Origin: a virus
Reading direction: 5' to 3' (one strand)
DNA: 64,000 bases
IMG/VR virus record: IMGVR_UViG_3300045988_149331
Coordinates: 36,686-100,685 of that record
Position numbers and translations under genes: made by a program. The first letter of the stretch is position 1. The number at the start of each line of letters is the position of its first letter. The notes under the pieces were generated by a model that searched no databases, was not told the origin of the DNA, and was given only the letters and a program-made list of their open reading frames with translations. This document shows positions 1 to 64,000 of the stretch, one piece after another.

Positions 1-1687
1 GGGTGTTCAGTTCTTGAGACAACTTGTTGTAGTTATCCTCCGCGTCTTGCTGCTCCTTAAGAGCCTTCTTGGCTGCAGGAGAAGTGGTGAGCGGCAGTTT
101 CTGAATTTCATCACGAGCGTCTTGAACGGTAATCACCTTGGCGGAATCATCCAGTACAGCTTCGATGATAGCCCCGTTGTAACCAGCGTAACCACGGGCG
201 TTTTTGTAAGACGATGTGTGCTTGTACCCCGACGGCGTTTTATTGGCGTTATCAGAATCGTTGACGTGGAAATAGATTCCTTCGCCGTAAATACCTTGCG
301 TACCGTAGAAACACGCGTCGTTGTACTTGAAGTCGTCAGCGTAATATTCCGTATCACTGCCGCGCACATTAACGCCACGGAACAGATGGTATTTTGACTG
401 CGCCACCTTGGCCCAGAAGGTATTATCATCTACAACGTCAGGACGCACATCGAAACCGCGGGCCTTGCAAATATTGGACAGCATCTCCCATCCTACCTGA
501 TTATTGGTATTGGTTAACTTGTCCGCAGCACTGATTCCGCTGACGCTACTGTAGATTTCCGCCAACTCATCATCGGTGAACTCGCGGTACATTTCCGCAT
601 CCGGTTTCAGAGTTCGCGGCGCAACCTTTCTTTGCTGGCGTTGCAACTCTATCTCGTACTGTCCTCTGATGCGATCAAGGTCTTTGAAACGAGCCTCGAT
701 GATAGCACGCATCTTCGGTTTAGAGGCCAATTTACCAGCGTCGAAAAACGCCAACACCTCGTCTTTGCGTGCCTTTAAGGCGTCAATTTGGTTGATAAAA
801 TCCCGCGGCGTAAGGTTAGCTACAATCTGTGGGTTGTAGCGAACCATGCCGTCCCAGTCGATTTGACTGTTAAAAGGCTTATTGGCGCCTTGTGCTCGGT
901 AGTCGAACGTACCGCCGTTATCCACGCGATAGACTTTGCCGGCGGCGTCAACCAAGCAGTTGTCATTCTGGTAGATATCCCAGTTGGCCAAAAAGGCATC
1001 AACGGCGAAGCCTTTGGCCATAGCGTCATAGTCCTTGGCCTGCGGCTCACTCATACCGCGCATGTACGGCGAAATAAGCGTCAAATCGGTTCCGTCGTCG
1101 TACATTTCATATTCTGGCGTGTCGAGCCCCAAGAGGTCATAAACCTGCGCGGCGTAGTATTCTGCAGCAACGTGACCGCGATTAGTGTTTTTAGAACTCT
1201 TGACGACAAACTCACGCCCCTTAGAGTCCTTCATGAGTTTGGCTCCAGTACTACCGCCGAGGTCCTGCACATAGGTGAGGTCTGAAGGATCGGCAGGGAA
1301 CATCTCGTTCAACTGCTTCTCTTCCTGAGCCAGCATGGCTTTAGAACGAAAGGCTCCTTTTCCAATAGGTTGGCCGTTGGCGGTCTTGTAAACTCGCCAG
1401 TCGTACGTCGTCTTGGCGTTAGGAGTCAGCGTCCAAATGTACACCACGCCATTCACGACCTTGGTCTGGCCAGGCATGATGGCTTTGGCTATCTCGGGGT
1501 CTTGATCGATACCGTGGATGTGGTCATACACCGATTTGGCGACGTACAGGTTGTACGAATAGTCGTCAGCAAAGTCTTCAGACCGCGCCTTATACGCTTC
1601 ACACGCCTTCTCCAGTACGGCATCAGATATCTCGCCCTCAGCGTTACGGAGGGCGAAGACATCGAGTGCTTTTCTGAGTTCATCCAT
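1..1687 (-). CDS. large multidomain protein, 3' end cut by window edge: protein-kinase-like core plus PARP/ART-like domain
   Basis: Absent from supplied ORF track (no stop inside window). Hand translation from ATG 1687-1685 (MDELRKALDVF...) stays open to position 1 (562 codons). Motifs GGSTGAK..VVK, DAFLANWDIYQNDN, VDNGG (kinase-like); LFRGV..(33 aa)..YGEGIYFHV..IIEAV (PARP/ART-like). Confidence 0.6.
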   Translation of the reverse strand, partial: MDELRKALDVFALRNAEGEISDAVLEKACEAYKARSEDFADDYSYNLYVAKSVYDHIHGIDQDPEIAKAIMPGQTKVVNGVVYIWTLTPNAKTTYDWRVYKTANGQPIGKGAFRSKAMLAQEEKQLNEMFPADPSDLTYVQDLGGSTGAKLMKDSKGREFVVKSSKNTNRGHVAAEYYAAQVYDLLGLDTPEYEMYDDGTDLTLISPYMRGMSEPQAKDYDAMAKGFAVDAFLANWDIYQNDNCLVDAAGKVYRVDNGGTFDYRAQGANKPFNSQIDWDGMVRYNPQIVANLTPRDFINQIDALKARKDEVLAFFDAGKLASKPKMRAIIEARFKDLDRIRGQYEIELQRQQRKVAPRTLKPDAEMYREFTDDELAEIYSSVSGISAADKLTNTNNQVGWEMLSNICKARGFDVRPDVVDDNTFWAKVAQSKYHLFRGVNVRGSDTEYYADDFKYNDACFYGTQGIYGEGIYFHVNDSDNANKTPSGYKHTSSYKNARGYAGYNGAIIEAVLDDSAKVITVQDARDEIQKLPLTTSPAAKKALKEQQDAEDNYNKLSQELNT

Positions 1688-1693
1688 GGCTGG

Positions 1694-3451
1694 CTATTCG
1701 AACAACAGGGTTTCTGCCTTTTCGATCGACATTTCATCAACGTGGAGTGCGCCAAGATCAATCTCTTTGGCCTTCCACGTATCAGGGATCATGTCTTCAG
1801 CACCGAGTGTTTTGGCGCGACGCTTGATCCAGCGGCGAGCGCGTTCGGGGTTCTTAGCGTTGCCGGCGAGGCGGATGGCATTCTTCAGATCAGACTTGTT
1901 GCGGATCGGGAACGAGCCGTCGGGGAGGGCCTCCTTTTTCTTGGCGAGTTTATCGCGCTGCTCTTCGGTGAAATCGGCCTTTTCGAGCGATTCTGCGCCG
2001 TTAAGTAACTGCTCGGCCTTACTGATCGCGTCGGAGGTTTCGATCGGTTGAATGGCCTCATACGCGAGACTCTTCGTCAGCGCACGCACGGCACTCTTCT
2101 CCCACTCCTTTTGCTTCGCACCGATGAGGTTCGTCCACTCACCGCCCTGTTGGGCCATACGGTTAGAACGTTCCGTAGAGCGTTTTTCTGACAGAATGGT
2201 ACCGAAAGTACGGGTGGTAAACTTGGCGGGATCGATCTTATCCTTATTCTTGACGATCAAATCGAACAGCTCTTGGCGTTCGGCCTTGTCCTCTTCAGGA
2301 TCGTCAAGGTGAGGTGCCTGAGGTACGTCCATACTGGCGAATCGGTCTTTTAGTACCTCGATAGTTTCATCAACCGTCAGGTACACCTCCGACGAAAGCG
2401 TAGCGCGGCTGATGATAGCTTTAGTATCTTCGTTCTTGGCGAGGTTCACCAAGTCCTTGTTGGTCATGATGATGATACGTCCCGTGAATACGAAATTCGA
2501 CTTGACGTCTTCAGGGTCGCCGACGACGCGTTTACCACTGGCGGCAGTAGCTTTCTTCATGATAGAAGCCAGGTCGGCGCGGGTGATAACGGAATCGGTA
2601 TCGTCGAACAGCAGAATCTTGCCGTTGTGGGCCTTGAGTACGCCCAACAGCTGCTTCTTGGAGTTGATATCACCAAGTTCAACGTAGTCATAATCGCCGT
2701 CGCCAGGGGCGTCGGTCTCAGCGTCAAACGGACGCTTGTTGAGCAGTTCGGCGATCTTCTTGAAACCGTACGACTTACCAACGCCTGCGCCTCCGGCCGA
2801 GATCATGAAGCGTTGCTCCTTGTTGTCCAAGAACTCCAGATACTGGCGGTTCAGGTCGTACATTACCTCAACGGGCGGCTGGTAGTCGGGGTCCTTACGC
2901 TTCATCTTGTAGACGAAACGGTCGTAGGCGATACGGTCTTGGCGGTTCTGGAGTTTGTTGAATTTCTTCTGAACACGCGGGTCCTCGGGGTTGAGGAACC
3001 AGTCTTCCATAATCTCGCCATCGACGTTTTCACCTTCGCCGTCGTTAATATCAACCTTGTCTTGGGCGTTAGTAGGCGCAACGTCGTCCTGCTTGGAGGT
3101 CATCTTCAGCAGCGCGTCGAGTGTACCGGAGGTATCAACAGCCGAAGCGTCGAATTCGTCACGCGTCTTCAACTCCTCATAGGCAATCTTACGCAACTGC
3201 GCGTTGCCCTTGGGGTTGTTTACTACTTTGAGCAGATTGTCTGCGGAGGTACGCTTGGCCCACTCTTCAAGGCTGGCGGAACCGCCAGCAGAACCCGATT
3301 TACCTTCGTCGGCGGCAGGAGCCTTCTTGTTCTTGGCGTTTTTGTCGAGACGCCAGTTGAACTTTCCTGGCTTGTATTCGGTCCAAACCCACGGCTGTGT
3401 AGGGTGGTGGTCGCCGACGTTGTGTTTTGCTTTTTGGATAATGTCTGACAT
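1694..3451 (-). CDS. AAA+ type P-loop ATPase domain protein
   Basis: Walker A GGAGVGKS, Walker B ILLFDD, sensor-1-like IIIMTN, SR arginine; N-terminal module (aa 56-97) shared with the ART protein at 8165-9919. Confidence 0.6.
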   Translation of the reverse strand: MSDIIQKAKHNVGDHHPTQPWVWTEYKPGKFNWRLDKNAKNKKAPAADEGKSGSAGGSASLEEWAKRTSADNLLKVVNNPKGNAQLRKIAYEELKTRDEFDASAVDTSGTLDALLKMTSKQDDVAPTNAQDKVDINDGEGENVDGEIMEDWFLNPEDPRVQKKFNKLQNRQDRIAYDRFVYKMKRKDPDYQPPVEVMYDLNRQYLEFLDNKEQRFMISAGGAGVGKSYGFKKIAELLNKRPFDAETDAPGDGDYDYVELGDINSKKQLLGVLKAHNGKILLFDDTDSVITRADLASIMKKATAASGKRVVGDPEDVKSNFVFTGRIIIMTNKDLVNLAKNEDTKAIISRATLSSEVYLTVDETIEVLKDRFASMDVPQAPHLDDPEEDKAERQELFDLIVKNKDKIDPAKFTTRTFGTILSEKRSTERSNRMAQQGGEWTNLIGAKQKEWEKSAVRALTKSLAYEAIQPIETSDAISKAEQLLNGAESLEKADFTEEQRDKLAKKKEALPDGSFPIRNKSDLKNAIRLAGNAKNPERARRWIKRRAKTLGAEDMIPDTWKAKEIDLGALHVDEMSIEKAETLLFE

Positions 3452-3486
3452 ACGTTGTGCAGTTTTCCAGATAAATACTTGGAAAT

Positions 3487-4296
3487 CTACACCTCCACCG
3501 CGTCAAAGTCAATATCAAATTTCTTGTACACAATTCGCAACTCCGGTACGCCGTTAATTGGCTTCTTCTTTTCGTCAATACGAGCGTTCAACGGCCAGCG
3601 CTTGAGTATGATGTCGTGCGCCCGCTGCACGCGCTCCTGGCGTTCGTATACGTCTTGGAGACCGCCGCCCTGGTTGGCTTCCTTGTTCATCTTACTCTGG
3701 AGAAGGAACCGCACGAACCGCGCGTAGACGATTCCCAGGTACATGCATTTCAACGAATAGTCGATGTCGCATTTCAACTCCAACTTTTCGTCAAAGTCCA
3801 GTTCCAGCGTCCGTAGCCCCTTGAAGACGATCAAGTGTGGAATACCGCCGTACTTGAAGCGCGGGCTGACGTCGGTACAACTCCAGTCGAAGGCGCTCTT
3901 GCCCATCGTTCCATACTCAAAATCGGTTTCCATGACCTCGCGATCAAACTCCTCAAAGAACTCGCTGAGTTCTTCCGGCGTTTTCAACGACAGCCCACAC
4001 TTGGCTTCACCGTCGATCGAGTAGAAGAAGTTGGCGATGTCGTCATCCATCACCACCACCGGGTGGTTCTTGCGGAGGTAGGTGTTCTTGCAGAAATTTA
4101 CCACGTAGCTGTAGCCGCGGTTCGAGGCCGGCAGCACAATCAGCCGCTCACGGGCGTGACCCGCTTCGACGTATTTTTCAACGTCCTCCTTTTCGACCAC
4201 AATATTGTAGTCAACGCCGCCCTTTTCCAACAGTTTAGTCGTGACGCACTTGGGGCGGTTCTTGGACACGACGAAGAATTGACAGTTCATACTCAA
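3487..4296 (-). CDS. GT-A-like (DxD) glycosyltransferase-like protein, paralog of 21202-22017
   Basis: N-terminal beta-strand FFVVSKNRP, DxD motif VVMDDDI, C-terminal KCDIDYSL..NQGGG..Y segment alignable with KEDFAVAC..NAAGG..Y of 21202-22017; ATGA overlap with upstream gene. Confidence 0.35.
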   Translation of the reverse strand: MSMNCQFFVVSKNRPKCVTTKLLEKGGVDYNIVVEKEDVEKYVEAGHARERLIVLPASNRGYSYVVNFCKNTYLRKNHPVVVMDDDIANFFYSIDGEAKCGLSLKTPEELSEFFEEFDREVMETDFEYGTMGKSAFDWSCTDVSPRFKYGGIPHLIVFKGLRTLELDFDEKLELKCDIDYSLKCMYLGIVYARFVRFLLQSKMNKEANQGGGLQDVYERQERVQRAHDIILKRWPLNARIDEKKKPINGVPELRIVYKKFDIDFDAVEV

Positions 4297-4973
4297 AAGG
4301 GTAATTCACCTTCGGACCATATTTCCTCGGGTGGGTTTTGTTCTATGAAACGTTGATATTTGTCTATCGTAGGCTCCAGCGACGGGTAGAACCTAAAGGC
4401 AAGTTCCCACTTGACGTCAAACATATCGTCGCACGGGACTTTGCGCTTCATCAACACATTTTCGTTGTTGTAGCACTGAATTGTGACTTGCTGACGGCCA
4501 CGCGAAGTGTACGAATAGGGAAAGTCGCGATAGTACTCAGCCAGCGAAACCGTATCTTGAACAACGTCGTGAATGAACTGATTGAAGGGGTGTCCCAGCC
4601 CCAACGGCGCCAATACGGTATAACCACGGTTGCGTCGTAGGAAACGACGCAAATGGTCGCGAAGCGTTTGTTCGGCGAAATTAAGCGTGTCAGTTCCGTA
4701 TTTAGTTCTGAGGTACGTATAGACGCTGGAGAGATTAAAGTCCTTGAAATGGTCGCCAAAATCGCTACAAATCGCATCTTCGAACCCAGTGTCGAAGACA
4801 TCCATCGTAATACCCATGAATTCATAGAGCGATCGCTGTTCTACAACGCGGTTTGGGTCGCTATCTACAGTAAGCACCCGAACGTCATATTCGGGTGCTA
4901 CTAAAACGTGACAAGCGCTCATCAGGAGATCACCCGCGTGAGGCTCGACACACAGGTACTTTATTTTTCCCAT
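4293..4973 (-). CDS. PIG-L/LmbE-like deacetylase-like protein
   Basis: N-terminus LCVEPHAGDLLMSACHVL..DVRVLTV resembles the (v)aHPDDe..gG..L...V.vv.lT signature of PIG-L family; overlaps both neighbours. Confidence 0.4.
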   Translation of the reverse strand: MGKIKYLCVEPHAGDLLMSACHVLVAPEYDVRVLTVDSDPNRVVEQRSLYEFMGITMDVFDTGFEDAICSDFGDHFKDFNLSSVYTYLRTKYGTDTLNFAEQTLRDHLRRFLRRNRGYTVLAPLGLGHPFNQFIHDVVQDTVSLAEYYRDFPYSYTSRGRQQVTIQCYNNENVLMKRKVPCDDMFDVKWELAFRFYPSLEPTIDKYQRFIEQNPPEEIWSEGELPF

Positions 4974-5920
4974 GGCCGCTTGTAGATTTTCTCAGCGCAG
5001 GGGCCGTCTTTCGACACGTCCTCAGCCATCTTCCGGATTTCCGGCGTGATAGGCGGCAGCGTTTGCTTACCCATTTTGTCAGGCAGGAAGCCGACGCGGA
5101 CGCTTACGTGCGTACACCCCTGACACGGGCGGAAGCGGCGGTCGTTGTTGTACAGCATGACACGGGCGGCGTGAAAGCGCGGGTGGTTCCACAGGTCTTC
5201 GATGGGCATGTCGTGGATGTTGGCGATTGGGTACTCACCGCGGAAGTCATCACAGCACAGACACACCTGGCCATTCCACCTCACGTCCAGTTCGCGGAAC
5301 GGGAAGGTGCACCGCTTGTTGTTGAACGAATCGTCAAGCGGGAAGGCCGCGCCGCAGTGGTTGGCCAGGCGACGTGTCATCTTGTTGGTGTCGTCGTGGG
5401 CGATAGGCGGCAGCAAGCAGATACGACGGCCCTGCTTGGGGTAGTAGTACGGAACGCCGGGTTCCAGCGTCACGACGTTGTACTTATCAACATCGATCTT
5501 CTCGACGAAATTCCAGTCGCCGTTGGCCGTGTAGCAGTCCACCAGAATATCGTTCATACCTGCTCCGAACAGCGCGTCGAGGTACGCCTCGGTGTCTTCA
5601 GCGTGGTTCATGGCGTAACCGTTACTGTACATATGAAACACAGCCTTCGGCAAGTGCTTGCGGAACGTGGCGACGATGTCGATGAAGGCAGGATTCAGCG
5701 TCGGTTCGCCGTGCATAGCGAACACGAACTTACAGTTCCAACCCACCCGCGCTACCTCCGAAGCAATACGCTCGGCCGTTTCGACGGTCATGAAATTCCA
5801 GGGCTTGGTCCCCTTTTCACGCATACCGTGTAAACCGCAGAACGAACAACCGAGGTTACAGCCCTCGGTAGGTTCAATCTGCATGGTAAACGGGGGGTCT
5901 TGTACGATTTTGTTTTTCAT
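4961..5920 (-). CDS. radical SAM enzyme with SPASM/twitch-like C-terminal Cys-rich domain
   Basis: CNLGCSFC (CX3CX2C) at aa 21-28, GEPTLNP SAM-binding motif, C-terminal C..GQVCLCCDD...CQGC cluster pattern. Confidence 0.8.
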   Translation of the reverse strand: MKNKIVQDPPFTMQIEPTEGCNLGCSFCGLHGMREKGTKPWNFMTVETAERIASEVARVGWNCKFVFAMHGEPTLNPAFIDIVATFRKHLPKAVFHMYSNGYAMNHAEDTEAYLDALFGAGMNDILVDCYTANGDWNFVEKIDVDKYNVVTLEPGVPYYYPKQGRRICLLPPIAHDDTNKMTRRLANHCGAAFPLDDSFNNKRCTFPFRELDVRWNGQVCLCCDDFRGEYPIANIHDMPIEDLWNHPRFHAARVMLYNNDRRFRPCQGCTHVSVRVGFLPDKMGKQTLPPITPEIRKMAEDVSKDGPCAEKIYKRPWEK

Positions 5921-6852
5921 TATTTTGTAACTTTAATGTTGAGTTTCACGTTCTTTAACTTTGGGTCTTTGAACTGACGCTTGACGGGCTTGGTGAAAGC
6001 GCGGGTTGCGGGGTCCCAATCGAAATTATCAGGCTTGTAATTAACCTGACACCGGCAGTAGGGGTGCGTCGGGTTAATCGTAGGGAGCCACTCTGCCGCC
6101 TTACGACCGATGTTGTTACCGTTAGCGATAAGGTCCGCCAAACGGAACAGTTTCGGTTTCGAGGTAGGGTCCTCGGGGTCTTCTAAGTACAACTCCCGGC
6201 ACTTAGCGCACGCGCCTGGATAGACGTCGAAATACACTTTGGCGTCAGGCCCGTGTTGCTTGAAAATACTTTCAGCACGGCCCACGTTGTAGGCTTCGTG
6301 CAGGAGATAGTACGCAATACGCAGCCAATCGCGTCCCCAGTCTTGGGTAAGGTTTCCCAGTTCGCTGGCTACATAGCGCGCCCCCTTACGGAGTTGAACG
6401 GCTTGAATGGCCTTATCTTTGATTTGCTGGCGTATAGCGGCCTGCTGACGGAAATTCGACTTGAGGATGGTGTTGCGTGTCCCGGTGACGATACGGTTGC
6501 CAAGCGATGTGATGTCGGTGTAGGCGCGGTTCTTGAGGTAATTGAGGGCGTTCTCTTCCTGTTCAGTGAGCGGTACAAAGTTTCCTGATTTCAAGAACTG
6601 AAGAAACTGTTTGTAGTTCATCTTCTTGGCGCGGGTATCGCCGATAGCCTCAGCCAAGATTCCAAACAGAAAGGCGTGTTCGATTATACCCTTAGAGTTC
6701 TTGTACTTATCGACGTTGACGCCTGACGCCACCAAGATGTCGATCTCCGACTGGGTCAGAAAATCCAATCCGACGTGCTTAGCAATAAACAGGTACTGCC
6801 AGCGCCGGAGAATACCGACCATGTCGTCTATTTGGCGGTTATTGAAAATCAT
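5920..6852 (-). CDS. Mu F / SPP1 gp7-like minor head (virion-internal) protein
   Basis: C-terminal NPTHPYCRCQV matches the HPxCRC signature of Phage_Mu_F family; 1-nt overlaps with both neighbours. Confidence 0.5.
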   Translation of the reverse strand: MIFNNRQIDDMVGILRRWQYLFIAKHVGLDFLTQSEIDILVASGVNVDKYKNSKGIIEHAFLFGILAEAIGDTRAKKMNYKQFLQFLKSGNFVPLTEQEENALNYLKNRAYTDITSLGNRIVTGTRNTILKSNFRQQAAIRQQIKDKAIQAVQLRKGARYVASELGNLTQDWGRDWLRIAYYLLHEAYNVGRAESIFKQHGPDAKVYFDVYPGACAKCRELYLEDPEDPTSKPKLFRLADLIANGNNIGRKAAEWLPTINPTHPYCRCQVNYKPDNFDWDPATRAFTKPVKRQFKDPKLKNVKLNIKVTK

Positions 6853-7490
6853 CAGTCTTCAGTGCTCCAAGAGCCGTCGTTTTTTAATTCCCTGGCTTTT
6901 GGTCCATCAGATACAGTCTTCTTGATACCATATTCCCCAGGGCGTTCGTTTTCTTCACTCCGTACCTTGTTCGCAGTTTCCGCCGCTTTTTGATACGAAC
7001 CACTCTTTACCTTCCGTAACAAACGAATGTCTTCTATCTTTATGGAATTTGGATATTTGCCCCCTATTTTGTTAACAAGTCCGTCTATTTTCACCTCAAA
7101 GCTATCGCCATCGCGGCTAACTATCTTCCCAACTGAATATGAATGATAACCGGAGCCGTTATTAACATGAACAATTACGACATCGCCATGGCTTAAATCG
7201 GAAGGTTCAACCTCGTGTCCTGAATTAAAATCCTCAACGGTGTACTGGTACAGTTTCTTGTTAGGTAATTTAATTGGCTTGAACTTAGGTTCTTTGTAAG
7301 GCATCCCAACGCGCCCTAATTTCCGATTTTCAGACGTGTCGGCGTATCGCCCGGTCTTCGAACGGGCTTTCTCCAACGCATCGCCGTCGGTTAGGTTTCC
7401 TTCAAAAGCACCTATGGCTTTACACAAGTGGTCGTGGCGATATTGATTGGCTTCATGAAATGCCCTCGTCACTTCATCTACTACTCCCAT
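6852..7490 (-). CDS. hypothetical protein with EKAR..Y.D...NRKLGRVG module and SH3/Tudor-like beta domain
   Basis: aa 40-65 LEKARSKTGRYADTSENRKLGRVGMPY matches aa 29-55 of the ART protein; C-terminal GDVVIVHV..YSVGKIVSRDGDSFEV beta-barrel-like repeat. Confidence 0.5.
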   Translation of the reverse strand: MGVVDEVTRAFHEANQYRHDHLCKAIGAFEGNLTDGDALEKARSKTGRYADTSENRKLGRVGMPYKEPKFKPIKLPNKKLYQYTVEDFNSGHEVEPSDLSHGDVVIVHVNNGSGYHSYSVGKIVSRDGDSFEVKIDGLVNKIGGKYPNSIKIEDIRLLRKVKSGSYQKAAETANKVRSEENERPGEYGIKKTVSDGPKARELKNDGSWSTED

Positions 7491-7993
7491 AATCTTACTC
7501 GTGATTCATGGCCGTGTTTAACGGCAATTCTACCGTTGTTAAGGTCGATTTCAACGCTCTTATCGGTAAGTGCAACAACTTTTCCAGGCTTATAACAAAA
7601 CCCATTTTCAGCGTTCCCCAACTTGACGATAACAGCTCTGTACTTGGTGAGTTCGGAAAAGTCTTTGATCTTGATGGCTTCTTCGTCAAACATCTTTTTC
7701 CAAAACCACTCGATATCAGGCCAGAGGCGAACCTCTTCGTTAACCCCTAACGACGCTGTAATCGGCGCACCATTGGGGAACAAATTCACCTCACACTTAC
7801 CATCACTGACGCGTGATAGCGTACCGATGTTATACCTCACCTTCCCCTTATCATCCTTCACGCGAACGATGACTCGTACAGGGTAAGGCGGTGTTACCTT
7901 CAACGCGCTGTTAGCAGCGATTGTTGTGCCGATATGCCAAATCTTCTCAGCCTTCGCTGCTGACACGGCCCAAATTATTTTTCTTTGGTCCAT
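7481..7993 (-). CDS. hypothetical protein, two tandem SH3/Tudor-like beta-barrel repeats
   Basis: Two internal repeats of pattern V.V......G..Y..G.v....d...E..L..G.......e.vRLW. Confidence 0.5.
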   Translation of the reverse strand: MDQRKIIWAVSAAKAEKIWHIGTTIAANSALKVTPPYPVRVIVRVKDDKGKVRYNIGTLSRVSDGKCEVNLFPNGAPITASLGVNEEVRLWPDIEWFWKKMFDEEAIKIKDFSELTKYRAVIVKLGNAENGFCYKPGKVVALTDKSVEIDLNNGRIAVKHGHESRVRLWE

Positions 7994-8165
7994 CTTCCTT
8001 TAATTCTTTTACCGCCGCAGCCGTAGCGTCGGCGATGTATTTTAGTACATCGCCTAACGCAGCGGCGTTGTTGGCGTTCCATTCGCGGATAAACCGATCT
8101 TCGTACTGAGTAACGGTGGGGAATGGCGACGGCAAAAAGTGGGTATGTTTGGCGTTGTAAGGCAT
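7947..8165 (-). CDS. hypothetical small protein
   Basis: 72-aa ORF whose ATG overlaps the ART gene stop (TAATG at 8163-8167); 3' end overlaps next gene by 47 nt, so uncertain. Confidence 0.3.
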   Translation of the reverse strand: MPYNAKHTHFLPSPFPTVTQYEDRFIREWNANNAAALGDVLKYIADATAAAVKELKEDGPKKNNLGRVSSEG

Positions 8166-9919
8166 TACTCTTGTTTGCTATCTTCCGGCAACCATTCCAT
8201 TAAGACACGATTTCCTTCAATCTTATGGACCTTATAATTTTGGTCTCGGCCAATTAAAAATTCCCCCTCCTCTCCTCCGTAAACCCCTACTACTGGAGCA
8301 ACCGGGCAACCCGCGGGAGCGATAATATCAAAATACATAGTCCCCTCGTCGTTGCTAATTTCAGGATAACATGTAGTGCTCATGAACGACTTATCGCTGA
8401 ACACCTCCCCCTCCTTGAGATTTTTAACGAAATTATCTGCATCGTTTTCAAACGTAAGTTTCCTGTATAAAACGATATTTTGTCCCACTTTATTTTGAGA
8501 AATAAACGTATCAATTCCGTTTATGAATTTATCCATTTTATCAGACGATACATCGACTTTGTTGCCGTAAAGGTATTTTCTCATTACAGCAAAGTCAAGA
8601 TCATCATCTTCGTCAAAATCGTCATCATGGTCTGCGGAATATAAAACAATAGCTTTTACTGCATCCGAATCGCTTTCGTCCATGAAATCCTCATAAGCGT
8701 CAACAATCTTATCAAAGAATTCAGTTGCATCGTCGCTGTTTAATCGTATGAATTTTTCGCCGTTTATGTCCAACCCACTTTTCCGTAAAGCCCATTTGTA
8801 CGCTCTATCGGCCTTTTTGAGAACTTTTTCATTCGCCTTGTCAGAGGGTAATCGCTCAATGTTTTTCGCAGTACTGTCGCCTGATAATGAAATATTAAAA
8901 CGTTCATTATCTGCTTCAAATTTCTTTTGTTCTTCTGCTTTTTCCCTTTTAACATCCTCGCTTTTTACCCAAAAAGCGATAGCGTCGTCTTTTGTGTCTT
9001 CAGGCACGATATTATTTCTTTTCAAGACATCAATCGCCTTTTTAGATAATTCTTCGGGGGTTAATTTATACTTTGAATACTGTTCGTCGGTCTTTCGTAA
9101 TTTACTCAAAAAGATGCCAGCTATCGTCTTTGGTGTATCGCTACCTCGTACTTGATCCAGCAAATCTTTTTCGAATTTCTCATCAACGGCATCTTCGTCT
9201 TTATTGTCGTCATCCTTTTCACTACCCTCCCTGGCGTCAGGATCGCCGAACTTGGACGCGGCTCCCTCGACGTCAGCGATCTCCTTCACCGTCGTGGTCT
9301 CGAAATTGTCAACATCGGCGTAGGGGTATTTGTCCACGCGGTAGCCTTCGCTGGTCTTGGTGACTACCAGATCGAAGCCGTCTTCGTCGCCGCCGACCTG
9401 CTTGATGAACGCGTGAGAAGCGTCTTCGACTCCAGCGTACTGCTCCAGGTCCTGGTCGTCCATCTGACGGAAGCCCATGGACTCAAACGAGGCCGTCGCC
9501 TTGGCGTCACCGTCAGCCAGGCCGTTACGCAACGAGGCGTCGCCCTTCTTGTTCTTGGCGCGAACGTTCACGCCGCGGCGTTCGAGTTCTGCGGTGGCCA
9601 CCTTGCGCATTTCAGCGTCAGCCGACGGATCGTTAGCCACTTTCACCAACGCCTCCTCCGAAGCCGAGCGGGCATGATTCTGGAGGCTGACGTTGCCTCC
9701 GGGAACGCCACCTTCACCCCCCTCAGCCGCGGGGTCTTTCTCCTTGGCTGCGTGACCGTACTCCTGACCCACACGTTGCAAGCGGCGGTTTTGAGCGTTG
9801 TCGGTGTATACACCGTGACGCGCTTTTTCGATTTCTACCTCTTCAGTTTCGGGGATGTTGACGAACCCCTTGAGGATTTGCTGTCGTTTTGCCTCACCGT
9901 AGTTGATAATCTCTTTCAT
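8165..9919 (-). CDS. C3/VIP2-type ADP-ribosyltransferase domain protein (MuF-associated toxin-like)
   Basis: C-terminal R-STS-ExE triad: VLYRKL, SFMSTT, GEEGEFLIG; long acidic linker; N-terminal shared modules. Confidence 0.75.
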   Translation of the reverse strand: MKEIINYGEAKRQQILKGFVNIPETEEVEIEKARHGVYTDNAQNRRLQRVGQEYGHAAKEKDPAAEGGEGGVPGGNVSLQNHARSASEEALVKVANDPSADAEMRKVATAELERRGVNVRAKNKKGDASLRNGLADGDAKATASFESMGFRQMDDQDLEQYAGVEDASHAFIKQVGGDEDGFDLVVTKTSEGYRVDKYPYADVDNFETTTVKEIADVEGAASKFGDPDAREGSEKDDDNKDEDAVDEKFEKDLLDQVRGSDTPKTIAGIFLSKLRKTDEQYSKYKLTPEELSKKAIDVLKRNNIVPEDTKDDAIAFWVKSEDVKREKAEEQKKFEADNERFNISLSGDSTAKNIERLPSDKANEKVLKKADRAYKWALRKSGLDINGEKFIRLNSDDATEFFDKIVDAYEDFMDESDSDAVKAIVLYSADHDDDFDEDDDLDFAVMRKYLYGNKVDVSSDKMDKFINGIDTFISQNKVGQNIVLYRKLTFENDADNFVKNLKEGEVFSDKSFMSTTCYPEISNDEGTMYFDIIAPAGCPVAPVVGVYGGEEGEFLIGRDQNYKVHKIEGNRVLMEWLPEDSKQE

Positions 9920-9954
9920 CGTATTGTTGTTTTATATGTTTCTTTTCCTACTAC

Positions 9955-9985
9955 AAAAGGTAATGAAAATTCTCCAAACCGCCAA
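9955..9985 (-). promoter_or_regulatory. Bacteroidota-type promoter (TTG-N20-TACCTTTT) upstream of ART gene
   Basis: Minus strand reads TTG(9985-9983) gcggtttggagaattttcat TACCTTTT(9962-9955), 36 nt before ATG 9919. Confidence 0.4.
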
Positions 9986-9994
9986 TAGTTTTTG

Positions 9995-10552
9995 TTAAAA
10001 TTTTACACCAAAATCCACCGTATATCCCCAGTTATCATTAACCCTCATGGCTGAAGCACCTACCATGAACCGCTGGCGGAAATCGGCTCCGGCGGAGAAC
10101 TTTTGTGTACCAAAGTCCAACGATGTGCCTATTTGGGCATAGCCTTGGATGAATGGTATGCGGGTTTGCACCGTGGTACGTTCTATTTCACGCACTCGTA
10201 TCAGAGGATTGATAATTGACGTAGCTTCAGTGATGGCGTTGCGGTTCACAGTGGCGTTCACCTTGAACGTTCCAATACTGTCGTTTGAAAAGTCCAGCGT
10301 GTAGTGCTTTGTAGCAAGATAATCAGCCAGCAACGCCGCGGTGTCGATTTCCCCTGGAAGGTAGATGGTGGTATCGCGTACGACGATATACGGCACCGGA
10401 ACCTTCACTGTATCGCGGTATTCGACCGTGTCGTGCTTTGTATGCCACCTTTCAACGACTTTCGGGGGTTCGGGGATATAACTACCCCGCCCAAGAAAGA
10501 ACGCGAAAATTAGGGCCGCTACAACGATAATTATGGATGCCGCAGTTTTCAT
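9995..10552 (-). CDS. membrane-anchored protein with OMP-like C-terminal beta-signal
   Basis: N-terminal TM/signal MKTAASIIIVVAALIFAFFLG; beta-rich body; ends ...GYTVDFGVKF (terminal Phe). Confidence 0.5.
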   Translation of the reverse strand: MKTAASIIIVVAALIFAFFLGRGSYIPEPPKVVERWHTKHDTVEYRDTVKVPVPYIVVRDTTIYLPGEIDTAALLADYLATKHYTLDFSNDSIGTFKVNATVNRNAITEATSIINPLIRVREIERTTVQTRIPFIQGYAQIGTSLDFGTQKFSAGADFRQRFMVGASAMRVNDNWGYTVDFGVKF

Positions 10553-11049
10553 GGACGTTTGCCGTTTTTGATCATATCCTCGTAGGCCACAATTGACGCT
10601 TCAAGATCACTGATGCGACGCTTGTATTCCTCGGCGGCGCGATTGGCTTCGCACTCATGTGTACGGAACTCCTCCATCAGGCGGTTATACTTATCACGAT
10701 CGGCCTGGCGTTGAGCCTCGTATTCGTCGCGAATCTTGTTGAGTTCGTTACGAAAGTTGGTCATCATTTCGTTAGATAACCGCCGTTCGTTCTGTACCTC
10801 TTGGTAGAGGTTGTCGTAGCGTTCCTTCCACCACGACTCCTTCTTGTCCAACTCAGCCGCCAATACGTCATATCGCCCTTTCCAAAACTCTTCACCCTTG
10901 AGGTCGGCATCAGCCTGACTGGCGCGAACTTCCTGCTCGTATTTCTTACGATCGAGCATACGTGCTACAACGGCATAACCGATACTACCCACTCCAAATA
11001 GAAGTGAGATCACGGGGAAAATTGTAGTCATGAAAAGTCCGTCAGCCAT
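10549..11049 (-). CDS. N-terminal TM plus coiled-coil protein (holin/spanin-like candidate)
   Basis: TM segment TTIFPVISLLFGVGSIGYAVVA followed by about 120 aa heptad-like charged helix; ATGA-type overlaps with both neighbours. Confidence 0.45.
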   Translation of the reverse strand: MADGLFMTTIFPVISLLFGVGSIGYAVVARMLDRKKYEQEVRASQADADLKGEEFWKGRYDVLAAELDKKESWWKERYDNLYQEVQNERRLSNEMMTNFRNELNKIRDEYEAQRQADRDKYNRLMEEFRTHECEANRAAEEYKRRISDLEASIVAYEDMIKNGKRP

Positions 11050-11611
11050 TGCGTTTCATTATTTCGTTAATGCGTATGCGAGCGGCCTTGGCGGCTTTAG
11101 CATATGCATTGTAATTGTAATTCGAGCGGAGACACCTCAAGATTTCGTCAGCAAAAACCTTGATAATATCCACCTTGGCGTTTTGATAGGCGTCCATGTC
11201 GCCTTCATTAGTTAACGTCGCTGGATAGATTATCAGTTTTACTTCCGCGCTTACACGATTGAAGAAACGATACCACTGGCGGTCGTACGAATCGACGAAC
11301 GTAAATGACCTCCAACGAATTTGAGGCGTGAGAATATCGTAGTGGTTTGAAAGATTATAGGCGAAATCCCGTGTTAACACAGGACAAACGCGGTTGAGTG
11401 TTAAACTACAGCCATCGGCATGGTCATGGAAAAAGTCCACTGCCATGGCTACACCGTAGGTGCGATGAGGGCGAAAGTAGTTCCAAACGTCATAGGCGTT
11501 TCCTGTAACAACCTCCACGCGACGACGGCGTAGTTCGTCAGCCAGTTCGCGTACAAAACTACGGGCCTCGGTATTGAACCGCTTTGACGCTAAATAAACT
11601 ACTCTACACAT
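11042..11611 (-). CDS. possible MurNAc-L-Ala amidase-like endolysin
   Basis: AVDFFHDHADG and LIIYPATLTNEGDMDAY..IIKVFADEI resemble Amidase_3 core/terminal motifs. Start moved to ATG 11611, 5 nt after upstream stop; the track start 11689 overlaps the upstream gene. Confidence 0.3.
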   Translation of the reverse strand: MCRVVYLASKRFNTEARSFVRELADELRRRRVEVVTGNAYDVWNYFRPHRTYGVAMAVDFFHDHADGCSLTLNRVCPVLTRDFAYNLSNHYDILTPQIRWRSFTFVDSYDRQWYRFFNRVSAEVKLIIYPATLTNEGDMDAYQNAKVDIIKVFADEILRCLRSNYNYNAYAKAAKAARIRINEIMKRNG

Positions 11612-11616
11612 GGCTG

Positions 11617-13245
11617 TTAGAGATAATCGATCTTCTGAATGAAACTCGTGAATCGTAATCTTGAACTTGAAATATACCCCGTTGCCCACGCTGTGAGCAA
11701 ATAATATCCTGCAGAAGCCATGTTGTAGTCTTTAGACCCGTCACCATCAACCACACGAAGTGTTTGACCGTTGGAGACGTTACAATAGATGATCACCTGA
11801 ATCGTGCCGCCAACACTTTCGTTTGTGTAGGCATCCAGTGCTCCGGGATTATCCAAGAAGCCCAAATTCAGCGTCCACACAGCAGACGTTATTGACGATG
11901 CGTTGAGATTGTAAAAATAACGATACCCGAGTCGGACGTTGTACGTTGAACCGCCGGGCAGATTCGAAAATCCAACACTTCCGCCAACTATTCCAACGGC
12001 CATGTGTCGTTTCAGGACGTTACGTTCAAAAATTGACGATGAATCCACCAATTTCTTAAGTATTGGACCTGTATCGCCACCTGTAATGATCTGAGCAATA
12101 TCGTCCCACAGCAACTTGAATGCATCACGCACGCTTCCCTCGACGTCGATGAAACCCATGTAGTCGATGTCAGGAAAATCGGTCTGTTGGCCGCCTATTT
12201 TAATGTTCTTAGATTCGCCGTATTCCGAATCAATATCCAGAATAGCCTGATGGAGCAGCGCGATAGCCTTTTCGACGATATCCCCTGCTGCCGGCATGAT
12301 GCCCTTGGTGTTAGGGTTGGGTGCGTAAGCCGACGAAAGACTCGCGCCAGTAGCCAGTTTGAGACGATTATACCAGCCTTGAATCTTGTTGAAAGCGGCG
12401 GTTATATCGTCGTTGGGTGTGAGGTCTTGTGGAGCAGCCACCGTAGCCGTTACGGGATTAACCTCGATCAACTTTGAGGTAAATATCATCTCACGCGAGT
12501 TGTTCTGCCAGTCCCGGACTATATCTTGTACGTCCTTGAAGACCTTATCCATTGCGGCGTAATCGGCCGTGTATTGCTTGTAACCGATAACGGTAGTATC
12601 GTCCGTCTGTTCCGAGACGATGACGCCTTTCATTGCCGCTGAAAAGTTGAAATACAACCCGTCAACAAACGCCAACGAGTTCTTCGGTGACTTAGATATC
12701 AGCGACTGAATAGTACGCTTCACCAGTGTGGTGTTCTCTCCAACCATACGCATGCCGTACAATACGTCAGTCATGGCGGGGTTGTCGGTAACGGACTGGA
12801 ACTGGAAATTGAGTTTAGAAGTCGCAGCGTCAAACGTCGCGACGACGTTATCGAAGAAATAGTTCGTGGAGGCGACGTACTGCGTAGTAGTCCCCTGGCC
12901 TGCGAGGTCTTCGACGATGATGTTGTTTTGCTTGTCCACGTACTGGACACGCGTCGAACCCACCACCCAGACCATAGTGTTCCAGTTGGCGTCAGAGTCG
13001 CGTTTAACGACGTGATAGAACGCACCGATAGGCAAGCCGCCGGGGAGGTTCGCTTTATTGATAAGGGCGTTGAAATCGGCTATTTCAGCGACAATTGCCT
13101 GCGACATCGGCACCCACTCCCCCAACGACTGGTTGTAACTCTTGTGGAGGCCGTCGGTGGTGTCGTACCAGATGATGGCCTGATTAGAGGGGGCGGTTGC
13201 GCCGATCGATATGCCGGCAATTGTTCCGATGTCTACAGTTGCCAT
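11617..13245 (-). CDS. tail fibre / receptor-binding-like structural protein
   Basis: N-terminus ...TAPSNQAIIWYDTTDGLHKSYNQSLGEWVP is typical of phage tail-fibre N-termini; beta-rich, next to portal. Confidence 0.4.
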   Translation of the reverse strand: MATVDIGTIAGISIGATAPSNQAIIWYDTTDGLHKSYNQSLGEWVPMSQAIVAEIADFNALINKANLPGGLPIGAFYHVVKRDSDANWNTMVWVVGSTRVQYVDKQNNIIVEDLAGQGTTTQYVASTNYFFDNVVATFDAATSKLNFQFQSVTDNPAMTDVLYGMRMVGENTTLVKRTIQSLISKSPKNSLAFVDGLYFNFSAAMKGVIVSEQTDDTTVIGYKQYTADYAAMDKVFKDVQDIVRDWQNNSREMIFTSKLIEVNPVTATVAAPQDLTPNDDITAAFNKIQGWYNRLKLATGASLSSAYAPNPNTKGIMPAAGDIVEKAIALLHQAILDIDSEYGESKNIKIGGQQTDFPDIDYMGFIDVEGSVRDAFKLLWDDIAQIITGGDTGPILKKLVDSSSIFERNVLKRHMAVGIVGGSVGFSNLPGGSTYNVRLGYRYFYNLNASSITSAVWTLNLGFLDNPGALDAYTNESVGGTIQVIIYCNVSNGQTLRVVDGDGSKDYNMASAGYYLLTAWATGYISSSRLRFTSFIQKIDYL

Positions 13246-13257
13246 AATAGGAAACGT

Positions 13258-13515
13258 TTAGCGTGAATATAGGTAGGCGGTACGGTCGTCCCAAACGAAA
13301 TTGAAACTCATATCCCCTTGAGGATATTCCGTGATGGTAATGCCGTTGGCGGTTGTTTCACGTTCGATACGCCAGCCCGGCTCTCCCTGGCCTGTGCCGA
13401 TAGGGGCATATCCGCGATACACGGTCCCCTCAGTGGAAGCGTCGATGATAGGCTTCGGCATGGCCTCCGAAAGCAACTGCACGATGGGTGCAGTATTCTT
13501 CTCGTTACTCGTCAT
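13258..13515 (-). CDS. hypothetical protein
   Basis: 85-aa co-directional ORF overlapping portal stop by 11 nt. Confidence 0.45.
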   Translation of the reverse strand: MTSNEKNTAPIVQLLSEAMPKPIIDASTEGTVYRGYAPIGTGQGEPGWRIERETTANGITITEYPQGDMSFNFVWDDRTAYLYSR

Positions 13516-15271
13516 GATCTATTGCTTTTTGTAAGTATTCGTCAAATGCGGCCACGAGCGGGTTTGCCTCACGGGCCTTCATAGTCTCTTCGTCGTCGCC
13601 TTGGGCGTAAAGGTCAAACGGGTTGCCGCCCTGGGCGTCGGCGTCTTCTTCGCCTTCACCACCAGCCACAGGCTCATCAGCCGGGCCGCCTGCTGCCTCC
13701 ATACCCATACCAGCGGCCTCTTCGAATGGGTTTCCACCGCCCATTCCCATACCGCCCATCGCCTGCTGCTGTTGCTGCTTGGCGCTGAGGGCTTGTTGAA
13801 TAACGGAGTTTTCGATAGTATCACCACCCTTTTCTTCGCCGATGGCGGGGAGGTCCCACTTTTCGCGAATTTCATCGACGGTCTGGAAGGCTTGAAGGCG
13901 TTTGATGTCCATATCCAACTCCTCGGAAATAGTCATTCCGTTGAGGCCCATGAACACGAACTCAAAGTCAGGGTTAATCTGGTCAACGATGAACTTGTTA
14001 ATCTTACGCTGGATGAACTTCAACAGCGGATACAGACCCTTGTCTTTCGACTGCTCCATACGTTGTTTTTGGCCATCGCCAAACGTCAGGCCGCTGTTGT
14101 TAGAACGTGATATGTCCCAACCGATTTCCGTCGGGTCGATACAGTACACAGCGCAAGCGATCTTAATCAGGTATTCCATCCAAGACGTGTACTCCATATC
14201 ACGGTTGTTCTTCTGGAGGTCTACCCAGTCAATATCACCTTCGACGACAGGCGTCTTCCACGACTGCATAACGCCTGAAATCATCGCCTGCCACTGCTGT
14301 TTGAACTGCTGAAGCGAAGCCTCGTTGACGTTGCCCTTGATACGCAACAGACCCTTCGGGGCTGACCCCTGTGAGAAGAAACGGCGGTTGTACTCATCAC
14401 CCCAAAGCATCGACGTGACGACGTTGATCAACTCTTCCAACTCGGAGTTCCCGTAGCCGTTAGCGTAGATAGACGTTGACGGGTTGCGGATTCCAAAGCA
14501 CAACTCCCATGGATAGAACTGTGCCACCTTGGCTGTTTGGTACACCTGGACGTAGGCCGGGTAGTAACCGTCGATTTTTTGCCCCCAGTTTTGGCGGTCA
14601 TCCATCATTACGCCGCGGAAATACGGGTTGTCGTATTCACCATCAAAGTACGAATCTGCCAACCGGAACGTAGCAGCGTCTACAGCCTGGAAACGTACCA
14701 ATTTACCGCGGCGATTGCGGATACATTCAAACGTCAGCTGGTCGAACGTCAACGAGTCGTCAACGATCTTACGTATGAACTCGTCAAATTCGTCACCATC
14801 CCACGCAGCAGTATCGCCACAGTTTAGGATGAAGTCCGTGATGGACGAAGCGATCTTGCAGTCTTGGGAGTCCATTTTCTGCTCCATACCGTGACGCGGC
14901 TTGCGTCGAATAACGAAGCCCGTCGAATAGCGGTCGGCCTGCGGTTCAGCAAAGTCGGCCACCTGATTCTTACGGGTCTTGATGATGGAGTTGATAATGG
15001 GGGTGCGGCTCATCCGGCGCAGCGTCTCGTACGAGAGTGAGAACGGCTTATCCTTGTAACCCAAAAACGAGTTGAACTCCAACGGGTCGATGAGATATGC
15101 CTTGGGGGCCACGTTGGCGGGCTTGCTTTGCTGGTTAAATATTTCGGCCGCTTTGAGTATGTCGGACGGGTTATCACCACGCAGCGCCTTCTCCACCAAC
15201 AGCGATTTGCGGATGGTCAAGGCTTGCATGGCGCGTTCTACCGATTCCAATCTTTCTTTTACACCGGACAT
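13505..15271 (-). CDS. portal protein
   Basis: RRFFSQGSAPKGLLRIKGNV..SLQQFKQQWQ..G..QSWKTPVVEG..WVDLQ....MEY..W.EYLIKIACAVYCIDPTEIG follows the conserved portal core pattern; Gly/Met- and acid-rich C-tail. Confidence 0.7.
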   Translation of the reverse strand: MSGVKERLESVERAMQALTIRKSLLVEKALRGDNPSDILKAAEIFNQQSKPANVAPKAYLIDPLEFNSFLGYKDKPFSLSYETLRRMSRTPIINSIIKTRKNQVADFAEPQADRYSTGFVIRRKPRHGMEQKMDSQDCKIASSITDFILNCGDTAAWDGDEFDEFIRKIVDDSLTFDQLTFECIRNRRGKLVRFQAVDAATFRLADSYFDGEYDNPYFRGVMMDDRQNWGQKIDGYYPAYVQVYQTAKVAQFYPWELCFGIRNPSTSIYANGYGNSELEELINVVTSMLWGDEYNRRFFSQGSAPKGLLRIKGNVNEASLQQFKQQWQAMISGVMQSWKTPVVEGDIDWVDLQKNNRDMEYTSWMEYLIKIACAVYCIDPTEIGWDISRSNNSGLTFGDGQKQRMEQSKDKGLYPLLKFIQRKINKFIVDQINPDFEFVFMGLNGMTISEELDMDIKRLQAFQTVDEIREKWDLPAIGEEKGGDTIENSVIQQALSAKQQQQQAMGGMGMGGGNPFEEAAGMGMEAAGGPADEPVAGGEGEEDADAQGGNPFDLYAQGDDEETMKAREANPLVAAFDEYLQKAIDHDE

Positions 15272-15308
15272 AATGTTTTTACGCGATTTATGTACCTATA
15301 ATTGGCTA

Positions 15309-15632
15309 TCAACCCAACATTTTCAAAATGTCGTTGCAGGCCGTTTTCCTGATTATCAACGCTTGATGAACGATATCTCCCCACACCGCCAACTGATGAC
15401 CGCGCCATGAGTAGTAGTCGGTTTGGTCATCGTACGAACCTTGCCACTCGCCTTCGCTGCGTATAGTAGCCACCAAACGGCGAAATGCTCGCTGTTCGTC
15501 GGTAGTGAGGGGTGATATAAAAGTGCCGACGACTACTAATCGTGCGGCACTCGTTGTTAGATCATCGGCTAACGTTTGAAAGTTAATGCCCATGAACTCA
15601 CCTGTCTCTAATGGGGTATGAAAAGTTATCAT
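15309..15632 (-). CDS. hypothetical protein
   Basis: Co-directional ORF, 4-nt overlap with upstream gene. Confidence 0.45.
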   Translation of the reverse strand: MITFHTPLETGEFMGINFQTLADDLTTSAARLVVVGTFISPLTTDEQRAFRRLVATIRSEGEWQGSYDDQTDYYSWRGHQLAVWGDIVHQALIIRKTACNDILKMLG

Positions 15633-16639
15633 TCGCCAACCAATTTTACAGTTCGTGGTTCAAAAGTAGAGCGTTGCTTACCTTCACCGATGCGCATCTT
15701 CCAGTATTTTTGATATTCACACAACCACATCTCGATCTGGTGAAGGGTTATATTGCCGTGAGGCGTTGTGTAATATCCTGCTTCGAGTTTGTGCCAGTGT
15801 AGGTACGGAAAATCTCCAAATGTCGCCAACGCCACCTGCGCTTCATCACGCAGACGATAGATACCGTCAATTTGACGTTTCAACGACGGGAATATTAACC
15901 GCAACCCAATCGACGCCCCAGGCCCCACGTTAGTGTAGTCATCCTGAGTGAAACGCATGAAACGCCGATATGTATATCGCGGTATATAGGTGAAATCTTG
16001 ATAGAATTCGTGAGCGATGAATGCAGCCGATGACGGAAGCCCCTGAAGGAACTTGATGATCTGTTCAGGAGTTTGGGCCGTAAATACCATCTTGATGAGT
16101 TCACCCAAGCGACGGTGTAACGTAGGCACTACCAGATGGGTGTAACAGTAATCACGCGGTTTACCCGGCGTGGCCATGGAATTGATGAGATATGCCGTGG
16201 TGTAGGGGTTGTTCCCCGAAGCGCGGTACGACGTTATCATCTCTGCAAAAGCGTCTTCGTCGTAGCTGTCGTAATCTGGAATACCAGCGCCCCAGCCATA
16301 CTTATCGCGAGCGTATTCAAAAGTACTGGGGTTGTTGAAATACCGGAACACCATCATCTTCCACACCAAGCTGGCTAACGACAATGAATCATCCAACAGA
16401 ATATTTCGAATTTGCCACTGGGAATTTCGATCCAGTTCGCGGTACACGTTAGTGAACTTGTAGTCGCGCAAAATAGGGTCTTCAGTCCAGGGGCGTGGTT
16501 GGTGATCGATGAAACGTCGTTTCCAGATCATTTGCCGCTCAAACATCGTGCGAAAGAACTCCGTGCGGTGTTCGTCGCTCACGTCAAGCGTATCAGATGG
16601 GAGTTTGTCACTCCAAGAATAGTGATCAAAGTTTGCCAT
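15629..16639 (-). CDS. alpha-glutamyl/putrescinyl-thymine pyrophosphorylase (aGPT-Pplase)-like DNA base hypermodification protein (candidate)
   Basis: N-terminal MIWKRRFIDHQPRPWTEDPILRDYKFTNVYRELDRNSQW matches my recollection of the R..W.RR....PWT.DPIL...KFTNV(F/Y)R.LDR.SQ signature of this family; needs HMM confirmation. Confidence 0.45.
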   Translation of the reverse strand: MANFDHYSWSDKLPSDTLDVSDEHRTEFFRTMFERQMIWKRRFIDHQPRPWTEDPILRDYKFTNVYRELDRNSQWQIRNILLDDSLSLASLVWKMMVFRYFNNPSTFEYARDKYGWGAGIPDYDSYDEDAFAEMITSYRASGNNPYTTAYLINSMATPGKPRDYCYTHLVVPTLHRRLGELIKMVFTAQTPEQIIKFLQGLPSSAAFIAHEFYQDFTYIPRYTYRRFMRFTQDDYTNVGPGASIGLRLIFPSLKRQIDGIYRLRDEAQVALATFGDFPYLHWHKLEAGYYTTPHGNITLHQIEMWLCEYQKYWKMRIGEGKQRSTFEPRTVKLVGE

Positions 16640-16940
16640 TTTGTTTACAATAGCTTCGTATCAGCAATTCACGGCGCGCTTCAGAGGTCTTTCCAGCCAG
16701 CCGGAACAACGTAGCATCAGGCAAGTTCTTCAGTGGTCGTTTAGCTGCATTTACAAGACGCGCTTCGTCTATAACGAGGTTTACCCTTATCCGCCGCCCG
16801 CGGATCAATTTGACGGACTCTGCAGCGAGCAGTGGACAATAATCGTTACCGTGTAACGAACGTACAATAAACGTCATCGAACCCCAAACCTCAGGGTCTG
16901 CAACGACGTCGCCTATTTTGAAATATCTCCATCGGTCCAT
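16626..16940 (-). CDS. hypothetical protein
   Basis: Co-directional ORF, 14-nt overlap with downstream gene. Confidence 0.45.
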   Translation of the reverse strand: MDRWRYFKIGDVVADPEVWGSMTFIVRSLHGNDYCPLLAAESVKLIRGRRIRVNLVIDEARLVNAAKRPLKNLPDATLFRLAGKTSEARRELLIRSYCKQNGKL

Positions 16941-17026
16941 ATAACTAAAAAACGTTGGCCCCGAAACGCTTACTGAATCGAGGCCGCGGTCCTAACTAAC
17001 CTTGGAAAATGGAAACAGAAAAGAAA

Positions 17027-17698
17027 CTAAAACCCGAACACCGTCAGCTGTCGAGGCGACAATTGATAGCGTTCGTTGTCGGAAAGATTAGTCTCGAGAA
17101 TTTCACACGCCTTGATGTCGGTAGCGACATTGGCGTACTCACGGACCTTATCGTTGTACTCCTGGCGGCACTTACGCATTTCGGGAGTAACAGGGTTCTC
17201 CTGCTCTTCGCCGGCAATGAGCGATCCTGCAACTTTAGGACCTTCACAGAGGTCGCATGCCTGCCACGAGAAGATGCGGAACGGAAAATCCATCTTGATC
17301 TCCGCAGTCCACCAGGGCGGAACGGTCTCGGTAGGAGCCCCGCCGCAGTCTTCGAGTTTGCTCTCGATTTCAGCCGTCAGGACTTGGAGTTTAGCGTTCA
17401 GCGGCGGAAGAATATCGGCCTTCAGTTTAGCCTTGATTTCCTTGCCCAGTTTGCCGAACTTGATGTTAGAATCGTAGCTGATGGCGTTCATGATGTCCGA
17501 TTTCTCGATCTCGCCCTGAAGAGCCACGTCGCTATCGCCGGACTCAGCCTTTTCGATAGCCCCGGCCATCTTCTCGAAAACGTTATCAGCCTTTTCGACC
17601 TTTTCCTCAGGGTCTTCGGAAACCGGAGCGAAGCCCTTCAGCATGTGCTCTTGACGCTCAGCGCGAACGCCAAGAATGATATCACGAATGTTTTCCAT
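17027..17698 (-). CDS. hypothetical acidic protein
   Basis: 223-aa co-directional ORF; no motif recognised. Confidence 0.5.
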   Translation of the reverse strand: MENIRDIILGVRAERQEHMLKGFAPVSEDPEEKVEKADNVFEKMAGAIEKAESGDSDVALQGEIEKSDIMNAISYDSNIKFGKLGKEIKAKLKADILPPLNAKLQVLTAEIESKLEDCGGAPTETVPPWWTAEIKMDFPFRIFSWQACDLCEGPKVAGSLIAGEEQENPVTPEMRKCRQEYNDKVREYANVATDIKACEILETNLSDNERYQLSPRQLTVFGF

Positions 17699-17882
17699 CG
17701 CTCACTTCGGTTTTTGCGGCTCGCGCCTTTACGTAATTAACCCACGCCCAGTGTGCCACCACGCCCGCCGTGAACGAGCCAATAGCCACCAACGTGTGAA
17801 TGATCTTCGCCTCATGGGCGTACACTACCGCAGCCACGACAAGCGCGACAACGATAATAAGAATCCACATCCATTTCTTCAT
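17682..17882 (-). CDS. small two-TM membrane protein
   Basis: WILIIVVALVVAAVVYA and LVAIGSFTAGVVAHWAWV hydrophobic segments. Confidence 0.4.
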   Translation of the reverse strand: MKKWMWILIIVVALVVAAVVYAHEAKIIHTLVAIGSFTAGVVAHWAWVNYVKARAAKTEVSDGKHS

Positions 17883-17901
17883 ACTACTATAATTTTGGTT
17901 G

Positions 17902-18894
17902 TTACTTAATCAACATTCCGTAGAAATCCTCAAGTGTGTATGCCTTTTTATAGTTGTAAGAATCCTTCGTATTGGCCACTTCTTCAGCCATTGCTACGAG
18001 CAGTTCTTCTTGGCGCGGCCCGTACACTGAAGGCGACAGCCAGGTTAATTTTACGTTGAACAGAATCTGACCTATCTCGTCAGTGCTTAACGGCGCACCC
18101 AAGAATTTCTCGAACTTGGACTGAATCCACAGCGCCAGTTTCGTCGAGACATATTCTTGGAAATAAGTCGGCGATACGAGTCGGCCGTTGAATTCTTGTT
18201 TCAGCGATTCGATAAAACGGTTGAACGCCTTATCACCAAATCCGCGCCGCACCTTGGGGATATTATCCGACTTATCACCCATCAGCACCTTGTACAGCAA
18301 CACCTCCATCGCTTCAGTATTGAGGACCTGGATGTCGGCATCCAACAGATCGTTCCACAGCGATTCTTTACCGGGGAAACAGTAAAATTTCATGAACTTG
18401 GAGTTGTAGTTGAACACCGAAACCGTTGGCGTTATCAACTGGCGAATATCGCTATCGGCCGTGAGGATGACTGTTTCTTCGCCGGGGAGTTCGTCCAGCG
18501 CAAAGGCCCACAACATCATCAGGTCGTCGCCTTCAGCGCCCGGTACGCGCGTAACGATCAACCCGCGTTTACGCAGCAGGCTTTCCAGTTCGCCCAACAC
18601 CTCGATGAACGCATCACTCCACGGCTCCTTTACCTTGGTGAGTGCGTACTTGTAGTCGTCATATACGTCACGACGCCACGAATGAGAGTCAATCACCACT
18701 ATCACGCGATGAACGTTATCGCCAAAACGGCGTACCGCGGCGCAAAGATTCATCACGCACTTACGGATCAGCACCTGGCGTTTTTCCGGGTCATCCAAGA
18801 CCTCTGTTAAATCTTGACCCCGGTAGTACGTGGACCACACTGAAAACGACAGGTGGTACAGGAAATTGCCGTCAAATACGAGATTAATCTTCAT
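17902..18894 (-). CDS. 5'-3' exonuclease / flap endonuclease (T4 RNase H-like, PIN-like fold)
   Basis: Acidic-residue motifs LVFDGN, IDSHSWRRDVYDDYK, GAEGDDLM, TADSDIRQL, MGDKSDNIP. Confidence 0.75.
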   Translation of the reverse strand: MKINLVFDGNFLYHLSFSVWSTYYRGQDLTEVLDDPEKRQVLIRKCVMNLCAAVRRFGDNVHRVIVVIDSHSWRRDVYDDYKYALTKVKEPWSDAFIEVLGELESLLRKRGLIVTRVPGAEGDDLMMLWAFALDELPGEETVILTADSDIRQLITPTVSVFNYNSKFMKFYCFPGKESLWNDLLDADIQVLNTEAMEVLLYKVLMGDKSDNIPKVRRGFGDKAFNRFIESLKQEFNGRLVSPTYFQEYVSTKLALWIQSKFEKFLGAPLSTDEIGQILFNVKLTWLSPSVYGPRQEELLVAMAEEVANTKDSYNYKKAYTLEDFYGMLIK

Positions 18895-19718
18895 CGCGCT
18901 AACTGGTTAAGGTTGGTATTTTCGGCGGTGAGTCCCGCCTTGGAGATAGTAACGTTGCGGCCGTCTTCCATCCCCTGTCGCATCGCTTGGTAGCTACCAA
19001 TGTGCTCCGGGCGGGCCTTGCCTAATTTAGGATATTTCTCAGCCAGGTAGTCGTCGAGTTTCTTGTCGGTACGCAACAACAGCGCGTTGACCTGGACCTG
19101 GGCTTGAAGTTCGCGGTCGCGCTCCTCTTTGAGTTTCTGCTGAACACCTTTGGCTGCGCCAGCAAGGTACGACCGCAAGAACGTACCGCGGTGCATTTTC
19201 TTTTCGCCAACGAAAAGCCGCATCACCGCTTGAGTGTCGTCGTTACGGTATTCCTCGTAACGCTTCAACGCCAACTTATAAAGATTGGCGGCCAATACGT
19301 CGAACAGCCACTTTACGACCTGGATGTTCTGCGGCTCACCGATGACGATGTAACGACGGCGGTTTTCCCATACCTCACGACCATTACGATTCGTACGATA
19401 AACGTGCGTATTACTAATCAGCACATAACAGAAATTGTACTTACAAATTCCGTACAACAGGAGCTGGTCCCACGAACCGCCACACTTACGCTGCCAGTTG
19501 TCGCCCAAACGTTCTTCGATAACGTCAGTCTTTTGCTCGTTGTCGGCAACCGATTCAACGTCAGCCATCGAAAGGTTGTACTGAGTTAAGAGATTCTGAA
19601 TTTTGGTAGCGGCATTCTGTGCTTCGGCTTCGGAGTTGATAGCCTTGGCGCCTTCGTACAGACGCTGCAGTTTCTTCAGTTTTGAGAGGATCAAGTTGAG
19701 ATCTTGAGTCTTTTCCAT
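18891..19718 (-). CDS. DUF2786-like domain protein
   Basis: N-terminal ILSKLKKLQRLYEGAKAINSEAEAQNAATKIQNLL resembles DUF2786. Start moved to ATG 19718 because the track start 19781 is the TTG of the promoter -33 box. Confidence 0.5.
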   Translation of the reverse strand: MEKTQDLNLILSKLKKLQRLYEGAKAINSEAEAQNAATKIQNLLTQYNLSMADVESVADNEQKTDVIEERLGDNWQRKCGGSWDQLLLYGICKYNFCYVLISNTHVYRTNRNGREVWENRRRYIVIGEPQNIQVVKWLFDVLAANLYKLALKRYEEYRNDDTQAVMRLFVGEKKMHRGTFLRSYLAGAAKGVQQKLKEERDRELQAQVQVNALLLRTDKKLDDYLAEKYPKLGKARPEHIGSYQAMRQGMEDGRNVTISKAGLTAENTNLNQLAR

Positions 19719-19750
19719 AACCAATTTTGTTTTACGATTCTTTTCAAGAG

Positions 19751-19799
19751 CGAAGGTACGTTGAAATTCCAAAATCTCCAAGAGAATTTCAAGAAATTT
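19751..19799 (-). promoter_or_regulatory. Bacteroidota-type promoter, conserved repeat copy A
   Basis: Minus strand: AAATTTCTTGAAATTCTC TTG(19781-19779) N20 TACCTTCG(19758-19751); near-identical to copy at 33054-33100. Confidence 0.55.
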
Positions 19800-20073
19800 A
19801 ACAATCCATCACTAAATTTCCCGCCAACTCCAACTCATACAACCGTTCAGCATCAGGCTTGGCGTAACAGAATATCAACTTTCCACCGCCCGCAGCCCGC
19901 AACGCTTTACGATACGTCGCCTTGATGCGGGCCAACTCTTCGCTTCGGTAAAAATCGTAGTCGCTTACACACAACTCCCACCACCGCTCTTGCCGCGACG
20001 CCCAGGCTATGACTCCTGGGCGTTCGGCTTCAATCCGCTTTACAGCAGCTAATAACAGCGCGTCGTGTTTCAT
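19798..20073 (-). CDS. hypothetical protein
   Basis: 91-aa ORF, 4-nt overlap with upstream gene. Confidence 0.45.
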   Translation of the reverse strand: MKHDALLLAAVKRIEAERPGVIAWASRQERWWELCVSDYDFYRSEELARIKATYRKALRAAGGGKLIFCYAKPDAERLYELELAGNLVMDC

Positions 20074-20657
20074 AACGTTTCGTCGATAGACTGCGCCAAC
20101 TCAGCCAACAGCCTTACGTGTACGCGCTCGTCGGCGATAATCTTGTTGAGGAGTTGAACCGCCAACGTAGAAGTAGTGGTCGGCGTAGGGTTGCCTGCTT
20201 GGATGCGCTGGATGAGTTTTTCGTACTCAGCGATGGTGTCCTGCTCGGCGCGAATATTGATCTGGATGGCTTCAGCCGCGCTTTCGGTCGTTATGTCCAC
20301 TTTGGCTGCCGAAAACACAGGCTTCGATACCGCGTGACCCAGATGGTGAATGAAGTCGCCTAATCGGTCGTAGTGCTTCATCTCGGTGAGGGCGATACCC
20401 AGGAACGTTTCGCCAATCTGATCGAAAAGCATCCGCTGTTGGGTGTATTGGATGATGGCGGTGAGTTCGGACGTTCCGGTAATTCCGGCGTAGACTTTGT
20501 AGAACCACTCGGCCGGAACGCCGTCGTCGGCTTTAGCCTTGGAGATGTCGGGATAGTCAATCGCGTGGTCGGCGTAACGCATCGACTCTACCAGCGCGTC
20601 GGCCATGATTTCGACGTTGTCCTGCTTGGCGGGTTGGTGTACGAGAATCGTTTTCAT
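20070..20657 (-). CDS. ferritin-fold di-metal carboxylate protein (Mn-catalase/CotJC-like)
   Basis: Four-helix pattern E...ExxH...E...ExxH: SELTAIIQYTQQ, LTEMKH, RAEQDTIAEYE, ADERVH. Confidence 0.5.
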   Translation of the reverse strand: MKTILVHQPAKQDNVEIMADALVESMRYADHAIDYPDISKAKADDGVPAEWFYKVYAGITGTSELTAIIQYTQQRMLFDQIGETFLGIALTEMKHYDRLGDFIHHLGHAVSKPVFSAAKVDITTESAAEAIQINIRAEQDTIAEYEKLIQRIQAGNPTPTTTSTLAVQLLNKIIADERVHVRLLAELAQSIDETL

Positions 20658-20659
20658 GA

Positions 20660-21205
20660 CTATTTGGTTTCAGGTTCTTGGCTCTTGACGGTCGATCCCC
20701 ATCCTGCTTCGCCGCGAGCGCTGGGCGTGAGTTCTTCGACGAGTGTAGGTTCAATCAACGGCGCAGGCACAATCACCAGCTGAGCAACGACGTCGCCCTT
20801 CTTGTACGCCTTACATTCGTACGACAGCTCCCGCATTTTGAAGTCGGCGATAGTCCCTAAGACGTTGGAGAACAACACCGCCAAACACCGCGACATACGC
20901 TGCCACAGCGTGGGCATGTGATAGATCTTTTTGTAGCGTACCAGCATCTCGCCACGGTACCCCGGGTCGATAATACCCGGCGCGTTACACATCACCAGGT
21001 CCATCTTCGACACGCGCGAGTTGGGGACCAGCAACCCGCTGTACCCTTTGGGAATTTCAACGGCGATTCCCGTCTGGTACTCGATGAAATCTTCGGTTTC
21101 GCGTACTCCAACGGCTACCAGGTCCAAGCCGTTATCCTCGCCATCGGCGTGGGCATACGCCGGCAACGTGGCGTTGGGGTTGAGTTTCTTGAATTTTACG
21201 TTCAT
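20660..21205 (-). CDS. dut: dUTP diphosphatase (trimeric dUTPase) with about 30-aa insertion
   Basis: Motifs DNGLDL, GIIDPGYRGE, GDVVAQLV, RGEAGWGST; insertion between motifs III and IV. Confidence 0.85.
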   Translation of the reverse strand: MNVKFKKLNPNATLPAYAHADGEDNGLDLVAVGVRETEDFIEYQTGIAVEIPKGYSGLLVPNSRVSKMDLVMCNAPGIIDPGYRGEMLVRYKKIYHMPTLWQRMSRCLAVLFSNVLGTIADFKMRELSYECKAYKKGDVVAQLVIVPAPLIEPTLVEELTPSARGEAGWGSTVKSQEPETK

Positions 21206-22017
21206 TTCTTGTATCCTTTTAAGTGTATTTTGACCTCGATCATCTCACGGTCCTTCATTTCACCACCCCAGTTGGTACACTTTTTGGTACGGAGGGTGAT
21301 GTACTCGGGGAACGCTTCTCTTAAACGTTGTGATTCGGCGTTGGAGTTCTCGATCGTACGATAAATCGAACAACCACCAGCGGCGTTGGCTCCCGTCATT
21401 TTGTCGAACGAATACTGATACGAGACGATATTATCCAACCCCGCGCGGCGTAATCCACACGCCACGGCGAAATCCTCCTTTATGGGCCAATCGCTGAACC
21501 TGACAGGCTGACTTAGATACTGGGCGATATTGAGGCCCCAAATGGAGAAGAACCGCCCGTTTATTTGTACGTCGTGTTCCTTGTCGCGGTTGAACGGACG
21601 GTATGAAAGCGCAGCCACGGCGTAGGTGTCTAACTGCTCAGCCACCCAGTCGAACATCATCTGGTAGATGTATTCCTGCGCCTCGACGGTGAAATTGTCG
21701 TTGTTTACGACCACAGGGGTCTTGGCATCGTCTAAACGCAACGAGAAAGACACGTTATCGTCTAAGAAAAAGACTCCTCCAAATCCCCTATCAACGGCCT
21801 CTACAACAATATAGTCCCGTATGTCCCCCACGCCGCGACACGCCGTACTGTATTCCTCGATACTGGCTACTTTTCCACCCCAGTTGCGCTGGTGAGCCGC
21901 CAACTCGCCGGGGTGACAGAATATGTGGACGCGCTTCAACGCTTCAGGCGTCAACCGTTGAAGAGTTTTTTGGCGGTCAACACGACCTCGTGTGAATAAG
22001 GCTATCAGAGTTTTCAT
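21202..22017 (-). CDS. GT-A-like (DxD) glycosyltransferase-like protein, paralog of 3487-4296
   Basis: LIALFTRGR, FFLDDNV DxD-like motif, KEDFAVAC..NAAGG..Y alignable with 3487-4296; ATGA overlap with dut. Confidence 0.35.
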   Translation of the reverse strand: MKTLIALFTRGRVDRQKTLQRLTPEALKRVHIFCHPGELAAHQRNWGGKVASIEEYSTACRGVGDIRDYIVVEAVDRGFGGVFFLDDNVSFSLRLDDAKTPVVVNNDNFTVEAQEYIYQMMFDWVAEQLDTYAVAALSYRPFNRDKEHDVQINGRFFSIWGLNIAQYLSQPVRFSDWPIKEDFAVACGLRRAGLDNIVSYQYSFDKMTGANAAGGCSIYRTIENSNAESQRLREAFPEYITLRTKKCTNWGGEMKDREMIEVKIHLKGYKK

Positions 22018-22036
22018 ACCACTTAAAACGATGGCG

Positions 22037-24757
22037 CTAACCTAACATGTCGAACTTAAATCCCGTCGTCATACGCGAAGCCGCCAAGTCAGCCAACCAG
22101 AACGAAGACGAAATATCGTCATGACTGCCGACGCTCTCCAGCCCCTTTTCGGTGAAGGCTACTGAACCGAGGTCTTGGAAGATGAGGTCCTTGACCTGCT
22201 GTGAATAGACGTTCCCCACCGGGATGTGAATCTTACCGCGTTCGAACAGCGTCGATAGGTGGGGCCATCCGGTCTTGAGGTCATATTTGTCGATTCCAGT
22301 TGTATGGCCGATGACGGGCATCCCTTCGGTATCAGCTGTTTCGACGAATATCTGCTGAAAGGTGTTATTCTCCATCACGATCAGGTCAGGCCGGAAACGG
22401 GAATTTATACGCCGCAAGACATTCATCTGCTCGAAGAACTTGGCGCCTTTTTCGCGGTAAAGGTGAAGCAGCCAACGCTCATCAGTCAGTTCGTCAATAC
22501 CCCACACGCTGAATACCGCGTAGTCAGCGCCGACGTTGGCTGAAATAGCGAAGTCACAGCCAACGACTACCTTGGAGAACTTGATGGGGAACTCTTCGCG
22601 TGAATCCACCAGCGTGTATTTCTCCATCCTCAGCAGCGACCGCGTGAGAATTTCCATCGGGAAAATAGACGATTCGTTGGTGATCGGGCGGCAAAGGTTC
22701 TCGCGCGAGAAGATGATCGACCCCTGGGTCTCCTTTTTATCCATCAGATCCTTAAACGACCAACGCTGCGGCCACAATATTCGCCCGTTGGGGAAGATGG
22801 CCGGATATTCGATAACGAACCAACCGTTCTTGGTCTTCAGGTCGCCATAAAGGTCTTCAGCGTGAAACGGTGTACCGACGACGATAATTTGGCCGCCAGG
22901 TACGAGCATGTTCATAATTACGGAGTGGAAATAGTCGGTGGATTTGTTCCGTTGGAGAGCCGAATAGATGACGTTATCCTTCAGACCATCATCGACGATA
23001 ATCCAGTACGGGTGAGCGCCACGCACCGAAGAACCAAAACCCTTGCCTGTCAAACGCGCGCCGTTACGGCACACTATATTGGTAGCTGACCAGTTGGCTG
23101 ACGTTGACTGAGGATAGAGTCGTTCCTTCAAGATTTCGTTTTCCTCGATGGTACCCTTCAGAATCTCCAAAAGGTCAACGCTCTGTTGTAACGAGAACGA
23201 AAACAGAAATCCGCGGTTCGACGACGCCACGGTGGGACGCTTCGAATAACGAACGCTTGACGGCTTTTTGTAGCGGTACAACTGCCACGCTGCGTAGGCG
23301 TTGGAGAAGTAGAACGAGTTGTGAGCAACCGTTCCGTCGCCCAGTACGAAGCGATGGTCGCCATCGGTGGTGATCGAGACATATTCCCCTTCGCCAACAG
23401 GCGTGATCTTCAACGACGATACCACCGTAGGGTGAACACCATCGATAGTTCCCCAGTCTTTGTGTGACGTCTTGGTAGACCAGTCGGTTTGGACCTTTTT
23501 ACGGGCTATTTTCACGGGGATTCGATCCAGTTCGCCAGAAATAGTTACACACCACGACGAATAGTCACGCCCTAACGCCTTACAATACCGCGTTCCACCG
23601 CCCATTCGCGTACAGAAGCCAAGACTGTCGGCCAGGTTCTTCACGTCACACACCAGCTGGTAGTTCGTATTACCGAAGTGATAGCCACCCTGCCAGTAGT
23701 TACCGTCGGAATCGATCAACCCAGCCAACACCTGGAGGCGGACTGCTTCGCTGTTGACGAGATACTGCTCTGGAATGTGTTTATTGTAAAGCAGGTTGTA
23801 GCCCTTCAACACCCTTTCAATCGGGTTACGCTTACCGCGACCCCGAACGCCGACTCCAAGCGTCACGACAAGTCCCTTTTGGCTGTAGCGAAGCCCCGTG
23901 CGCTCGGCGTAGCCGCGGAGATATTCACGCACTTCAGGGTCGGCGGTGGTGATCTTCTGGTTGTTGGAGTTGCCGTCACCTAACCAGTACCCCAAGAAAT
24001 ACGGCTCCAACGTCACAGGCCGTGCTGGATATTGTACCGCTACCTTGAAACCACGATAACGTTCCTTGATCCAGTTGGGGGTCTTACTTAACAGGGTCGG
24101 CATATCAATGTCCACTATCCGCTTCGACGCTGTATCGATGGAGCCGTTGCGGTCCTTTTCGATCAGCGTACAAATGTGACGCGAATTGACCGTGTAACTA
24201 TCACCGCGCGACTGGTCGATACGGTACATCGTGGAATCGTGACCGCGGTGCGTAGCCACCACACGGCGTGGTGTAGAGTTGATACCCATCAACAGATCGC
24301 CAACCACAACGTCTTCTACCCTCTTGATGGTTCCGTCGTACATCCTCACTGGTGTTCCAACAGCCTCACATTTCCCGTGGTCACGAGCAGCGTTGATACA
24401 CAGTTTCTTGTGCTGGTGAACTAAATCGCCCCACTCCAGGTGGTGCCACGATAGTTGAAAGTCGGGGATAACGGAAGTGATGAAATACGTCAAATTGGCA
24501 CACCGCAGCGTGTCTTCCACCACGGCAGAAATATTCTCTTCATAGCGCGGCTTAAAGTCGATCGACGCGTCACCTGTGTACATCACCTTGTAGGTGTCTT
24601 CCATCAACGCCGCGAATATATCGTCAACATCGTGTGAGTCGCCACTCATCAACTCATTCAGTCCGCGCTCATCCAGCCCCTCGATTATTTCATCAACGAG
24701 GTCCAGGCACGCCAAACGGTGCGTCACCGACGGCGATATAATAGTGTCTAAACCCAT
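22037..24757 (-). CDS. terL: terminase large subunit, interrupted by an intein
   Basis: Walker A reconstituted as RDHGK|S across the intein; downstream ATPase/RNaseH-like nuclease regions (IIVDDG, VGCDFA..GADYAV). Confidence 0.85.
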   Translation of the reverse strand: MGLDTIISPSVTHRLACLDLVDEIIEGLDERGLNELMSGDSHDVDDIFAALMEDTYKVMYTGDASIDFKPRYEENISAVVEDTLRCANLTYFITSVIPDFQLSWHHLEWGDLVHQHKKLCINAARDHGKCEAVGTPVRMYDGTIKRVEDVVVGDLLMGINSTPRRVVATHRGHDSTMYRIDQSRGDSYTVNSRHICTLIEKDRNGSIDTASKRIVDIDMPTLLSKTPNWIKERYRGFKVAVQYPARPVTLEPYFLGYWLGDGNSNNQKITTADPEVREYLRGYAERTGLRYSQKGLVVTLGVGVRGRGKRNPIERVLKGYNLLYNKHIPEQYLVNSEAVRLQVLAGLIDSDGNYWQGGYHFGNTNYQLVCDVKNLADSLGFCTRMGGGTRYCKALGRDYSSWCVTISGELDRIPVKIARKKVQTDWSTKTSHKDWGTIDGVHPTVVSSLKITPVGEGEYVSITTDGDHRFVLGDGTVAHNSFYFSNAYAAWQLYRYKKPSSVRYSKRPTVASSNRGFLFSFSLQQSVDLLEILKGTIEENEILKERLYPQSTSANWSATNIVCRNGARLTGKGFGSSVRGAHPYWIIVDDGLKDNVIYSALQRNKSTDYFHSVIMNMLVPGGQIIVVGTPFHAEDLYGDLKTKNGWFVIEYPAIFPNGRILWPQRWSFKDLMDKKETQGSIIFSRENLCRPITNESSIFPMEILTRSLLRMEKYTLVDSREEFPIKFSKVVVGCDFAISANVGADYAVFSVWGIDELTDERWLLHLYREKGAKFFEQMNVLRRINSRFRPDLIVMENNTFQQIFVETADTEGMPVIGHTTGIDKYDLKTGWPHLSTLFERGKIHIPVGNVYSQQVKDLIFQDLGSVAFTEKGLESVGSHDDISSSFWLADLAASRMTTGFKFDMLG
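23318..24370 (-). mobile_element. intein with LAGLIDADG homing endonuclease, inserted in terL P-loop
   Basis: Starts at Cys130 (CEAVGTPVRMYDG), LAGLIDADG motifs FLGYWLGDGNS and LAGLIDSDGN, ends ..GDGTVAHN followed by +1 Ser; 351 aa. Confidence 0.85.
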
Positions 24758-24765
24758 ATCTGTAC

Positions 24766-24805
24766 CTTAAAAGGCAACGCCGGAAGGGTTTTTAATCCCT
24801 CCGGC
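24766..24805 (-). terminator. hairpin plus short T-run
   Basis: Stem 24779-24788 / 24797-24805 (one bulge), followed on minus strand by CCTTTTAA. Confidence 0.4.
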
Positions 24806-24827
24806 ATTACCTGTCATACAACAAAAC

Positions 24828-25304
24828 TCATCTCTTCACCTCCAGCGCCGTGGTGAGGTATTTCTCCATCTCGAGCGATTCACGCTGGTAGACTTCCTCG
24901 GGGTAGTCTTCCAGCAACAACCGCTTATAGCCTTCAACGGCATTACCCAGTAGCTGGGCGAGTTGTATGATTTTAGCCTTGTAGACCGCCGCACGGTCAT
25001 CGGGGCTGAAGGCGAAGCAGAATTTTGTCTTGTTAGCGTCGAAGAATTTGACGTAGTTAAACGCGCTGAGCGTTTCAAGTAGTTCGAGTGCCGTGCGGTG
25101 CGACAGCGTTGTCTTTTTGACTACCTCGGTACGTGTGTAAGGCCGCTGGGCCGACATTTCAAGTTCCAGATGGTCCTTATTCAGAATACGAAGCAATTCG
25201 AGAGCCTTGGTGAAAGCCAATTGGCGATTTTCGTCTTGCTCGGTGAACTTTTGTGCCGCTGCTACCTCTTCGGGCGTTTGAGCGGCTTGTTTCTTATCTG
25301 CCAT
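24828..25304 (-). CDS. hypothetical protein (position suggests possible small terminase / DNA-binding)
   Basis: 158-aa ORF immediately upstream of terL; helical, basic; function from position only. Confidence 0.45.
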   Translation of the reverse strand: MADKKQAAQTPEEVAAAQKFTEQDENRQLAFTKALELLRILNKDHLELEMSAQRPYTRTEVVKKTTLSHRTALELLETLSAFNYVKFFDANKTKFCFAFSPDDRAAVYKAKIIQLAQLLGNAVEGYKRLLLEDYPEEVYQRESLEMEKYLTTALEVKR

Positions 25305-25983
25305 TTTGTTTTACGGTTTCTCGTTTTATAGTTGGAAATAATTCTCCCGTAAACCGAACCATCGTGCGCTGGAGATGGGCGAAAATGTCTTCCGGTTTGA
25401 GGTGGAGTTCTTGTAACAACACCCGTTCCATCGTAATCAGTCCCTCGGTGTCAGGCAGACGATACACAACGTCGAAATTGTATTTTCCGTCGTGAGGATC
25501 GCGATAAATGGTGACGATCTTCACCTCGATGATTTCGATAGGCCCTTCTGCGCCCGTGATAATGTAACGCGAATCGCCAATTTGAGGGAGAATGTTGCCC
25601 TTAACGCGAATTGCCTTTCCGTTCTGGTTGACGTCGCGCGGGGGGGTTACATGTTTTTGCCTTGAAGTAGCACGTTTCGCGCGGCTGTAGTCTTGATTCT
25701 CCAACCAAACCTGCGCCGCCAATTTATCGAGATCAGGGATAGTGGCGGAGGTGGGGACGTAACGATATCTGATCGTTGACTTCACGCCTTCGCGTTGGAT
25801 AATACCCACGCTGGAAAGTACTTTGAACAGCGCCGGCGATACCTTGGGGCTGATGCCGTTCTTAGTGAGGATAGCACCAAACGACGCGCCAGGTTCCATC
25901 ACACTAACCCATTTGTTGAGCGAACGTTCTAAGATGTCGGCAATGGCCGCCTTGACGCCTTTTTCGAAAAGTTCTTGTTTCAT
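25294..25983 (-). CDS. hypothetical protein
   Basis: 229-aa co-directional ORF. Confidence 0.5.
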   Translation of the reverse strand: MKQELFEKGVKAAIADILERSLNKWVSVMEPGASFGAILTKNGISPKVSPALFKVLSSVGIIQREGVKSTIRYRYVPTSATIPDLDKLAAQVWLENQDYSRAKRATSRQKHVTPPRDVNQNGKAIRVKGNILPQIGDSRYIITGAEGPIEIIEVKIVTIYRDPHDGKYNFDVVYRLPDTEGLITMERVLLQELHLKPEDIFAHLQRTMVRFTGELFPTIKRETVKQNGR

Positions 25984-26013
25984 CGTTGTACAGTTTTGTT
26001 GTTAGACACACTG

Positions 26014-26027
26014 TATAACGTTGGCGG
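26014..26027 (-). promoter_or_regulatory. CCGCCAACGTTATA motif copy
   Basis: Plus strand TATAACGTTGGCGG; lies 31 nt upstream of ATG 25983. Confidence 0.35.
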
Positions 26028-26032
26028 CTTTG

Positions 26033-26698
26033 TTATTTGGCGCATTGGAACTCGAAAAAGTCGTTACCGCGGCGGCGTTTCTTACGCTCGGTGGCGGTAA
26101 TTTCGCCTTCAGCTCTCAACCGCTGGACACAGTATCGAAAATATTCGGCTGTGGCTTCAACGTCGTTCATCGCGCCGTGAGCGTCTGTGAGGCGGATGCC
26201 GGCGCGTTCACACGTAGCACCAAGTGTCATTTTCTCGTCACCCGTCAAGCCGTACATCATTTTGGAAAAGTACATCGTGTCCAGCGTCTGTTCTTGGATG
26301 TAGGTGAATAGGTCGTATTTCCGTCCATAGGATGAATATTCAAACGCCGCCGATAACATCGCCACGTCGAACATCACGTTGTGACCCACACCTATCAGGC
26401 GGCGCTGCTCTTTGCCCTTGGCGTCGGAGAAATTTTGAGTACAGAACCGCCCCAGTGCTTCGATAAACGCATCCAACTCCATACCTCGGTTCACCTCAGC
26501 CATATTGACCATGGTCTTAGAAATGGATTCTTTCGTTATTTGGAGACCATTGTACGGCTTTACGTAGGTTTCCCAGCGGTCTACCTCTTTCAGGGTGTTA
26601 AAGTCTAAAACAACGGCTGCAAACGACGTTATGGGGTTTTGAGTGGGATCGAGACCTCCAGTTTCCGTGTCGAAACACAAGAAATTACTTTTCTTCAT
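26033..26698 (-). CDS. DEDDh 3'-5' exonuclease (DnaQ/epsilon-like)
   Basis: Exo I FDTETGGL, Exo II GHNVMFDVAML, Exo III HGAMNDVEATAE. Confidence 0.8.
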   Translation of the reverse strand: MKKSNFLCFDTETGGLDPTQNPITSFAAVVLDFNTLKEVDRWETYVKPYNGLQITKESISKTMVNMAEVNRGMELDAFIEALGRFCTQNFSDAKGKEQRRLIGVGHNVMFDVAMLSAAFEYSSYGRKYDLFTYIQEQTLDTMYFSKMMYGLTGDEKMTLGATCERAGIRLTDAHGAMNDVEATAEYFRYCVQRLRAEGEITATERKKRRRGNDFFEFQCAK

Positions 26699-26727
26699 AT
26701 CATTTCGGTTTTACGTAGTAACGCTGT

Positions 26728-26764
26728 AAGAAAACCACCCCTCTGCATCACTGCGGTGGGGTGG
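26728..26764 (-). terminator. rho-independent terminator-like hairpin
   Basis: 7-bp GC stem 26735-26741 / 26758-26764 followed on minus strand by TTTTCTT. Confidence 0.45.
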
Positions 26765-26810
26765 CGGCGTTTAATCTATTTAACTTATGAATGCCCCTCT
26801 TTTTGAGGTT

Positions 26811-26840
26811 GTAAAAATCGGGGTGATATTTCACACCCCG
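26811..26840 (-). terminator. rho-independent terminator after tRNA
   Basis: Stem CGGGGTG/CACCCCG (26819-26825 / 26834-26840) followed on minus strand by GATTTTTAC. Confidence 0.55.
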
Positions 26841-26922
26841 CACCCGAGTTGCCGTTCCTATTTACACTCCCGAAACTGCCGACAATGGGCGAACTGCCAC
26901 AACATTCCGTCGGGTGAAAAAG

Positions 26923-26994
26923 TTGATCTGGAAGGGTTCGAACCTCCAATACGAGAACCAAAATCTCGTGTGTTGCCCATTACACCACAGATCA
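26923..26994 (-). tRNA. tRNA-Gln (anticodon UUG)
   Basis: Hand-folded cloverleaf: acceptor TGATCTG/CAGATCA, D stem GTGT/ACAC, anticodon stem CGAGA/TCTCG, loop TT-TTG-GT, T arm GGAGG-TTCGAAC-CCTTC, discriminator A; no encoded CCA. Confidence 0.85.
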
Positions 26995-27201
26995 AGATAA
27001 GGGGCCGCGACGTATCGCTTATACTCTTGCCCCTTGGTAGAGTCTGTCTCCTCCGCTCCGGCGCTCGCCTATGAGGAAGTCTGCGTTGCTGCCTTGGAGA
27101 CATTTTGAGTAACGAAGTAACGCCAATTCATCGGAAAAGAATCTACACTACAAACTCGTCTCAACTGGCATGTTAAGCGGCGTTACGCTCGTTACGATTA
27201 G

Positions 27202-27214
27202 TATAACGTTGGCG
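27202..27214 (-). promoter_or_regulatory. CGCCAACGTTATA motif copy upstream of tRNA leader
   Basis: Plus strand TATAACGTTGGCG, directly after the HU terminator and followed on minus strand by TAATCGTAAC. Confidence 0.3.
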
Positions 27215-27227
27215 TGAAAAAAGTAAC

Positions 27228-27263
27228 GAAAAAATCCGCCAGGGCAAACCACCTCCCTGACGG
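27228..27263 (-). terminator. rho-independent terminator after HU gene
   Basis: 9-bp stem (27236-27244 / 27255-27263, one G-U) followed on minus strand by ATTTTTTCG. Confidence 0.6.
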
Positions 27264-27296
27264 ACTGCGAAAGCAACCTTGTTGTTTGTTACGGTG

Positions 27297-27587
27297 TTAT
27301 TTCTTGCCTTTGGCCTCGTCGAACACCTTGAACGAGTATGCGGGCTTGAAGGCGATGGACCTGTATCCACGGCATTCCACCTTCTCGCCCGTCAGGGGAT
27401 TGTACCCCGGGCGCGGAGCGGCCACCTTCTGAACGAATCGGCCAACGCCGCCGATAACGATGTCTTCACCTTTGTCCCTCACCTCTTCGGTAAGAATGCC
27501 TTCGAGAGCACGGACGAACTTAATCGCCTCGGCCTTGGTGCTGCCGGTACGCTCGGCGAGCGCCTTGTAAAGATCTTGCACTTTCAT
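27297..27587 (-). CDS. HU/IHF-family DNA-binding protein
   Basis: MKVQDLYKALAERTGSTKAEAIKFV...GGVGRFV...RPGYNPLTGEKVE...AFKP matches HU throughout. True start is the internal ATG 27587; the track ORF extends spuriously to 27803. Confidence 0.85.
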   Translation of the reverse strand: MKVQDLYKALAERTGSTKAEAIKFVRALEGILTEEVRDKGEDIVIGGVGRFVQKVAAPRPGYNPLTGEKVECRGYRSIAFKPAYSFKVFDEAKGKK

Positions 27588-27627
27588 TGTACGATAATTT
27601 TGATTGTTGATAAATATGGGGTTTTGA

Positions 27628-28107
27628 TTAAACCTTTGCTTTGACGACTTCGATGCCCAGTTCCACCAACTGGTCACGTATGGAATTCCACGCTGCGTCG
27701 CGGGCCGCTTCGTTGACCCACCACTCGGTGACGTTATCACCTTCGGCGGCTGACGTGTCGCGATTGAGGATGATGCCGAACTCATATCGCATTGAATCAT
27801 CATTCCAGCGCTCTACACGATCTATCGAACGCACATAGACCCACGGTACCATCGACTGACCAACCTCGATAAAAACGGCACTCAAACGCTTTTTCTTCGT
27901 GAGGTCTTCGGCGGCAGCCAGAAAATCCGTCAACGACATATCGTAATCAACGCCATCGTCGGCGTTACGTTCAGCGTCGTACGGCTTGGCCTTTATCGTG
28001 ACGGGTTCACCGCCAAAAAGCGGAAGCCCATCAGAGCCGCGTGGTATTTTGTGAGCCTTTGCGGGCTGTTCTTGTTCGTCAATTTTCGACGTGTGGATCT
28101 TTACCAT
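27628..28107 (-). CDS. hypothetical protein
   Basis: 159-aa co-directional ORF. Confidence 0.5.
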   Translation of the reverse strand: MVKIHTSKIDEQEQPAKAHKIPRGSDGLPLFGGEPVTIKAKPYDAERNADDGVDYDMSLTDFLAAAEDLTKKKRLSAVFIEVGQSMVPWVYVRSIDRVERWNDDSMRYEFGIILNRDTSAAEGDNVTEWWVNEAARDAAWNSIRDQLVELGIEVVKAKV

Positions 28108-28441
28108 CGTGTTTCACCATTTTGATGTATCCAGCCTTCACTAACTTACGAATGGCGTTTCGCTCGTTGAGGGCCTGGAGATATACGCAATCGGGATCGT
28201 ACAGGACCTTCACGGAACGAGTAACATTGTTACCGATGACGGGGTCGAATTCCAACCGCCGTTCAGTACCAATCTCCCGACATTCTCCGGTCTTATAGTT
28301 GAACTGGTAAAGTCTCATCCCGGGACGAAAGATTGTAGACCCCAGATAGCGCAGCTCTTGCTTTTGGCGCTCTAATTGCTCGGTGCGTGTGCGTTCGGCG
28401 TCTTGCTGGAAGAAACGCCCAGTGTGAAAGAATTCGCTCAT
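28079..28441 (-). CDS. hypothetical protein
   Basis: 120-aa co-directional ORF. Confidence 0.45.
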   Translation of the reverse strand: MSEFFHTGRFFQQDAERTRTEQLERQKQELRYLGSTIFRPGMRLYQFNYKTGECREIGTERRLEFDPVIGNNVTRSVKVLYDPDCVYLQALNERNAIRKLVKAGYIKMVKHDGKDPHVEN

Positions 28442-29019
28442 TTCTTGAAATGTTTTAGTCCTCGCTCGATACCCGCCAAAGTCTCGCTGGTAAAGGCGTG
28501 GATAATATCGGGTTTTGTGTTACAACGCCAGTACGGAACCGCTCCTTCCACGTCAGGCCCAGTGAGGCGGTACTGCATAAGCGAAAATTCCAACACGTAA
28601 TCAACCTTGGGGGAATTGTAGTTGCCCGGCAGCCGTATCTGTACTTGGAGCAGGTGGGCGTATCGGCCGCAGAATATCTCGTCACGACTATGGGCGTGGT
28701 CCAAACGTAGGCGGTAGGCGTCCATCGTGAGTTGGAATTCGCGAATGTAGGTAGTGTTGGCGAGTTTTATCGTTCGTGTCAAGATATGAGCGTGGTTGGT
28801 ATTATCCATCCACTGACCATGGATGATTTCGGCGTGGTTTGGCAGGTTGAGTATTACCGCGGCCCAGATTTCCTGGGGAATTACCGAATTGCGTTCGGGT
28901 TGATGGCGAAACGCTTCGGGCCACGTGGCTTCGAATTCGTCATCGACGGCCTCCTGTACCAAGGCGGCGATTTCTTCGGCGTAGAGCCAATTGATTATCC
29001 AACGAATCAGGCGTTTCAT
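28438..29019 (-). CDS. hypothetical protein
   Basis: 193-aa ORF, 4-nt overlaps with both neighbours. Confidence 0.5.
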   Translation of the reverse strand: MKRLIRWIINWLYAEEIAALVQEAVDDEFEATWPEAFRHQPERNSVIPQEIWAAVILNLPNHAEIIHGQWMDNTNHAHILTRTIKLANTTYIREFQLTMDAYRLRLDHAHSRDEIFCGRYAHLLQVQIRLPGNYNSPKVDYVLEFSLMQYRLTGPDVEGAVPYWRCNTKPDIIHAFTSETLAGIERGLKHFKK

Positions 29020-29270
29020 CGTGTTACGGATTTTACCATTTGACCGTCGTCTGGAAATAGGCGAAGTTGCCTGACTCCTGGTTGTACTTTGGCCGTTTGC
29101 TGTTGGCGCTTATCGGTCAGCGTGAGTTCAAAACCGTTGGTGCTACCGACGGTGATACTCTTGACGTCGAGTTGACGTGTGATTATCTGTTTGGCGTATT
29201 CATGAGCCATGCGCTGCATACTGCGGGCAATATGGCCGATGTAGGGATGTTGTTTAGCTTCTTGTTCCAT
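29016..29270 (-). CDS. hypothetical protein
   Basis: 84-aa ORF; first gene after the 590-bp non-coding region. Confidence 0.45.
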   Translation of the reverse strand: MEQEAKQHPYIGHIARSMQRMAHEYAKQIITRQLDVKSITVGSTNGFELTLTDKRQQQTAKVQPGVRQLRLFPDDGQMVKSVTR

Positions 29271-29293
29271 TTCGTGGTAGGTTTTACGAACTC

Positions 29294-29307
29294 AATAACG
29301 TTGGCGG
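29294..29307 (-). promoter_or_regulatory. CCGCCAACGTTATT motif copy
   Basis: Plus AATAACGTTGGCGG; minus reads GAACCGCCAACGTTATTGAGTTCGTAAAAC, ending 11 nt before ATG 29270. Confidence 0.4.
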
Positions 29308-29330
29308 TTCTGGGTGATGCCTTACGCGCG

Positions 29331-29470
29331 TGTATGTACACGTGTACGCGCTGGGGTGTACACACGTTCGTGCTGGCGTCGGGTGGGCTTCTCTCGAGCG
29401 CGTGTGTTCTCTCTCGCGTAAGCGTACGAGCGCACGTATGTGCGCGTCGGGAGACGTCTTCGACAGATTT
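29331..29470. repeat. alternating purine-pyrimidine / palindrome-rich tract
   Basis: 12-bp perfect palindrome GTACACGTGTAC (29336-29347), GTGTACAC (29356-29363), GCGCAC-GTAT-GTGCGC hairpin, many (GT/GC)n runs. Confidence 0.6.
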
Positions 29471-29497
29471 ATCTGGAGAAGGAAAGTCTCCCGTTGA

Positions 29498-29529
29498 GTG
29501 TAAAGAGAAGTGTCTTTTTCTCTTTACAC
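29498..29529. other. perfect 12-bp stem / 8-nt loop hairpin
   Basis: GTGTAAAGAGAA (29498-29509) pairs with TTCTCTTTACAC (29518-29529); not followed by a U-run on either strand. Confidence 0.7.
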
Positions 29530-29530
29530 C

Positions 29531-29606
29531 GGATAAGGGGGATTATAGGGGGTTAAGGAAAGGAAGGTTGCAGGAGGGAAACCATTAGGGGGAAGAAAGG
29601 GGAAAC
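29531..29606. repeat. purine-rich (GA) tract with TA(A)GGGGG repeats
   Basis: TAAGGGGGA 29534-29542, TATAGGGGG 29544-29552, ATTAGGGGGA 29584-29593, AAAGGGGA 29597-29604. Confidence 0.6.
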
Positions 29607-29789
29607 CGCCAACATAGACTTTGTAAATCTCCAAAAGGCTAAATTTTACAACAGCATGAAATAACTCGCCAAACATCGTTTCTACAACATCTCTTTAACA
29701 GCAGTTTTGCGCCAATCGTTTTTAGGCGATTTGGCGATCTAAAATCTCTCAGGTGAGGTAGGTGTACCAGAAACAGATTATCGGCAGAA

Positions 29790-29834
29790 TACAAGAGCAA
29801 GAGAGCCGCTCCTGATTGATGGGGGCGGCTCTCT
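29790..29834 (-). terminator. terminator-like hairpin after 29858-30841
   Basis: 10-bp perfect stem AGAGAGCCGC / GCGGCTCTCT (29800-29809 / 29825-29834), 15-nt loop, T-rich tail on minus strand. Confidence 0.45.
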
Positions 29835-29857
29835 GCAGTAAACGAAACGACGTAGCG

Positions 29858-30841
29858 TTACGATACGGGCTTCTTTTCGGCGTCCAGCACGACTTCAGTG
29901 TCTTGGACCTTGTCGTTGAGGTCTACGACGTCTGCTTTACCGCCGCCGGCCGGAATGTCGATGCGTGAAAGTCCTACGCGACTCCCCAGCATCTTACCCA
30001 GCGCGGCAGACAAATTGGCCATCGGGGCGTCGGTGGGGACAGCGGTGTCTTCCTCTTCGTCGTCGGGAATACCGTGTTGGCGCTGATATTCCTTCGACAT
30101 CGCCTGGAAACGATCGCGGTACTCGTTCAACGTGTCCTCAGGGTCGCGCTGGAGATGGCCTTCATCGGCCAACGTAGCCAGCAGCGGTACGTTGATGGCG
30201 CAGAGTTTCTCGATGATGAACGTACCGACGCCAAATACGTTGGCTAACAGCATACCGTCCGTTCGACGATACGTTGCGGCCATAAGATCACGATCGACCA
30301 ACACGAACTGGCCCTTGAGTTCGCGCGGATTCAGCGTCGGTACGTGGCGCAGGAGTTCCTCGACGCCGATGCCGCAGTGGGAGTAGCGTTCGTTGACGAT
30401 CTTCAGGATCATCCGTTCGATCACCAGCAGTTCCGTGTCCAGCGCGCGGCCGTACTGCTCCAGTGTCGTAACGCCATTGGCCGTCAGCGACAGCGTGTTG
30501 TCGTCAACACAGAACTCCGTCAGACCGTTCTCGCTGCATTCTACGGACAGCCGCCGGATGTAGTCGCGAAGATGTTCATCTTCGTGGAGGTCGATCAGTG
30601 AGCGGCACACCAAGTTGGCGTCCAACATCTGCCCCAGCCAATCACGCGCTGCGCCATACGGAACGCGCAGTTCGTCGATGCCCGTAAACGGCAGCGGGCC
30701 TTCCTCGACGTTGAGGATAACAGGACGATCCGCAGCAGCAGAGGCCATGGCGTACAGGAACAGAACCTGCGCTTTGGTCGTTTGGAGATTTTCAGTCACA
30801 GCCAGCGGTCCCGCGGCATTGAATACAGTTTTCGTTTCCAT
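29858..30841 (-). CDS. hypothetical protein
   Basis: 327-aa co-directional ORF. Confidence 0.55.
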   Translation of the reverse strand: METKTVFNAAGPLAVTENLQTTKAQVLFLYAMASAAADRPVILNVEEGPLPFTGIDELRVPYGAARDWLGQMLDANLVCRSLIDLHEDEHLRDYIRRLSVECSENGLTEFCVDDNTLSLTANGVTTLEQYGRALDTELLVIERMILKIVNERYSHCGIGVEELLRHVPTLNPRELKGQFVLVDRDLMAATYRRTDGMLLANVFGVGTFIIEKLCAINVPLLATLADEGHLQRDPEDTLNEYRDRFQAMSKEYQRQHGIPDDEEEDTAVPTDAPMANLSAALGKMLGSRVGLSRIDIPAGGGKADVVDLNDKVQDTEVVLDAEKKPVS

Positions 30842-30883
30842 TTTTTGTTTTGCTGTTTGAGTGAAAAATTGGGTGAATTTTCG

Positions 30884-31114
30884 TTACTTGGCGGCCTCGG
30901 TTTCGAATGCCCGTAGCAGTTCACGCGTGTCGGCGATACGCTCACACAACCGCATGACTTCTTCGTCGGTGGCGCCCTCCTTGGCGCGGTTGAGCGATTT
31001 GACCTGGTCACGGTACAGGGCTACCTGTACGCGAACGGCTTCTTTGGAATGGTTCTTTGCGTAGTCACGGGCTGTGGCCATGGCTGTAGCGCGGGTTACT
31101 CGATTAGGTGCCAT
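30884..31114 (-). CDS. hypothetical protein
   Basis: 76-aa helical ORF. Confidence 0.4.
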   Translation of the reverse strand: MAPNRVTRATAMATARDYAKNHSKEAVRVQVALYRDQVKSLNRAKEGATDEEVMRLCERIADTRELLRAFETEAAK

Positions 31115-31126
31115 AATTTTGATGGT

Positions 31127-31420
31127 TTAGACTTCAATTTCGATTTTCTCGAACATCACGCGCTGAGGATCAAAATCGCCAAACGTCGTAGTGACGCGAT
31201 ACCACACGCTGTTGGCTAAATCGTCGGTGATGTGCGGCATTTTGACGGCTGTGCGCTCTTGACCGCCAAGGACCAAAGTGGTGGCGATATTGTAACCGCC
31301 CATCGCGAATCTAACAGCCATGAGGCGACGTTCTTCGATCTTTTGGCGCTCAGCGGGCTTCATATCACGCAGGTCGCTGTTTTCAGCAGCGTTGAGGATG
31401 TACAAATCGACAGTTTTCAT
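31127..31420 (-). CDS. hypothetical protein
   Basis: 97-aa ORF, 4-nt overlap with upstream gene. Confidence 0.45.
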   Translation of the reverse strand: MKTVDLYILNAAENSDLRDMKPAERQKIEERRLMAVRFAMGGYNIATTLVLGGQERTAVKMPHITDDLANSVWYRVTTTFGDFDPQRVMFEKIEIEV

Positions 31421-32247
31421 TTTCGTCCGTAGTCGTGGGCTGATTCGTAAGCCGTCCAGGCGGCTTCAAAGTCCTCCAGCCCGAGGTTTTGCATTTTAAC
31501 GTTGGCGGTGCTGATGGCAGTCGCGATCTCACTAACGGCGGCCCGGTGTACCAGCATAGCCTCTTTAAGCGATTTGAGGCGGTCGCCCAACAGCAACAGG
31601 CCCATCCACGCATAGCGCACGACCTGTACATTTACGTCTTCGCACGAAAAGCGGCCATAATTCTCAAGCGACGTCACCAGTACGGGGTTGCCGTTATCGT
31701 CATCGAGATAGAACGTCAGCGTGGATTTTTGGTCGATGTCTCCACGGCCATCAAGCAGCCCAAACGTCACTGAGCCTGGCGACGTGCGTGAAACACGCCA
31801 ATCCGTGCAGTTGCGGTTTTCGACGAGGAATTTGTCCAACGCCTTTTGGAACTTCAGGTTGGCTTCATCCATTTTACGATTGGAGCCGTTGACGGCCATC
31901 TCCAGACGCGCAACGGCCACTTTACCAGCGTTCGAAGAGCGATATGCGTTCATGATACGGAACCGGAGGTAGTTGCGCCGAGCGTCTTCGAACAGTCGCT
32001 CCATATTGTTCAGGTACTCAACCATCTCCCGCTTCGATTTCTGGTAGACGCCCGGCTGAAACGAATTACCACCCATCGACTGAAAGGCCAGATCGTACGC
32101 CTTTTGAGCCCTGAATTCAGGCTCGGGGTTGACGCCGTTGAGGCGTGCTTCGTACTCACACCAATCTTCACGCCGCTTGAAGACGTCGATTATGGCGTCC
32201 ATCACGGCCTCCTTGGTCTTGAATTTGTTGATACGGTACGTTTTCAT
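31417..32247 (-). CDS. hypothetical protein
   Basis: 276-aa co-directional ORF. Confidence 0.55.
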   Translation of the reverse strand: MKTYRINKFKTKEAVMDAIIDVFKRREDWCEYEARLNGVNPEPEFRAQKAYDLAFQSMGGNSFQPGVYQKSKREMVEYLNNMERLFEDARRNYLRFRIMNAYRSSNAGKVAVARLEMAVNGSNRKMDEANLKFQKALDKFLVENRNCTDWRVSRTSPGSVTFGLLDGRGDIDQKSTLTFYLDDDNGNPVLVTSLENYGRFSCEDVNVQVVRYAWMGLLLLGDRLKSLKEAMLVHRAAVSEIATAISTANVKMQNLGLEDFEAAWTAYESAHDYGRK

Positions 32248-32316
32248 CGCGTTATTTGTTTTTCGGTTTTGACTATTTTACTTGGCGAGATAGGCGTTGA
32301 TGGCGTCGGCCAGGTG

Positions 32317-32725
32317 CTACTCGTTCTTGGGCTCTTCAGGCTGAATGGGCTCTTTAGCCCACTTCCTCCACGCGGCGTTCTCGTCAGCACGAAGCATCAG
32401 CACGTCGCCAGAACCATTACCCCACCAGTTGTTGCAGTGCGAGAGGTGAATACCAGCCTGGTTACCATGAGCAGAGCACATTTTCTTGTAAATCGACCGG
32501 AACATCGCCGATACTCGCCGACCGCTGAAATGGCCGCCTTGCTTGGCGTCGTTAGTGACGTAGATTTCGGCATCAGCGGGGGTGATATCGCCTAACTTTT
32601 CGTCTACGAACTCAGCCGAGGCGCCGCCCCAATAGCCGTGTTTGATAGTGTCCTTGAGGAGTTGCTGTTCTTCGGGGGGTCAGCGCCTTTACGATTTCGC
32701 GGATGGCTTCAACGGTTGCTTTCAT
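32317..32725 (-). CDS. hypothetical protein requiring a +1 shift at a C6 run (or disrupted by a homopolymer error)
   Basis: ATG 32725 frame (MKATVEAIREIVKALTP) stops at 32612. The +1 frame continues from the C6 run (32679-32674): EEQQLLKDTIKHGYWGG...PEEPKNE, to stop 32317. Removing one C gives a 135-aa ORF. Confidence 0.4.
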
Positions 32726-32769
32726 GGCTTTATACGATCTTGTTTTACGATTTGGGGATTTGGCGGCGA

Positions 32770-33018
32770 TTAGAACCACACTTTGCGGAATTTAACGCGA
32801 ATCGGGGCGCAACCTATACTGGCCAGTGCGGCGTTGATTGAACGCTCTTCGAAAGCGGCCTGGGCTTTGAGGACCTTATCCTCCAGCGGGGAATCTTTCG
32901 GGAATTCGACGAAGAGGAGATCGTCATTCTGACGCGACCAGAAGGTCTTGGCGGCTGCCCATTCTTTGCCCATTTTACGGAGGTTGGCTTTCAGCTGAGT
33001 TGAGATTTGCTTTTTCAT
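32770..33018 (-). CDS. hypothetical protein
   Basis: Start moved to ATG 33018; the track start 33084 is the TTG of the promoter -33 box. Confidence 0.45.
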   Translation of the reverse strand: MKKQISTQLKANLRKMGKEWAAAKTFWSRQNDDLLFVEFPKDSPLEDKVLKAQAAFEERSINAALASIGCAPIRVKFRKVWF

Positions 33019-33053
33019 AGTTTTGTAGTGTGTTTTAGTTTCATTTTCAACTA

Positions 33054-33100
33054 CAAAGGTACGGCGAATTTTCCAAATCTCCAAGAGAATTTCAAGAAAT
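33054..33100 (-). promoter_or_regulatory. Bacteroidota-type promoter, conserved repeat copy B
   Basis: Minus: AAATTTCTTGAAATTCTC TTG(33084-33082) N20 TACCTTTG(33061-33054), an exact TAnnTTTG. Confidence 0.6.
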
Positions 33101-33147
33101 TTTTCTCTTTTTACAAAGATTTTTCCAAGACCCTCGTTAAATCAACA

Positions 33148-33264
33148 TCAGAGCGAGTATATCATCATCGCCAACAGCAGCGCCACAACACAAAACCCCA
33201 GTAAATAAAGAAGGTTGACGACTACCCGAGCCATCAACCTTACAATATACGCCAACCGTTTCAT
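33148..33264 (-). CDS. 38-aa hydrophobic peptide (unlisted small ORF)
   Basis: MKRLAYIVRLMARVVVNLLYLLGFCVVALLLAMMIYSL; ATG overlaps the upstream stop (TGATG at 33262-33266). Confidence 0.35.
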   Translation of the reverse strand: MKRLAYIVRLMARVVVNLLYLLGFCVVALLLAMMIYSL

Positions 33265-33701
33265 CACGGTTTGAATAGCATTTTGTTACACTTAGGACAG
33301 CGCAGCAGAACCTTGGGCAGATAGCGGTCCTCAAACGCGCCACGCATAAAGATTCGCGCCTGGTCGTGAGTGAGGGAGATATTTTCGCCACACTCACACG
33401 TCAGCGTGACGTGGGCGGTGTACTTACCCTCACCAGGTGTTTCGTTAAGGTAAAGGCGGTCGGGGAACTGGCGAAACTCCAGTACGCCGTTGGCGTTACG
33501 CGTCCACGAGTTAGTACGTTCTTTACCAAACCCCATGTTCATCGTGATGGCGTACCCCTTGGTGTTGGCCAGGAACTCGGGCGTTAGACAGATTTGAGCG
33601 TCGTGCGGGTGCTTAGGGTCATCGCTGGGTACGGTGTAACACCCGTAACGGCGCATTTCTTCACTGAGGCGCGGGTCGTCGTAGTTACGTTCTTCGTTCA
33701 T
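33264..33701 (-). CDS. zinc-ribbon protein
   Basis: C-terminal CECG...(29 aa)...CPKC four-Cys pattern. Confidence 0.5.
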   Translation of the reverse strand: MNEERNYDDPRLSEEMRRYGCYTVPSDDPKHPHDAQICLTPEFLANTKGYAITMNMGFGKERTNSWTRNANGVLEFRQFPDRLYLNETPGEGKYTAHVTLTCECGENISLTHDQARIFMRGAFEDRYLPKVLLRCPKCNKMLFKP

Positions 33702-33717
33702 ATCGTTTCCAAGATTT

Positions 33718-34269
33718 TTAGTTAAATAGCGTTCCGTTGGCGTATTTCATCACCCAGGCTGTCGATTCCAACAGATAGTCGCCCTCTTTAGCCATATCCA
33801 CCAACCGCCAATACTGAGGAAATACGCGGCCCGTAGGGTCTTCTCCAGCAGCGGAGTTGTAGCGTACCTCCATCTGGGCAGTACGAAAGTCGCGAAACCC
33901 CAGGCGTGCGGCGCGGAAGTGGTGTTCGTCCTCAGGGCTGGCCAAGGTGACGGCGATAGCGTCCACCAGCGGTGCTACTTTCAACAACCCCTCGACGTCG
34001 GGAAACCCGGTGAATAGCTTTACCCACACACGTGGGTTAGCTTGGCGCAATTCGGTAACAACGTCAATAACGCGCTGGGGATAGTTCATCGGTTCGCCGC
34101 CAATAATCTGTACCACCGGAAAGGAATCACCCAGGGCACGACCCGTTGAAATACACACCTTACCCTGCTTGGCCCACAGGTCACGTGCCGCGGCCAACAC
34201 CCGCATTCCGTAGGCGTCAACGGGCAATTCGTCAACGATCAGGCGGCATATACGTCCTTTATAGTCCAT
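33718..34269 (-). CDS. NrdG/QueE-like radical-SAM-activase-related protein lacking the CX3CX2C cluster
   Basis: VVQIIGGEPMNYPQRVIDVV..VWVKLFTGF..VDAIAV parallels T4 NrdG LTGGDPLYPQN....IWLWTGY...VDVIIDG, but no Cys triad in the N-terminus. Confidence 0.3.
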   Translation of the reverse strand: MDYKGRICRLIVDELPVDAYGMRVLAAARDLWAKQGKVCISTGRALGDSFPVVQIIGGEPMNYPQRVIDVVTELRQANPRVWVKLFTGFPDVEGLLKVAPLVDAIAVTLASPEDEHHFRAARLGFRDFRTAQMEVRYNSAAGEDPTGRVFPQYWRLVDMAKEGDYLLESTAWVMKYANGTLFN

Positions 34270-34271
34270 GG

Positions 34272-34760
34272 CTATCGGTTTTTGGTGTGTCTTATAACGC
34301 GACCCGTTTCTTCTGGTGTTTCATCCAACCCGCGGTTGTAGGGTGCGTCGGTGATTTCACTGAAGGGATAGGGTACAGGCATCGTGTTTAATTCCGCGCG
34401 GCTGGTTGGTTCTTTCCAAGAGCGAACTTTGCGTCCTGGTACGTGTTTCAAAACGTTGGGTGGAATGAGGTCCTTTGGCGGTTCGTACGCTGGAACTGGC
34501 GGCGGAGGCGGTACGACAGGCGCTGACTTACGAGGTCGTCGTTGCTTGTCCGTATTCGTGTTGGCGGTGACGATTTTAGTCGCTTTCTTACGCTCACTGA
34601 GTAAACCCCTTCGCGACGCCGTACTGCGGACCGTAGCGATCGACAACCCCCATTTAGCGCAAAACGCCTTAATATCCATCGTGGCGTAGGTTTCGATGAG
34701 TTCTCGTAAAGCGTCACTGCCTTCGACAAGAACTGATGGTTTACCAGCAATTCGCGACAT
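34272..34760 (-). CDS. hypothetical protein, N-terminal HTH-like and Pro-rich basic region
   Basis: FCAKWGLSIATVRSTASRRG; VVPPPPPVPAYEPP. Confidence 0.45.
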   Translation of the reverse strand: MSRIAGKPSVLVEGSDALRELIETYATMDIKAFCAKWGLSIATVRSTASRRGLLSERKKATKIVTANTNTDKQRRPRKSAPVVPPPPPVPAYEPPKDLIPPNVLKHVPGRKVRSWKEPTSRAELNTMPVPYPFSEITDAPYNRGLDETPEETGRVIRHTKNR

Positions 34761-34761
34761 A

Positions 34762-34995
34762 TCACAGGTAGGTTAAGGTGGTGTTGTATTTAACACGTTC
34801 TTCATTCAAGAGAGCCAACAGACGCTCTTCAGAACGCGACGACGATCCTTCGTAGTGATACTCGTCGAGTGTGAGTTCTACTTCAGCGTCGTTGTGTACG
34901 GGATAACCGCGGCCGCGCGCTATCAGCTGGCGTTCGGTTTTGGCGCGTTGACGACGTACATCCTCGATTTGGCGTATTATTTCGTCCTTAGTCAT
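34762..34995 (-). CDS. hypothetical protein
   Basis: Start set to ATG 34995, which overlaps the upstream stop by 1 nt (track start 35019). Confidence 0.4.
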   Translation of the reverse strand: MTKDEIIRQIEDVRRQRAKTERQLIARGRGYPVHNDAEVELTLDEYHYEGSSSRSEERLLALLNEERVKYNTTLTYL

Positions 34996-35324
34996 CACCG
35001 CGTCAGTTTTAACATCCAATCACGGAACTGGTACGGCGCACGTGGTTCGCGTTCTACCATCTGGCCTGTGCGTAGGTTACGCAGGTGGTAGGTCGGGAAC
35101 TCGTCCTCGGTATCGCCGCCAACGATAAGGCACGTGTCTTCGCCCTTACCAGCGGCGTCGTACATTTCGTCCAACAACCCGATAGGGTCGTCGTTGGCTT
35201 CGTCGTACACCACGGCGTACAGCGTGTGGAATTCTTCCTCGGTAAAGTCAACGCCCGTATAGGCGGCTATCTCGTCCCACGTCTTTACCTTTACGCGGGT
35301 GCCGATACGAAACAGCGGATTCAT
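34995..35324 (-). CDS. hypothetical protein
   Basis: 109-aa co-directional ORF. Confidence 0.45.
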   Translation of the reverse strand: MNPLFRIGTRVKVKTWDEIAAYTGVDFTEEEFHTLYAVVYDEANDDPIGLLDEMYDAAGKGEDTCLIVGGDTEDEFPTYHLRNLRTGQMVEREPRAPYQFRDWMLKLTR

Positions 35325-35659
35325 TTCTGCGCTTTATTAGGACCTTCAGGGTCGAGGTCGATAATAAGATTCTGCATTTTGTGGAGGTTGTAACGCACGA
35401 AAACCTCTTTAGCTATCAGCGTCTGGCGATACGCCTCAACGAGCGCCAAACGTAAATCTTCCAACTGCTCGCCGTTGATGGCCGCGTCGGCCAGAACTTT
35501 TCCTTCGAGGTCGGTGATGTTGATAATTACAGCCGAACCGTTGTACGCGTTACCGCTTACGTGCGTAAGCGTGTCCAACGTCTTCATTACGGCCTCAGCG
35601 GACTGGGCGTAGGCCTTACGTTTCTCGGCCAGGAACTGTTTAAGGGTCTTGGATTTCAT
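35321..35659 (-). CDS. hypothetical protein
   Basis: 112-aa co-directional ORF preceded by CTTAAATCGTAAAAC. Confidence 0.45.
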   Translation of the reverse strand: MKSKTLKQFLAEKRKAYAQSAEAVMKTLDTLTHVSGNAYNGSAVIINITDLEGKVLADAAINGEQLEDLRLALVEAYRQTLIAKEVFVRYNLHKMQNLIIDLDPEGPNKAQK

Positions 35660-35679
35660 TTCGTTTTACGATTTAAGTT

Positions 35680-35787
35680 CTACAATCTTACGGCGTCGGC
35701 CAAATAGGCTTCAGCCCCGGTAACGCTGGGCGTTTCGGCACCCCAGCCAGCGGCATACGCAGCAGCGATAAGCGTTTCGGCAGTCAT
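35680..35787 (-). CDS. 35-aa small ORF (unlisted)
   Basis: MTAETLIAAAYAAGWGAETPSVTGAEAYLADAVRL; preceded by the same CTTAAATCGTAAA leader as the next gene. Confidence 0.3.
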   Translation of the reverse strand: MTAETLIAAAYAAGWGAETPSVTGAEAYLADAVRL

Positions 35788-35789
35788 GG

Positions 35790-35981
35790 CTATTTACGAT
35801 TTAAGCGTTCCACTATACGATATATCACATACACGCCATACCCGATAACGAGCATGCCGAAGAGTTTTACCAACCCGTCACCGTACCAAATCAGGTTGAT
35901 ACCTACAAACGCTATCACGGCAACGATTATTACCAACATCCACGCGGCGCGTTCTTCCAACTGTTTACGATTCTTGTCCAT
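35790..35981 (-). CDS. small two-TM membrane protein
   Basis: MDKNRKQLEERAAWMLVIIVAVIAFVGINLIWYGDGLVKLFGMLVIGYGVYVIY; start moved to ATG 35981 (the track extension covers the promoter repeat). Confidence 0.45.
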   Translation of the reverse strand: MDKNRKQLEERAAWMLVIIVAVIAFVGINLIWYGDGLVKLFGMLVIGYGVYVIYRIVERLNRK

Positions 35982-36011
35982 TTTACAGAGTTTAGTTTCA
36001 TTTTCCAAGAG

Positions 36012-36042
36012 CGAAGGTAGTGTAAATCTCCAAGACTTCAAA
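36012..36042 (-). promoter_or_regulatory. Bacteroidota-type promoter, repeat copy C
   Basis: Minus: TTTG(36042-36039) N19 TACCTTCG(36019-36012). Confidence 0.5.
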
Positions 36043-36091
36043 GAGAATCGCGAAAAATCCTCCAAGAAAAGCGAATTATTTTCGTAAACCG

Positions 36092-36136
36092 CCAACAGAA
36101 ACCCCAGCTAACGGGGTGGATAGGTGTTAGCTGGGG
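36092..36136 (-). terminator. rho-independent terminator
   Basis: 11-bp perfect stem CCCCAGCTAAC/GTTAGCTGGGG (36102-36112 / 36126-36136) followed on minus strand by TTTCTGTT. Confidence 0.6.
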
Positions 36137-36189
36137 AGTTGTAAAACGAATAGTTATACCGCCTCACGGCGTCACGTAGTATAACGTTG

Positions 36190-36729
36190 TTAGATGAACT
36201 TACGAGCGATCCACTGGATGTACTCCTGTTCCACAGCAGCACGTTCGGCGTCACCGCGTTGACTCTTTTGTTCACAGATATACGCCCGTTTAGCGATCTC
36301 GTAGCAGGTGTCGTTACTCATTTGTTCCATCATCCACTGGTAGGCGTCAAACGTTTCGTCGTGGATGATATTAGTCACCATGGCGCTGGCGTCGTGAAGG
36401 TCGATCGTGACCAACGGAGTGCAAGGGTTGTGTGAACGTTTAGGGAACAACATCAACCACTTACGGTACGCACCTTCGTTGTACTGCTCGATGCCGCGGG
36501 TGACGATAATGCCGTTGGAAAGACACTCACGGTGACGCTTATATGCCTTGTACGCTCGCTTGTGTATACGCTGTACTACCTCGTTCCACGACATTTCGTC
36601 AGGGGTGATTTTCTCTAACCCCAACAGGTAGCGACACCAAAAGAACGACGGACGGTATTCCCACCACGTTACAACGACAATAGCCAGCGCACACGCCAGT
36701 GCGGCGAATAGGGTGAATTTATCCTCCAT
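36190..36729 (-). CDS. hypothetical protein with N-terminal TM segment
   Basis: FTLFAALACALAIVVVTWW hydrophobic N-terminus. Confidence 0.5.
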   Translation of the reverse strand: MEDKFTLFAALACALAIVVVTWWEYRPSFFWCRYLLGLEKITPDEMSWNEVVQRIHKRAYKAYKRHRECLSNGIIVTRGIEQYNEGAYRKWLMLFPKRSHNPCTPLVTIDLHDASAMVTNIIHDETFDAYQWMMEQMSNDTCYEIAKRAYICEQKSQRGDAERAAVEQEYIQWIARKFI

Positions 36730-36747
36730 ATTGGTCTTGAATTCTCG

Positions 36748-37320
36748 TTATCGCGAAGCGAACGTCACCTTGTACCACCCTGCGCCTGCAACGGCCACAA
36801 ATCGCGTGTTACGATCCTTCTCGTCGAGGGAGATGTACACCGCTGCTGACGTATTAGCGAACGCCGGCACCAACTCCACACCAACGCGCGTTTTCACAGC
36901 AGCCATCGTCACTACAGACACCTTCTCCACCGCGGTGTCTTCGCGTACGTCGAAACCCAACGCGCGGATTGCACCCATCACGTAGTCCGACTGGTCAACA
37001 CGACGCTGTAAGGTTTCCATCATCGCTGCGTGGTCGTTCTTGAATTCAGCGAACGAGCGGACCTCGGTGCTTTCGTGCACGAAATTACCAACCGTGTTTT
37101 CACCGATCACCACCACATGGCGCACGCGGTTGTACGTCCCACTCGCCACGGGCACTACTGCAGACACGTTCCAACCGATGGCCGCCACCTTGGTACGAAT
37201 GTAGTCGAGGCGCTCTTCCTTTTCACGATCGAGGTTCACCAGTACGTCAGCCTCTGCGGCGGAGATCAGTTCGATGGGCTGGCCGTTCCACTTTGATTTG
37301 AAGTCTTGAATTTCCATCAC
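36748..37320 (-). CDS. hypothetical protein
   Basis: 190-aa co-directional ORF. Confidence 0.5.
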   Translation of the reverse strand: MMEIQDFKSKWNGQPIELISAAEADVLVNLDREKEERLDYIRTKVAAIGWNVSAVVPVASGTYNRVRHVVVIGENTVGNFVHESTEVRSFAEFKNDHAAMMETLQRRVDQSDYVMGAIRALGFDVREDTAVEKVSVVTMAAVKTRVGVELVPAFANTSAAVYISLDEKDRNTRFVAVAGAGWYKVTFASR

Positions 37321-38555
37321 TTCTTGAATTTAGATTTTTGCTTTTTGTTGAACTTGTGCTGCGGGACACGTCCTTCCTCGCGGGTGAGTTCGTGATCGTC
37401 GTCAGCTGTCTTATTAAACTTTGAACGCCAGAAATCGACGTCAGCTGCAGCACGTTGTTTAGGACCTTCCAACATCTCACGCTGCTGACGTATACGCTGG
37501 AGGAACAGCTGCTTTATGGCCTCGCCTGAAGCGCGTTCTTCGGGGGTGAGGGGTTCGGCCTTGACGTCTTCAACCTCATCGATGCCGCTGACGGCGTGGT
37601 TGTGCTGGATGCGGTTGAAATCGTAGTTCATCGTAGACGGATATTCCATCTCGGCCTCAGGATCATATTCCTCGTTAGCGGGCATAAAGCGGGCATAATA
37701 CGAGTTGTGCAGTCCGGCAATGAGTTTCGGTAGACTCCAGTTCATGCGCGCAGCCACACGGCCAAGGATTATCTCCTTGAGGTTGATCGACTTATAGATG
37801 GTTTGTTGGATATGAAGGCGGATTTCAGTTTCGACGTTGACGTCGATGGCGCCGTTGATGAATATTTGGTCGCCTTCAGCCTCTTTACGGATCTGTTCCA
37901 GCGTCCGGAGCATCGCGTTATAAGCGTCCGTGCTGTTCAGGGCCTTATACCGCAGTTTCATCTGCGTGTACATCCAGCTAAGTTCTTCAAGACGAGGGCG
38001 TTTTGAGTAGAGACGTACGTCCTGGACGCGGTTACGGAATTCTTCGCGGCGTTTTTCAATGTCGGTGATGTAGTGCTTTAATACGTCCTGCACGTACGAA
38101 AGTTCTACCTGTATTTCACGACTTTCAGCCAAAATACGAACCACCTCCTTGGGGGTGAACATTTTCCCTAAAAGTTCCTTAATATCTTCGGCCAGCGAAA
38201 CGTCATTCATCCGTAAGGCGTCGTGCTCTGCCTTTTGTTGGCGGTGACGACGATATGCCAAATCGTAGCTTCCGCGTGCAGTGGCCAAAAGGCGATTGGC
38301 GGCCAACTGCGCTTTACGGCGTGCGATGTAGATTTCACGTATCTCTTCTTGTTCGCTGGTGGAGAGGTGCTTGATGGTTTCGTTGAGTTTCTTGGGGAAC
38401 CACATAAGGTGGATTTCCGTGCCGTCGGAAGCTAATAGGTGGATGCGTTTGAGGGTATTCGATTCCTTGAGTACCAAATATTTCTTCCAAGCCACAGGAT
38501 CAACGACTTCCGATGGAATTTCAGCGTTCAAAACCTCTTTTATGTCTTTTTCCAT
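37317..38555 (-). CDS. hypothetical protein
   Basis: 412-aa helical ORF. Confidence 0.55.
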   Translation of the reverse strand: MEKDIKEVLNAEIPSEVVDPVAWKKYLVLKESNTLKRIHLLASDGTEIHLMWFPKKLNETIKHLSTSEQEEIREIYIARRKAQLAANRLLATARGSYDLAYRRHRQQKAEHDALRMNDVSLAEDIKELLGKMFTPKEVVRILAESREIQVELSYVQDVLKHYITDIEKRREEFRNRVQDVRLYSKRPRLEELSWMYTQMKLRYKALNSTDAYNAMLRTLEQIRKEAEGDQIFINGAIDVNVETEIRLHIQQTIYKSINLKEIILGRVAARMNWSLPKLIAGLHNSYYARFMPANEEYDPEAEMEYPSTMNYDFNRIQHNHAVSGIDEVEDVKAEPLTPEERASGEAIKQLFLQRIRQQREMLEGPKQRAAADVDFWRSKFNKTADDDHELTREEGRVPQHKFNKKQKSKFKK

Positions 38556-38623
38556 TGCGTTGTACGGTGAATAGGTTTGGGGATTAATAACTGTTGGCGG
38601 TTGTTTTCTTCTATTGTGAGGGG

Positions 38624-38938
38624 CTATTTCTTTGAAATTTGCGGTGTTGGAAATAACGGCGGTGCTACCTCATCGCGATAATCTACAAAGGCCCAACGGT
38701 TGAATTCATTACTCAACGCGCCAAGCAACTCACGATCTCGCCAAATGTTATTACGAACCGGAAAGGGCTGGCGACGCATACGTTTGGGGACGATGCCGTA
38801 GTTAACCGTGTTGCGGGCTATGCCTTCACTAACCTTTACAGCATCGGGCACAGTCAAACTGAACGCCTGACCCGCGTCCTCAGGGTAGAGAACAGGGATC
38901 AGGAGTCCATCGCGTGTTTTATAGATTTCGTATTTCAT
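38624..38938 (-). CDS. hypothetical protein
   Basis: 104-aa ORF, 4-nt overlap upstream. Confidence 0.45.
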   Translation of the reverse strand: MKYEIYKTRDGLLIPVLYPEDAGQAFSLTVPDAVKVSEGIARNTVNYGIVPKRMRRQPFPVRNNIWRDRELLGALSNEFNRWAFVDYRDEVAPPLFPTPQISKK

Positions 38939-39207
38939 TCAGTGCACTTTTTCTCGTAGAACAACCGCCAACGCCAATACGGCATATAGTCGTTAAGTGT
39001 ATCAACGTTCACGATCTGTCCGCAATACGGACAACACACGCGGTCAGGTTCTACCAACGACTTAGGTGAGGTTATTTCTGTGCGCGCGAATATGAACTTT
39101 GCGCCACACATTTTGCAACGCTTTTTGTAAAGGGGGTTGTCGTAGTAGGTTTTACGACGCGACGCTTTGTCGTATTGTTTTAGACACCCTTTTTTAAGAG
39201 TTATCAT
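38935..39207 (-). CDS. zinc-ribbon protein
   Basis: CKMCGAKF....CCPYCGQ. Confidence 0.45.
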   Translation of the reverse strand: MITLKKGCLKQYDKASRRKTYYDNPLYKKRCKMCGAKFIFARTEITSPKSLVEPDRVCCPYCGQIVNVDTLNDYMPYWRWRLFYEKKCTE

Positions 39208-39272
39208 CGCTTTTCTTTATTACGTTCTCTGAATAACACCCAACGCAGTTTATTCGCCAACACCTGTCACTG

Positions 39273-39836
39273 TCATATCTTCTGTTGTTTCTTTTTACGT
39301 TGATACGCCATCCTGATGTTTTGGCCTGTGAGTTGGGCATATTCCGCTTTCGTTACCTCGCGACAGTCGGCAGGTATTTTGGCGCGTCCTGTTTCAACCA
39401 TCCATTCCGAGACGGCGAAACCGAACTCCGACCCTACGATTTTGATGTTGGCCTCAATCTCCACGCGTATGCCGGCGAAATAGTCCGTGTAACCGATGAT
39501 GGCGTTCACCTCGTTGCGGCTCACACGCGGTAGGCGTTGTAATTCACGCTCAACGGCGCGTCCTGCTTCAGTGGACGTATTAGGACGGTACTGATGCGCC
39601 AACGGCGAACCGTCCAATCGCCAAACGTTAGGATCAGGCGTTTCAGTGAACTCAATCGCGCTGATACCACCAGCCCAAAGCAGCCGTGGTGGACGGTAAC
39701 TCACACCGCCAAAGCCCTTCATCGCTGCACGCGCAGCGTTCAGAGCCTCCATACGGCGGTGCGCCAACGCGAATATAGCGTCATAGGTCGCCGTTCCCGG
39801 CGGCGTAACATAATATATCATCCGTTCGTCTTTCAT
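39273..39836 (-). CDS. hypothetical protein
   Basis: 187-aa co-directional ORF. Confidence 0.5.
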   Translation of the reverse strand: MKDERMIYYVTPPGTATYDAIFALAHRRMEALNAARAAMKGFGGVSYRPPRLLWAGGISAIEFTETPDPNVWRLDGSPLAHQYRPNTSTEAGRAVERELQRLPRVSRNEVNAIIGYTDYFAGIRVEIEANIKIVGSEFGFAVSEWMVETGRAKIPADCREVTKAEYAQLTGQNIRMAYQRKKKQQKI

Positions 39837-39842
39837 GGTCTT

Positions 39843-40625
39843 TTATCGTGTTTCTTTTTCCATCGCCACCATCGCGTACATCAACGCTCCGTACACGGCT
39901 TGTAACGCTGACGGTGCCGGAAACAACGAGCGGTTACGATTCATCGCTACCATTACACGGTCATCGTCCAAACGCTCAAAGCGCACATCACCATATTTCA
40001 GTAGTTCCAACAGTACGTCTTCAAACGTCAACGCTGGCTGATAGGTGTATCCCTTACAGTTGGCGAAGGCTGCGGCGGTGTTTACCGTCAACAGCCCGCT
40101 GGTGCGGTGACGATTCGACAAAATGAAGCCCAGCTGTTTGACAGGCTTCATGCCGCGATTCAAGAGTCTTGCTGAAGCAGCGGCGGGTAATACGTCGCGA
40201 CCGATAAACGGCGTACAATGGGCCTGGCGCGATCCGTAGTGTACAGGTTGGTCGTCGGTGGGTTCAGGTACGCGCTGGAGAGCAGCTTCCAAGGCTTCGC
40301 GCGGTGCTATTTCAGTAACGCCTTCAGTGATGTACCACTGACCCTCCAAACGGCTGGGTTGACGGTCGAAATAGTGTATCGTACCGTCAGCATCGGCGGC
40401 GTACCATCCGGGCTTGACGACGAAACTATGAGCCGTATTGGCGCGTCGTAGAGCCATGGCTTCGCCTACCTTCAACGGATAGCCGTGAGTGAGTATCTCG
40501 GCGGCATAGGCGTCGATTTCTGTGGTTTTGGCGTCAGGTGCAAAGCACATCACGCCGCGGTTGTACAACGGGTGTACCTCGCTGATGATGTAACGGCCTG
40601 TGAGACTCTTAATCAACCAAGCCAT
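39843..40625 (-). CDS. hypothetical protein
   Basis: 260-aa co-directional ORF. Confidence 0.5.
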   Translation of the reverse strand: MAWLIKSLTGRYIISEVHPLYNRGVMCFAPDAKTTEIDAYAAEILTHGYPLKVGEAMALRRANTAHSFVVKPGWYAADADGTIHYFDRQPSRLEGQWYITEGVTEIAPREALEAALQRVPEPTDDQPVHYGSRQAHCTPFIGRDVLPAAASARLLNRGMKPVKQLGFILSNRHRTSGLLTVNTAAAFANCKGYTYQPALTFEDVLLELLKYGDVRFERLDDDRVMVAMNRNRSLFPAPSALQAVYGALMYAMVAMEKETR

Positions 40626-41076
40626 CGCGGTGTAGTATTTCGTAAAACTCGCGCGGCCAAACGATATTATCAGGCAGCGGAACCAGAAACGACGCCAAGG
40701 CCGTGGCGAACGTTTCGGCTACTTCCTCCACGCTCCAACCAGCAATTCCACAACCGATCTTCGTCACGTAAAAACGCAGTTCGGGGTGTTGGCTGGTGTA
40801 AAGGATGAAACGGTCGCACGCCTCCAAAAGTACCTCGCGCGGAACCCTTGCTTTGCCGTATTCCGGGAATTCGTCTTCGGCGTTGATTTCGACATATTCC
40901 ATCGTCGGGATGGCGTAGCTTTGGCCTTGAGGACCTTCGGCTTGACCGTTGACGGCGCCAAAACGCTTCAGTGCCACAAGAGCCGCACCGCCGCAGTGCT
41001 CGCCGTCGGTATTAGAACCGAACACGAAGACGCCATCGTCGGGGAGTTTCGCTAAATTATCGGGTGTAAATTCCAT
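40609..41076 (-). CDS. hypothetical protein, possible nucleotide-binding Rossmann/SLOG-like fold
   Basis: FVFGSNTDGEHCGGAALVA..FGA..G.AEGPQGQSYAIPT resembles a recurrent phage family motif (GSN..G.HG.GAA...G..G.SYAIPT); family identity from memory only. Confidence 0.3.
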   Translation of the reverse strand: MEFTPDNLAKLPDDGVFVFGSNTDGEHCGGAALVALKRFGAVNGQAEGPQGQSYAIPTMEYVEINAEDEFPEYGKARVPREVLLEACDRFILYTSQHPELRFYVTKIGCGIAGWSVEEVAETFATALASFLVPLPDNIVWPREFYEILHRDGLVD

Positions 41077-41078
41077 AG

Positions 41079-41285
41079 TTAGATTTCTTCGATTTCGTTG
41101 TTTTGGAGTTTTTTCTTGTGTTTCACAAGGTCTATAACGGTGGTACTGACGCCGTCTTCGCCAAGGAACTGAACGCCGAGTTCGTTCTTTTCAGGGCGTA
41201 TAGCTACCACACGGAATGGAATGCCCGCCGGGTGAGTGTATTTTCCGCCAACGCGGAAGAACCGCGCTTTACTTTTCTTGGTCAT
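41079..41285 (-). CDS. hypothetical small protein
   Basis: 68-aa ORF. Confidence 0.4.
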   Translation of the reverse strand: MTKKSKARFFRVGGKYTHPAGIPFRVVAIRPEKNELGVQFLGEDGVSTTVIDLVKHKKKLQNNEIEEI

Positions 41286-41889
41286 TGAGTTTGTCTATTT
41301 GGGTGGTTAATTTCGTCACCAGGTTGGTGAACTCTTCGATGATAGCGGCTTTTTCAGGCGTATATCCTTTGGCTTTTTCGTCAACGTGTTTGCATAACTC
41401 GTTGACCTCGGTTTTAAGGCGTTTGAGGCTGGCCTCAAACCGCAAAGCCTCAATTTTTGCCGTTGAAGCGTATTGGAGTCGGCAACCTACACCCTCGAAA
41501 CAACCGCTCTCACCTAACTTTCGTTTCACACAAAAGCCGGCTTCAGGCAACGGCGTCAGGTCTGAGAAATTGAGAGGCGTCACCCGCGCTTCATCCGGCG
41601 TGGTGTCGGTCACGCGATACACGCCTATGATACGACCGTGATTTTCTGCATACAACAGGTCGTCAATATACAGCAGCGTGGGGACCTTATTCCAAGCGTC
41701 AAAATACTTGCGTTTGACGGCCATATTTTTCAGAATACCAGGTCGAACAGCTACAGCGCACATCACGATTTCCTCGGCACCCATGATCGGGATAGTGGGA
41801 GTAGCGGCTTCGTCACCGACGGCGATCACGTTGAAGACGTGAAGCGCAGGACGGTACACCCATTCTCTTCCAACAAGTTTCTCTTCCAT
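41269..41889 (-). CDS. hypothetical protein
   Basis: Start set to ATG 41889 (MEEKLVG), 1 nt after the upstream stop; the track start 41916 overlaps the upstream gene. Confidence 0.5.
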   Translation of the reverse strand: MEEKLVGREWVYRPALHVFNVIAVGDEAATPTIPIMGAEEIVMCAVAVRPGILKNMAVKRKYFDAWNKVPTLLYIDDLLYAENHGRIIGVYRVTDTTPDEARVTPLNFSDLTPLPEAGFCVKRKLGESGCFEGVGCRLQYASTAKIEALRFEASLKRLKTEVNELCKHVDEKAKGYTPEKAAIIEEFTNLVTKLTTQIDKLNDQEK

Positions 41890-41890
41890 T

Positions 41891-42286
41891 TTAGTTGTAG
41901 TTTTTGCGTAATTCATCCAGTTTGGCGACGTATACCTCCATCAACGCAGGATCATACGCCATACGGCGTTTCCATGCGTCAATACTCTCGGTAGCGGGCA
42001 GTACACTCGAATAGTCAGGCGAGGGGCTTTGGTCAGCCCACGAGCGCTGGGCGTCTTCCATCATATAGGCCACCAACTCCCACTCGTAAGGCGAATGGAC
42101 CTCGGTGCGCAGGTACTCGTAGTGTACCAAGATTTCGATGGGGTCCTCGGTACGGAAGGCGAAGTCGGCGTTCGACGATTCAGAGAAGCCTCTCCCCCGG
42201 CCTATCAACCCCGACCGCAGCCACTGGTGATAAACGGGCTTTCCGGTTTCAGAGGTTCGTTTCAAAAGGTAATATAAACTCTTCAT
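41891..42286 (-). CDS. hypothetical protein
   Basis: Start set to ATG 42286 (MKSLYY); the track start 42349 is a GTG reading through the CGCCAACGTTATT motif. Confidence 0.45.
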   Translation of the reverse strand: MKSLYYLLKRTSETGKPVYHQWLRSGLIGRGRGFSESSNADFAFRTEDPIEILVHYEYLRTEVHSPYEWELVAYMMEDAQRSWADQSPSPDYSSVLPATESIDAWKRRMAYDPALMEVYVAKLDELRKNYN

Positions 42287-42311
42287 GATGTTGTTAGAAT
42301 TTTCTGTTCTT

Positions 42312-42324
42312 AATAACGTTGGCG
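42312..42324 (-). promoter_or_regulatory. CGCCAACGTTATT motif copy
   Basis: Plus AATAACGTTGGCG, 25 nt upstream of ATG 42286. Confidence 0.35.
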
Positions 42325-42429
42325 ATTTGCCTTGGCGATGGTACGCCACGCGACGAATTACGTCGCGCCGGATGAGGTTCTATCGGTTCATCGGCGGTGT
42401 CTTCAATGCGGTCTTCGGCCTTGTTGAGT

Positions 42430-43965
42430 TCATCTTCGTGAGCCTTGGACTGAATATCTTCCTCGGAAGGGTTGGCTGAGGTCATAACTGATTTGATTTA
42501 ATGGGACGTATATTAATGAGGTCTTGGCGCGGGTGATAGCCACATACGCCAAATTTCGTTCTTGTTCTAACTGCCACGGCTGTGTAGCGTACCGTGACGG
42601 GATGAGTTCTGGAGCCAGGAAGAACACGTTGTCGTTCTCCAGCCCCTTCGATTTGTGGATCGTCATGAGGAGTATGCCCTTGACGTCGTCGGTAAAAATT
42701 CCCTCGATTATTTCACGCAATTCGTCAACGGTATCGGCCTCAACGGCCAAGGCGCGGATAACCTCAATCTTCTCGTAGAGTTCTTCTACTTTGAGTGACG
42801 TTTCAGGTCTGTTCCACCCCTTTTTACGTAGTTTCTCCAAGAGTTTATCCACCTCCTCAGACATCAGTTTTTCCAACTGGTCGATGGTTCGCGCTCCGGT
42901 CTTGTCGATTAGGTCGATCAACCCACGGCCAATATCCTTACCGCGAATACTGGATTTGATCTTGTTCTTTAACAGCCACAGGTACACCTCTACCAGCGGG
43001 CGCAAGTTACGACAAATGATCCAGTCGCCGTCTTCAATATCGTTGAGTGATCCGACATACACCTCGCCTTCATGAGCGCGTTCGTACGGACGGACGTAGG
43101 GAACGTATTTCTCAGCCTCTTCAACGATACGTCGTCCACAGCGATAACATACCGACAACGGCATTTCAACGCTTTCGCCATTCAATGACGCCAACCGTGC
43201 ATAGCTGTTAGCATCCGCACCCGCAAAACCGTATATTGCCTGACGGGGGTCACCAACGGTTATCAACCGTGAACGGCGATCCAAGGCCCGTTTTATGAGT
43301 TCGTGTTGAAGGAGCGACATGTCTTGGCTCTCGTCAACCATTATCACCTCATATTTACGGAATTTAATCGTGGGGTCGGTGACTGGAACGTACAACATAT
43401 CGGTAAAGTCGAACTGAGTGTGGTCGGCCTGCGCCAGTGCAAAGGTCTCCAGTGCTAACTGCTTTTCAAGCGTACCGCAGTCGATGTCGTGATACTCGCA
43501 CAACGCCTCAATTTCGCCGATTTCAGGACGGCAAAGTGCTGTGCGCATCAGGTCTACTATCTTCGGTATAAGATAGTACAAATAGCCCTTTTTGCATCGC
43601 CTCAACAGTTCCTGAGTTTCAGGATCGCGGGCGTGACGCTTGAGGACTATTTCGATTTTAGTGAGTGTCTTGTTGGGGTTCATGATGGCCTTATTACCGT
43701 ATCGCCGTAAAAGCAATCGCCAACCGTAGCTGTGAAGCGTCATGATGTCCACGTTGGGACGCTTATTGCGGGCGATCAACTCTTTGACGATAGACGTATT
43801 GAAGGCCATAAAGATTATGGACTTACCGCGCGGGATGCGCTCTAAACACCCCAACAGCGTGGTGGTCTTACCACTACCAGCCACCGCATTCACGTTGATG
43901 TTGTGGTTGGTAGTGGCTACCTCGGTGTATATTGCTTGCTGATAGGGTGAGGGCTCGAAAGCCAT
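42430..43965 (-). CDS. UvrD/PcrA-like superfamily 1 DNA helicase
   Basis: AVAGSGKTTTLL (I), IMVDESQDMS (II), GDPRQAIYGF (III), TIHKSKGLE (V), LAYVAITRAK (VI). Confidence 0.8.
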   Translation of the reverse strand: MAFEPSPYQQAIYTEVATTNHNINVNAVAGSGKTTTLLGCLERIPRGKSIIFMAFNTSIVKELIARNKRPNVDIMTLHSYGWRLLLRRYGNKAIMNPNKTLTKIEIVLKRHARDPETQELLRRCKKGYLYYLIPKIVDLMRTALCRPEIGEIEALCEYHDIDCGTLEKQLALETFALAQADHTQFDFTDMLYVPVTDPTIKFRKYEVIMVDESQDMSLLQHELIKRALDRRSRLITVGDPRQAIYGFAGADANSYARLASLNGESVEMPLSVCYRCGRRIVEEAEKYVPYVRPYERAHEGEVYVGSLNDIEDGDWIICRNLRPLVEVYLWLLKNKIKSSIRGKDIGRGLIDLIDKTGARTIDQLEKLMSEEVDKLLEKLRKKGWNRPETSLKVEELYEKIEVIRALAVEADTVDELREIIEGIFTDDVKGILLMTIHKSKGLENDNVFFLAPELIPSRYATQPWQLEQERNLAYVAITRAKTSLIYVPLNQISYDLSQPFRGRYSVQGSRR

Positions 43966-43995
43966 AACAATCTTGTTTTACAATTCAATACTCGT

Positions 43996-44319
43996 TTATC
44001 CGCGAGTCGATGCCCAATATATCCACTTGACGCTTTTGTGGAACTGGAAATGGAGGGCTTTCTGGTTTTGAACGATGGCTTCCAATTTCGACAGCACCGC
44101 CGCTTTACCGCGGTTCATGTCCACCGACTCTGAGCGTATAAACGCTGTAACGTCGTACCCGACCACCTCGCAATAGTCAATCGACGCCACATTAGATTCT
44201 ACCGAAGGGGTGAATTTGTTCACCAAGAACACCAACGGTTCCTGGCCGTACATCCAAACCTCCAACAGCGCAAAACCACTTTCGAGGATGGTGGTGATGA
44301 TTTCAATCTTTCTTTCCAT
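43996..44319 (-). CDS. hypothetical protein
   Basis: 107-aa co-directional ORF. Confidence 0.45.
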   Translation of the reverse strand: MERKIEIITTILESGFALLEVWMYGQEPLVFLVNKFTPSVESNVASIDYCEVVGYDVTAFIRSESVDMNRGKAAVLSKLEAIVQNQKALHFQFHKSVKWIYWASTRG

Positions 44320-44941
44320 TGTGATAATACTTTTTGATGTTTTTCAACAGTTTCTTCATTCTTACCAGCGCCCGGCTATAAAGGCTTTCAGTAACGTCGG
44401 GGTTGTCGGCCAAGAATTCTGACTTACGCTGACCACTGAGACGTGATAACGATATACGGCGTTCTAACTCAGTGAAGCCAAAATTATCAAAGGTTATTTC
44501 TATGTCGTTGATGTGGTCGGGGGTGCGCATCGACGGGTGCGATGACTCCATGCCGTCGGAAATTTCAGCGTGACGCGCCTTGAGGTTTTTCTTGTAGAGT
44601 GTGTAGAAATTACGAGCGATGGACTTGTTAAAATAGAAATAGAAATTCGCTCCCGGTAGGATGGTGAATTTCTCCAAGCATTTATCAAACATCGCGTAAC
44701 AATCAGCAATCGCTTCATCGCGCGAAGGAATATCCGGCGCGTTTGATCCGTTTAACAGGTTGATGTAGTTAGTTATGTTTTTCAACACTATGGTCCCCAT
44801 CATCCTGAACACCAAATTACGATAGGCTGCAGCGCGACGCGGATCGTCACAATGGCGTATAATTAGGATATATTTATTCACCAGACCGATTCGGTATTTG
44901 AACGCCTGGCGAAACATTTGACCCTCGACCGTCCTTCTCAT
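44303..44941 (-). CDS. sigma-70-family-like (ECF-sized) transcription factor
   Basis: Region-2-like DEAIADCYAMFDKCLEKF...FYFYFNKSIARNFYTLYKK; region-4-like FTELERRISLSRLSGQRKSEFL...SLYSRALVRMKKLL. Confidence 0.45.
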   Translation of the reverse strand: MRRTVEGQMFRQAFKYRIGLVNKYILIIRHCDDPRRAAAYRNLVFRMMGTIVLKNITNYINLLNGSNAPDIPSRDEAIADCYAMFDKCLEKFTILPGANFYFYFNKSIARNFYTLYKKNLKARHAEISDGMESSHPSMRTPDHINDIEITFDNFGFTELERRISLSRLSGQRKSEFLADNPDVTESLYSRALVRMKKLLKNIKKYYHNGKKD

Positions 44942-44949
44942 AAGCCCTG

Positions 44950-45279
44950 CTATTTTTTCATCATGGCCTTACCCTCAGCGCGAACAGCAGCCAATTTGGC
45001 GGCACGCTCGGGGGCGATCTCCTTTTTGAAATGCTCGTGTGAACGGCGTTTCAGTGATTCCTGCTTCTGTTCCTTAGACATAGCGCGGAACCTACCAAAG
45101 TATATGCCGCTCAAATCTGCCGGGGCTTCCTTGGGGACCTCTTCACGTATATGCCCACAATGAGGGCACGGCGATTGCTTGCAATACGGCTGGCCGTCAC
45201 GCATAACAAAGCTAACCGATGAATAGTAGTCACGCTGGTCGTAGCGCGGACACTCGGGGTTCTTGCAAACGAATTCCAT
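44950..45279 (-). CDS. zinc-ribbon protein
   Basis: CKNPECP...(33 aa)...CPHCG. Confidence 0.45.
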   Translation of the reverse strand: MEFVCKNPECPRYDQRDYYSSVSFVMRDGQPYCKQSPCPHCGHIREEVPKEAPADLSGIYFGRFRAMSKEQKQESLKRRSHEHFKKEIAPERAAKLAAVRAEGKAMMKK

Positions 45280-45288
45280 AGGGCGTAT

Positions 45289-45765
45289 TTATTGACGGCT
45301 GCCATACAACGCAATCAGCATTGCGTCACAGGTGGCCAGTGTTACATTGAACGTAGGGAATAGCTGTTGGGCCTTGGCTTTGAGTTTGTTCTTCCACTCG
45401 GTTTTAGACATCGTTTTGCCGCGCCCGCCCAATTGAAACTCCTTCTGCCACTTTTGGGGAGTAACGGTTTCCGTAGGTATTCGACACGCCAAGAGAGCCA
45501 TCTCCAAGTGTCCATATCCACGGCCAAAGTTAAACATAGCGTTGGCGCCGTTACCCGGTATGCCGCCGACCTTCTCCAAATAGCACTTGGAGTTCAACGA
45601 ATGGAGTTTCAAAAACGCCAAAAGGTCGGTCGGAGTTTCAGGCATTTTGATAGCCACGATGAGACGCCCCTGGGTGATGGAGTAAACCCCGATGCCGCCA
45701 GCGGCTCCGGGGTCAATACCGATTATGAGTCGGTCCTTGTAGTAGGTTGTGACGGAAGGTTTCAT
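45289..45765 (-). CDS. RuvC-like Holliday junction resolvase
   Basis: IIGIDPGAAGGIG (first Asp), CYLEKV (Glu), ...ATCDAMLIALYG (terminal Asp). Confidence 0.7.
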   Translation of the reverse strand: MKPSVTTYYKDRLIIGIDPGAAGGIGVYSITQGRLIVAIKMPETPTDLLAFLKLHSLNSKCYLEKVGGIPGNGANAMFNFGRGYGHLEMALLACRIPTETVTPQKWQKEFQLGGRGKTMSKTEWKNKLKAKAQQLFPTFNVTLATCDAMLIALYGSRQ

Positions 45766-45807
45766 CGTTATATCTTATTTTTGAACTATAAGATAATAAC
45801 GTTGTAA

Positions 45808-47679
45808 TCAAACGTACCTTGACACTTTGTCTATCTTCCTCACTGTGAGTTTGTTCTTCGCCGAAAAGTCGGCCGATACGTTCTGGGTGATCATCATCGA
45901 CGTGATACCCACATTTTCGAGCGTCCGGATGATGTGTTCCTGACCCATGGAGTCAATACCGTGGAACGCCTCATCCAGCAGTATCATATCCAACCCGCGC
46001 CCGTCGGTAGACATATTGATAAGTCGATTCAACCCGATCAGCGAAGCCAACGCCACGCGCCCGCGCTCTGCACCAGAGTGGATGCCGTACACGTCAGCGT
46101 TCAGGCCGTCCGACTGGATGTACACATCGATCTTGTCGCGGACGTTACCGTCTTTGGTCATAGTGAAGCCGTTGATGAGTACCGTCACGTCCAGCCCGAA
46201 CTTTTCAAGATAGACGTTGGTCATTCCCTCCAGTACTTTCAACGACTTATTCGCCAAGAACGTCAGGAAGCCGTTTTTACCCATGTGAAAGTCCCAGAAG
46301 GACAGTGACTCGGTTAGGTAACGAAAGTCCGCTAATTCGGCCTTGGCGGCCTTAATTTCAGCCTTCACGGTTTTGATCTTAGCCTCGGCGGCCTTTACCG
46401 ATGTGTCGTTGTCGGCGGCTCGCTTGGATTCTTCAATACGTTTCGCCAAATCGGCCCGGCGGCGTTCAGTTTCATCCATCTGACGCTTCAGGCGATCGGC
46501 GCGCTCACGAATAGCCGTCATGTTGCGTTTCACGCGGGTGAGTTCAGCCGACACCTGCTCATAGTCACGCTGTTTTTCTTCAAGGTCCTCCAAGGCTTTT
46601 TCAGCCTTTTTAATCCCCGCCGCCATCTGTTCGTCGTCACGCTCACGCTGGGCGATGATACAACGTATCTGGTCAGGAGTGAGATCGAGTTCGCTGTTGG
46701 GGATAAACTGCTCGCCGCACTTGGGGCACGAGATAACGCCTTCCAACGCCAATTCTAACTCTTCCTTTGCGCGGCGGTTCTTCTTGCGTGCTTTGCGGGC
46801 GGCGTCGATCTTCTCCTCGGCTGCGGCGATATCTTCCTCAAAGTTCGGTGCTGCTTCCAGTTGGCGTTCAAACTGCCCGCGCTTCGTCTTTTCAGCCTCG
46901 AATTCTTCACGAATGGCCTTGACTTGAAGACCGAGCGCAGCGGCGTCCTTAATGTACCCTTCCAACAGCCCAGTCATTCCGGCGATGTTGGCCGCTGCCG
47001 ACGTGTTGGCCTTCAACTCAGCGAGGTTCTCTTCAAGGGTTTCACGGCGTGTGTCCAACGTCAAAATCTTGGTTTCATACTCTGCGACACGATCAGTCGC
47101 GGCCTTGTAGTCAGCCTTGATGGCGTCGAGTACAGGTTGGAGCATGTCGGCATTGGTAATGCGGTTCAGAATCTCTTTCTTGGTGGCGTCGGGAGCGGTA
47201 AGAAAATTGTACTGGCGGTCTTGGCTGATGATGTAATAGCGGAGCAGGTCCTCGCGGCTCAACCCCAGCAACTCCAGTATGCGCTTATCGACCTCGGCAA
47301 CGGACGTCAACTCGGTGTTCAAGTGGTCGTTTTCGTACAATGCCGCCTTGGCGCTTTTCTTACGATAGAAACGGCGGCAGACTTCCATAGTCTGGTGAAG
47401 AACGTCGTTCGCCAGCCGCATCATCACCCACGCTTCGTCGCTATCGCGGTTGATAGCCTTATCGCGTGTGATAGGCGTATCGCGCGGCAGCAGGTCGCCA
47501 GTCAACGCTAACGCAATAGCCTCGAAAAGCGTCGATTTTCCTGCCCCGTTGTTAAGTACGCCACGGTCGGTTTGGTTGTCGCCAAAGATCACCGTACACT
47601 CACCACGCTTGAACGTGACCTCAGCGCGGTCGCGAAAAGCGAACAGGCCGCCAAATTCTATTTTTACAGGATACCACAT
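45808..47679 (-). CDS. Rad50/SbcC-like ATPase (T4 gp46-like)
   Basis: Walker A NNGAGKSTLFEAI, long coiled coil with CPKCG zinc hook, signature and Walker B LILLDEAFHGID. Confidence 0.8.
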   Translation of the reverse strand: MWYPVKIEFGGLFAFRDRAEVTFKRGECTVIFGDNQTDRGVLNNGAGKSTLFEAIALALTGDLLPRDTPITRDKAINRDSDEAWVMMRLANDVLHQTMEVCRRFYRKKSAKAALYENDHLNTELTSVAEVDKRILELLGLSREDLLRYYIISQDRQYNFLTAPDATKKEILNRITNADMLQPVLDAIKADYKAATDRVAEYETKILTLDTRRETLEENLAELKANTSAAANIAGMTGLLEGYIKDAAALGLQVKAIREEFEAEKTKRGQFERQLEAAPNFEEDIAAAEEKIDAARKARKKNRRAKEELELALEGVISCPKCGEQFIPNSELDLTPDQIRCIIAQRERDDEQMAAGIKKAEKALEDLEEKQRDYEQVSAELTRVKRNMTAIRERADRLKRQMDETERRRADLAKRIEESKRAADNDTSVKAAEAKIKTVKAEIKAAKAELADFRYLTESLSFWDFHMGKNGFLTFLANKSLKVLEGMTNVYLEKFGLDVTVLINGFTMTKDGNVRDKIDVYIQSDGLNADVYGIHSGAERGRVALASLIGLNRLINMSTDGRGLDMILLDEAFHGIDSMGQEHIIRTLENVGITSMMITQNVSADFSAKNKLTVRKIDKVSRYV

Positions 47680-47681
47680 AT

Positions 47682-48737
47682 CTACAATTCTTTTAACATC
47701 GCCAAGCCTTCTTTCATCCGCTCGCCGCGTATTTCACGTTCCTTACAGAACTCTATGAAGTTCTTAACGATGGTCGATTTACGGAACGTCACCACTTTTT
47801 CAGGGTCGGCTGCTGTAGCCATCGCCGCAGTGGTTTCGTCGGCTTGAAACTTGATCTCGATGCCCGCGGCGGCGAACTCCGAGGCGTTGAGTTTTTCACA
47901 ATCGGCTTTTGAGCCAGTTACAACGATTCTGACGCGATCAAAGTCTTCACCGGAGTACTTATCCATGAGGTTACGTAAAGTTGCTGTATCGGTCGCTACA
48001 ACAGTTTCGCGGATATACCGCGGAAAGCGTAACGAGCGGTGTTCCCACGTGCCGTCGCTGTAGACAATGGTGACGCCCTTGTCGTCGGCTGTTTCGCCAA
48101 AGTTGTTCTGACACATCGAACCGAGGTAGTACACCTTATCGCCAACCTGCGAAGCGTTGTGATAGTGCCCTACAAACACGGCGTCGTAGTTACGGAACAT
48201 ATCCGGGCGAATATCGCTTTCAACCTGCGTACCGTCGTTATTCCGTACCCCTTCCACGGCCACGTGAGTAATCATGAAACGTGGGCCGTCGAATTTTCTT
48301 CGCTCAAGACCATTATCAACGGCCAATTTCTCTTCCAACCATTTGGAGTCGCCGTAATACGGTATCAGCACGAACGAGACACCGCCGTACTCAAACTCCG
48401 ACGCTTGACTAACAACAGTAGCCTTACCGGGGCACACGCTGAGGTAGCTGCGGTCGGAGTCGGCGTCGGTCTTATCGTGGTTGCCGGGAATGGCTACTAT
48501 CTCCAAGCCGCGGTCGTTGGCTTCTTCAGTGATAGCCCGCCACGTGTCCAGAACCTCCAAAGGTTGTGCCGAGCGGGACGTGAATACGTCACCGCCCAGA
48601 ATCACAATCTTACAACCTATTTCTTCCGCCAGCGCAAACGTCTGGTCGAACAAGTCCCGGACCACCGCCACGTTATCCTTCGACAGGTGGGGGTCAAAGC
48701 CCAAGATGGCTACCGGGTATTTAGCAGTCTTTTTCAT
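47682..48737 (-). CDS. Mre11/SbcD-like nuclease (T4 gp47-like)
   Basis: Phosphoesterase motifs GFDPH, LGGDVF, IPGNHD, ITHVAV, FVGHYH. Start set to ATG 48737 because the track start overlaps the recA-like gene. Confidence 0.8.
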   Translation of the reverse strand: MKKTAKYPVAILGFDPHLSKDNVAVVRDLFDQTFALAEEIGCKIVILGGDVFTSRSAQPLEVLDTWRAITEEANDRGLEIVAIPGNHDKTDADSDRSYLSVCPGKATVVSQASEFEYGGVSFVLIPYYGDSKWLEEKLAVDNGLERRKFDGPRFMITHVAVEGVRNNDGTQVESDIRPDMFRNYDAVFVGHYHNASQVGDKVYYLGSMCQNNFGETADDKGVTIVYSDGTWEHRSLRFPRYIRETVVATDTATLRNLMDKYSGEDFDRVRIVVTGSKADCEKLNASEFAAAGIEIKFQADETTAAMATAADPEKVVTFRKSTIVKNFIEFCKEREIRGERMKEGLAMLKEL

Positions 48738-48753
48738 ACCGTCTAAAACGTTG

Positions 48754-49884
48754 TTATTCGCTTTCCAACTCGGCCTCTTCGAGCATCTTTTCACGCCAAG
48801 ACTTGAGGTCCTTGTTGCGGGCTGCGGCGATGACCTTCTCCAACGTCTCCAGCGCCGGATTCTGGTCGTAGTAGTGCTGGTAGAGTTCGCGGTCAGATTT
48901 CCATTTCAACTTGCCGTTCATGAACGAGAAGACGGTCTTCGACGGCTTGGTGATGATACCACGTTCGACGGCATATTCGATGTCTTCGTCCGAGAGGATG
49001 ATACCGTACCCCAACAAGATACGGATGTAGGTCTTTTGGCGTGAACCAAAGTCGTTCTTAATGACCTTCACCTCTGAAATCTGAGCCACCTCCACGTCGT
49101 CGATCTTCTTCATCTCCGTTACACGCATTTGGAGACGTAGCGTCGGCATGAGTTCAACCCATTCTCCACCAGTACTTTTGCGTGACGTAGCGCCCATGAC
49201 GTTTTGGTCGTACTGGTGATTAAGGATCACGAAATGGATCACGTTAGTGTAGCAAAGCCCAACCAATCCTTTGGCGAACATCTTAGCCGATTTAGCAAAC
49301 GCCATCATCTTAGGCTCTTGTAACTTTTCCAGTTCTTCACCCTTGGCGGCAGCCTTGTCCATATTATCGACATTAGCGCGGAGGGCGTCATATTCGGCCT
49401 TGGAAAGCGTGGCACCCAGCGAGTCCCAAAGAAAGAAGAACCGCGGCTTCTCCTTGATGCCGGCTTCGGCAAACAACTCGTGAGCGTCCTTGACGAACTT
49501 GCTCACGCGGACAAACATTTGCTCCACGTAGCGGATTTTGATGATGACCACGCGCGAAGGGTCTATGCCTAATTGGACGGCGTAGTCCTTGTTATCGCGG
49601 TTTTCAGACGAAAGGATACACGCCAGGCCGGTATCAGGATTCTCGGCCAGAAAGTATTTCATCGCCTCCAACCCCTCGGTGGTCTTACCGCTGCGGCTAC
49701 GCCCGGCAATTTCGATGATACCCGTCGGAAGGCCATAGGTGCGCAAGTTCCAGTTCAATTCCGGGCTGCCGGTATAAGCCCACGATTTGATCTCCGAAAA
49801 GCCGTCTTTCTTCTTGAAAGTGATGACGTCTTCAGAGTTGAACCTGGCGGCGAGTTTTGATAAAATTGATGATGTTTTAGCCAT
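48754..49884 (-). CDS. RecA/UvsX-family recombinase-like ATPase
   Basis: GLPTGIIEIAGRSRSGKTT (Walker A), FFFLWDSLGAT (Walker B). Confidence 0.6.
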   Translation of the reverse strand: MAKTSSILSKLAARFNSEDVITFKKKDGFSEIKSWAYTGSPELNWNLRTYGLPTGIIEIAGRSRSGKTTEGLEAMKYFLAENPDTGLACILSSENRDNKDYAVQLGIDPSRVVIIKIRYVEQMFVRVSKFVKDAHELFAEAGIKEKPRFFFLWDSLGATLSKAEYDALRANVDNMDKAAAKGEELEKLQEPKMMAFAKSAKMFAKGLVGLCYTNVIHFVILNHQYDQNVMGATSRKSTGGEWVELMPTLRLQMRVTEMKKIDDVEVAQISEVKVIKNDFGSRQKTYIRILLGYGIILSDEDIEYAVERGIITKPSKTVFSFMNGKLKWKSDRELYQHYYDQNPALETLEKVIAAARNKDLKSWREKMLEEAELESE

Positions 49885-49895
49885 GATAAGGTTTA

Positions 49896-49927
49896 GTTAA
49901 AACGGCTGGCCAACTCGTAAGCCAGCC
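49896..49927 (-). terminator. rho-independent terminator-like hairpin
   Basis: Stem GGCTGGC/GCCAGCC (49904-49910 / 49921-49927), followed on minus strand by GTTTTAAC. Confidence 0.5.
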
Positions 49928-49957
49928 AGCCGCGGGAAAATGATGGAAACGCAGGAA

Positions 49958-51229
49958 CTATTTCTTGCCGAGTTTGGCGCGGATCGAAGCCAGCGAGCGG
50001 GCAGCAGGGCTTTCCTTTTCAGGTTCCGGTTCGTCGTCGAGTTCAGGTTCCGGCTCAGGCTCGGCCTCCGGTTCCGGCTCCTCGAGACCGAGGGCCTCGC
50101 GGATAGCGGCGCGAATCTGATCGTCGGTCGTGGACTTGTAGACCTTCACCGTGTCGCCGAGACCGTTGTCGCGGATGAACGCCTTGAGTTCGGCGCGGTC
50201 CATGTCAGCCAGCGGATCGTCGTCAGCGGCTGCGGGCTCCGGCTCTGCGTCAGGCTCGTCGTCGAGTTCAGGTTCCTCCTCCACAGGCTCCGGTACGCGA
50301 ACGCCCGGACGGTTCTTCTTGGTGCGAACGGGCGGCACGTCGTCTTCCTCGTCAACGTCACGACGTTTGGCGGCTTTCTTGGTGACCTTCTTCTTGGGCT
50401 CGTCGTCGGACTCGGCGTACTGAGCGCGGACCTTCTCCACGATCTCCAGCCATTCGTCGTCGCTGAAGATGTCGATACCGTTGGCCTCGTCGAAATTCTG
50501 GAGACCCTCCAGCGCTTTCTCGAACATTTCCAGCGTGTACGTTCCGGCGACCTCCTCGATGGGCTTCAGTTTCATGAACTTTTCGATGGCCTCGTCGGTC
50601 AGGGCGCATGCCTTGGGCTTCTTGCCGAGCGACACATCGTAGTAGTTCTCGCCCTTCTTCTTGTTGGGGTTCTTGATGTACTTGACGAACAGCGGCAGAC
50701 CCTCGTCGGGATCGGTGAACGGATCAGTCTCGATGGGTTCGTCCTCGTCTTCAGTGATGGCCAGGCGGTTCAGCGCGTCACGAACCGACTTCTTGAACTC
50801 CCACAGTTTGGGTTCCATGCCGTCTTCCTTCACCTCAGCGGCGTAGCACAGCCACGTCAGCGAAGGCAGCAGGCTGTCGCGCTGTGCCGTAACAGCAGCC
50901 ACGGCGGCTTCCGAGCCATGCGTCTTGACGTAGGCTACATACTCCTGGACGATGTCCATTGCGGTCTTGGCGTGGAACACAGAGTCCAGTACCGTACCGC
51001 GGCGATCGTCGCCGGCGTCAGTCACGAACGGCAGCCAGTAGCACTTGCGTGGTACGTAGAAATTGTCGTGGCCGGGGTGAGCCGGGAAGATGCGAATCTT
51101 CATCAGCCGCCCGTCCTCCAGCTGAAGGAACTCGGCGTTGCCGTTGTTGAGCATCGAGTTGTCTTCGTCGATGCGGGCTTTGAGTTTCTTGATTGGCGTT
51201 GCTTTAAGCAACTTTCGAGCATCATTCAT
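49958..51229 (-). CDS. hypothetical protein with long acidic (E/P/D) C-terminal region; possible ssDNA-binding protein by position
   Basis: 423-aa ORF between the recombinase and polymerase genes; EPEPEAEPEPEPELDDEPEPE tail; function from position only. Confidence 0.45.
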   Translation of the reverse strand: MNDARKLLKATPIKKLKARIDEDNSMLNNGNAEFLQLEDGRLMKIRIFPAHPGHDNFYVPRKCYWLPFVTDAGDDRRGTVLDSVFHAKTAMDIVQEYVAYVKTHGSEAAVAAVTAQRDSLLPSLTWLCYAAEVKEDGMEPKLWEFKKSVRDALNRLAITEDEDEPIETDPFTDPDEGLPLFVKYIKNPNKKKGENYYDVSLGKKPKACALTDEAIEKFMKLKPIEEVAGTYTLEMFEKALEGLQNFDEANGIDIFSDDEWLEIVEKVRAQYAESDDEPKKKVTKKAAKRRDVDEEDDVPPVRTKKNRPGVRVPEPVEEEPELDDEPDAEPEPAAADDDPLADMDRAELKAFIRDNGLGDTVKVYKSTTDDQIRAAIREALGLEEPEPEAEPEPEPELDDEPEPEKESPAARSLASIRAKLGKK

Positions 51230-51993
51230 TTGTTTTTAATTTTATTATGATGAGTAATATGAAAGCCTTTTGGAATTTCTTCCCCTATTTTTATACGTTT
51301 TATCGACTCACCGTCGGTTATATAAACCCTGTTAGAATTAGAAGCACCGATTTTTCGTTTCGTTTCCTCAGACAACGGTTTTCTTTTTACGCCGCGAATA
51401 GAAGCACTTAAACGGCGTTTTGCTTCTTCAGACATTTTGCGTCTTAGTATCAATTTATCCTCGGGGTGTTCGATGTAGCGTTTTCTTTGCGCTTCCGACA
51501 TGCGGAGACGTGATTCAATACTATGTTTTAAGGTCCCATTTTTACGTTTACTTTCGATTGCTTTAGCAATAGATTCTTTGCTCCTTTTTCGTCCTTTCAT
51601 TGCCATTGATATTTTTCTCCGCGTTTCATCTGTAAGTCTTTTATTCTTGTGAAACGTAGAATTTTTAAGCCGAGATGATGGCAATTTTGACGGGTTTATA
51701 TCAGAAGAGCTTACATTTCCATCTGCAATATTGTATCCAAATTTATGGTCTTGTGTTTTGTATAGTTTTATATACACATATTCCCACATGTTCAAATCGT
51801 GAGTAGTCGTACAATATCTCAGAATCCGACGTTCAAAATTCTCGCGACCGTATTTAGCAATGGCCTTAATTATGAGAACGCCGCTACCGAGATAGTAGTT
51901 GTCCCAATATTCGCTTCCTAATGTGTGTTGGCCGACATACTTTTTACCGTTTACTTTATTTGTCGTAAGATATATAAATCCCTTGTATTTCAT
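51226..51993 (-). CDS. free-standing GIY-YIG homing endonuclease (Seg/I-TevI-like)
   Basis: GFIYLTTNKVNGKKYVGQH...GSG; repeated NUMOD-like basic helices; stop overlaps the next start (ATGA 51226-51229); visibly AT-rich versus flanks. Confidence 0.8.
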   Translation of the reverse strand: MKYKGFIYLTTNKVNGKKYVGQHTLGSEYWDNYYLGSGVLIIKAIAKYGRENFERRILRYCTTTHDLNMWEYVYIKLYKTQDHKFGYNIADGNVSSSDINPSKLPSSRLKNSTFHKNKRLTDETRRKISMAMKGRKRSKESIAKAIESKRKNGTLKHSIESRLRMSEAQRKRYIEHPEDKLILRRKMSEEAKRRLSASIRGVKRKPLSEETKRKIGASNSNRVYITDGESIKRIKIGEEIPKGFHITHHNKIKNK

Positions 51994-52029
51994 AACGAAG
52001 ATTTATCATCTTATAACTGACCTCTTAAG

Positions 52030-52566
52030 TCATTCGTCTTCGTCAGGAATCAGTTGGCGGCGTTTACGAACCTTCGCCACGGAATTGGCCTTGGCTTGAA
52101 GCAGGTGCTCTTCGATGTCGCCAGCGGGAATCGACAGCGACAACTTATCGAGTTTGGCCGACTTGTCCTTGGCCGAAAAGAGAAGCGAAGCCGCATAGTC
52201 GCGAGTCTTTTGAGCCTCATGCAGTTTCATTTTGTTAGCCTTGTAAAGCGGGTTCTTGACTACTGCGGTGTTTACCTCATCGACGGTGGGGGCTTTCTTG
52301 CGGTCTTCTTCGCTGTTGAGTTCAGCACGCACCTGTTCGCGGATCTTGGCTTCGAAGATATCGCAGTTCAGTTTGGTTTCAGCCAGCGAACGTTCGGCGT
52401 CGGCCAGCAACAACCCCAGACGGTTTACGATCACCGGGAAGGTGATAATTTCGCCAACGAGGTTCTCATAGTGAATCGTCAGCAGGTCATCGACGTTAAT
52501 TTCGTCGTCGAATTCTTCGAACTCGATCTCGTAGACGTTTTTGCCGATCAGCAGTTTCCGTTTCAT
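52030..52566 (-). CDS. hypothetical protein (weak UvsY-like recombination mediator resemblance)
   Basis: 178-aa helical ORF near the recombinase; resemblance is impressionistic. Confidence 0.4.
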   Translation of the reverse strand: MKRKLLIGKNVYEIEFEEFDDEINVDDLLTIHYENLVGEIITFPVIVNRLGLLLADAERSLAETKLNCDIFEAKIREQVRAELNSEEDRKKAPTVDEVNTAVVKNPLYKANKMKLHEAQKTRDYAASLLFSAKDKSAKLDKLSLSIPAGDIEEHLLQAKANSVAKVRKRRQLIPDEDE

Positions 52567-52928
52567 TCTACAGGTTCTTGTTGGTTAACGTCGCCGGAAC
52601 GTACACGACGAGTGATCTCGATGATGAGGTAGTGAACGGCCTTTTCCAGGTCGCGGATCAGGCGACTCTTTTTGTGCCCTTGGGTGATGTACCGCTGGAG
52701 ATAGCGCGTTACCTGGTAGATGTTGATGGCCGCACCATGGTCGTCACCATACAGCATCTTCTTGGTGTCGATGACCTTTTCGCCATCAGCGTACTTATCA
52801 GAGTAAGTCCTGGCGATGTGGTTGATGGTCATCGCCAAAGCCTCGGCCGCTTCCGGCTCGGCGTCACACACACGCTCGATATCGTACGACACCTGCGCGA
52901 GTAGTTCGTTTCTTCGTTTTTGGTCCAT
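52563..52928 (-). CDS. DUF3310-like protein
   Basis: AINIYQVTRYLQRYITQGHKKSRLIRDLEKAVHYLIIEI matches the ..KY..R...K.....DL.KA..YL pattern. Confidence 0.45.
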   Translation of the reverse strand: MDQKRRNELLAQVSYDIERVCDAEPEAAEALAMTINHIARTYSDKYADGEKVIDTKKMLYGDDHGAAINIYQVTRYLQRYITQGHKKSRLIRDLEKAVHYLIIEITRRVRSGDVNQQEPVE

Positions 52929-52929
52929 G

Positions 52930-53589
52930 TTAAATGATATTTTTTAATAAATCGATGATATCATCCTCCGACGCGTACAGCGAATGCGACGTAGTGCAAA
53001 TACCCATCTCAATGCACGTATTTCGTAACGTTGAAACTGCCTTATAGTAGTTATCCTTACAGTAGGGCAGCAAGTTTAACGGCCATGAACGGTTGCCGAT
53101 AGCCAATTCGCGGTTCAAAAAGTACAGCAGCGCCATCCAGTCTGCTACTTTCACAATAGCGTGCATCACGTCGTAGAACTTATCCTCTTTGGAGAACATT
53201 TTGACCACTTCGGATTCCTCGCCAAACTCTTCCGTCAACTGGTGGTTAACGAACTTATCAAGCACGTTTCGGATTTCGCCGCCGTTGTAGTTGTTGTACT
53301 TGAGTTCGTGGGTGATATCGCGGCGCAGAATGGCTTCGTCGAAGTCGTGCATCAACGCCAGTTTCAGCGTCTGGTATTTGAATAACCACACTTCGGCGCG
53401 TTGTGTGTCAGACGGCCACAAATATTCCAAGAGGCTCATCGCGAAGACCGAAACCTTAAACGAATGTTGTGACACGCTTTCCTGCTGGTGGCGGTCGTAT
53501 TCCAACCACTGCTTGATGTTATCCAACCGCGCCAAATAGTCACGGTTGAATAGCTTTATCAAATCTCCTTTGTTTCCTTTGTTTTCCAT
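52930..53589 (-). CDS. HD-domain 5'-deoxynucleotidase-like hydrolase (YfbR-like)
   Basis: ESVSQHSFKVSVFA ... LALMHDFDEAILRDI (H..HD..E) pattern. Start set to ATG 53589, which is preceded by GTAAAAC. Confidence 0.6.
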   Translation of the reverse strand: MENKGNKGDLIKLFNRDYLARLDNIKQWLEYDRHQQESVSQHSFKVSVFAMSLLEYLWPSDTQRAEVWLFKYQTLKLALMHDFDEAILRRDITHELKYNNYNGGEIRNVLDKFVNHQLTEEFGEESEVVKMFSKEDKFYDVMHAIVKVADWMALLYFLNRELAIGNRSWPLNLLPYCKDNYYKAVSTLRNTCIEMGICTTSHSLYASEDDIIDLLKNII

Positions 53590-53603
53590 ACGATTTTGTT
53601 TTA

Positions 53604-56447
53604 CTACTGTAGTATTTCTAACCTTGTAGATGGACACGACTGGATGACCTTCTTGCCCGCAAAGAAATTAACGCGTCCTGATACAGCCACAACTCGGTTC
53701 AGCAGCGTCGCTTCAGTTTCAGGCTGGTATTTCCAAAAGTCAGCCCACAACGTGACTTGAACGATAAGGCTGTTGATTTCTACCTGCAATACGCCATACG
53801 TATCACCCCGCTTGGTTTGACGTTCGAATACGTTGTTAACACGCCCCACGATACACACCTCGTCACCTTCGTTTTTCTTCTCGAATTCAGGCGCAGTAAC
53901 GTACAGCCGAACCATCCGTTTTCCGAGACCATACTCGTTCAACATACGCGTGTAGTCCACTTCGCCATACCCGGTTATTTCGCGCTGTTTGAAGACCCAC
54001 CAAGCGTTAGTATGGGCATCGGGAGTAGCGAATTCTTCAGGCAGTTCTTCGCCCCGGCGTTCGAGATATTGTTTGACGATATCTAACCGTTGACGCGGGT
54101 TGCGTACTCCTTCTACAAGGTCGAACGCTCCGGCTGTTATCAACCGTAATACCACCGTGCGATTAACGCCCGTAGGGACTGACGTTATGAAGTCTTCGAA
54201 AGAAAACACCTCGCCGTGCTCAGCCTTCATTTGTTTGAGGAGCGTCAACGCCCGATCGCCGACGCCTTTAACCTTCCCCAGTGAGAAGAAGATACGATTG
54301 GTTTCAGGGTCGCAGGTAAACGTATCGCCCGAGAAATTGATATCCGGCGGACGCACCTCAATATCGACACCCGTCTTCTTCATTTCAACAAGCCGATACG
54401 GAATATCAGCCTCTTTGGAAGCGTACTGAAGCGACGTCGTCCAAAACTCCAACGGGTAGTTCACCTTAAACCACTGCGACCAGTACGACATCATGGTATA
54501 GGCCACGGCGTGAGAATTACACGTTACCACACCACCGTCAGTCAAAAACGTGTGTGACACGTTGCCGCTCACCTCCACGTCATAGACTTTTTCTTCACCT
54601 ACGCACTGAATATTGACGATTTCTTCCAATCGTGTTAACAATCCCTTTTCACCCATTCGGTGACGCGGTAGCGTTTCAAAGTGGATTTTCTTATGACACG
54701 AATTACAGAGCCACATCAGGTTGCTAACGTCATTATTCGCCCGATTCCCATCCATATGATGAGCCTCCATGCGTTTTCCCACTTTGCCGCACTTATCACA
54801 CGGGCATCCGGCGTGTTGGCGTTTGAAATTTTCAAAGTCAACGGTGGGATGATATTCTTGACGCTGGAATCCGCACTGACCCTTCGTAGGATAGTTTTGA
54901 GACCTACCACGTTGGAACGAATAATCCTTATTCGTTTCTTCGTATCCAGCCCAGATATACAATCGAGCACCAACTGCCAAACCGCTATCTATAGACATTT
55001 CACCCGCCGGTGTCGGGAAGCGGTGATTAGACGTACAGCGTATCTTTTCGCCGGAACGTACAGTGATTTCGTAAACCGGACGCACACCTTCAAAACGGAT
55101 GTCAACGATTTTATTACGAACCAACCTGCCTTCGTCGTTTAACGACCAGCACATTCCGTACCCTGAACGAATATACTTATCGCTTAACGATTCGTGAGAT
55201 AGCCATAAATCAGACGTGCGATTCTTTATTTCGTACATCTCTTCGATAGTGGGAGCATACGAACCGCGCGTAATACCTACGCGACGAATACGTTCCGAAC
55301 CTGCCAAGCACTTATTGAAGCCGTACGAAGCGAACGCCAGCATCTTCTCCCAGACTTCAGAGGCTTGTTCAACGGCTCGTTTTTCCGCAACTCCTTTTGA
55401 TTTTATCAAATTGGAATATCCGTTAACGAACTTTTCCTTGAATTGAGCTAAGGCTGTGTGATTCTTTTTCTTAATGTACGTACGACACTCGTCGGATTCG
55501 ATAGGCGTTAAACCTCCAACAACCATCGCTTTCATGATCTGCTCCTGGTAGGTGTACAACGAATAGGTATCACGAGTGATATCCTCCATCCCGGGGTCAA
55601 ACTTTGGCTTCTTGCGGCCGTTCTTTATATCGACAAACGTTTCGTGCGCCTTCACATCCATCGGGCCTGGTCGGAACAGTGCCGTCATAGCGATTAGGTC
55701 GTCGAGACTTTGAGGTTTAGCCTCGCGACAGTAATTCATCAGTCCCATGGCTCCAAACTGGAATACGTCTTCACACCACCCACGCTGGAAATAACGGTAA
55801 ACCTCTTCGTCGTTGAACGGAATGGCGTTAACGTCGATTTGCTCCCGACGGTTCTTGGCGATAAGTTTGATAATAGACGAGAACTTATCCAGCTGGTTAA
55901 GACCCAATATGTCCTCCTTCAAGAATCCGGACTTGTCAACATACTTGCCTTCCCACTCTGATACAAGCACATCGCCCATTTTCTTCATAGGCATCCACCC
56001 AAACAAGTCGATCGGGTTTCCATCCTCATCTTCCTGCGGTACAACAATGACCGCTGAGGGATGAATTGACGACGTTTTACACTGCGTAAGGGCGTATTTC
56101 GTCATATGGACCAACTCGGGGTGATCCTGCACAAAACGGAACAATTCACGCGATGTAGCTGCGTAGTTAAACAAGTCACCCCACGTGTACTCGATTTGGT
56201 CGTCGATGTCCTTGGTGAGTTTGTTCATTACCGCGAACGGCACGCCCATGACCTTGCCGAAATCCTTCAAACATGTCTTGAGTTTCATGCGGGTGTACGT
56301 ACCAACAGAGCACACATGATTGACGCCATAGCGTTTGGACATGTATTCCTTCACTGTATCCCGAAATGCAACAGGGAAATCGGCGTCCACGTCCGGCATG
56401 CTGTCCTGACGGGCAATTTCGACTTTTTCTATTTTTAGAATCTTCAT
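53604..56447 (-). CDS. dnaE: DNA polymerase III alpha (DnaE) C-terminal fragment: palm catalytic Asp pair onward, fingers, OB fold; contains an intein
   Basis: SMPDVDADF...TYTRMKLK..LKDFGKVMG collinear with E. coli SMPDFDVDF...TFGTMAAK..IRDVGRVLG; FRPGPMD; GFNK|SHAVAY split by intein. ATG 56447 overlaps the GIY-YIG stop (ATGA). Confidence 0.8.
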   Translation of the reverse strand: MKILKIEKVEIARQDSMPDVDADFPVAFRDTVKEYMSKRYGVNHVCSVGTYTRMKLKTCLKDFGKVMGVPFAVMNKLTKDIDDQIEYTWGDLFNYAATSRELFRFVQDHPELVHMTKYALTQCKTSSIHPSAVIVVPQEDEDGNPIDLFGWMPMKKMGDVLVSEWEGKYVDKSGFLKEDILGLNQLDKFSSIIKLIAKNRREQIDVNAIPFNDEEVYRYFQRGWCEDVFQFGAMGLMNYCREAKPQSLDDLIAMTALFRPGPMDVKAHETFVDIKNGRKKPKFDPGMEDITRDTYSLYTYQEQIMKAMVVGGLTPIESDECRTYIKKKNHTALAQFKEKFVNGYSNLIKSKGVAEKRAVEQASEVWEKMLAFASYGFNKCLAGSERIRRVGITRGSYAPTIEEMYEIKNRTSDLWLSHESLSDKYIRSGYGMCWSLNDEGRLVRNKIVDIRFEGVRPVYEITVRSGEKIRCTSNHRFPTPAGEMSIDSGLAVGARLYIWAGYEETNKDYSFQRGRSQNYPTKGQCGFQRQEYHPTVDFENFKRQHAGCPCDKCGKVGKRMEAHHMDGNRANNDVSNLMWLCNSCHKKIHFETLPRHRMGEKGLLTRLEEIVNIQCVGEEKVYDVEVSGNVSHTFLTDGGVVTCNSHAVAYTMMSYWSQWFKVNYPLEFWTTSLQYASKEADIPYRLVEMKKTGVDIEVRPPDINFSGDTFTCDPETNRIFFSLGKVKGVGDRALTLLKQMKAEHGEVFSFEDFITSVPTGVNRTVVLRLITAGAFDLVEGVRNPRQRLDIVKQYLERRGEELPEEFATPDAHTNAWWVFKQREITGYGEVDYTRMLNEYGLGKRMVRLYVTAPEFEKKNEGDEVCIVGRVNNVFERQTKRGDTYGVLQVEINSLIVQVTLWADFWKYQPETEATLLNRVVAVSGRVNFFAGKKVIQSCPSTRLEILQ
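54516..55310 (-). mobile_element. intein with HNH endonuclease domain in dnaE
   Basis: Begins CLAGSERI after GFNK, block B TSNH, HNH CDKCGK..HHMDGNRANN..LCNSCHKKIH, ends VVTCN followed by +1 Ser (SHAVAY); 265 aa. Confidence 0.8.
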
Positions 56448-57345
56448 TTCTTCCTTGGTTTCATTCCATACCAAAAACCGTCGGGGAGCGGACTGTCCTT
56501 CGGTATAACAGTATTTATTTCACCATTAGTTATTCTAACTTTGCCTTGCATAGGATTCGTGTATCCTTGTTCGTATTTTACGCGAAATTTTTCCCTTAAC
56601 GCCTGACGTTGTTCCGCCGACCAACGATTATTCCAATTCGGATTGTTCTCACCTGCATAGCGGCCCTTCATTTTGGCAGATAATTGCGCCTTTTGCTCCG
56701 GCGTCCAGTAATTACCGTAGTTTGGATTCTTTTCGCCGGCATATCGACCTTTTAAGGTTTGTGAAATTCTTTTCTTGTAATCGGTATTATCCAAAGTCAT
56801 TTGACGCTTTTGATGAATTCTTTTCATCACTTCCGGATGATCCTTGAATGTCTTTTTAAGCGAACGTGAAACTTTAGCCGCAACCTCTGGTATCAACACG
56901 GGCGAACCGCTTCCAAACTTATTCGCCGAACCCGGTAATATGTTGTAGCCAATCTTTTTATTGGCGGAATCGAATTTCTTGATGTAGAGCATCTCCCAGG
57001 CGTCGAGTTGTAGTTGAGTGTCGCAAATGCGAAGTGTTTCGCGCTTGAAGTTCTTTCGGCCGTAACGCTTAATCGCGTTCGTCAAAGATATGCCGCTACC
57101 TAAATAACCATCAAACTCATCCGTATCGCACCAGTGTTGGCCTATGTAAATTCTTCCATTAACGAGGTTTGTCGTTTTGTAAATTATACCTTGCATAAAG
57201 TCCGCAATTTATCAATATCAATGTCCAGATCTATATTTGACAAATCGCAGTCTATATCTATTTCCTCGCCATTACGAAGAGGAATTTTAGCGTTTTCGGG
57301 CAATCTAAACTTGCCATACCCCTCAATTTCCAAATCCCAAAATTT
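56394..57345 (-). mobile_element. 952-nt insertion splitting dnaE: candidate group I intron or free-standing HEG cassette
   Basis: Removing 56394-57345 joins ...FLNSNRVTVP to DVDADF..., gap-free against the E. coli RVSMPDFDVDF. The upstream exon would end in U (57346) and the insert would end in G (56394). Confidence 0.35.
56444..57196 (-). CDS. GIY-YIG homing endonuclease inside the dnaE interruption
   Basis: GIIYKTTNLVNGRIYIGQH...GSG; NUMOD3-like GEKNPNYG / GENNPNWN; C-terminal VRITNGEINTVI..PLPDGFWYG. Confidence 0.85.
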   Translation of the reverse strand: MQGIIYKTTNLVNGRIYIGQHWCDTDEFDGYLGSGISLTNAIKRYGRKNFKRETLRICDTQLQLDAWEMLYIKKFDSANKKIGYNILPGSANKFGSGSPVLIPEVAAKVSRSLKKTFKDHPEVMKRIHQKRQMTLDNTDYKKRISQTLKGRYAGEKNPNYGNYWTPEQKAQLSAKMKGRYAGENNPNWNNRWSAEQRQALREKFRVKYEQGYTNPMQGKVRITNGEINTVIPKDSPLPDGFWYGMKPRKK

Positions 57346-58887
57346 AGGAACCGTTACGCGATTAGAATTCAGAAATCGTTCGAACATTAAATCATATTTC
57401 AACGGGTCAACGTCCGTTATGTACAGGCAATATGCAATCAACGATCCGCACACTGAACCACGCCCCGACCCGGTCATGATACCCTGCTCGCGGCACCAGT
57501 TCATGATGTCCCAAAGGATCATGAAATAATCACATAGCCCGTTAGGAACGATAATGGCGCACTCCTTTTCGAGTTCATTCATATACTTATCCAGGTCATC
57601 GACCTTACCTACCAACCGCTCTTGAACGCCCTGTTCCAACTTTTCAAAGAAGGCGTCTTCAACCGTAGTTTTTACAAACTTGTATTTCGGAAGGTGACGA
57701 ATGCCCGTCGGTATCTCAAACTCAATAGTGTCCGTCAAAGTCGCTGTAAGGGTCATGCCATCAATTATCTTCTCGTAAAGGGGCGCGGCTACGTCCATCC
57801 ACTCTTCGTAGGCTAAAATCGTCTCTTTTGAGTTTTTGAAATACTGGGTCGAACTTTCGGCATTCACCACCCCAGCAACCTTATTCAGCAGGGCCTTCAG
57901 CGGAGCCTCTTCGCGATCAAGGTAATACGAGTCGTTGATGACGATAGGCAGCGTCTGGCAATAAGCCTTCATTTTCCGACAACGGCAGATGTAGGTGTCG
58001 ATAGCTTCCAGGTGAGCGCGGAATAACGCTTCGGATTCGAATTCGACGGTGTCGATCTGATAGTACACTTGATCGAACGCCGTGTGATACGCTTCCAGTA
58101 AAGCCTTGCACCGCTCGGCGTCGGACTTAAAGTAGTTCAGTTCGCTATCCGGCGGGATAACGCAGATCAGCCCGCGGCCAAGTTTATACAGTTCCTCGCT
58201 GGGGATGAAGCCTTGATAATCGACGTTTATGGCCTTATTCACCAACAGCAGGTTGCGCCACCCTTCAGGGCTGGTTACGTATAGTTTCAACGCGAAGGTT
58301 TCCTGTACGTCAGCCGCCTGGTCGTAGTTACACGCCACGGTCACAGTCTCGCCTATTATAGGCTTCAGCCCGTTATTCAAGCATGCGGTCTGAAAAGCCA
58401 GCGTTCCGGCCAAAGTGTTTCGGTCGCATATGCCGAGGGCCTTCATGCCGTTGAACTTGGCCTTGGCGGCCCATTCTTCGCAGTTTGACGAACCGTTCAA
58501 AAACTCATACTCGCTGTGAACGCCCAGATGAACGAACGGAACCAGTTCTTCGGCGGTTGCAGTGCCAAGGTACTTAAAATCACGGAACTCCGGGCGGAAC
58601 ACCACCGATTTATCCAACCGAAGATGATCTTTCTTGATGTTTGAATAGTAGAACTTACCGCCAAATTCGAACAGGATGTATTTTACAACCCCATCGTACA
58701 AGGCGTCGAACTCCGCCCCCGTCACCGCGAACGAGAAGCGTTGATCGATGATCTTGCCCTTATCGTCGGGGTGGAGGTACAAAAAGTCCCCCACGCCTTC
58801 GATAGCGATTATATTCAGTTCGTCGTCGCGCTTTTCTTCGATAGCCAGGTAGTTATCGTCGGCCCAGCGCCGTAATGCCTCAGTCAT
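57184..58887 (-). CDS. dnaE: DNA polymerase III alpha (DnaE) N-terminal fragment: PHP domain and start of palm
   Basis: PHP FVHLGVHSEYEFLNG...ALGICDRNTLAG; GRGSVCGSLIAYCLYITDVDPL..LMFERFLNSNRVTVP collinear with E. coli DnaE. The last 53 aa have no DnaE counterpart. Confidence 0.8.
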   Translation of the reverse strand: MTEALRRWADDNYLAIEEKRDDELNIIAIEGVGDFLYLHPDDKGKIIDQRFSFAVTGAEFDALYDGVVKYILFEFGGKFYYSNIKKDHLRLDKSVVFRPEFRDFKYLGTATAEELVPFVHLGVHSEYEFLNGSSNCEEWAAKAKFNGMKALGICDRNTLAGTLAFQTACLNNGLKPIIGETVTVACNYDQAADVQETFALKLYVTSPEGWRNLLLVNKAINVDYQGFIPSEELYKLGRGLICVIPPDSELNYFKSDAERCKALLEAYHTAFDQVYYQIDTVEFESEALFRAHLEAIDTYICRCRKMKAYCQTLPIVINDSYYLDREEAPLKALLNKVAGVVNAESSTQYFKNSKETILAYEEWMDVAAPLYEKIIDGMTLTATLTDTIEFEIPTGIRHLPKYKFVKTTVEDAFFEKLEQGVQERLVGKVDDLDKYMNELEKECAIIVPNGLCDYFMILWDIMNWCREQGIMTGSGRGSVCGSLIAYCLYITDVDPLKYDLMFERFLNSNRVTVPKFWDLEIEGYGKFRLPENAKIPLRNGEEIDIDCDLSNIDLDIDIDKLRTLCKV

Positions 58888-58888
58888 A

Positions 58889-60115
58889 CTACAAAATTGT
58901 ATTCGGGTCCGCGTTAGATAACCTTGCCGCGAAGAAATTGCGCGCCAGCATTAGGTAGTCCCAACGCGCATCGACTTGATAGTAACTCGGCATATAATCG
59001 ATGATCGAGATACTGCTTTTCAACAGCTGATCGCGATCCTCCGGCAGGCACCCACCGCGATTACGCTTATAGGAGATGTACGCCTTCAACAACTGATACA
59101 CGGCCGAAAAATATATCGACTTTTCATGGACGTATCGCTGGAATCCAGCCTCGTCTTCTGGATCGCCACCGTCGGCGTTACGGTTGAGCAGACGGGTGAT
59201 CATCTCCTCCAGGAATACAGTTATTTCACGCAGGCGGTTTACCGGCACCTCGGACTCGAAATCAAAGTCCATCATGTACGAAATAGCTTCGTTGTAAAGC
59301 CCCATTTGTGCCGAATTAACAGGATATTCGGCGTTGGTGAAAAGGTCGAACATCTTCTCGGTAATGTCGTTCCATTCGTAGACGTGAAGCGACTGCGAGT
59401 TATGAGTCTGAACACCCAACTCAATGCCCAGACACAGCGACATTATCTCCGTCAGGAACGAAAACTGGAAGATGTTCGTAGGGAGACCCCAGTGAAGGTC
59501 ATTCGAACGATTCTGGACCGTGGTAACGAGTTTACCGTCGCGAATTTTCAACATCACCATATCGTTACACGGCAGGTCCTTGGTCTTCACACCGAGGTCG
59601 AACTTGGGGTTCCAAATCGACATCACCACCTGCCGCGTATCAGGATCAGCCGACAGTAAGCGTATCGCCTCTGCAACCTGATCCAGTCCAGTATCGGCCG
59701 ACTCGCTTTCCGAAGCAATTCCCCAGTGGCGCAGGCGCCACCCGTAGGGAGCATGAAACGTTTCGCCGTTGTCCGAAAAGTCAGCCATCCGGCTATTGAA
59801 GATCGTCAGGAACTCAACGTCCTTACGACCCACGGCGATCCACATCGCTTCAGCCAGCAGGAAGAACACGTTGATATTACGACCGTACCCGCCCACGCAG
59901 CGGCGATAGGGGTTGGTGATAACGGTCTTCACGTCCAGCAGTTCGCGCACCTTTCCGCCACGTGAATTACGCCACGGCAGTTTACGTATCGTATCGTTGA
60001 TGTACGGATACAACTGGGCAAATGATCTGCGGGGATCGGTGACGTAAGTCGTTTGACTTTCAAGTTCACTGACTGAAACGCCATCAACGGACTTGGATAT
60101 TGTTTCTTCTTTCAT
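58889..60115 (-). CDS. divergent thymidylate-synthase-fold enzyme (candidate dUMP hydroxymethylase or thymidylate synthase) with long C-terminal extension
   Basis: FHAPYGWRLRHW, DPDTRQVVMSIWN, catalytic LPCN, NRSNDLHWGLPTNIFQF align with ThyA YGxQWR, DPDSRRxIxSAWN, PCH, QRSxDxxLGxPFNI; 408 aa versus about 264 for ThyA. Confidence 0.65.
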   Translation of the reverse strand: MKEETISKSVDGVSVSELESQTTYVTDPRRSFAQLYPYINDTIRKLPWRNSRGGKVRELLDVKTVITNPYRRCVGGYGRNINVFFLLAEAMWIAVGRKDVEFLTIFNSRMADFSDNGETFHAPYGWRLRHWGIASESESADTGLDQVAEAIRLLSADPDTRQVVMSIWNPKFDLGVKTKDLPCNDMVMLKIRDGKLVTTVQNRSNDLHWGLPTNIFQFSFLTEIMSLCLGIELGVQTHNSQSLHVYEWNDITEKMFDLFTNAEYPVNSAQMGLYNEAISYMMDFDFESEVPVNRLREITVFLEEMITRLLNRNADGGDPEDEAGFQRYVHEKSIYFSAVYQLLKAYISYKRNRGGCLPEDRDQLLKSSISIIDYMPSYYQVDARWDYLMLARNFFAARLSNADPNTIL

Positions 60116-60142
60116 ACTTTAATTACGATTTTTTATACCCCT

Positions 60143-60156
60143 TATAACGCTGGCAG
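60143..60156 (-). promoter_or_regulatory. degenerate GCCAGCGTTATA motif copy upstream of the ThyA-like gene
   Basis: Plus TATAACGCTGGCAG; 27 nt upstream of ATG 60115. Confidence 0.25.
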
Positions 60157-60159
60157 TGA

Positions 60160-60196
60160 TAGTGAAATGAACCCCGACTGTTTAAGGCCGGGGTTC
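60160..60196 (-). terminator. terminator-like hairpin
   Basis: 8-bp stem GAACCCCG/CGGGGTTC (60169-60176 / 60189-60196); weak T-tail (ATTTCAC) on minus strand. Confidence 0.4.
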
Positions 60197-60218
60197 GGGA
60201 TGAAGAGTAACTATGGCG

Positions 60219-61235
60219 CTATTTCTTAGCGGCTTTAGCTTTCTTGGCTGCGGCGGCTTTAGCCAGCGCGGCGCGAGCAGCGGCCTTGGGATCGGCCTTC
60301 GGTTCCTCGGCCTTGGGAGCGGGGGCTTCCTTCTTGGCGGTAGCCTTCAGATCGGCTTCCATCTTCTCGCGATTCTTGCCAAGACGGCTGTCGGTAGTCG
60401 AGACGGCGGCCTTGATGTCGGGGAGGTAGGTCTGAACGATTTCCATCGCATGTTCCCACGTGATGCCCTTGAGCCACGGCAGAGCGTTCCACGTCATTTC
60501 GAAATCGACACCGTCGTCGGCGAGTTTGTCCTGAGCAGCCTGACTGCGGAACGTGTTCAGAACGACGTTGGTCGTGGCGAAATTGCCGTCCTTCGAGTAC
60601 ACGTTCTCGAACATGATGGCCACGGGTTTCGAGTTGGCGCCGCCGTACTTGATCGAGATACCCTGCGACACGGCCACGTACTGGAACTCCTTCTCGGGGA
60701 AGAACTTGACCAGAGCCTTGCGGAGCAGGTCCATGTGCTCCGGAACGGTCTGCGGCTTCAAGCGAGTACCGCGTTCGCTGTTACGAGGCTTCTTGGCCTT
60801 GGCGGGCTTGATCTCCTTGGCGCCTTTAGCGGGCTTGGGTTCCTTCGGTTCCTTGGGTGCGGCTTTGGGGGCAGCGGCTTTCTTCTTCGGCGCAGGGGCC
60901 GGAGCCTCTTCTTCAGGCTCGGCCTCCGGTTCCGGCTCCTCTTCAGGCTCGGGTTCTGCCTCAGCCTCCTCTTCGGCGGCCTCATCGGCGAGTTCATCGG
61001 CCTGCTGTTCAGCCGGAGTGGCTTCTGCCTCGGGGGCGGCAGCCTCCTCGCCTTCCAGTTCGGCGAACGAACCGACGATGTCGATCAGGTTATCGATGGT
61101 TTCGTCGTCCATCCCCGGGATGCCGGCGTCTTCGAGCCGCTTGAGGAGAATCTCCTTGGCGGCCTCTTCGGTCTTTGCCTCGATGCCAAGTTTCTTCAAG
61201 CGCTCGGCGTTTACTTTCGAAATTTTAGTTGCCAT
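60219..61235 (-). CDS. hypothetical protein with acidic E/P/A and basic K/A low-complexity regions
   Basis: 338-aa ORF; AEPEPEEEPEPEAEPEEE linker, C-terminal AAAAKKAKAAKK. Confidence 0.5.
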   Translation of the reverse strand: MATKISKVNAERLKKLGIEAKTEEAAKEILLKRLEDAGIPGMDDETIDNLIDIVGSFAELEGEEAAAPEAEATPAEQQADELADEAAEEEAEAEPEPEEEPEPEAEPEEEAPAPAPKKKAAAPKAAPKEPKEPKPAKGAKEIKPAKAKKPRNSERGTRLKPQTVPEHMDLLRKALVKFFPEKEFQYVAVSQGISIKYGGANSKPVAIMFENVYSKDGNFATTNVVLNTFRSQAAQDKLADDGVDFEMTWNALPWLKGITWEHAMEIVQTYLPDIKAAVSTTDSRLGKNREKMEADLKATAKKEAPAPKAEEPKADPKAAARAALAKAAAAKKAKAAKK

Positions 61236-61276
61236 AGTTTTGTACGGTTTAATGAAACAATTGTTATTTGATTGAA

Positions 61277-61909
61277 TTATTCGTCATTCAAACGATAATA
61301 GTCGTATCGCGTTGGCGTATAATATAACGCTGACTTGTAATTGGCCAACAAATACGCCTGCTGGTCGGCGATAATTTTATCAACCAACGACAATGCGTCG
61401 TTGAAAAGCATGTTTTGGTCATACCCTTCAGCAGCGGCGCGCGGCGAACGTAGCAATTGAGCCATCATCCGGCGATTGCGTCCTCGGATATGAAGCGAGA
61501 ATATCATCCGCTTCATGCCTGTTAGGTTCCGTAATACGTCAACGCCGTTAACCACAAAGTGGTTAGTTTCGGGTTCGACTTGAACGGTGTCTTCGATACC
61601 GCAATCGTAGTTGGTTTGGTCGATACGGAGTTTGTGGTTTTCCTTTTTGATGGCCCTCATCAAGTCGGTGCACTTATTCGAACAAGCGCATTCAACGTAG
61701 TAGCGCAACGGCACCGGACGCGCCGCTTCACCGCGTCGGTACGCCAACCATCGGCGACCATAGGCTTTTATGGAGGTGAATATTTTTAGGCGAAATTCCT
61801 GGAGCAGATCTTCACGCTCCAACGATATTTCCTCGTACGAATAGAGTTTGTTGGCGTATTTTACAGCCAGGTACTCTAATTCCTTGTAGGCTTTTTCCGA
61901 TGGTTTCAT
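61277..61909 (-). CDS. sigma-70-family-like (ECF-sized) transcription factor
   Basis: Region-2-like REDLLQEFRLKIFTSIKAY...YYVECACSNKCTDLMRAIKK; region-4-like LTGMKRMIFSLHIRGRNRRMMAQLL. Confidence 0.45.
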   Translation of the reverse strand: MKPSEKAYKELEYLAVKYANKLYSYEEISLEREDLLQEFRLKIFTSIKAYGRRWLAYRRGEAARPVPLRYYVECACSNKCTDLMRAIKKENHKLRIDQTNYDCGIEDTVQVEPETNHFVVNGVDVLRNLTGMKRMIFSLHIRGRNRRMMAQLLRSPRAAAEGYDQNMLFNDALSLVDKIIADQQAYLLANYKSALYYTPTRYDYYRLNDE

Positions 61910-61957
61910 GCCAATTGAGTTTTACGATTCAGATGTCGTTTTCATACATCCACAGCA

Positions 61958-61988
61958 CGAAGGTAGGTGAAATTTTCCAATCGACAAA
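61958..61988 (-). promoter_or_regulatory. Bacteroidota-type promoter, repeat copy F
   Basis: Minus: TTTG(61988-61985) N19 TACCTTCG(61965-61958), 48 nt before ATG 61909. Confidence 0.5.
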
Positions 61989-62016
61989 GAACTTTCAACA
62001 AAATGTTGAAAATTTT

Positions 62017-62448
62017 TTACAACACCCGTATCACTTCGGCTTTCGAGACATTGTTGGCATAAACCTGAGTCCGCTCGTTGTAGAGCGTTAAATACTCCCC
62101 ATTAACGGCATCAAGTTTCCAAACCTCACCGCGATACGCAAAATCGCTGTTAATGGAATAATAGTTTGCCTTGTCCTTGGGGGTAGCGAGAAAATTCGGC
62201 CGCCCTATCGCGTCGAACAATTCAGCGCGCACAGCCTGCATTTTATCGGTCGATGTGAAGATAGAAAGCAACTTATTACGGTTGGCGATGTCTTCGATCT
62301 TCTCGCGCTTAAAACGCATCACTTTTTCGTAGTAACGCTTGTCTTTAGGAGAGAAATATATTTTGCGCTTGAATTCAGCGATGATATATTCCCGTTGAAT
62401 GACATGGAAATACTCAGCCACTGAAAGACTGCGTGAGTTGTCGTTCAT
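62017..62448 (-). CDS. hypothetical protein
   Basis: 143-aa co-directional ORF. Confidence 0.5.
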   Translation of the reverse strand: MNDNSRSLSVAEYFHVIQREYIIAEFKRKIYFSPKDKRYYEKVMRFKREKIEDIANRNKLLSIFTSTDKMQAVRAELFDAIGRPNFLATPKDKANYYSINSDFAYRGEVWKLDAVNGEYLTLYNERTQVYANNVSKAEVIRVL

Positions 62449-62452
62449 GATA

Positions 62453-63412
62453 CTACCTTTTTAGTTTTCCAATTACATTCCAAGCAAAATCACGTGGGCG
62501 CTGGAGGCGTTCAAACACGGCTATGGTTTCAGCCTCATTACACTCATCAATATCCTTCTTGGTCGTGAAAACTATATTTGTAGCAAAGTACTTGTCTAAC
62601 TCAAATGCGTACTTTTTGATCTCCTTGATGGCGTCAAAGTCGTATAACAAAACTACTGAACGGACCCCCCGATGCTGAAGCATGGCGCGTTGGTAGTCGC
62701 TTATTTTCTTACCAAATGTGGCGCAGCACTTAACGTCGTCACACTCGTCCAGCCGCAGCCGCCGATCGACGGCAATTTTATCGAATACCCCCTCAACCAA
62801 TATGACCGTAGCACCAGGTGTGGTTATATCGTCATAGCCGTACAGCATTTTGGCGAAGTCGGCTCCAGTATCATTACGCCAACGCAACGCACCATCGGGA
62901 ACATTCTTAGAGGCATACCGCCCCTGAAAAGCAGTTATGACACCGTCGGTAGTAACAGGGATGAGTATATAATCGGCGAACTTACGCATTAACGTAGTTC
63001 GCCCCAATCCATATCGTTTCATGACTGCTGGAGTAAGGCCACGGGTGTTTTCGAGGTAGTCGTCATGACGGCATACCCGATACCCCACAGGCATCTTACG
63101 CGGCGGCAGCGGTTCAAGCGTTATGTCTTCTGCAACGTCGGCTTTCAAATCACGTATTTTGGTGATAACGTCGCGCTCTTCAACTGTGGCTCCTTCCAGC
63201 AAATATAGCTTATCAAGGTGTGAAAGCAGTTTGTACACGCCGCCTTCTTCCCAGCATTTCTTGCACTGAAACTGAAGAGTTGTGGGGTTGACGTAAAAAT
63301 GGCGTTCTTTGCCGCAAAAGACACACGTGGTTATGTACTCATCGCGCCGTGAGTTAAACCGCCCGTTGGCTCCGAGCAGTTCACGAATATCTATACCCCA
63401 TTTATTCGTCAT
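62453..63412 (-). CDS. DnaG-like primase (zinc finger plus TOPRIM)
   Basis: CVFCGKERHFYVNP..FQCKKC zinc ribbon; TOPRIM ILVEGVFDKIAV and VVLLYDFDA. Confidence 0.7.
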   Translation of the reverse strand: MTNKWGIDIRELLGANGRFNSRRDEYITTCVFCGKERHFYVNPTTLQFQCKKCWEEGGVYKLLSHLDKLYLLEGATVEERDVITKIRDLKADVAEDITLEPLPPRKMPVGYRVCRHDDYLENTRGLTPAVMKRYGLGRTTLMRKFADYILIPVTTDGVITAFQGRYASKNVPDGALRWRNDTGADFAKMLYGYDDITTPGATVILVEGVFDKIAVDRRLRLDECDDVKCCATFGKKISDYQRAMLQHRGVRSVVLLYDFDAIKEIKKYAFELDKYFATNIVFTTKKDIDECNEAETIAVFERLQRPRDFAWNVIGKLKR

Positions 63413-64000
63413 CGTCCGTCGAATGCCGCCCGCGTTTGGTCTTAGTTGCGCGCTGTTCCTCTGCTATTTCCTCCCAAGGCATTTCCAACGTGCGCTTGCG
63501 GTCATAGAAACGCGAGTAAGTCATGTTGTTACAGATGTGAATAATATCTCCAGCCTTGTGCTCACGAGCCTTATCCAGGTACAAGCGCATGATCTCTTCC
63601 TTGCGTTCGTCAGACGTAAAGTTCATCGTCACAAAACCATCCATTGGGTTCACCTTGCCTTTAGCCTCAGAGAGGTTGTAACGAGTGATAACGAAGTCGG
63701 GGTCGTTTTGTAATTCAGGAGGTATGCCATTAGCCTGTGTAGCGACATGGACCACGGCGTTGTATTCCATAGCCAACATCTTGGCCTGCTGAGCCAGTTT
63801 CATCTGACGAAAGCGCTCTTCAGCCATCGAGTAGCTATGACCGTCGCCCAACTCAGCCAGTTCCAAGTAGTCCCAAAGGATCATATCCACCTTGCCGTAG
63901 GCGCGTTCAATATCCTGCATTTCTTGACGCATCTGCGCAACAGTCATACCGCCAAAGTTCTCGACCGCTACCACTATGATATCGGTCTTGCCGAGTTTGG
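63402..64000 (-). CDS. DnaB-like replicative helicase, C-terminal part (5' end beyond window)
   Basis: Frame stays open to position 64000 upstream of the listed GTG (…KLGKTDIIVVAVENF…); LAQQAKMLAMEYNAVVHVATQANG resembles DnaB motif H3/H4. Confidence 0.55.
   Translation of the reverse strand, partial: KLGKTDIIVVAVENFGGMTVAQMRQEMQDIERAYGKVDMILWDYLELAELGDGHSYSMAEERFRQMKLAQQAKMLAMEYNAVVHVATQANGIPPELQNDPDFVITRYNLSEAKGKVNPMDGFVTMNFTSDERKEEIMRLYLDKAREHKAGDIIHICNNMTYSRFYDRKRTLEMPWEEIAEEQRATKTKRGRHSTDDDE

Follow-up and report, generated by a model that had tools for sequence, protein, structure and literature searches.

A candidate phage effector combining a kinase-like domain and a split ADP-ribosyltransferase-like module among the head genes of uncultured gut phages

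T4 Alt is a virion-packaged, injected ADP-ribosyltransferase (ART) of the R-S-E clade, and T7 gp0.7 is a host-shutoff protein kinase. Both proteins are discussed by Iyer and co-authors (2017; PMC5512222), who also described H-Y-D ARTs, single or in many copies, as parts of polyvalent proteins delivered by the virion. The ART-PolyVal/Tox-ART-HYD2 clade of these enzymes is characterized by His in strand 1, Tyr in strand 2, and Asp in strand 5, and its prototype is found in the vRNAP of Roseovarius Plymouth podovirus 1 (RPP1) (PMC5512222).

Here we describe a gene at the left edge of a 64,000-nucleotide stretch of viral DNA (positions 36,686 to 100,685 of the IMG/VR record IMGVR_UViG_3300045988_149331), which we call the window. 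Its predicted product resembles both kinds of enzymes in a single polypeptide. The start codon ATG lies at positions 1687-1685 of the minus strand, 6 nt past the stop of the upstream gene. Our translation of the minus strand from 1687 to 1 agrees with the initial annotation in giving 562 codons free of stops; the chance probability of such an open frame is about 1e-12. The ORF is missing from the ORF list because the frame overruns the window edge. The same annotation placed the stop outside the window, and a full-length homolog (P0001) that is 98% identical to the window ORF indeed has 793 aa. Thus 231 codons of the gene are absent from the window: they lie with the stop codon beyond its left edge, and the window ORF (positions 1-1687, minus strand) is the N-terminal 71% of the protein as judged by the length of P0001. 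Homologs in more than 120 clusters, at identities of 36-98%, were found. Relative to contig L002, 21 codons differ synonymously and 11 non-synonymously. The left-edge ORF is a real gene. Two homologs, P0060 and P0108, were considered as natural C-terminal fragments and rejected; one is a variant with an internal deletion, the other a fragment with a frameshift.

Direct searches of the window protein against Pfam, PHROGs, and NCBIfam gave no useful annotation, and a PDB sequence search with phmmer and the full-length profile returned coiled-coil noise only. All of the motifs quoted initially are present, namely GGSTGA (residues 144-149), VVK with K163, DAFLANWDIYQNDN (230-243), VDNGG (255-259), LFRGV (435-439), YGEGIYFHV (467-475), and IIEAV (507-511). 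The second ART-side motif follows the first in the expected order, at a distance of 32 residues and not 33, and the stretch from LFRGV to IIEAV, which had been labelled C-terminal, is the middle of the 793-aa protein.

Residues 1-131 (positions 1295-1687, minus strand) form an N-terminal region that is conserved within the family. According to the family alignment and the AlphaFold model, it consists of three helices and a disordered linker followed by the beta-hairpin motif PGQTKVV.GV.Y...T..YDWRV. We speculate that this region serves in targeting or in incorporation into the virion.

Residues 132-352 (positions 632-1294, minus strand) make up a protein-kinase-like domain similar to HipA and CtkA; the initial annotation had proposed a kinase-like core here. 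The AlphaFold (AF2) model is confident, with a pLDDT of 87.4, and its top 50 Foldseek matches in the PDB are all kinases (best E=2.5e-5; eight at E<=1e-3). Target coverage was best for the HipA-like kinase CtkA, with TM(target) of 0.46-0.49. The list also holds the small-molecule and lipid kinases AmiN and PI3K and the kinase domain of a lanthipeptide synthetase, ThurKC. The list, which was obtained with the full-length model, is swamped by kinase matches. Sequence searches of the PDB with the kinase domain matched CtkA and DMPK only, with the motifs in register. Among 59 family members, Pfam matches were to HipA_C (22 members), HipA_2 (nine), and Act-Frag_cataly (two); 31 of the 59 matched HipA_C or HipA_2. 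The gathering threshold of HipA_C (PF07804) was not reached by any of them (best E=0.0042), and the window protein itself had no match to this family. Homologs of the kinase domain were found in the phages Dolphis, ECML-606-1, Mecenats66, DSL-LC01, and Phendrix with E-values from 1e-21 to 1e-30.

The putative catalytic residues were located in alignments of the family and of the distant phage homologs and, beyond the Gly-rich loop, by the register of CtkA and DMPK; all of them are encoded by the minus strand. The Gly-rich loop GGSTGA (positions 1241-1258) has an invariant GGS. K163 (1199-1201) and E176 (1160-1162) are invariant and are predicted to be the ATP-binding Lys of strand beta-3 and the Glu of helix alpha-C, respectively. 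In the catalytic loop DAFLANWDIYQNDN (959-1000), which aligns with DTLLGNFDRH of CtkA and the KPDN motif of DMPK, the residues D230, N235, D237, D242, and N243 are invariant both in the family and in the homologs from Dolphis and ECML-606-1. The motif DNGG (residues 256-259, positions 911-922) matches DFG of DMPK in the alignment; D256 is the predicted equivalent of the metal-binding Asp, and D256-x-G258 is invariant. The catalytic residues are unchanged across families that are only about 31% identical. The fold, the Gly-loop-Lys-Glu arrangement of the N-lobe, and the hhhGN.D catalytic loop are shared with HipA and CtkA (PDB 3AKJ). In the phage domain, unlike in these kinases, the catalytic Asp is separated from the DN motif by one more residue, and the domain is embedded in a structural-module protein rather than encoded in a toxin-antitoxin pair. 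A protein-kinase-like (PKL) fold of the HipA/CtkA kind, with an apparently complete catalytic apparatus, is supported by the model and these alignments.

A kinase fold need not imply phosphorylation of host proteins. The domain might instead perform AMPylation or glutamylation in the way SelO or SidJ does, have a small molecule, a lipid, or a nucleotide as its substrate, or regulate the ART in cis. The presence of AmiN, PI3K, and ThurKC among the structural matches is in line with such chemistry, as is the recurrent combination of this kinase family with either of two ART types, which suggests functional coupling; SidJ, a protein with a kinase fold, regulates the SidE ART. We nevertheless regard this explanation as unlikely, since the closest relatives of the domain in Pfam and among PDB sequences are the HipA/CtkA protein kinases, and the Lys-Glu pair, the catalytic Asp, and DxG are canonical in position.

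The kinase-like domain is followed by a helical lead-in beginning with MYREFTDDEL... (residues 353-396, positions 500-631, minus strand), which also precedes the ART-like module in unrelated carriers. Profiles and hhalign place the N-terminal two-thirds of the module, with strands 1-4 and helices, at residues 397-533 (positions 89-499, minus strand). Next comes a family-specific insertion of about 210 aa (residues 534-740) composed of a coiled coil, a small alpha/beta subdomain, and another coiled coil; by the model and the comparison of carriers, its start (residues 534-562) occupies positions 2-88 of the minus strand. The last third of the module, residues 741-793 (GVYAALKGYDAM...SFMIVFNRSKIITRK), lies outside the window. 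Residues 397-533 and 741-793 constitute one domain split by the insertion. A profile built from unrelated carriers only matches P0001 twice, at residues 327-559 (E=7e-43) and 699-791 (E=1e-9), and in stand-alone module proteins the domain is uninterrupted.

The conserved set of the module is R437...G-x-G-x-Y472...Y500...G-Y-D766...N-R. Among 79 unrelated carriers, the R, Y, D, and N-R of this set have a conservation of 92-100%: R437 in FRGV of strand 1 (positions 377-379, minus strand) and Y472 in GEGIYFH of strand 2 (272-274) in all of them, and D766 in 94%. The position of Y500 in ARGYA (188-190) is 97% Tyr or Phe. In alignments, R437 falls on the YHGT His of ART-PolyVal-type domains, Y472 on the Tyr of GaGIYFA in tankyrase (Y of the H-Y-E triad), and Y500 on the Tyr of tankyrase SKSNQY and on ARDYA of RPP1. 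The initial annotation recognized here an ART of PARP-like layout in which Arg replaces His, and took the Glu of IIEAV as the third catalytic residue. The likeness to PARP holds in kind, on weak to moderate evidence from Pfam, tankyrase, and hhalign, but the Glu was chosen wrongly. E509 (161-163) is variable in the family and is replaced by Arg in 45 of the 79 other carriers, and the conserved acid of strand 5 is D766 in GYD. Therefore the pattern, with Arg at the His position, appears to be that of H-Y-D (ART-PolyVal) and not H-Y-E.

The relation of the module to known ARTs was assessed with several kinds of comparison. Only two Pfam families matched more than one of 46 carriers, ART-PolyVal (four carriers, best E=0.002) and PARP (four carriers, best E=0.017), and all matches to ART families were under the gathering thresholds; the stitched ART-like domain had no Pfam match at E<=10. 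Of 29 PDB sequence matches, 27 are to tankyrase PARP domains, at E of about 0.2, and all of these lie on the NAD-pocket element GxGIYFA...Y and span only about 28 residues. Alignment by hhalign with four ART-PolyVal-type domains gave a local P=7.9e-4 and a global P=1.7e-5 over 120 columns with the motifs in register; reversed controls had P=0.46-0.92. The comparison with C3-type ARTs, which serves as a negative control, resulted in P=0.067, which is similar to the reversed nulls of 0.043-0.046, and the module has neither the STS nor the ExE motif of C3/VIP2-type R-S-E ARTs (PF03496). Foldseek, which had been suggested for both domains, recognized the kinase as described above and found nothing below E=0.8 in the PDB for the C-terminal half, where coiled-coil proteins ranked at the top; weak matches to PARP-1 (E=1.7, probability 0.09) and the PARP-like protein of IIV-6 were present. 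A structure search of the same half against BFVD returned uncharacterised phage proteins of like architecture, and in the AlphaFold model the order of secondary structure elements is compatible with the ART fold. Module HMMs did not match the RPP1 prototype sequence, the homolog search from the RPP1 ART domain had no matches, and tblastn of the C-terminal half against phages (E<=10) yielded chance matches only.

The module and the ART-PolyVal (PF18760)/Tox-ART-HYD2 domains have matching orders of motifs: aromatic-[H/R]-G in strand 1, G-h-h-F/Y-T followed by A..YA, a hydrophobic strand, G-Y-D in strand 5, and the terminal hhVh strand. Both occur in one or several copies in multidomain proteins associated with phage heads. 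In contrast to ART-PolyVal, the module has Arg instead of the strand-1 His, N-R after the last strand, and an invariant G-x-G-x-Y; the family studied here carries the insertion of about 210 aa, and recognition of the module by PF18760 is sub-threshold. As for PARP (PF00644; tankyrase, PARP-1), the GxGIYFx...Y nicotinamide-pocket element aligns with GaGIYFAENSSKSNQY of tankyrase, whereas the strand-1 His (Arg in the module), the strand-5 Glu (Asp in GYD), and the PARP regulatory domain are missing. All PARP scores are below significance, and therefore we speak of resemblance and not of membership. In sum, none of the ART matches is statistically strong by itself, and several weak ones, of which the hhalign result is backed by controls, amount to moderate evidence of ART homology: residues 397-533 and 741-793 would form an ART-fold module, a putative distant relative of ART-PolyVal and PARP.

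This module is widespread. At E<=1e-3 its superfamily includes 853 cluster representatives (50% identity) in proteins of 159-2703 aa, and it has no Pfam, NCBIfam, or functional PHROG name. The module matches PHROG families of "minor head protein". In polyvalent proteins of 1300-2700 aa it is accompanied by Phage_Mu_F, NUDIX, Zeta_toxin, and ADPrib_exo_Tox, and in three MuF polyvalent proteins it stands immediately after the NUDIX domain. Four proteins (P0121, P0130, P0135, and P0136) contain 3-5 tandem copies; such arrays, the longest with five, might mean that the module serves in binding or structure and is not an enzyme.

The genome carries terminase, portal, and capsid (MCP) genes. The kinase-ART gene sits between the portal and MCP genes, and this order is kept in relatives that are 38-39% identical. 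It is a core gene of a large clade of uncultured gut phages of humans and primates with genomes of about 95-125 kb; megablast of the locus against cultured phages gave no match. A neighboring gene encodes a C3-type ART (PF03496, E=2e-9), as was initially noticed. The MuF-like protein assigned to the same operon was not confirmed: neither Pfam nor a MuF profile detected MuF in the window, the portal-adjacent 542-aa ORF is not MuF-like, and the kinase-ART protein has no fusion to MuF or portal. Located 2-4 kb upstream on the same strand are genes for a TAGT-type glycosyltransferase (PF20691, E=5e-13) and for a radical SAM/SPASM protein. This stretch is variable even among near-identical contigs, and L002, L004, L011, and L012 have no TAGT call.

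Such a position raises the question of whether the protein serves mainly as a component of the head, structural or internal (a scaffold, internal core, or ejection protein), in which both domains are degenerate folds without catalysis, used for binding or assembly. The core status of the gene between portal and MCP, the long coiled coils, the tandem arrays of the module, and its lack of canonical His and Glu and of a strong ART match are what one would expect of such a component. However, the invariance of the kinase residues at about 31% family identity is unusual for pseudokinases, the R, Y, D, and N-R of the module are kept at 92-100% among the 79 carriers, and the domains that accompany the module include other enzymatic effectors. 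We consider a mainly structural role to be quite unlikely.

It is very unlikely, in our estimation, that the module acts on nucleic acids, like DarT or CmdT, or on NAD+ by glycohydrolysis instead of modifying proteins, perhaps as an anti-defence agent. The H-Y-[EDQ] clade includes nucleic-acid ARTs. Anti-defence ARTs of phages are also known, e.g., AcrIF11 (PMC12421852), but the related ART-PolyVal clade is predicted to target proteins (PMC5512222). NUDIX domains adjoin the module in the three MuF polyvalent proteins mentioned above, and a NUDIX gene follows the kinase-ART gene of Mecenats66, as this explanation would have it.

Finally, participation in DNA hypermodification together with the upstream glycosyltransferase and radical-SAM genes, e.g., as a kinase activating a hydroxymethyl base, fits their proximity on the same strand and is nonetheless extremely improbable: we reject it because the glycosyltransferase synteny is unconserved, with the TAGT stretch variable and the kinase-ART gene always present, the known 5-hmU DNA kinases are P-loop enzymes and not kinase-fold ones, and relatives of the domains occur in polyvalent proteins from the head modules of phages that lack clusters of this kind.

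The combination of a kinase and an ART is not confined to this family. We examined six other phage proteins, and in five of them the same kinase family is paired with an ART. Gp66 of Gordonia phage Phendrix carries the kinase with the same split module, and its gene directly follows that of the portal. A C3-type ART is the partner in gp117 of Pseudomonas phage Dolphis, a 2253-aa protein of Escherichia phage ECML-606-1, and ORF50 of Morganella phage Mecenats66. In Mecenats66 the next gene encodes a NUDIX protein. Like the protein studied here, these four have the kinase and the ART in one polypeptide, and their genes lie close to those of the portal or terminase. They differ in being longer (1222-2253 aa) and having other unannotated regions, and those of Dolphis, ECML-606-1, and Mecenats66 use a C3/VIP2-type R-S-E ART. 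Their existing annotation is "ADP-ribosyltransferase" or "hypothetical protein" only. A paper on Pakpunavirus offered no relevant virion evidence on the giant kinase-ART proteins.

In five or more phage lineages, the kinase family is joined to an ART from one of two clades. The two domains may be a functionally coupled pair and not independent effectors, and the R-Y-D module may be a new catalytically active clade of ARTs. We put this joint proposal forward as a doubtful one. Coupling would mean that modification proceeds in two steps or that the two enzymes regulate each other: phosphorylation might prime or gate the ADP-ribosylation of a single host target, or the ART might be kept inactive by the kinase until delivery.

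The reading that we favor, and hold to be fairly probable, is that of a phage effector of the polyvalent type with two enzymatic domains, which would be produced late, probably packaged and injected, and combine a kinase with an ART-fold module. A polyvalent protein is recognized by at least two effector-type domains in one polypeptide of a phage or plasmid, and here these are the kinase-like and the ART-like ones. In this respect the protein is a variation on the already known polyvalent-effector theme. T4 Alt and T7 gp0.7 are functional analogues, one for each predicted activity, with no detected sequence relationship to it; their activities reside on separate proteins of different phages.

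As an effector of this kind, the protein would be made late, alongside the head proteins, probably packaged in the capsid, and would enter the host with the DNA. The kinase domain is predicted to phosphorylate Ser/Thr of host proteins in an ATP-dependent manner. The ART-like module, with its set of R437, Y472, and D766, is predicted to bind NAD+ and mono-ADP-ribosylate a host macromolecule. The insertion is situated between strands 4 and 5, which is the usual site of substrate recognition in ARTs, and therefore may set target specificity. From the position of the gene and the company of its domains we infer packaging, injection, and a role in host takeover or anti-defence; both catalytic activities and the host targets are predictions from sequence.

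If this reading is correct, an unnamed mobile superfamily would gain a function, and it would represent an ART clade of mixed character, with strand 1 of the R type, strand 2 of the PARP type, and Asp in strand 5. The pairing of HipA-like kinases with ARTs in unrelated phages would provide a testable hypothesis of coupled phosphorylation and ADP-ribosylation, for which the Gordonia phages Phendrix and GodonK, Dolphis, and the E. coli phage ECML-606-1 are cultured handles. A core gene of the head module of abundant uncultured gut phages with genomes of about 100 kb would then encode a dual host-modifying enzyme.

The minus-strand ORF at window positions 1687 to 1 comprises 562 sense codons without a stop and is missing from the automatic ORF listing because it extends past the window edge. 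The initial annotation had noticed it, and this observation holds: all of the motifs quoted there are present (residues 144-149, 163, 230-243, 255-259, 435-439, 467-475, and 507-511, numbered as in the full-length protein), and a search of 5.8 billion proteins retrieved 128 relatives. One of them, P0001, has 793 aa and shares 98% identity; many others, with identity down to 36%, have approximately 790-830 aa and come from contigs of ~95-125 kb. Therefore, the window contains the N-terminal 71% of the gene. In a comparison with the near-identical contig L002, codons differ synonymously at 21 positions and non-synonymously at 11. This is a genuine gene, and it is under constraint. The family also includes a natural variant with an internal deletion, seen on a 4.2-kb contig: in this protein (P0060, 444 aa) residues 1-244 are joined directly to ~595-end, so that it lacks the C-lobe of the kinase and the N-terminal portion of the ADP-ribosyltransferase (ART)-like module.

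Residues 132-352 (window 632-1294, minus strand) form a kinase-like domain, as indicated by Foldseek, motifs, and homologs. The full-length AlphaFold2 model, for which 59 homologs were used, has a confident mean pLDDT of 87.4. All 50 of the 50 PDB matches listed by Foldseek for this model are protein-kinase-like folds, including the ThurKC kinase domain (E=2.5e-5), AmiN, PKMYT1, PKA, and PI3K-gamma; of the matches listed, the HipA-like kinase CtkA is covered best (TM 0.46-0.49). A Pfam search gave no match for the window protein itself, and weak matches recur among 59 family members (HipA_C in 22, HipA_2 in nine, actin-fragmin kinase in two). Because all HipA_C matches are sub-threshold, membership of this Pfam family is not supported. 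Giant proteins of cultured phages contain homologs of the kinase domain (E=1e-21 to 1e-30). The residues invariant across the family and two giant phage homologs are exactly the catalytic set: the GGS Gly-loop, K163, E176, D230...N235-x-D237...D242-N243, and D256-x-G-G. A kinase-only profile matched only two PDB sequences: DMPK, where the alignment covers KPDN...DFG, and CtkA, where it covers the Gly-loop, Lys, and Glu as well as 'LLGNFDRH'. Thus the kinase-like core proposed initially was right in kind, and a kinase fold with an intact active site is well supported.

The motifs LFRGV and GEGIYFHV, previously read as parts of a PARP-like ART, sit in an alpha/beta region (residues 397-533). Residues 355-793 were modelled separately (pLDDT 90.4). 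A Foldseek search of this model against the PDB gave no significant match, with coiled-coil proteins on top and PARP-1 at E=1.7 and probability 0.09. Uncharacterised proteins of phages in the viral library share the overall architecture, and a PARP-like protein of IIV-6 was matched weakly. An exhaustive HMMER search with A3, a clean profile of residues 395-533, matched 853 cluster representatives with a cutoff of E<=1e-3, or 71 with a cutoff of E<=1e-10. The matched proteins have 159-2703 aa and carry the domain at any position, in up to five tandem copies. Tandem arrays occur in P0121 (2703 aa, five copies ~360 aa apart), P0130, P0135, and P0136; such arrays echo the 12-copy ART-PolyVal protein of Iyer et al. 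2017. Large carriers bear a range of further domains (Phage_Mu_F, NUDIX, zeta-toxin and AAA_33 kinases, C3-type ARTs), and in three of them NUDIX immediately precedes the module.

Stand-alone carriers, for example P0194 (208 aa), show the module uninterrupted, with the motifs GF..kP.VV / LYRG / G.G.YG.G[TI]Y[TA] / A..YA / hhRM.L / G.YAA.GYDAI / hhVhLNR. A second profile, A4, constructed from 46 unrelated short carriers only, matches the full-length protein twice, over 327-559 (E=7e-43) and over 699-791 (E=1e-9); the second match aligns GYDAM...FMIVFNRSK. Therefore, in this family the module is split by an insertion of ~210 aa (two coiled coils flanking a small alpha/beta subdomain), and the window, which ends before the last third of the module, contains an incomplete domain.

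Five lines of evidence, each weak or moderate, converge on the module being an ART. Ten short carriers gave nothing functional in Pfam, NCBIfam, and PHROGs, and two PHROG 'minor head protein' families match the module. The only Pfam families matched by more than one of the 46 carriers are ART-PolyVal (PF18760; four carriers, best E=0.002) and PARP (PF00644; four, best E=0.017), the remaining 39 being singletons. Among the PDB sequences matched by A4 at E<=10, 27 of 29 are tankyrase PARP domains, with tankyrase GaGIYFAENSSKSNQY, the nicotinamide-pocket strand and helix, aligned to the module's GnGtYtasnketaesYA. Only a few Foldseek matches are not coiled-coil proteins, and they include PARP-1 and the viral PARP-like protein. 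The ART of polyvalent proteins is PARP-related, has H in strand 1, Y in strand 2, and D in strand 5, and occurs in 1-12 copies per protein (Iyer et al. 2017, PMC5512222). Its prototype was located in the vRNAP of Roseovarius Plymouth podovirus 1 (LYHGTG...GLFFTNSLELARDYA...GGYDGAIV...IMVVKRD). Using hhalign, we compared A4 with this prototype and three divergent relatives, one from a crAss-like phage, and obtained a local P=7.9e-4 and, over 120 columns, an end-to-end P=1.7e-5; all motifs were in register, and controls with reversed sequences gave P=0.46-0.92. The specificity control with C3/VIP2-type ARTs was at the null level (P=0.067 vs 0.043-0.046).

In 79 carriers outside the kinase-containing family, R437, G470, and Y472 are conserved in 100%, Y500 in 97% (Y/F), D766 in 94%, and N785-R786 in 92-95%. 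The earlier proposal of a PARP-related ART with Arg in place of His is right in kind, and its catalytic Glu, E509, is wrong: this position is Arg in 45 of the 79 carriers and Glu in six. In ART-clan terms (PMC7955679), the module is like R-S-E ARTs in the 'RGV' of strand 1, like PARPs in the 'YFx' of strand 2, and like H-Y-D ARTs in the 'xxD' of strand 5. Most likely, it is an ART-fold domain of R-Y-D configuration distantly related to ART-PolyVal; we hold this homology with moderate confidence and assign the module to neither PF18760 nor PF00644.

Window genes are nearly all on the minus strand (GC ~51%), against which two pairs of long antisense ORFs with nearly full overlap stand out: 49940-51250 (+) / 49958-51229 (-), 436/423 aa, and 60213-61271 (+) / 60219-61235 (-), 352/338 aa. 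The large terminase (22037-24757) and the portal (13505-15271) are transcribed in the same direction as the kinase-ART gene. The terminase is unusually long (906 aa), and its N-terminal ~100-390 residues match, besides terminase families, a PHROG with the annotation DNA primase. The position that MuF usually takes, immediately downstream of the portal, is occupied by a 542-aa ORF (11617-13245, minus) of beta-rich appearance; it has no Pfam or PHROG match and no MuF-profile signal. Neither Pfam at E<=10 nor a MuF profile confirmed the 'MuF-like' neighbour of the initial annotation. A 584-aa protein (8165-9919, minus; 691 aa in L002) has a C-terminal C3/VIP2-type ART (PF03496, E=2e-9), which adds a second, independent ART to this late operon. 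A radical-SAM/SPASM protein (4961-5920, minus), a TAGT-type glycosyltransferase (3487-4296, minus; PF20691, E=5e-13; PHROG beta-glucosyl-HMC-alpha-glucosyltransferase), and a 585-aa protein (minus) follow before the kinase-ART gene. The stretch 3487-7490 (minus), with the glycosyltransferase, the radical-SAM/SPASM protein, and several unknown ORFs within the head module, varies even among near-identical contigs (L002, L004) and has the appearance of a variable cassette that might serve to modify DNA or proteins.

In the full contig, a ~495-aa protein that weakly matches SU10_MCP is encoded within ~4.5 kb after the kinase-ART gene. The order [~480 aa][~600-750 aa][kinase-ART protein][~120-140 aa]...[~500-560 aa][~495 aa] is preserved in relatives only 38-39% identical. 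The nearest cultured portal is that of Chryseobacterium phage MA9V-3, followed by SPO1-like myoviruses, and a search of 50,697 phage records gave no nucleotide match to the locus. Thus the kinase-ART gene is a core gene of the head module in an uncultured clade of gut phages.

In cultured phages, the kinase-like domain was found in giant proteins whose genes neighbour those for the portal, terminase, or maturation protease. In Gordonia phage Phendrix, gp66 (1479 aa, L013 5722-10161, annotated as hypothetical), encoded right after the portal, combines the kinase-like domain (101-248) with the same split module as in the window family (1081-1210, E=3.5e-26; 1411-1475, E=5e-4). A C3-type ART is present in Pseudomonas phage Dolphis gp117 (1222 aa), an Escherichia phage ECML-606-1 protein (2253 aa), and Morganella phage Mecenats66 ORF50 (1238 aa); in the 3289-aa protein of Actinomycetia phage DSL-LC01 no second domain was detected. 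Therefore, the kinase family is joined to an ART in five of the six lineages examined, and these ARTs belong to two unrelated clades. The kinase is also present in 25 of 139 additional module carriers, all with the architecture described here. Two genes downstream of the Mecenats66 giant gene lies a NUDIX hydrolase gene (ORF52, L014 10220-10963), and Dolphis gp119 (L001 8230-9078), annotated as 'nucleotide phosphatase', has the equivalent position; this placement resembles the fusion of NUDIX to the module in MuF polyvalent proteins.

The best-supported reading is that of a polyvalent-type effector, which would be produced together with head proteins, packaged, and injected. Its predicted HipA/CtkA-like protein kinase and R-Y-D ART-like enzyme would both modify macromolecules of the host at an early stage of infection. 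The insertion is located between strands 4 and 5, the usual site of substrate reading in ARTs, and may therefore supply target recognition. Rival readings are that the protein is mainly structural, with degenerate domains; that the kinase fold does non-kinase or cis-regulatory chemistry; or that the ART-like module acts on nucleic acids or NAD+. A role in DNA modification is unlikely because synteny with the glycosyltransferase stretch is not conserved. As a polyvalent-type effector, the protein would be a variation on a known theme. The most interesting possibility is that kinase and ART may act as a coupled pair, and gp66 of Phendrix, a cultured actinophage, offers an experimental handle on a kinase combined with the split module.

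Follow-up and report, generated by a model that had tools for sequence, protein, structure and literature searches.

Genes for two DNA-type glycosyltransferases, linked to those for a radical SAM enzyme and a sugar-deacetylase-like protein, predict a new sugar-decorated thymine in a phage with predicted 5-hydroxymethyluracil DNA

Genes at the locus

The window, the whole 64,000-nucleotide stretch of viral DNA analyzed here, comes from an uncultured phage lineage with a genome of ~100 kb, and the whole genome was pieced together from related contigs. A preliminary description of the window had singled out nine open reading frames as a possible DNA hypermodification system. All nine are present at the positions given there, all lie on the minus strand, and when each protein was compared with profile HMMs the family assignments held or were sharpened:

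3487..4296, minus strand: TAGT-1, TAGT-family GT-A glycosyltransferase (PF20691, 5.3e-13)
4293..4973, minus strand: LmbE/PIG-L-superfamily protein with the variant active site PHAGD…GHPFN (remote-homolog profile)
4961..5920, minus strand: radical SAM/SPASM (twitch-like) enzyme (Radical_SAM 1.8e-15, SPASM 2.6e-12)
15629..16639, minus strand: HMUDK_hel protein (formerly aGPT-Pplase clade 1), stand-alone and all-helical (PF18723, 3.9e-51)
20070..20657, minus strand: ferritin/rubrerythrin-like di-metal four-helix-bundle protein (Pfam Ferritin 1.6e-7, Rubrerythrin 4.5e-5)
20660..21205, minus strand: dUTPase, trimeric type with insertion (Pfam dUTPase 2.3e-9)
21202..22017, minus strand: TAGT-2, TAGT-family GT-A glycosyltransferase (PF20691, 1.1e-12, profile positions 3-205 of 205)
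52930..53637, minus strand: HD-domain YfbR-like 5'-deoxynucleotidase (Pfam YfbR-like 1.4e-13, HD_3 6e-7)
58889..60115, minus strand: ThyA-fold dUMP hydroxymethylase, predicted 5-hmdUMP synthase (Pfam Thymidylat_synt 8.5e-23; 408 aa with a C-terminal extension)

Predicted supply of 5-hydroxymethyluracil

The ThyA-fold protein had been described as divergent, with a uracil-type specificity residue, and closer inspection bears this out. It groups with proven dUMP hydroxymethylases: its nearest phage homologs are the SP-10 dUMP hydroxymethylase, SPO1 gp29 and the M6/PaMx11 group (core identity 46-50%; by phmmer, 1e-49 against Nachito and 4e-39 against PaMx11 gp51). Catalytic Cys146 and Asp169 (ThyA D169) are retained, Asn177 occupies the ThyA-N177 position, and a 'KD[FL]PCN' insertion with Asn147 is common to this protein and the known hydroxymethylases. 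The substitution D169N, which marks 5-hydroxy-dCMP synthases in residue diagnostics of the ThyA fold (PMC13326640), is absent. By its sequence, then, the protein is an enzyme of the dUMP hydroxymethylase clade. When every large ORF and 86 unannotated proteins were scanned against Pfam, no TET, C5-methyltransferase or dCMP hydroxymethylase emerged; therefore 5-hmU is the only hydroxymethylpyrimidine available.

Two further enzymes point to management of the nucleotide pool. The dUTPase, recognized as such from the outset, has five motifs identifiable by eye and matches the NCBIfam dut model at 3e-20, under that model's cut-off; it is predicted to supply dUMP and to exclude dUTP from DNA. The HD protein also belongs to the family first proposed, with an NCBIfam 5'-deoxynucleotidase match (9e-9) that is likewise under the cut-off; its initially assigned boundary at 53589 is an internal ATG, and gene callers start at a GTG at 53637. 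We infer that it rids the pool of dTMP or of other dNMPs. PaMx11, too, has an HD gene, which adjoins its hydroxymethylase gene, but by phmmer its product shows no similarity to the HD protein of the window.

HMUDK_hel occurs in a genome lacking recognizable kinase and transferase genes

The product of 15629..16639 is homologous to PaMx11 gp50 and to the Nachito 'aGPT-Pplase clade 1' product. It had been called aGPT-pyrophosphorylase-like, a label that fits the older name of its family; the family is now HMUDK_hel and is a marker of thymidine hypermodification. To our knowledge, its function has been demonstrated in no system, and transferase activity has been shown for no clade-1 member. The protein contains no P-loop or Walker A motif. 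In the known route, phosphate is put on the hydroxymethyl group by a P-loop kinase (5-HMUDK) and then displaced by an amino-acid:DNA transferase (AADT). Searches of the whole ~100-kb genome with phmmer and Pfam found neither a P-loop 5-HMUDK nor an AADT. None of the 86 unannotated proteins had a Pfam match to AAA_33/Zeta-type kinases or ADDT, and the positive controls PaMx11 gp49 and gp46 alone matched AAA_33/Zeta_toxin and PF18724 ADDT. The missing 5-hmdU DNA kinase, first remarked on for the window, is thus confirmed and extended to the whole genome. The suggestion that the pathway continues outside the window is not upheld, as the remainder of the genome holds no further recognizable modification genes. 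Because the kinase and the AADT are both missing, there is no basis here for the 'post-replicative substitution' by pyrophosphorolysis that had been attributed to the 15629..16639 product; moreover, its clade-1 homolog M6 gp55 was dispensable for transfer in a published in vitro reconstitution.

We considered whether the classical route might persist through a non-homologous or highly diverged kinase, with HMUDK_hel as a group transferase like its AADT paralog and with the glycosyltransferases, the LmbE-like protein and the radical SAM enzyme decorating the appended group. HMUDK_hel does co-occur with 5-HMUDK in every characterized phage, in SP10 as a fusion of the two, and many ORFs are still unannotated. 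When the AF2 model of HMUDK_hel (pLDDT 88) was searched with Foldseek there was no significant match, only weak resemblance to the AADT 8z2m and to HhH glycosylases, and the best structurally sensible match was the AADT PaMx11 gp46, with a TM of about 0.4. However, the kinase and ADDT searches were empty while their controls scored, and the dispensability of M6 gp55 also speaks against a transferase. The best 120 of 700 HMUDK_hel homologs are all single-domain, none of them fused to a kinase. Finally, the sole P-loop protein left unassigned (1694-3451) has a cargo-type leader and is also conserved in MA9V-3, a phage without hmU genes. We consider persistence of the classical route improbable.

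Two glycosyltransferases and their partners

Both glycosyltransferases match PF20691, the TAGT family of DNA glycosyltransferases, over the full profile and above the family gathering threshold. They had been taken for two paralogous GT-A-like DxD proteins; the fold stands, but the paralogy does not, as BLAST detects no similarity between TAGT-1 and TAGT-2. Judged by their sequences, they are deeply diverged and not recent or close paralogs. TAGT-1 has an 'MDDDI' motif and matches phrog_842 ('beta-glucosyl-HMC-alpha-glucosyltransferase', 1.1e-16); tblastn against GenBank phages gave no match, and its gene is translationally coupled to that of the LmbE-like protein. By eye, the TAGT-2 sequence shows the motifs 'LDDN' and 'KEDF', and its gene overlaps the dUTPase gene by 4 nt. 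Members of the TAGT family are reported to act on DNA: a T6 enzyme with glucosyl-hmC as its substrate (PMC13216743), and TET-associated 5hmC glycosyltransferases with active-site motifs that align with those of the base-J glucosyltransferase (bioRxiv 10.1101/2023.12.21.572611).

The product of 4293..4973 has no direct match in Pfam, NCBIfam or the PDB. An exhaustive profile search gathered its family into 87 representative clusters, and 17 of 55 members match Pfam PIG-L (best 1.4e-16). The profile built from 55 remote homologs finds GlcNAc deacetylases of the LmbE fold, including in the PDB Dbv21 (1e-15), the teicoplanin deacetylase Orf2* (1e-13) and diacetylchitobiose deacetylase, and it is through this profile that the proposed PIG-L-like assignment survives at the level of the superfamily. 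The proposed activity is another matter. Two near-invariant catalytic positions depart from the family consensus, D14→G (predicted general-base Asp) and H131→N (predicted Zn-ligand His), a pair also found in the homolog P0013 (36% identity). Because these two residues are missing, deacetylase activity is uncertain and the protein may not be a deacetylase. A Foldseek search with its AF2 model (pLDDT 70) returned nothing significant, the LmbE fold included.

The product of 4961..5920 is indeed a radical SAM/SPASM enzyme, with CxxxCxxC at residues 21-28; it is unrelated to the radical SAM proteins M6 gp53 and SP10 gp185 and is predicted to carry out a tailoring step. The ferritin-like protein matches its proposed di-metal family weakly (in the PDB, bacterioferritin at 1e-3), but the tailoring role once given to it is not sustained: adjacency in its own clade is the only tie, and in the related locus L201 its ortholog adjoins NrdD and not a TAGT. 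Its membership of the modification system is doubtful.

Linkage across relatives

The TAGT-1, LmbE-like and radical SAM genes form a cassette that is conserved in 35 viral loci, always between a MuF-like gene and that of the cargo-type protein P585. Natural fusions join domains orthologous to the window genes: P0015 combines a radical SAM-SPASM half, N-terminal (46% identity to the window's enzyme, 1e-100), with an LmbE-like one, and P0022 an LmbE-like half with a C-terminal TAGT (52% identity to TAGT-1, 2e-97). In some relatives a ~483-aa protein, whose GT-B signals are only weak, stands in place of the partner glycosyltransferase. HMUDK_hel is directly followed by a TAGT-2 ortholog in L201, and in L202 HMUDK_hel, a radical SAM gene and a TAGT-2 ortholog form an operon in that order, the radical SAM protein being the ortholog of the one in the window's cassette (57% identity, 2e-134). 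The cultured relative Chryseobacterium phage MA9V-3 has backbone genes in common with this lineage, those for the portal, the MuF-like protein, P585 and DnaE among them. Its ThyA is canonical, and HMUDK_hel, LmbE-like, TAGT and radical SAM genes are all absent from it. Its gene content makes it a natural control, in which the hmU-type ThyA and the post-replicative genes are missing together. Because a diverged lineage conserves the genes as a group, with fusions in some of its members, and a cultured relative lacks them jointly, their co-occurrence is not chance, and comparative genomics links the five post-replicative genes functionally.

The surroundings of the cassette, where genes for head morphogenesis and cargo proteins lie (MuF-like, ADP-ribosyltransferase, P585) and neighbors share a common N-terminal leader, also suit a different account: the DNA would contain plain 5-hmU as in SPO1, and TAGT-1, the LmbE-like protein and the radical SAM/SPASM enzyme would glycosylate and cross-link virion or ejected cargo proteins. 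Radical SAM/SPASM enzymes are typically peptide maturases, the NCBIfam matches here are generic maturases, and TAGT is a sister group to GT2 enzymes with non-DNA acceptors. Yet MA9V-3 keeps the MuF-like, P585 and portal genes while lacking the cassette and the hmU genes alike. The gene orders of L201 and L202, the overlap of the TAGT-2 and dUTPase genes, and the scores of both glycosyltransferases above the gathering threshold of a DNA-glycosyltransferase family likewise argue against protein substrates, which we regard as unlikely. Even further from expectation is that the glycosyltransferases modify host cell-envelope polymers (compare prophage TarP on wall teichoic acid) to exclude superinfection or to mask receptors, with no relation to the hmU genes. 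Phage GT-A DNA glycosyltransferases structurally resemble TarP, and there is no TET or alpha/beta-GT partner here; but in this lytic-type genome the genes are in tight coupling with HMUDK_hel and dUTPase, throughout the lineage they co-vary with the hydroxymethylase, and the proteins are small, with no membrane-associated features noticed. We give this account very little credence.

A model for a sugar-decorated thymine

The best explanation, with a probability of roughly 0.6, is a predicted new type of thymidine hypermodification in which glycosylation of 5-hmU DNA would follow replication, and tailoring of the sugar would come next. Before replication, the dUTPase would provide dUMP, the ThyA-like enzyme would convert it to 5-hydroxymethyl-dUMP and the HD nucleotidase would probably aid dTMP depletion, with the result that 5-hmdU would be polymerized instead of some or all T. 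After replication, a TAGT-family GT-A enzyme would glycosylate the hydroxymethyl oxygen, like the kinetoplastid JGT making base J. Because the TAGT is partnered with an LmbE/PIG-L-family protein, the first sugar put on 5-hmU DNA is probably an N-acetyl-hexosamine, which could be de-N-acetylated or processed otherwise; no sugar-nucleotide biosynthesis genes were found, and the identity of the sugar is purely what we infer. The radical SAM/SPASM enzyme may next modify the sugar or its linkage to the base, and the second, very different TAGT may add a further sugar or serve another subset of sites. HMUDK_hel, a helical and glycosylase-like protein that in known systems occurs with the kinase, would most likely recognize or flip 5-hmU in duplex DNA for the post-replicative enzymes.

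The core of the preliminary description, a multi-step pyrimidine (thymine) hypermodification from 5-hmdUMP that ends in a glycosyl or amino-sugar group and departs from the kinase/aGPT-Pplase route, is well supported by the family assignments and by independent comparative-genomic linkage. Left without support are the roles of the aGPT-like, ferritin-like and LmbE-like proteins, the paralogy of the TAGTs and the continuation beyond the window.

Comparison with known systems

The standard GlcNAc-then-GlcN scheme of the MshA/MshB, BshA/BshB, PIG-A/PIG-L, BtrM/BtrD and teicoplanin/Dbv21 enzymes pairs a glycosyltransferase with a deacetylase of the LmbE type. The phage genes share with these pairs a glycosyltransferase gene beside, or fused with, an LmbE-family gene whose profile matches Dbv21 and Orf2*. 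They differ in that a DNA base would serve as acceptor, the partner is a GT-A/TAGT enzyme, and the general-base Asp of the consensus, along with one metal-ligand His, is missing from the window's LmbE-like copy.

Thymidine hypermodification in M6, ViI, PaMx11, SP10, PhiW-14 and SH-Ab 15599 proceeds from a dUMP hydroxymethylase through 5-HMUDK and AADT/aGPT-Pplase2 to tailoring by PLP, radical SAM, FAD or acetyltransferase enzymes (PMC5889632, PMC8989533, PMC13458397). The present phage has in common with these the hydroxymethylase clade, dUTPase and HD pool enzymes, the HMUDK_hel marker, the post-replicative logic and a radical SAM enzyme for tailoring, the last unrelated to M6 gp53. In contrast, it lacks the P-loop 5-HMUDK, the AADT and PLP, FAD or acetyltransferase enzymes, and has two TAGTs and an LmbE-like protein instead.

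Phage 5-hmC glycosylation, by the T-even alpha/beta-GT and T6 TAGT or by TET/5mYOX-associated GT-A enzymes (PMC13216743, PMC8256090, bioRxiv 10.1101/2023.12.21.572611), likewise employs PF20691 enzymes and, as is predicted here, places a sugar on a hydroxymethyl-pyrimidine in DNA, sometimes with two successive glycosyltransferases. The predicted base here is, however, uracil, and TET, C5-methyltransferase, dCMP hydroxymethylase and alpha/beta-GT are absent; LmbE-like and radical SAM/SPASM partners go unmentioned for the TET-associated enzymes (bioRxiv 10.1101/2023.12.21.572611).

The predicted product class, O-glycosylated 5-hydroxymethyluracil in DNA, is that of base J. In kinetoplastids, base J is made by the thymidine hydroxylases JBP1/2, which form hmU by oxidizing T in DNA, and the glucosyltransferase JGT. 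GT-A active-site motifs shared with JGT are described for phage TAGT-like enzymes (bioRxiv 10.1101/2023.12.21.572611). In the phage, by contrast, hmU would be made before replication by a ThyA homolog, and tailoring by a deacetylase-like protein and a radical SAM enzyme is also predicted.

Identity of the proposed gene set

The gene set brought together in the preliminary description is, in our judgement, a real, coherent and uncharacterised phage system for pyrimidine hypermodification, with a predicted chemistry. Its proposed members are as follows.

Features of the proposed system
3487-4296, minus: TAGT-1 (PF20691 TAGT, full-length, above gathering score)
4293-4973, minus: LmbE-like protein (without a direct match in Pfam, PHROGs or NCBIfam)
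4961-5920, minus: rSAM, radical SAM/SPASM enzyme (Radical_SAM and SPASM, both above Pfam cut-offs)
15629-16639, minus: HMUDK_hel (PF18723, E = 3.9e-51, 174.5 bits, cut-off 25)
20070-20657, minus: ferritin-like protein (weak Ferritin/Rubrerythrin match)
20660-21205, minus: dUTPase (Pfam 2.3e-9; NCBIfam dut 3e-20, under cut-off)
21202-22017, minus: TAGT-2 (PF20691 TAGT, full-length, above gathering score)
52930-53637, minus: HD 5'-deoxynucleotidase (YfbR-like, 1.4e-13)
58889-60115, minus: ThyA homolog (Thymidylat_synt, 8.5e-23)

The minus strand carries nearly all genes of the 64-kb window. Among GenBank phages no near-identical DNA relative was matched; exact-protein look-ups found the window's proteins also on numerous metagenomic contigs, 96-101 kb in length. 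A closely related IMG/VR contig, 3300045988_166522 (100,165 bp), made it possible to examine the whole genome circle, since two of its overlapping loci (L077 and L086) span all sequence outside the window. The portal most resembles the portals of Herelleviridae (SPO1-like phages) and of Chryseobacterium phage MA9V-3 (42% identity), the nearest cultured relative, whose host suggests that the lineage may infect Bacteroidota. A single tRNA-Gln gene (anticodon TTG; 26922-26994, minus strand) is present in the window, and the MA9V-3 record likewise annotates tRNA-Gln, together with a tmRNA gene, nearly all of its proteins being unannotated. In one 199-kb record, IMGVR_UViG_3300029572_000001 (loci L019/L076/L081, L089/L090, L149/L151 and L166/L187), the two copies of every marker gene are separated by about 99.3 kb. 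The record resembles two ~100-kb genomes joined head to tail, which would be either an assembly concatemer or a sign of circular permutation.

Inteins and mobile endonucleases have spread extensively through the lineage. The DnaE-type polymerase gene (53604-58887, minus) is split into two ORFs (57184-58887, PHP/N-terminal; 53604-56474, finger/HhH) by a GIY-YIG/NUMOD3 homing-endonuclease gene at 56444-57196, and its downstream part also contains an intein with an HNH endonuclease. In relatives, the same polymerase is intact (1186 aa, L012), interrupted by the intein only (1452 aa, L014) or split at other points (L010). Free-standing GIY-YIG/NUMOD3 genes occur at 51226-51993 as well as at 56444-57196, and a 906-aa ORF (22037-24757, minus) contains a Hint + LAGLIDADG intein (PI-SceI-like).

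A predicted dUMP hydroxymethylase

The ThyA-fold enzyme with a uracil-type specificity residue was confirmed by the Thymidylat_synt match and by retention of Asn177, the uracil determinant, along with the catalytic Cys146 (E. coli numbering). At the position of Asn177 the CMP hydroxymethylase MilA aligns an Asp, as does the dCMP hydroxymethylase of T4. Asn177 is present in every lineage ortholog examined in which the motif was found. Asp169 ('RSND') is also kept, so that 5-hydroxy-dCMP synthase activity is unlikely; D169N is the signature of those enzymes (PMC13326640), and it is carried by the ThyA homologs of RB69, DLP3 and RL38J1, whereas the window lineage has Asp169. The best phage relatives across the catalytic core (46-50% identity) are the SP-10 dUMP hydroxymethylase, SPO1 gp29, CP-51 and the M6/PaMx11 group, and phmmer gave 1e-49 to the enzyme of Nachito (an SP10-like phage) and 4e-39 to PaMx11 gp51, with canonical ThyA scoring far more poorly. 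A 'KD[FL]PCN' insertion and Asn147 are common to the window enzyme, PaMx11 gp51 and the Nachito enzyme; at this site the ThyA proteins of E. coli and MA9V-3 read 'A(P/A)CH'. These signatures are invariant among lineage orthologs down to 41-48% identity. Position 143, considered as a marker of hydroxymethyl versus methyl transfer, was dropped because the insertion makes the alignment ambiguous there. On sequence grounds, the ThyA homolog is thus predicted to be a dUMP hydroxymethylase and the source of 5-hmdUMP.

Compared with 58889-60115, the hydroxymethylase (L164-L183) is 100% identical in contig 153922 and 88% in 166522 but only ~70% in most other relatives whose MCP and TAGT-2 are 94-99% identical, a pattern suggesting that members of the clade have exchanged the ThyA-like gene in a mosaic fashion.

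The dUTPase and the HD nucleotidase proposed earlier were both recovered by their Pfam families. For the ferritin-fold protein the fold assignment received a weak match, and the one link to the system is adjacency, in the window's clade; in locus L201 its ortholog adjoins NrdD.

A conserved HMUDK_hel protein in a genome that appears to lack kinase and transferase

The label 'aGPT-Pplase-like', originally given to HMUDK_hel, agrees with the older nomenclature: the protein belongs to PF18723, and its homolog in Bacillus phage Nachito is annotated 'aGPT-pyrophosphorylase clade 1'. Both TAGT and aGPT-Pplase were reportedly defined by Iyer et al. in 2013. Its tblastn matches lie in known thymidine-hypermodifying phages (ViI-like, M6-like, PaMx11, SP10-like and SH-Ab 15599). 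In PaMx11 the homolog, gp50, directly follows gp49, a proven P-loop 5-hmdU DNA kinase (5-HMUDK), and precedes the hydroxymethylase and HD genes. SP10 gp186 is a fusion of an N-terminal kinase to a C-terminal aG/PT-PPlase domain (Table 3 of the 2018 paper), presumably the origin of the Pfam name HMUDK_hel, and synteny with PaMx11 suggests that M6 gp55, which is dispensable for glycine-adduct formation in vitro, is a stand-alone clade-1 version. No Walker A motif is present in the window's protein. Foldseek gave no significant match to its confident AF2 model (pLDDT 88), the best structurally sensible, non-significant ones being the amino-acid:DNA transferase (AADT) PaMx11 gp46 (8z2m, TM ~0.4) and HhH glycosylases. 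Among 700 homologs, the best 120 are all single-domain, and the lineage strongly conserves HMUDK_hel as a single-domain core gene.

A kinase and a transferase were sought throughout the genome. Queried by phmmer with PaMx11 gp49, PaMx11 gp46 and the Nachito kinase, the six-frame ORFs of the window, its flanks and the remaining ~36 kb gave no match. When the 86 still-unannotated proteins were scanned against Pfam with two controls, AAA_33/Zeta_toxin was matched by the control PaMx11 gp49 alone and PF18724 'ADDT' by the control PaMx11 gp46 alone. Judged by these comparisons, a recognisable P-loop 5-HMUDK and AADT (aGPT-Pplase2) appear to be absent from the whole genome. Two ORFs upstream of HMUDK_hel (16626-16940 and 17027-17698) were rejected as the missing kinase, both being without a P-loop. 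Also rejected was P585, a 585-aa protein (1694-3451) that is the sole unassigned Walker-A protein: it has a ~100-aa N-terminal leader ('…NRRLQRVG…', 34% identity) in common with a 584-aa ADP-ribosyltransferase (8165-9919) with an ADPrib_exo_Tox C-terminus, and its counterpart is conserved in MA9V-3 despite the lack of hmU genes there, pointing to a virion-cargo-type protein rather than an hmU kinase. A similar motif, 'ENRKLGRVG', is found in a 212-aa ORF at 6852-7490; possibly the common segment is a leader that directs cargo proteins destined for ejection to the capsid. That a cryptic kinase nevertheless operates, with HMUDK_hel itself as the transferase, we regard as quite improbable. Proteins that would indicate a cytosine or oxidative route (TET/JBP, C5-methyltransferase, dCMP hydroxymethylase) were matched in none of the scans.

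Two distant TAGT glycosyltransferases

Both GT-A-like proteins fall in PF20691 (49.8 bits for TAGT-1 and 48.8 for TAGT-2, cut-off 27.5; aligned to positions 3-203 and 3-205, respectively, of the 205-position profile). Read by eye against the GT-A signature R…DDD…EDY/F, TAGT-1 shows R14, 'MDDDI' and 'DIDY', and TAGT-2 shows R10/R12, 'LDDN' and 'KEDF'. They had been described as paralogs, and common family membership stands; the two lack pairwise BLAST similarity, however, and are therefore distant members of one family rather than recent paralogs. The T6 TAGT enzyme is reported to act on glucosyl-hmC (PMC13216743). The family also includes TET-associated 5hmC glycosyltransferases, and the active-site motifs of TET-associated GT-A enzymes align with those of the base-J glucosyltransferase (bioRxiv 10.1101/2023.12.21.572611). 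Neither a TET/5mYOX protein nor an acceptor-making alpha/beta-GT was found in the genome.

An LmbE-like protein, a radical SAM enzyme and their cassette

The protein at 4293-4973 was resolved solely by exhaustive profile search and a family-level scan. A word-indexed search returned only 11 homologs, a profile of the close homologs matched nothing in the PDB, and the AF2 model (pLDDT 70) gave weak, generic Rossmann matches in Foldseek (E > 1e-3). The exhaustive profile search yielded 87 representative clusters, and an alignment of 55 sequences gave the consensus 'PHSDDA … GxGHPxH … YRDxPHSYK'. Individually, 17 of the 55 members match Pfam PIG-L (PF02585; best 1.4e-16), and the family profile matches GlcNAc deacetylases of the LmbE fold (Dbv21, 1e-15; teicoplanin Orf2*, 1e-13; diacetylchitobiose deacetylase). 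These matches support membership in the LmbE/PIG-L superfamily, as had been proposed, with the qualification that predicted catalytic residues are replaced. De-N-acetylases of this superfamily have H-x-D-D and H-x-x-H catalytic motifs, whereas the window copy has neither intact, reading PHAGD (D14→G) and GHPFN (H131→N). By analogy with MshB, we take D14 to be the general base and H131 a Zn ligand; they are present in 50 and 51, respectively, of the 55 aligned sequences. Since the homolog P0013, at only 36% identity, has both residues replaced likewise, this appears to be a conserved variant site.

The neighbouring rSAM bears out the radical SAM/SPASM assignment, with both Pfam domains and a visible cluster motif, C21-x3-C25-x2-C28 (CxxxCxxC). 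Kinship with the hypermodification rSAMs of M6 or SP10 was considered and rejected on comparison.

Related loci were collected with a 10-sequence sub-alignment of the LmbE-like family as query. The LmbE-like gene holds one position across 35 IMG/VR loci, in the order MuF-like, rSAM (~23/35), LmbE-like, recognisable TAGT separate or fused (~11/35), P585. Two homologs are fusions, P0015 of Radical_SAM+SPASM to the LmbE-like domain and P0022 of the LmbE-like domain to TAGT. The fused domains are orthologous to the window's separate rSAM (46% identity, 1e-100), TAGT-1 (52%, 2e-97) and LmbE-like protein (~27%, ~1e-25). Where the TAGT is missing (L109, L113, L118, L120, L108, L125 and L015), the LmbE-like gene is followed by one for a conserved ~483-aa protein (MKIFIADFQIAKYGGIVEYV…) with a GT4-like N-terminus. 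This protein gave only sub-threshold Pfam GT-B matches (Glyco_transf_4 / Glycos_transf_1) and no match in a PDB profile search; we tentatively assign it as a GT-B glycosyltransferase, and it may represent a new family of DNA glycosyltransferases. In L114 a GIY-YIG/NUMOD3 gene (10664-11398) is inserted between the LmbE-like and putative GT-B genes. Additional members include an FkbM-type methyltransferase (L105/L106) and an N6_N4 methyltransferase (L015). Such variation among relatives, in TAGT, putative GT-B and FkbM-type or N6/N4 methyltransferase genes, suggests arms-race-driven diversification of DNA glycans.

The placement of this cassette inside a head/cargo module would suit another role, namely glycosylation of virion proteins. 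Two observations weigh against that role and make it unlikely. First, the post-replicative genes are linked elsewhere. In L201 a TAGT-2-type gene lies directly 3' of HMUDK_hel, and L202 has the operon HMUDK_hel, rSAM/SPASM, TAGT, its rSAM being the ortholog of the cassette enzyme (57% identity, 2e-134); as the LmbE-like gene in L202 directly follows the MuF-like gene, one rSAM appears to move between two loci. Second, MA9V-3 serves as a natural control: it shares the backbone (portal, 1e-126; MuF-like, 4e-59; P585, DnaE, SbcCD and helicases), no homolog of HMUDK_hel, LmbE-like, TAGT or rSAM was found in it, and its ThyA is canonical. Together with the fusions, the conserved cassette order and the co-occurrence of hydroxymethylase-type ThyA and cassette on the same divergent contigs, these observations are evidence that the post-replicative genes function jointly. 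In MA9V-3 (L199 45868-48854, PV245944.1) folE and queE flank the thyA gene, which suggests a 7-deazaguanine-type DNA modification instead of the hmU system.

The 310-aa protein at 5920-6852, which adjoins rSAM, was rejected as a pathway member; it had no match in a Pfam scan, is conserved in MA9V-3 and contains a CxxC…HPYCRC motif that we take to be SPP1 gp7/MuF-like. Its L201 ortholog matches Pfam InPase (PF18823), and variants in L003 and L006 (5532-7532) reach 666 aa with an intein and a DUF559 endonuclease.

A proposed model for glycosylation of 5-hydroxymethyluracil

From these genes we infer the following biochemical steps, glycosylation included. The ThyA homolog would make 5-hmdUMP, with the dUTPase and HD enzyme shaping the pools, and 5-hmdU would be put into DNA in place of T. 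A TAGT would then glycosylate the hydroxymethyl group in DNA, a step supported by the family members described above. The pairing of TAGT with an LmbE-family protein suggests that the first sugar would be an N-acetyl-hexosamine; the same glycosyltransferase and LmbE-deacetylase logic operates in MshA/B, BshA/B, PIG-A/L and BtrM/D. The rSAM/SPASM enzyme would tailor the sugar adduct, the second TAGT would extend or diversify it, and HMUDK_hel would probably present hmU to the glycosylating and tailoring enzymes. We assign a probability of roughly 0.35 to the reading that this widespread uncultured lineage replaces thymine by O-glycosylated 5-hmU bearing an rSAM-remodelled, hexosamine-derived sugar, independently of a kinase and with HMUDK_hel as the hmU-recognition partner of the TAGTs.

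If this reading is true, no virus would previously have been known to carry a glycosylated thymine derivative of such a base-J-like kind, nor any radical SAM enzyme to act on a sugar linked to DNA; the clade-1 aGPT-Pplase family would gain its first functional context, and HMUDK_hel proteins a testable role. As new tools for DNA glyco-engineering and for sequencing chemistry, the system would provide GTs specific for hmU, a deacetylase-like protein for DNA sugars and an rSAM. In a phage lineage that is abundant in metagenomes, it also points to resistance against restriction, CRISPR and defences based on glycosylases, and the modified DNA may account for trouble in sequencing or cloning such genomes.

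Comparison with known systems

To our knowledge, phage thymidine hypermodifications are amino-acid or polyamine adducts made via a phosphorylated intermediate, and the phage DNA glycosylations that we know of are on cytosine derivatives. The kinase/AADT pathways (Lee et al. 2018, 2021) share the dUMP hydroxymethylase and HMUDK_hel with the window but depart from it in having 5-HMUDK and AADT. The base J pathway features a JBP-type thymidine dioxygenase, whereas the scans here gave no TET/JBP-family match. In a 2024 survey, kinetoplastids are the only group listed with glycosylated hmU (base J), and phages are listed with dihydroxypentyl-U and with amino or polyamine adducts derived from hmU. 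Known TAGT DNA glycosyltransferases are associated with TET/5mYOX or alpha/beta-GT enzymes, in contrast to the dUMP hydroxymethylase and HMUDK_hel found here; in a metagenome-based survey of GT-A and GT-B DNA glycosyltransferases from phages, ThyS-associated GT-A contigs are noted and partners of the deacetylase or radical SAM type go unmentioned (bioRxiv 10.1101/2023.12.21.572611). A full-text literature search for a deacetylase, radical SAM enzyme and glycosyltransferase in phage hmU hypermodification returned one paper, on a different pathway and with no mention of radical SAM. The system proposed here would unite the thymidine-hypermodifying and DNA-glycosylating chemistries, being hmU-based, kinase-independent and glycosylating, and would extend base-J-type chemistry to viruses.
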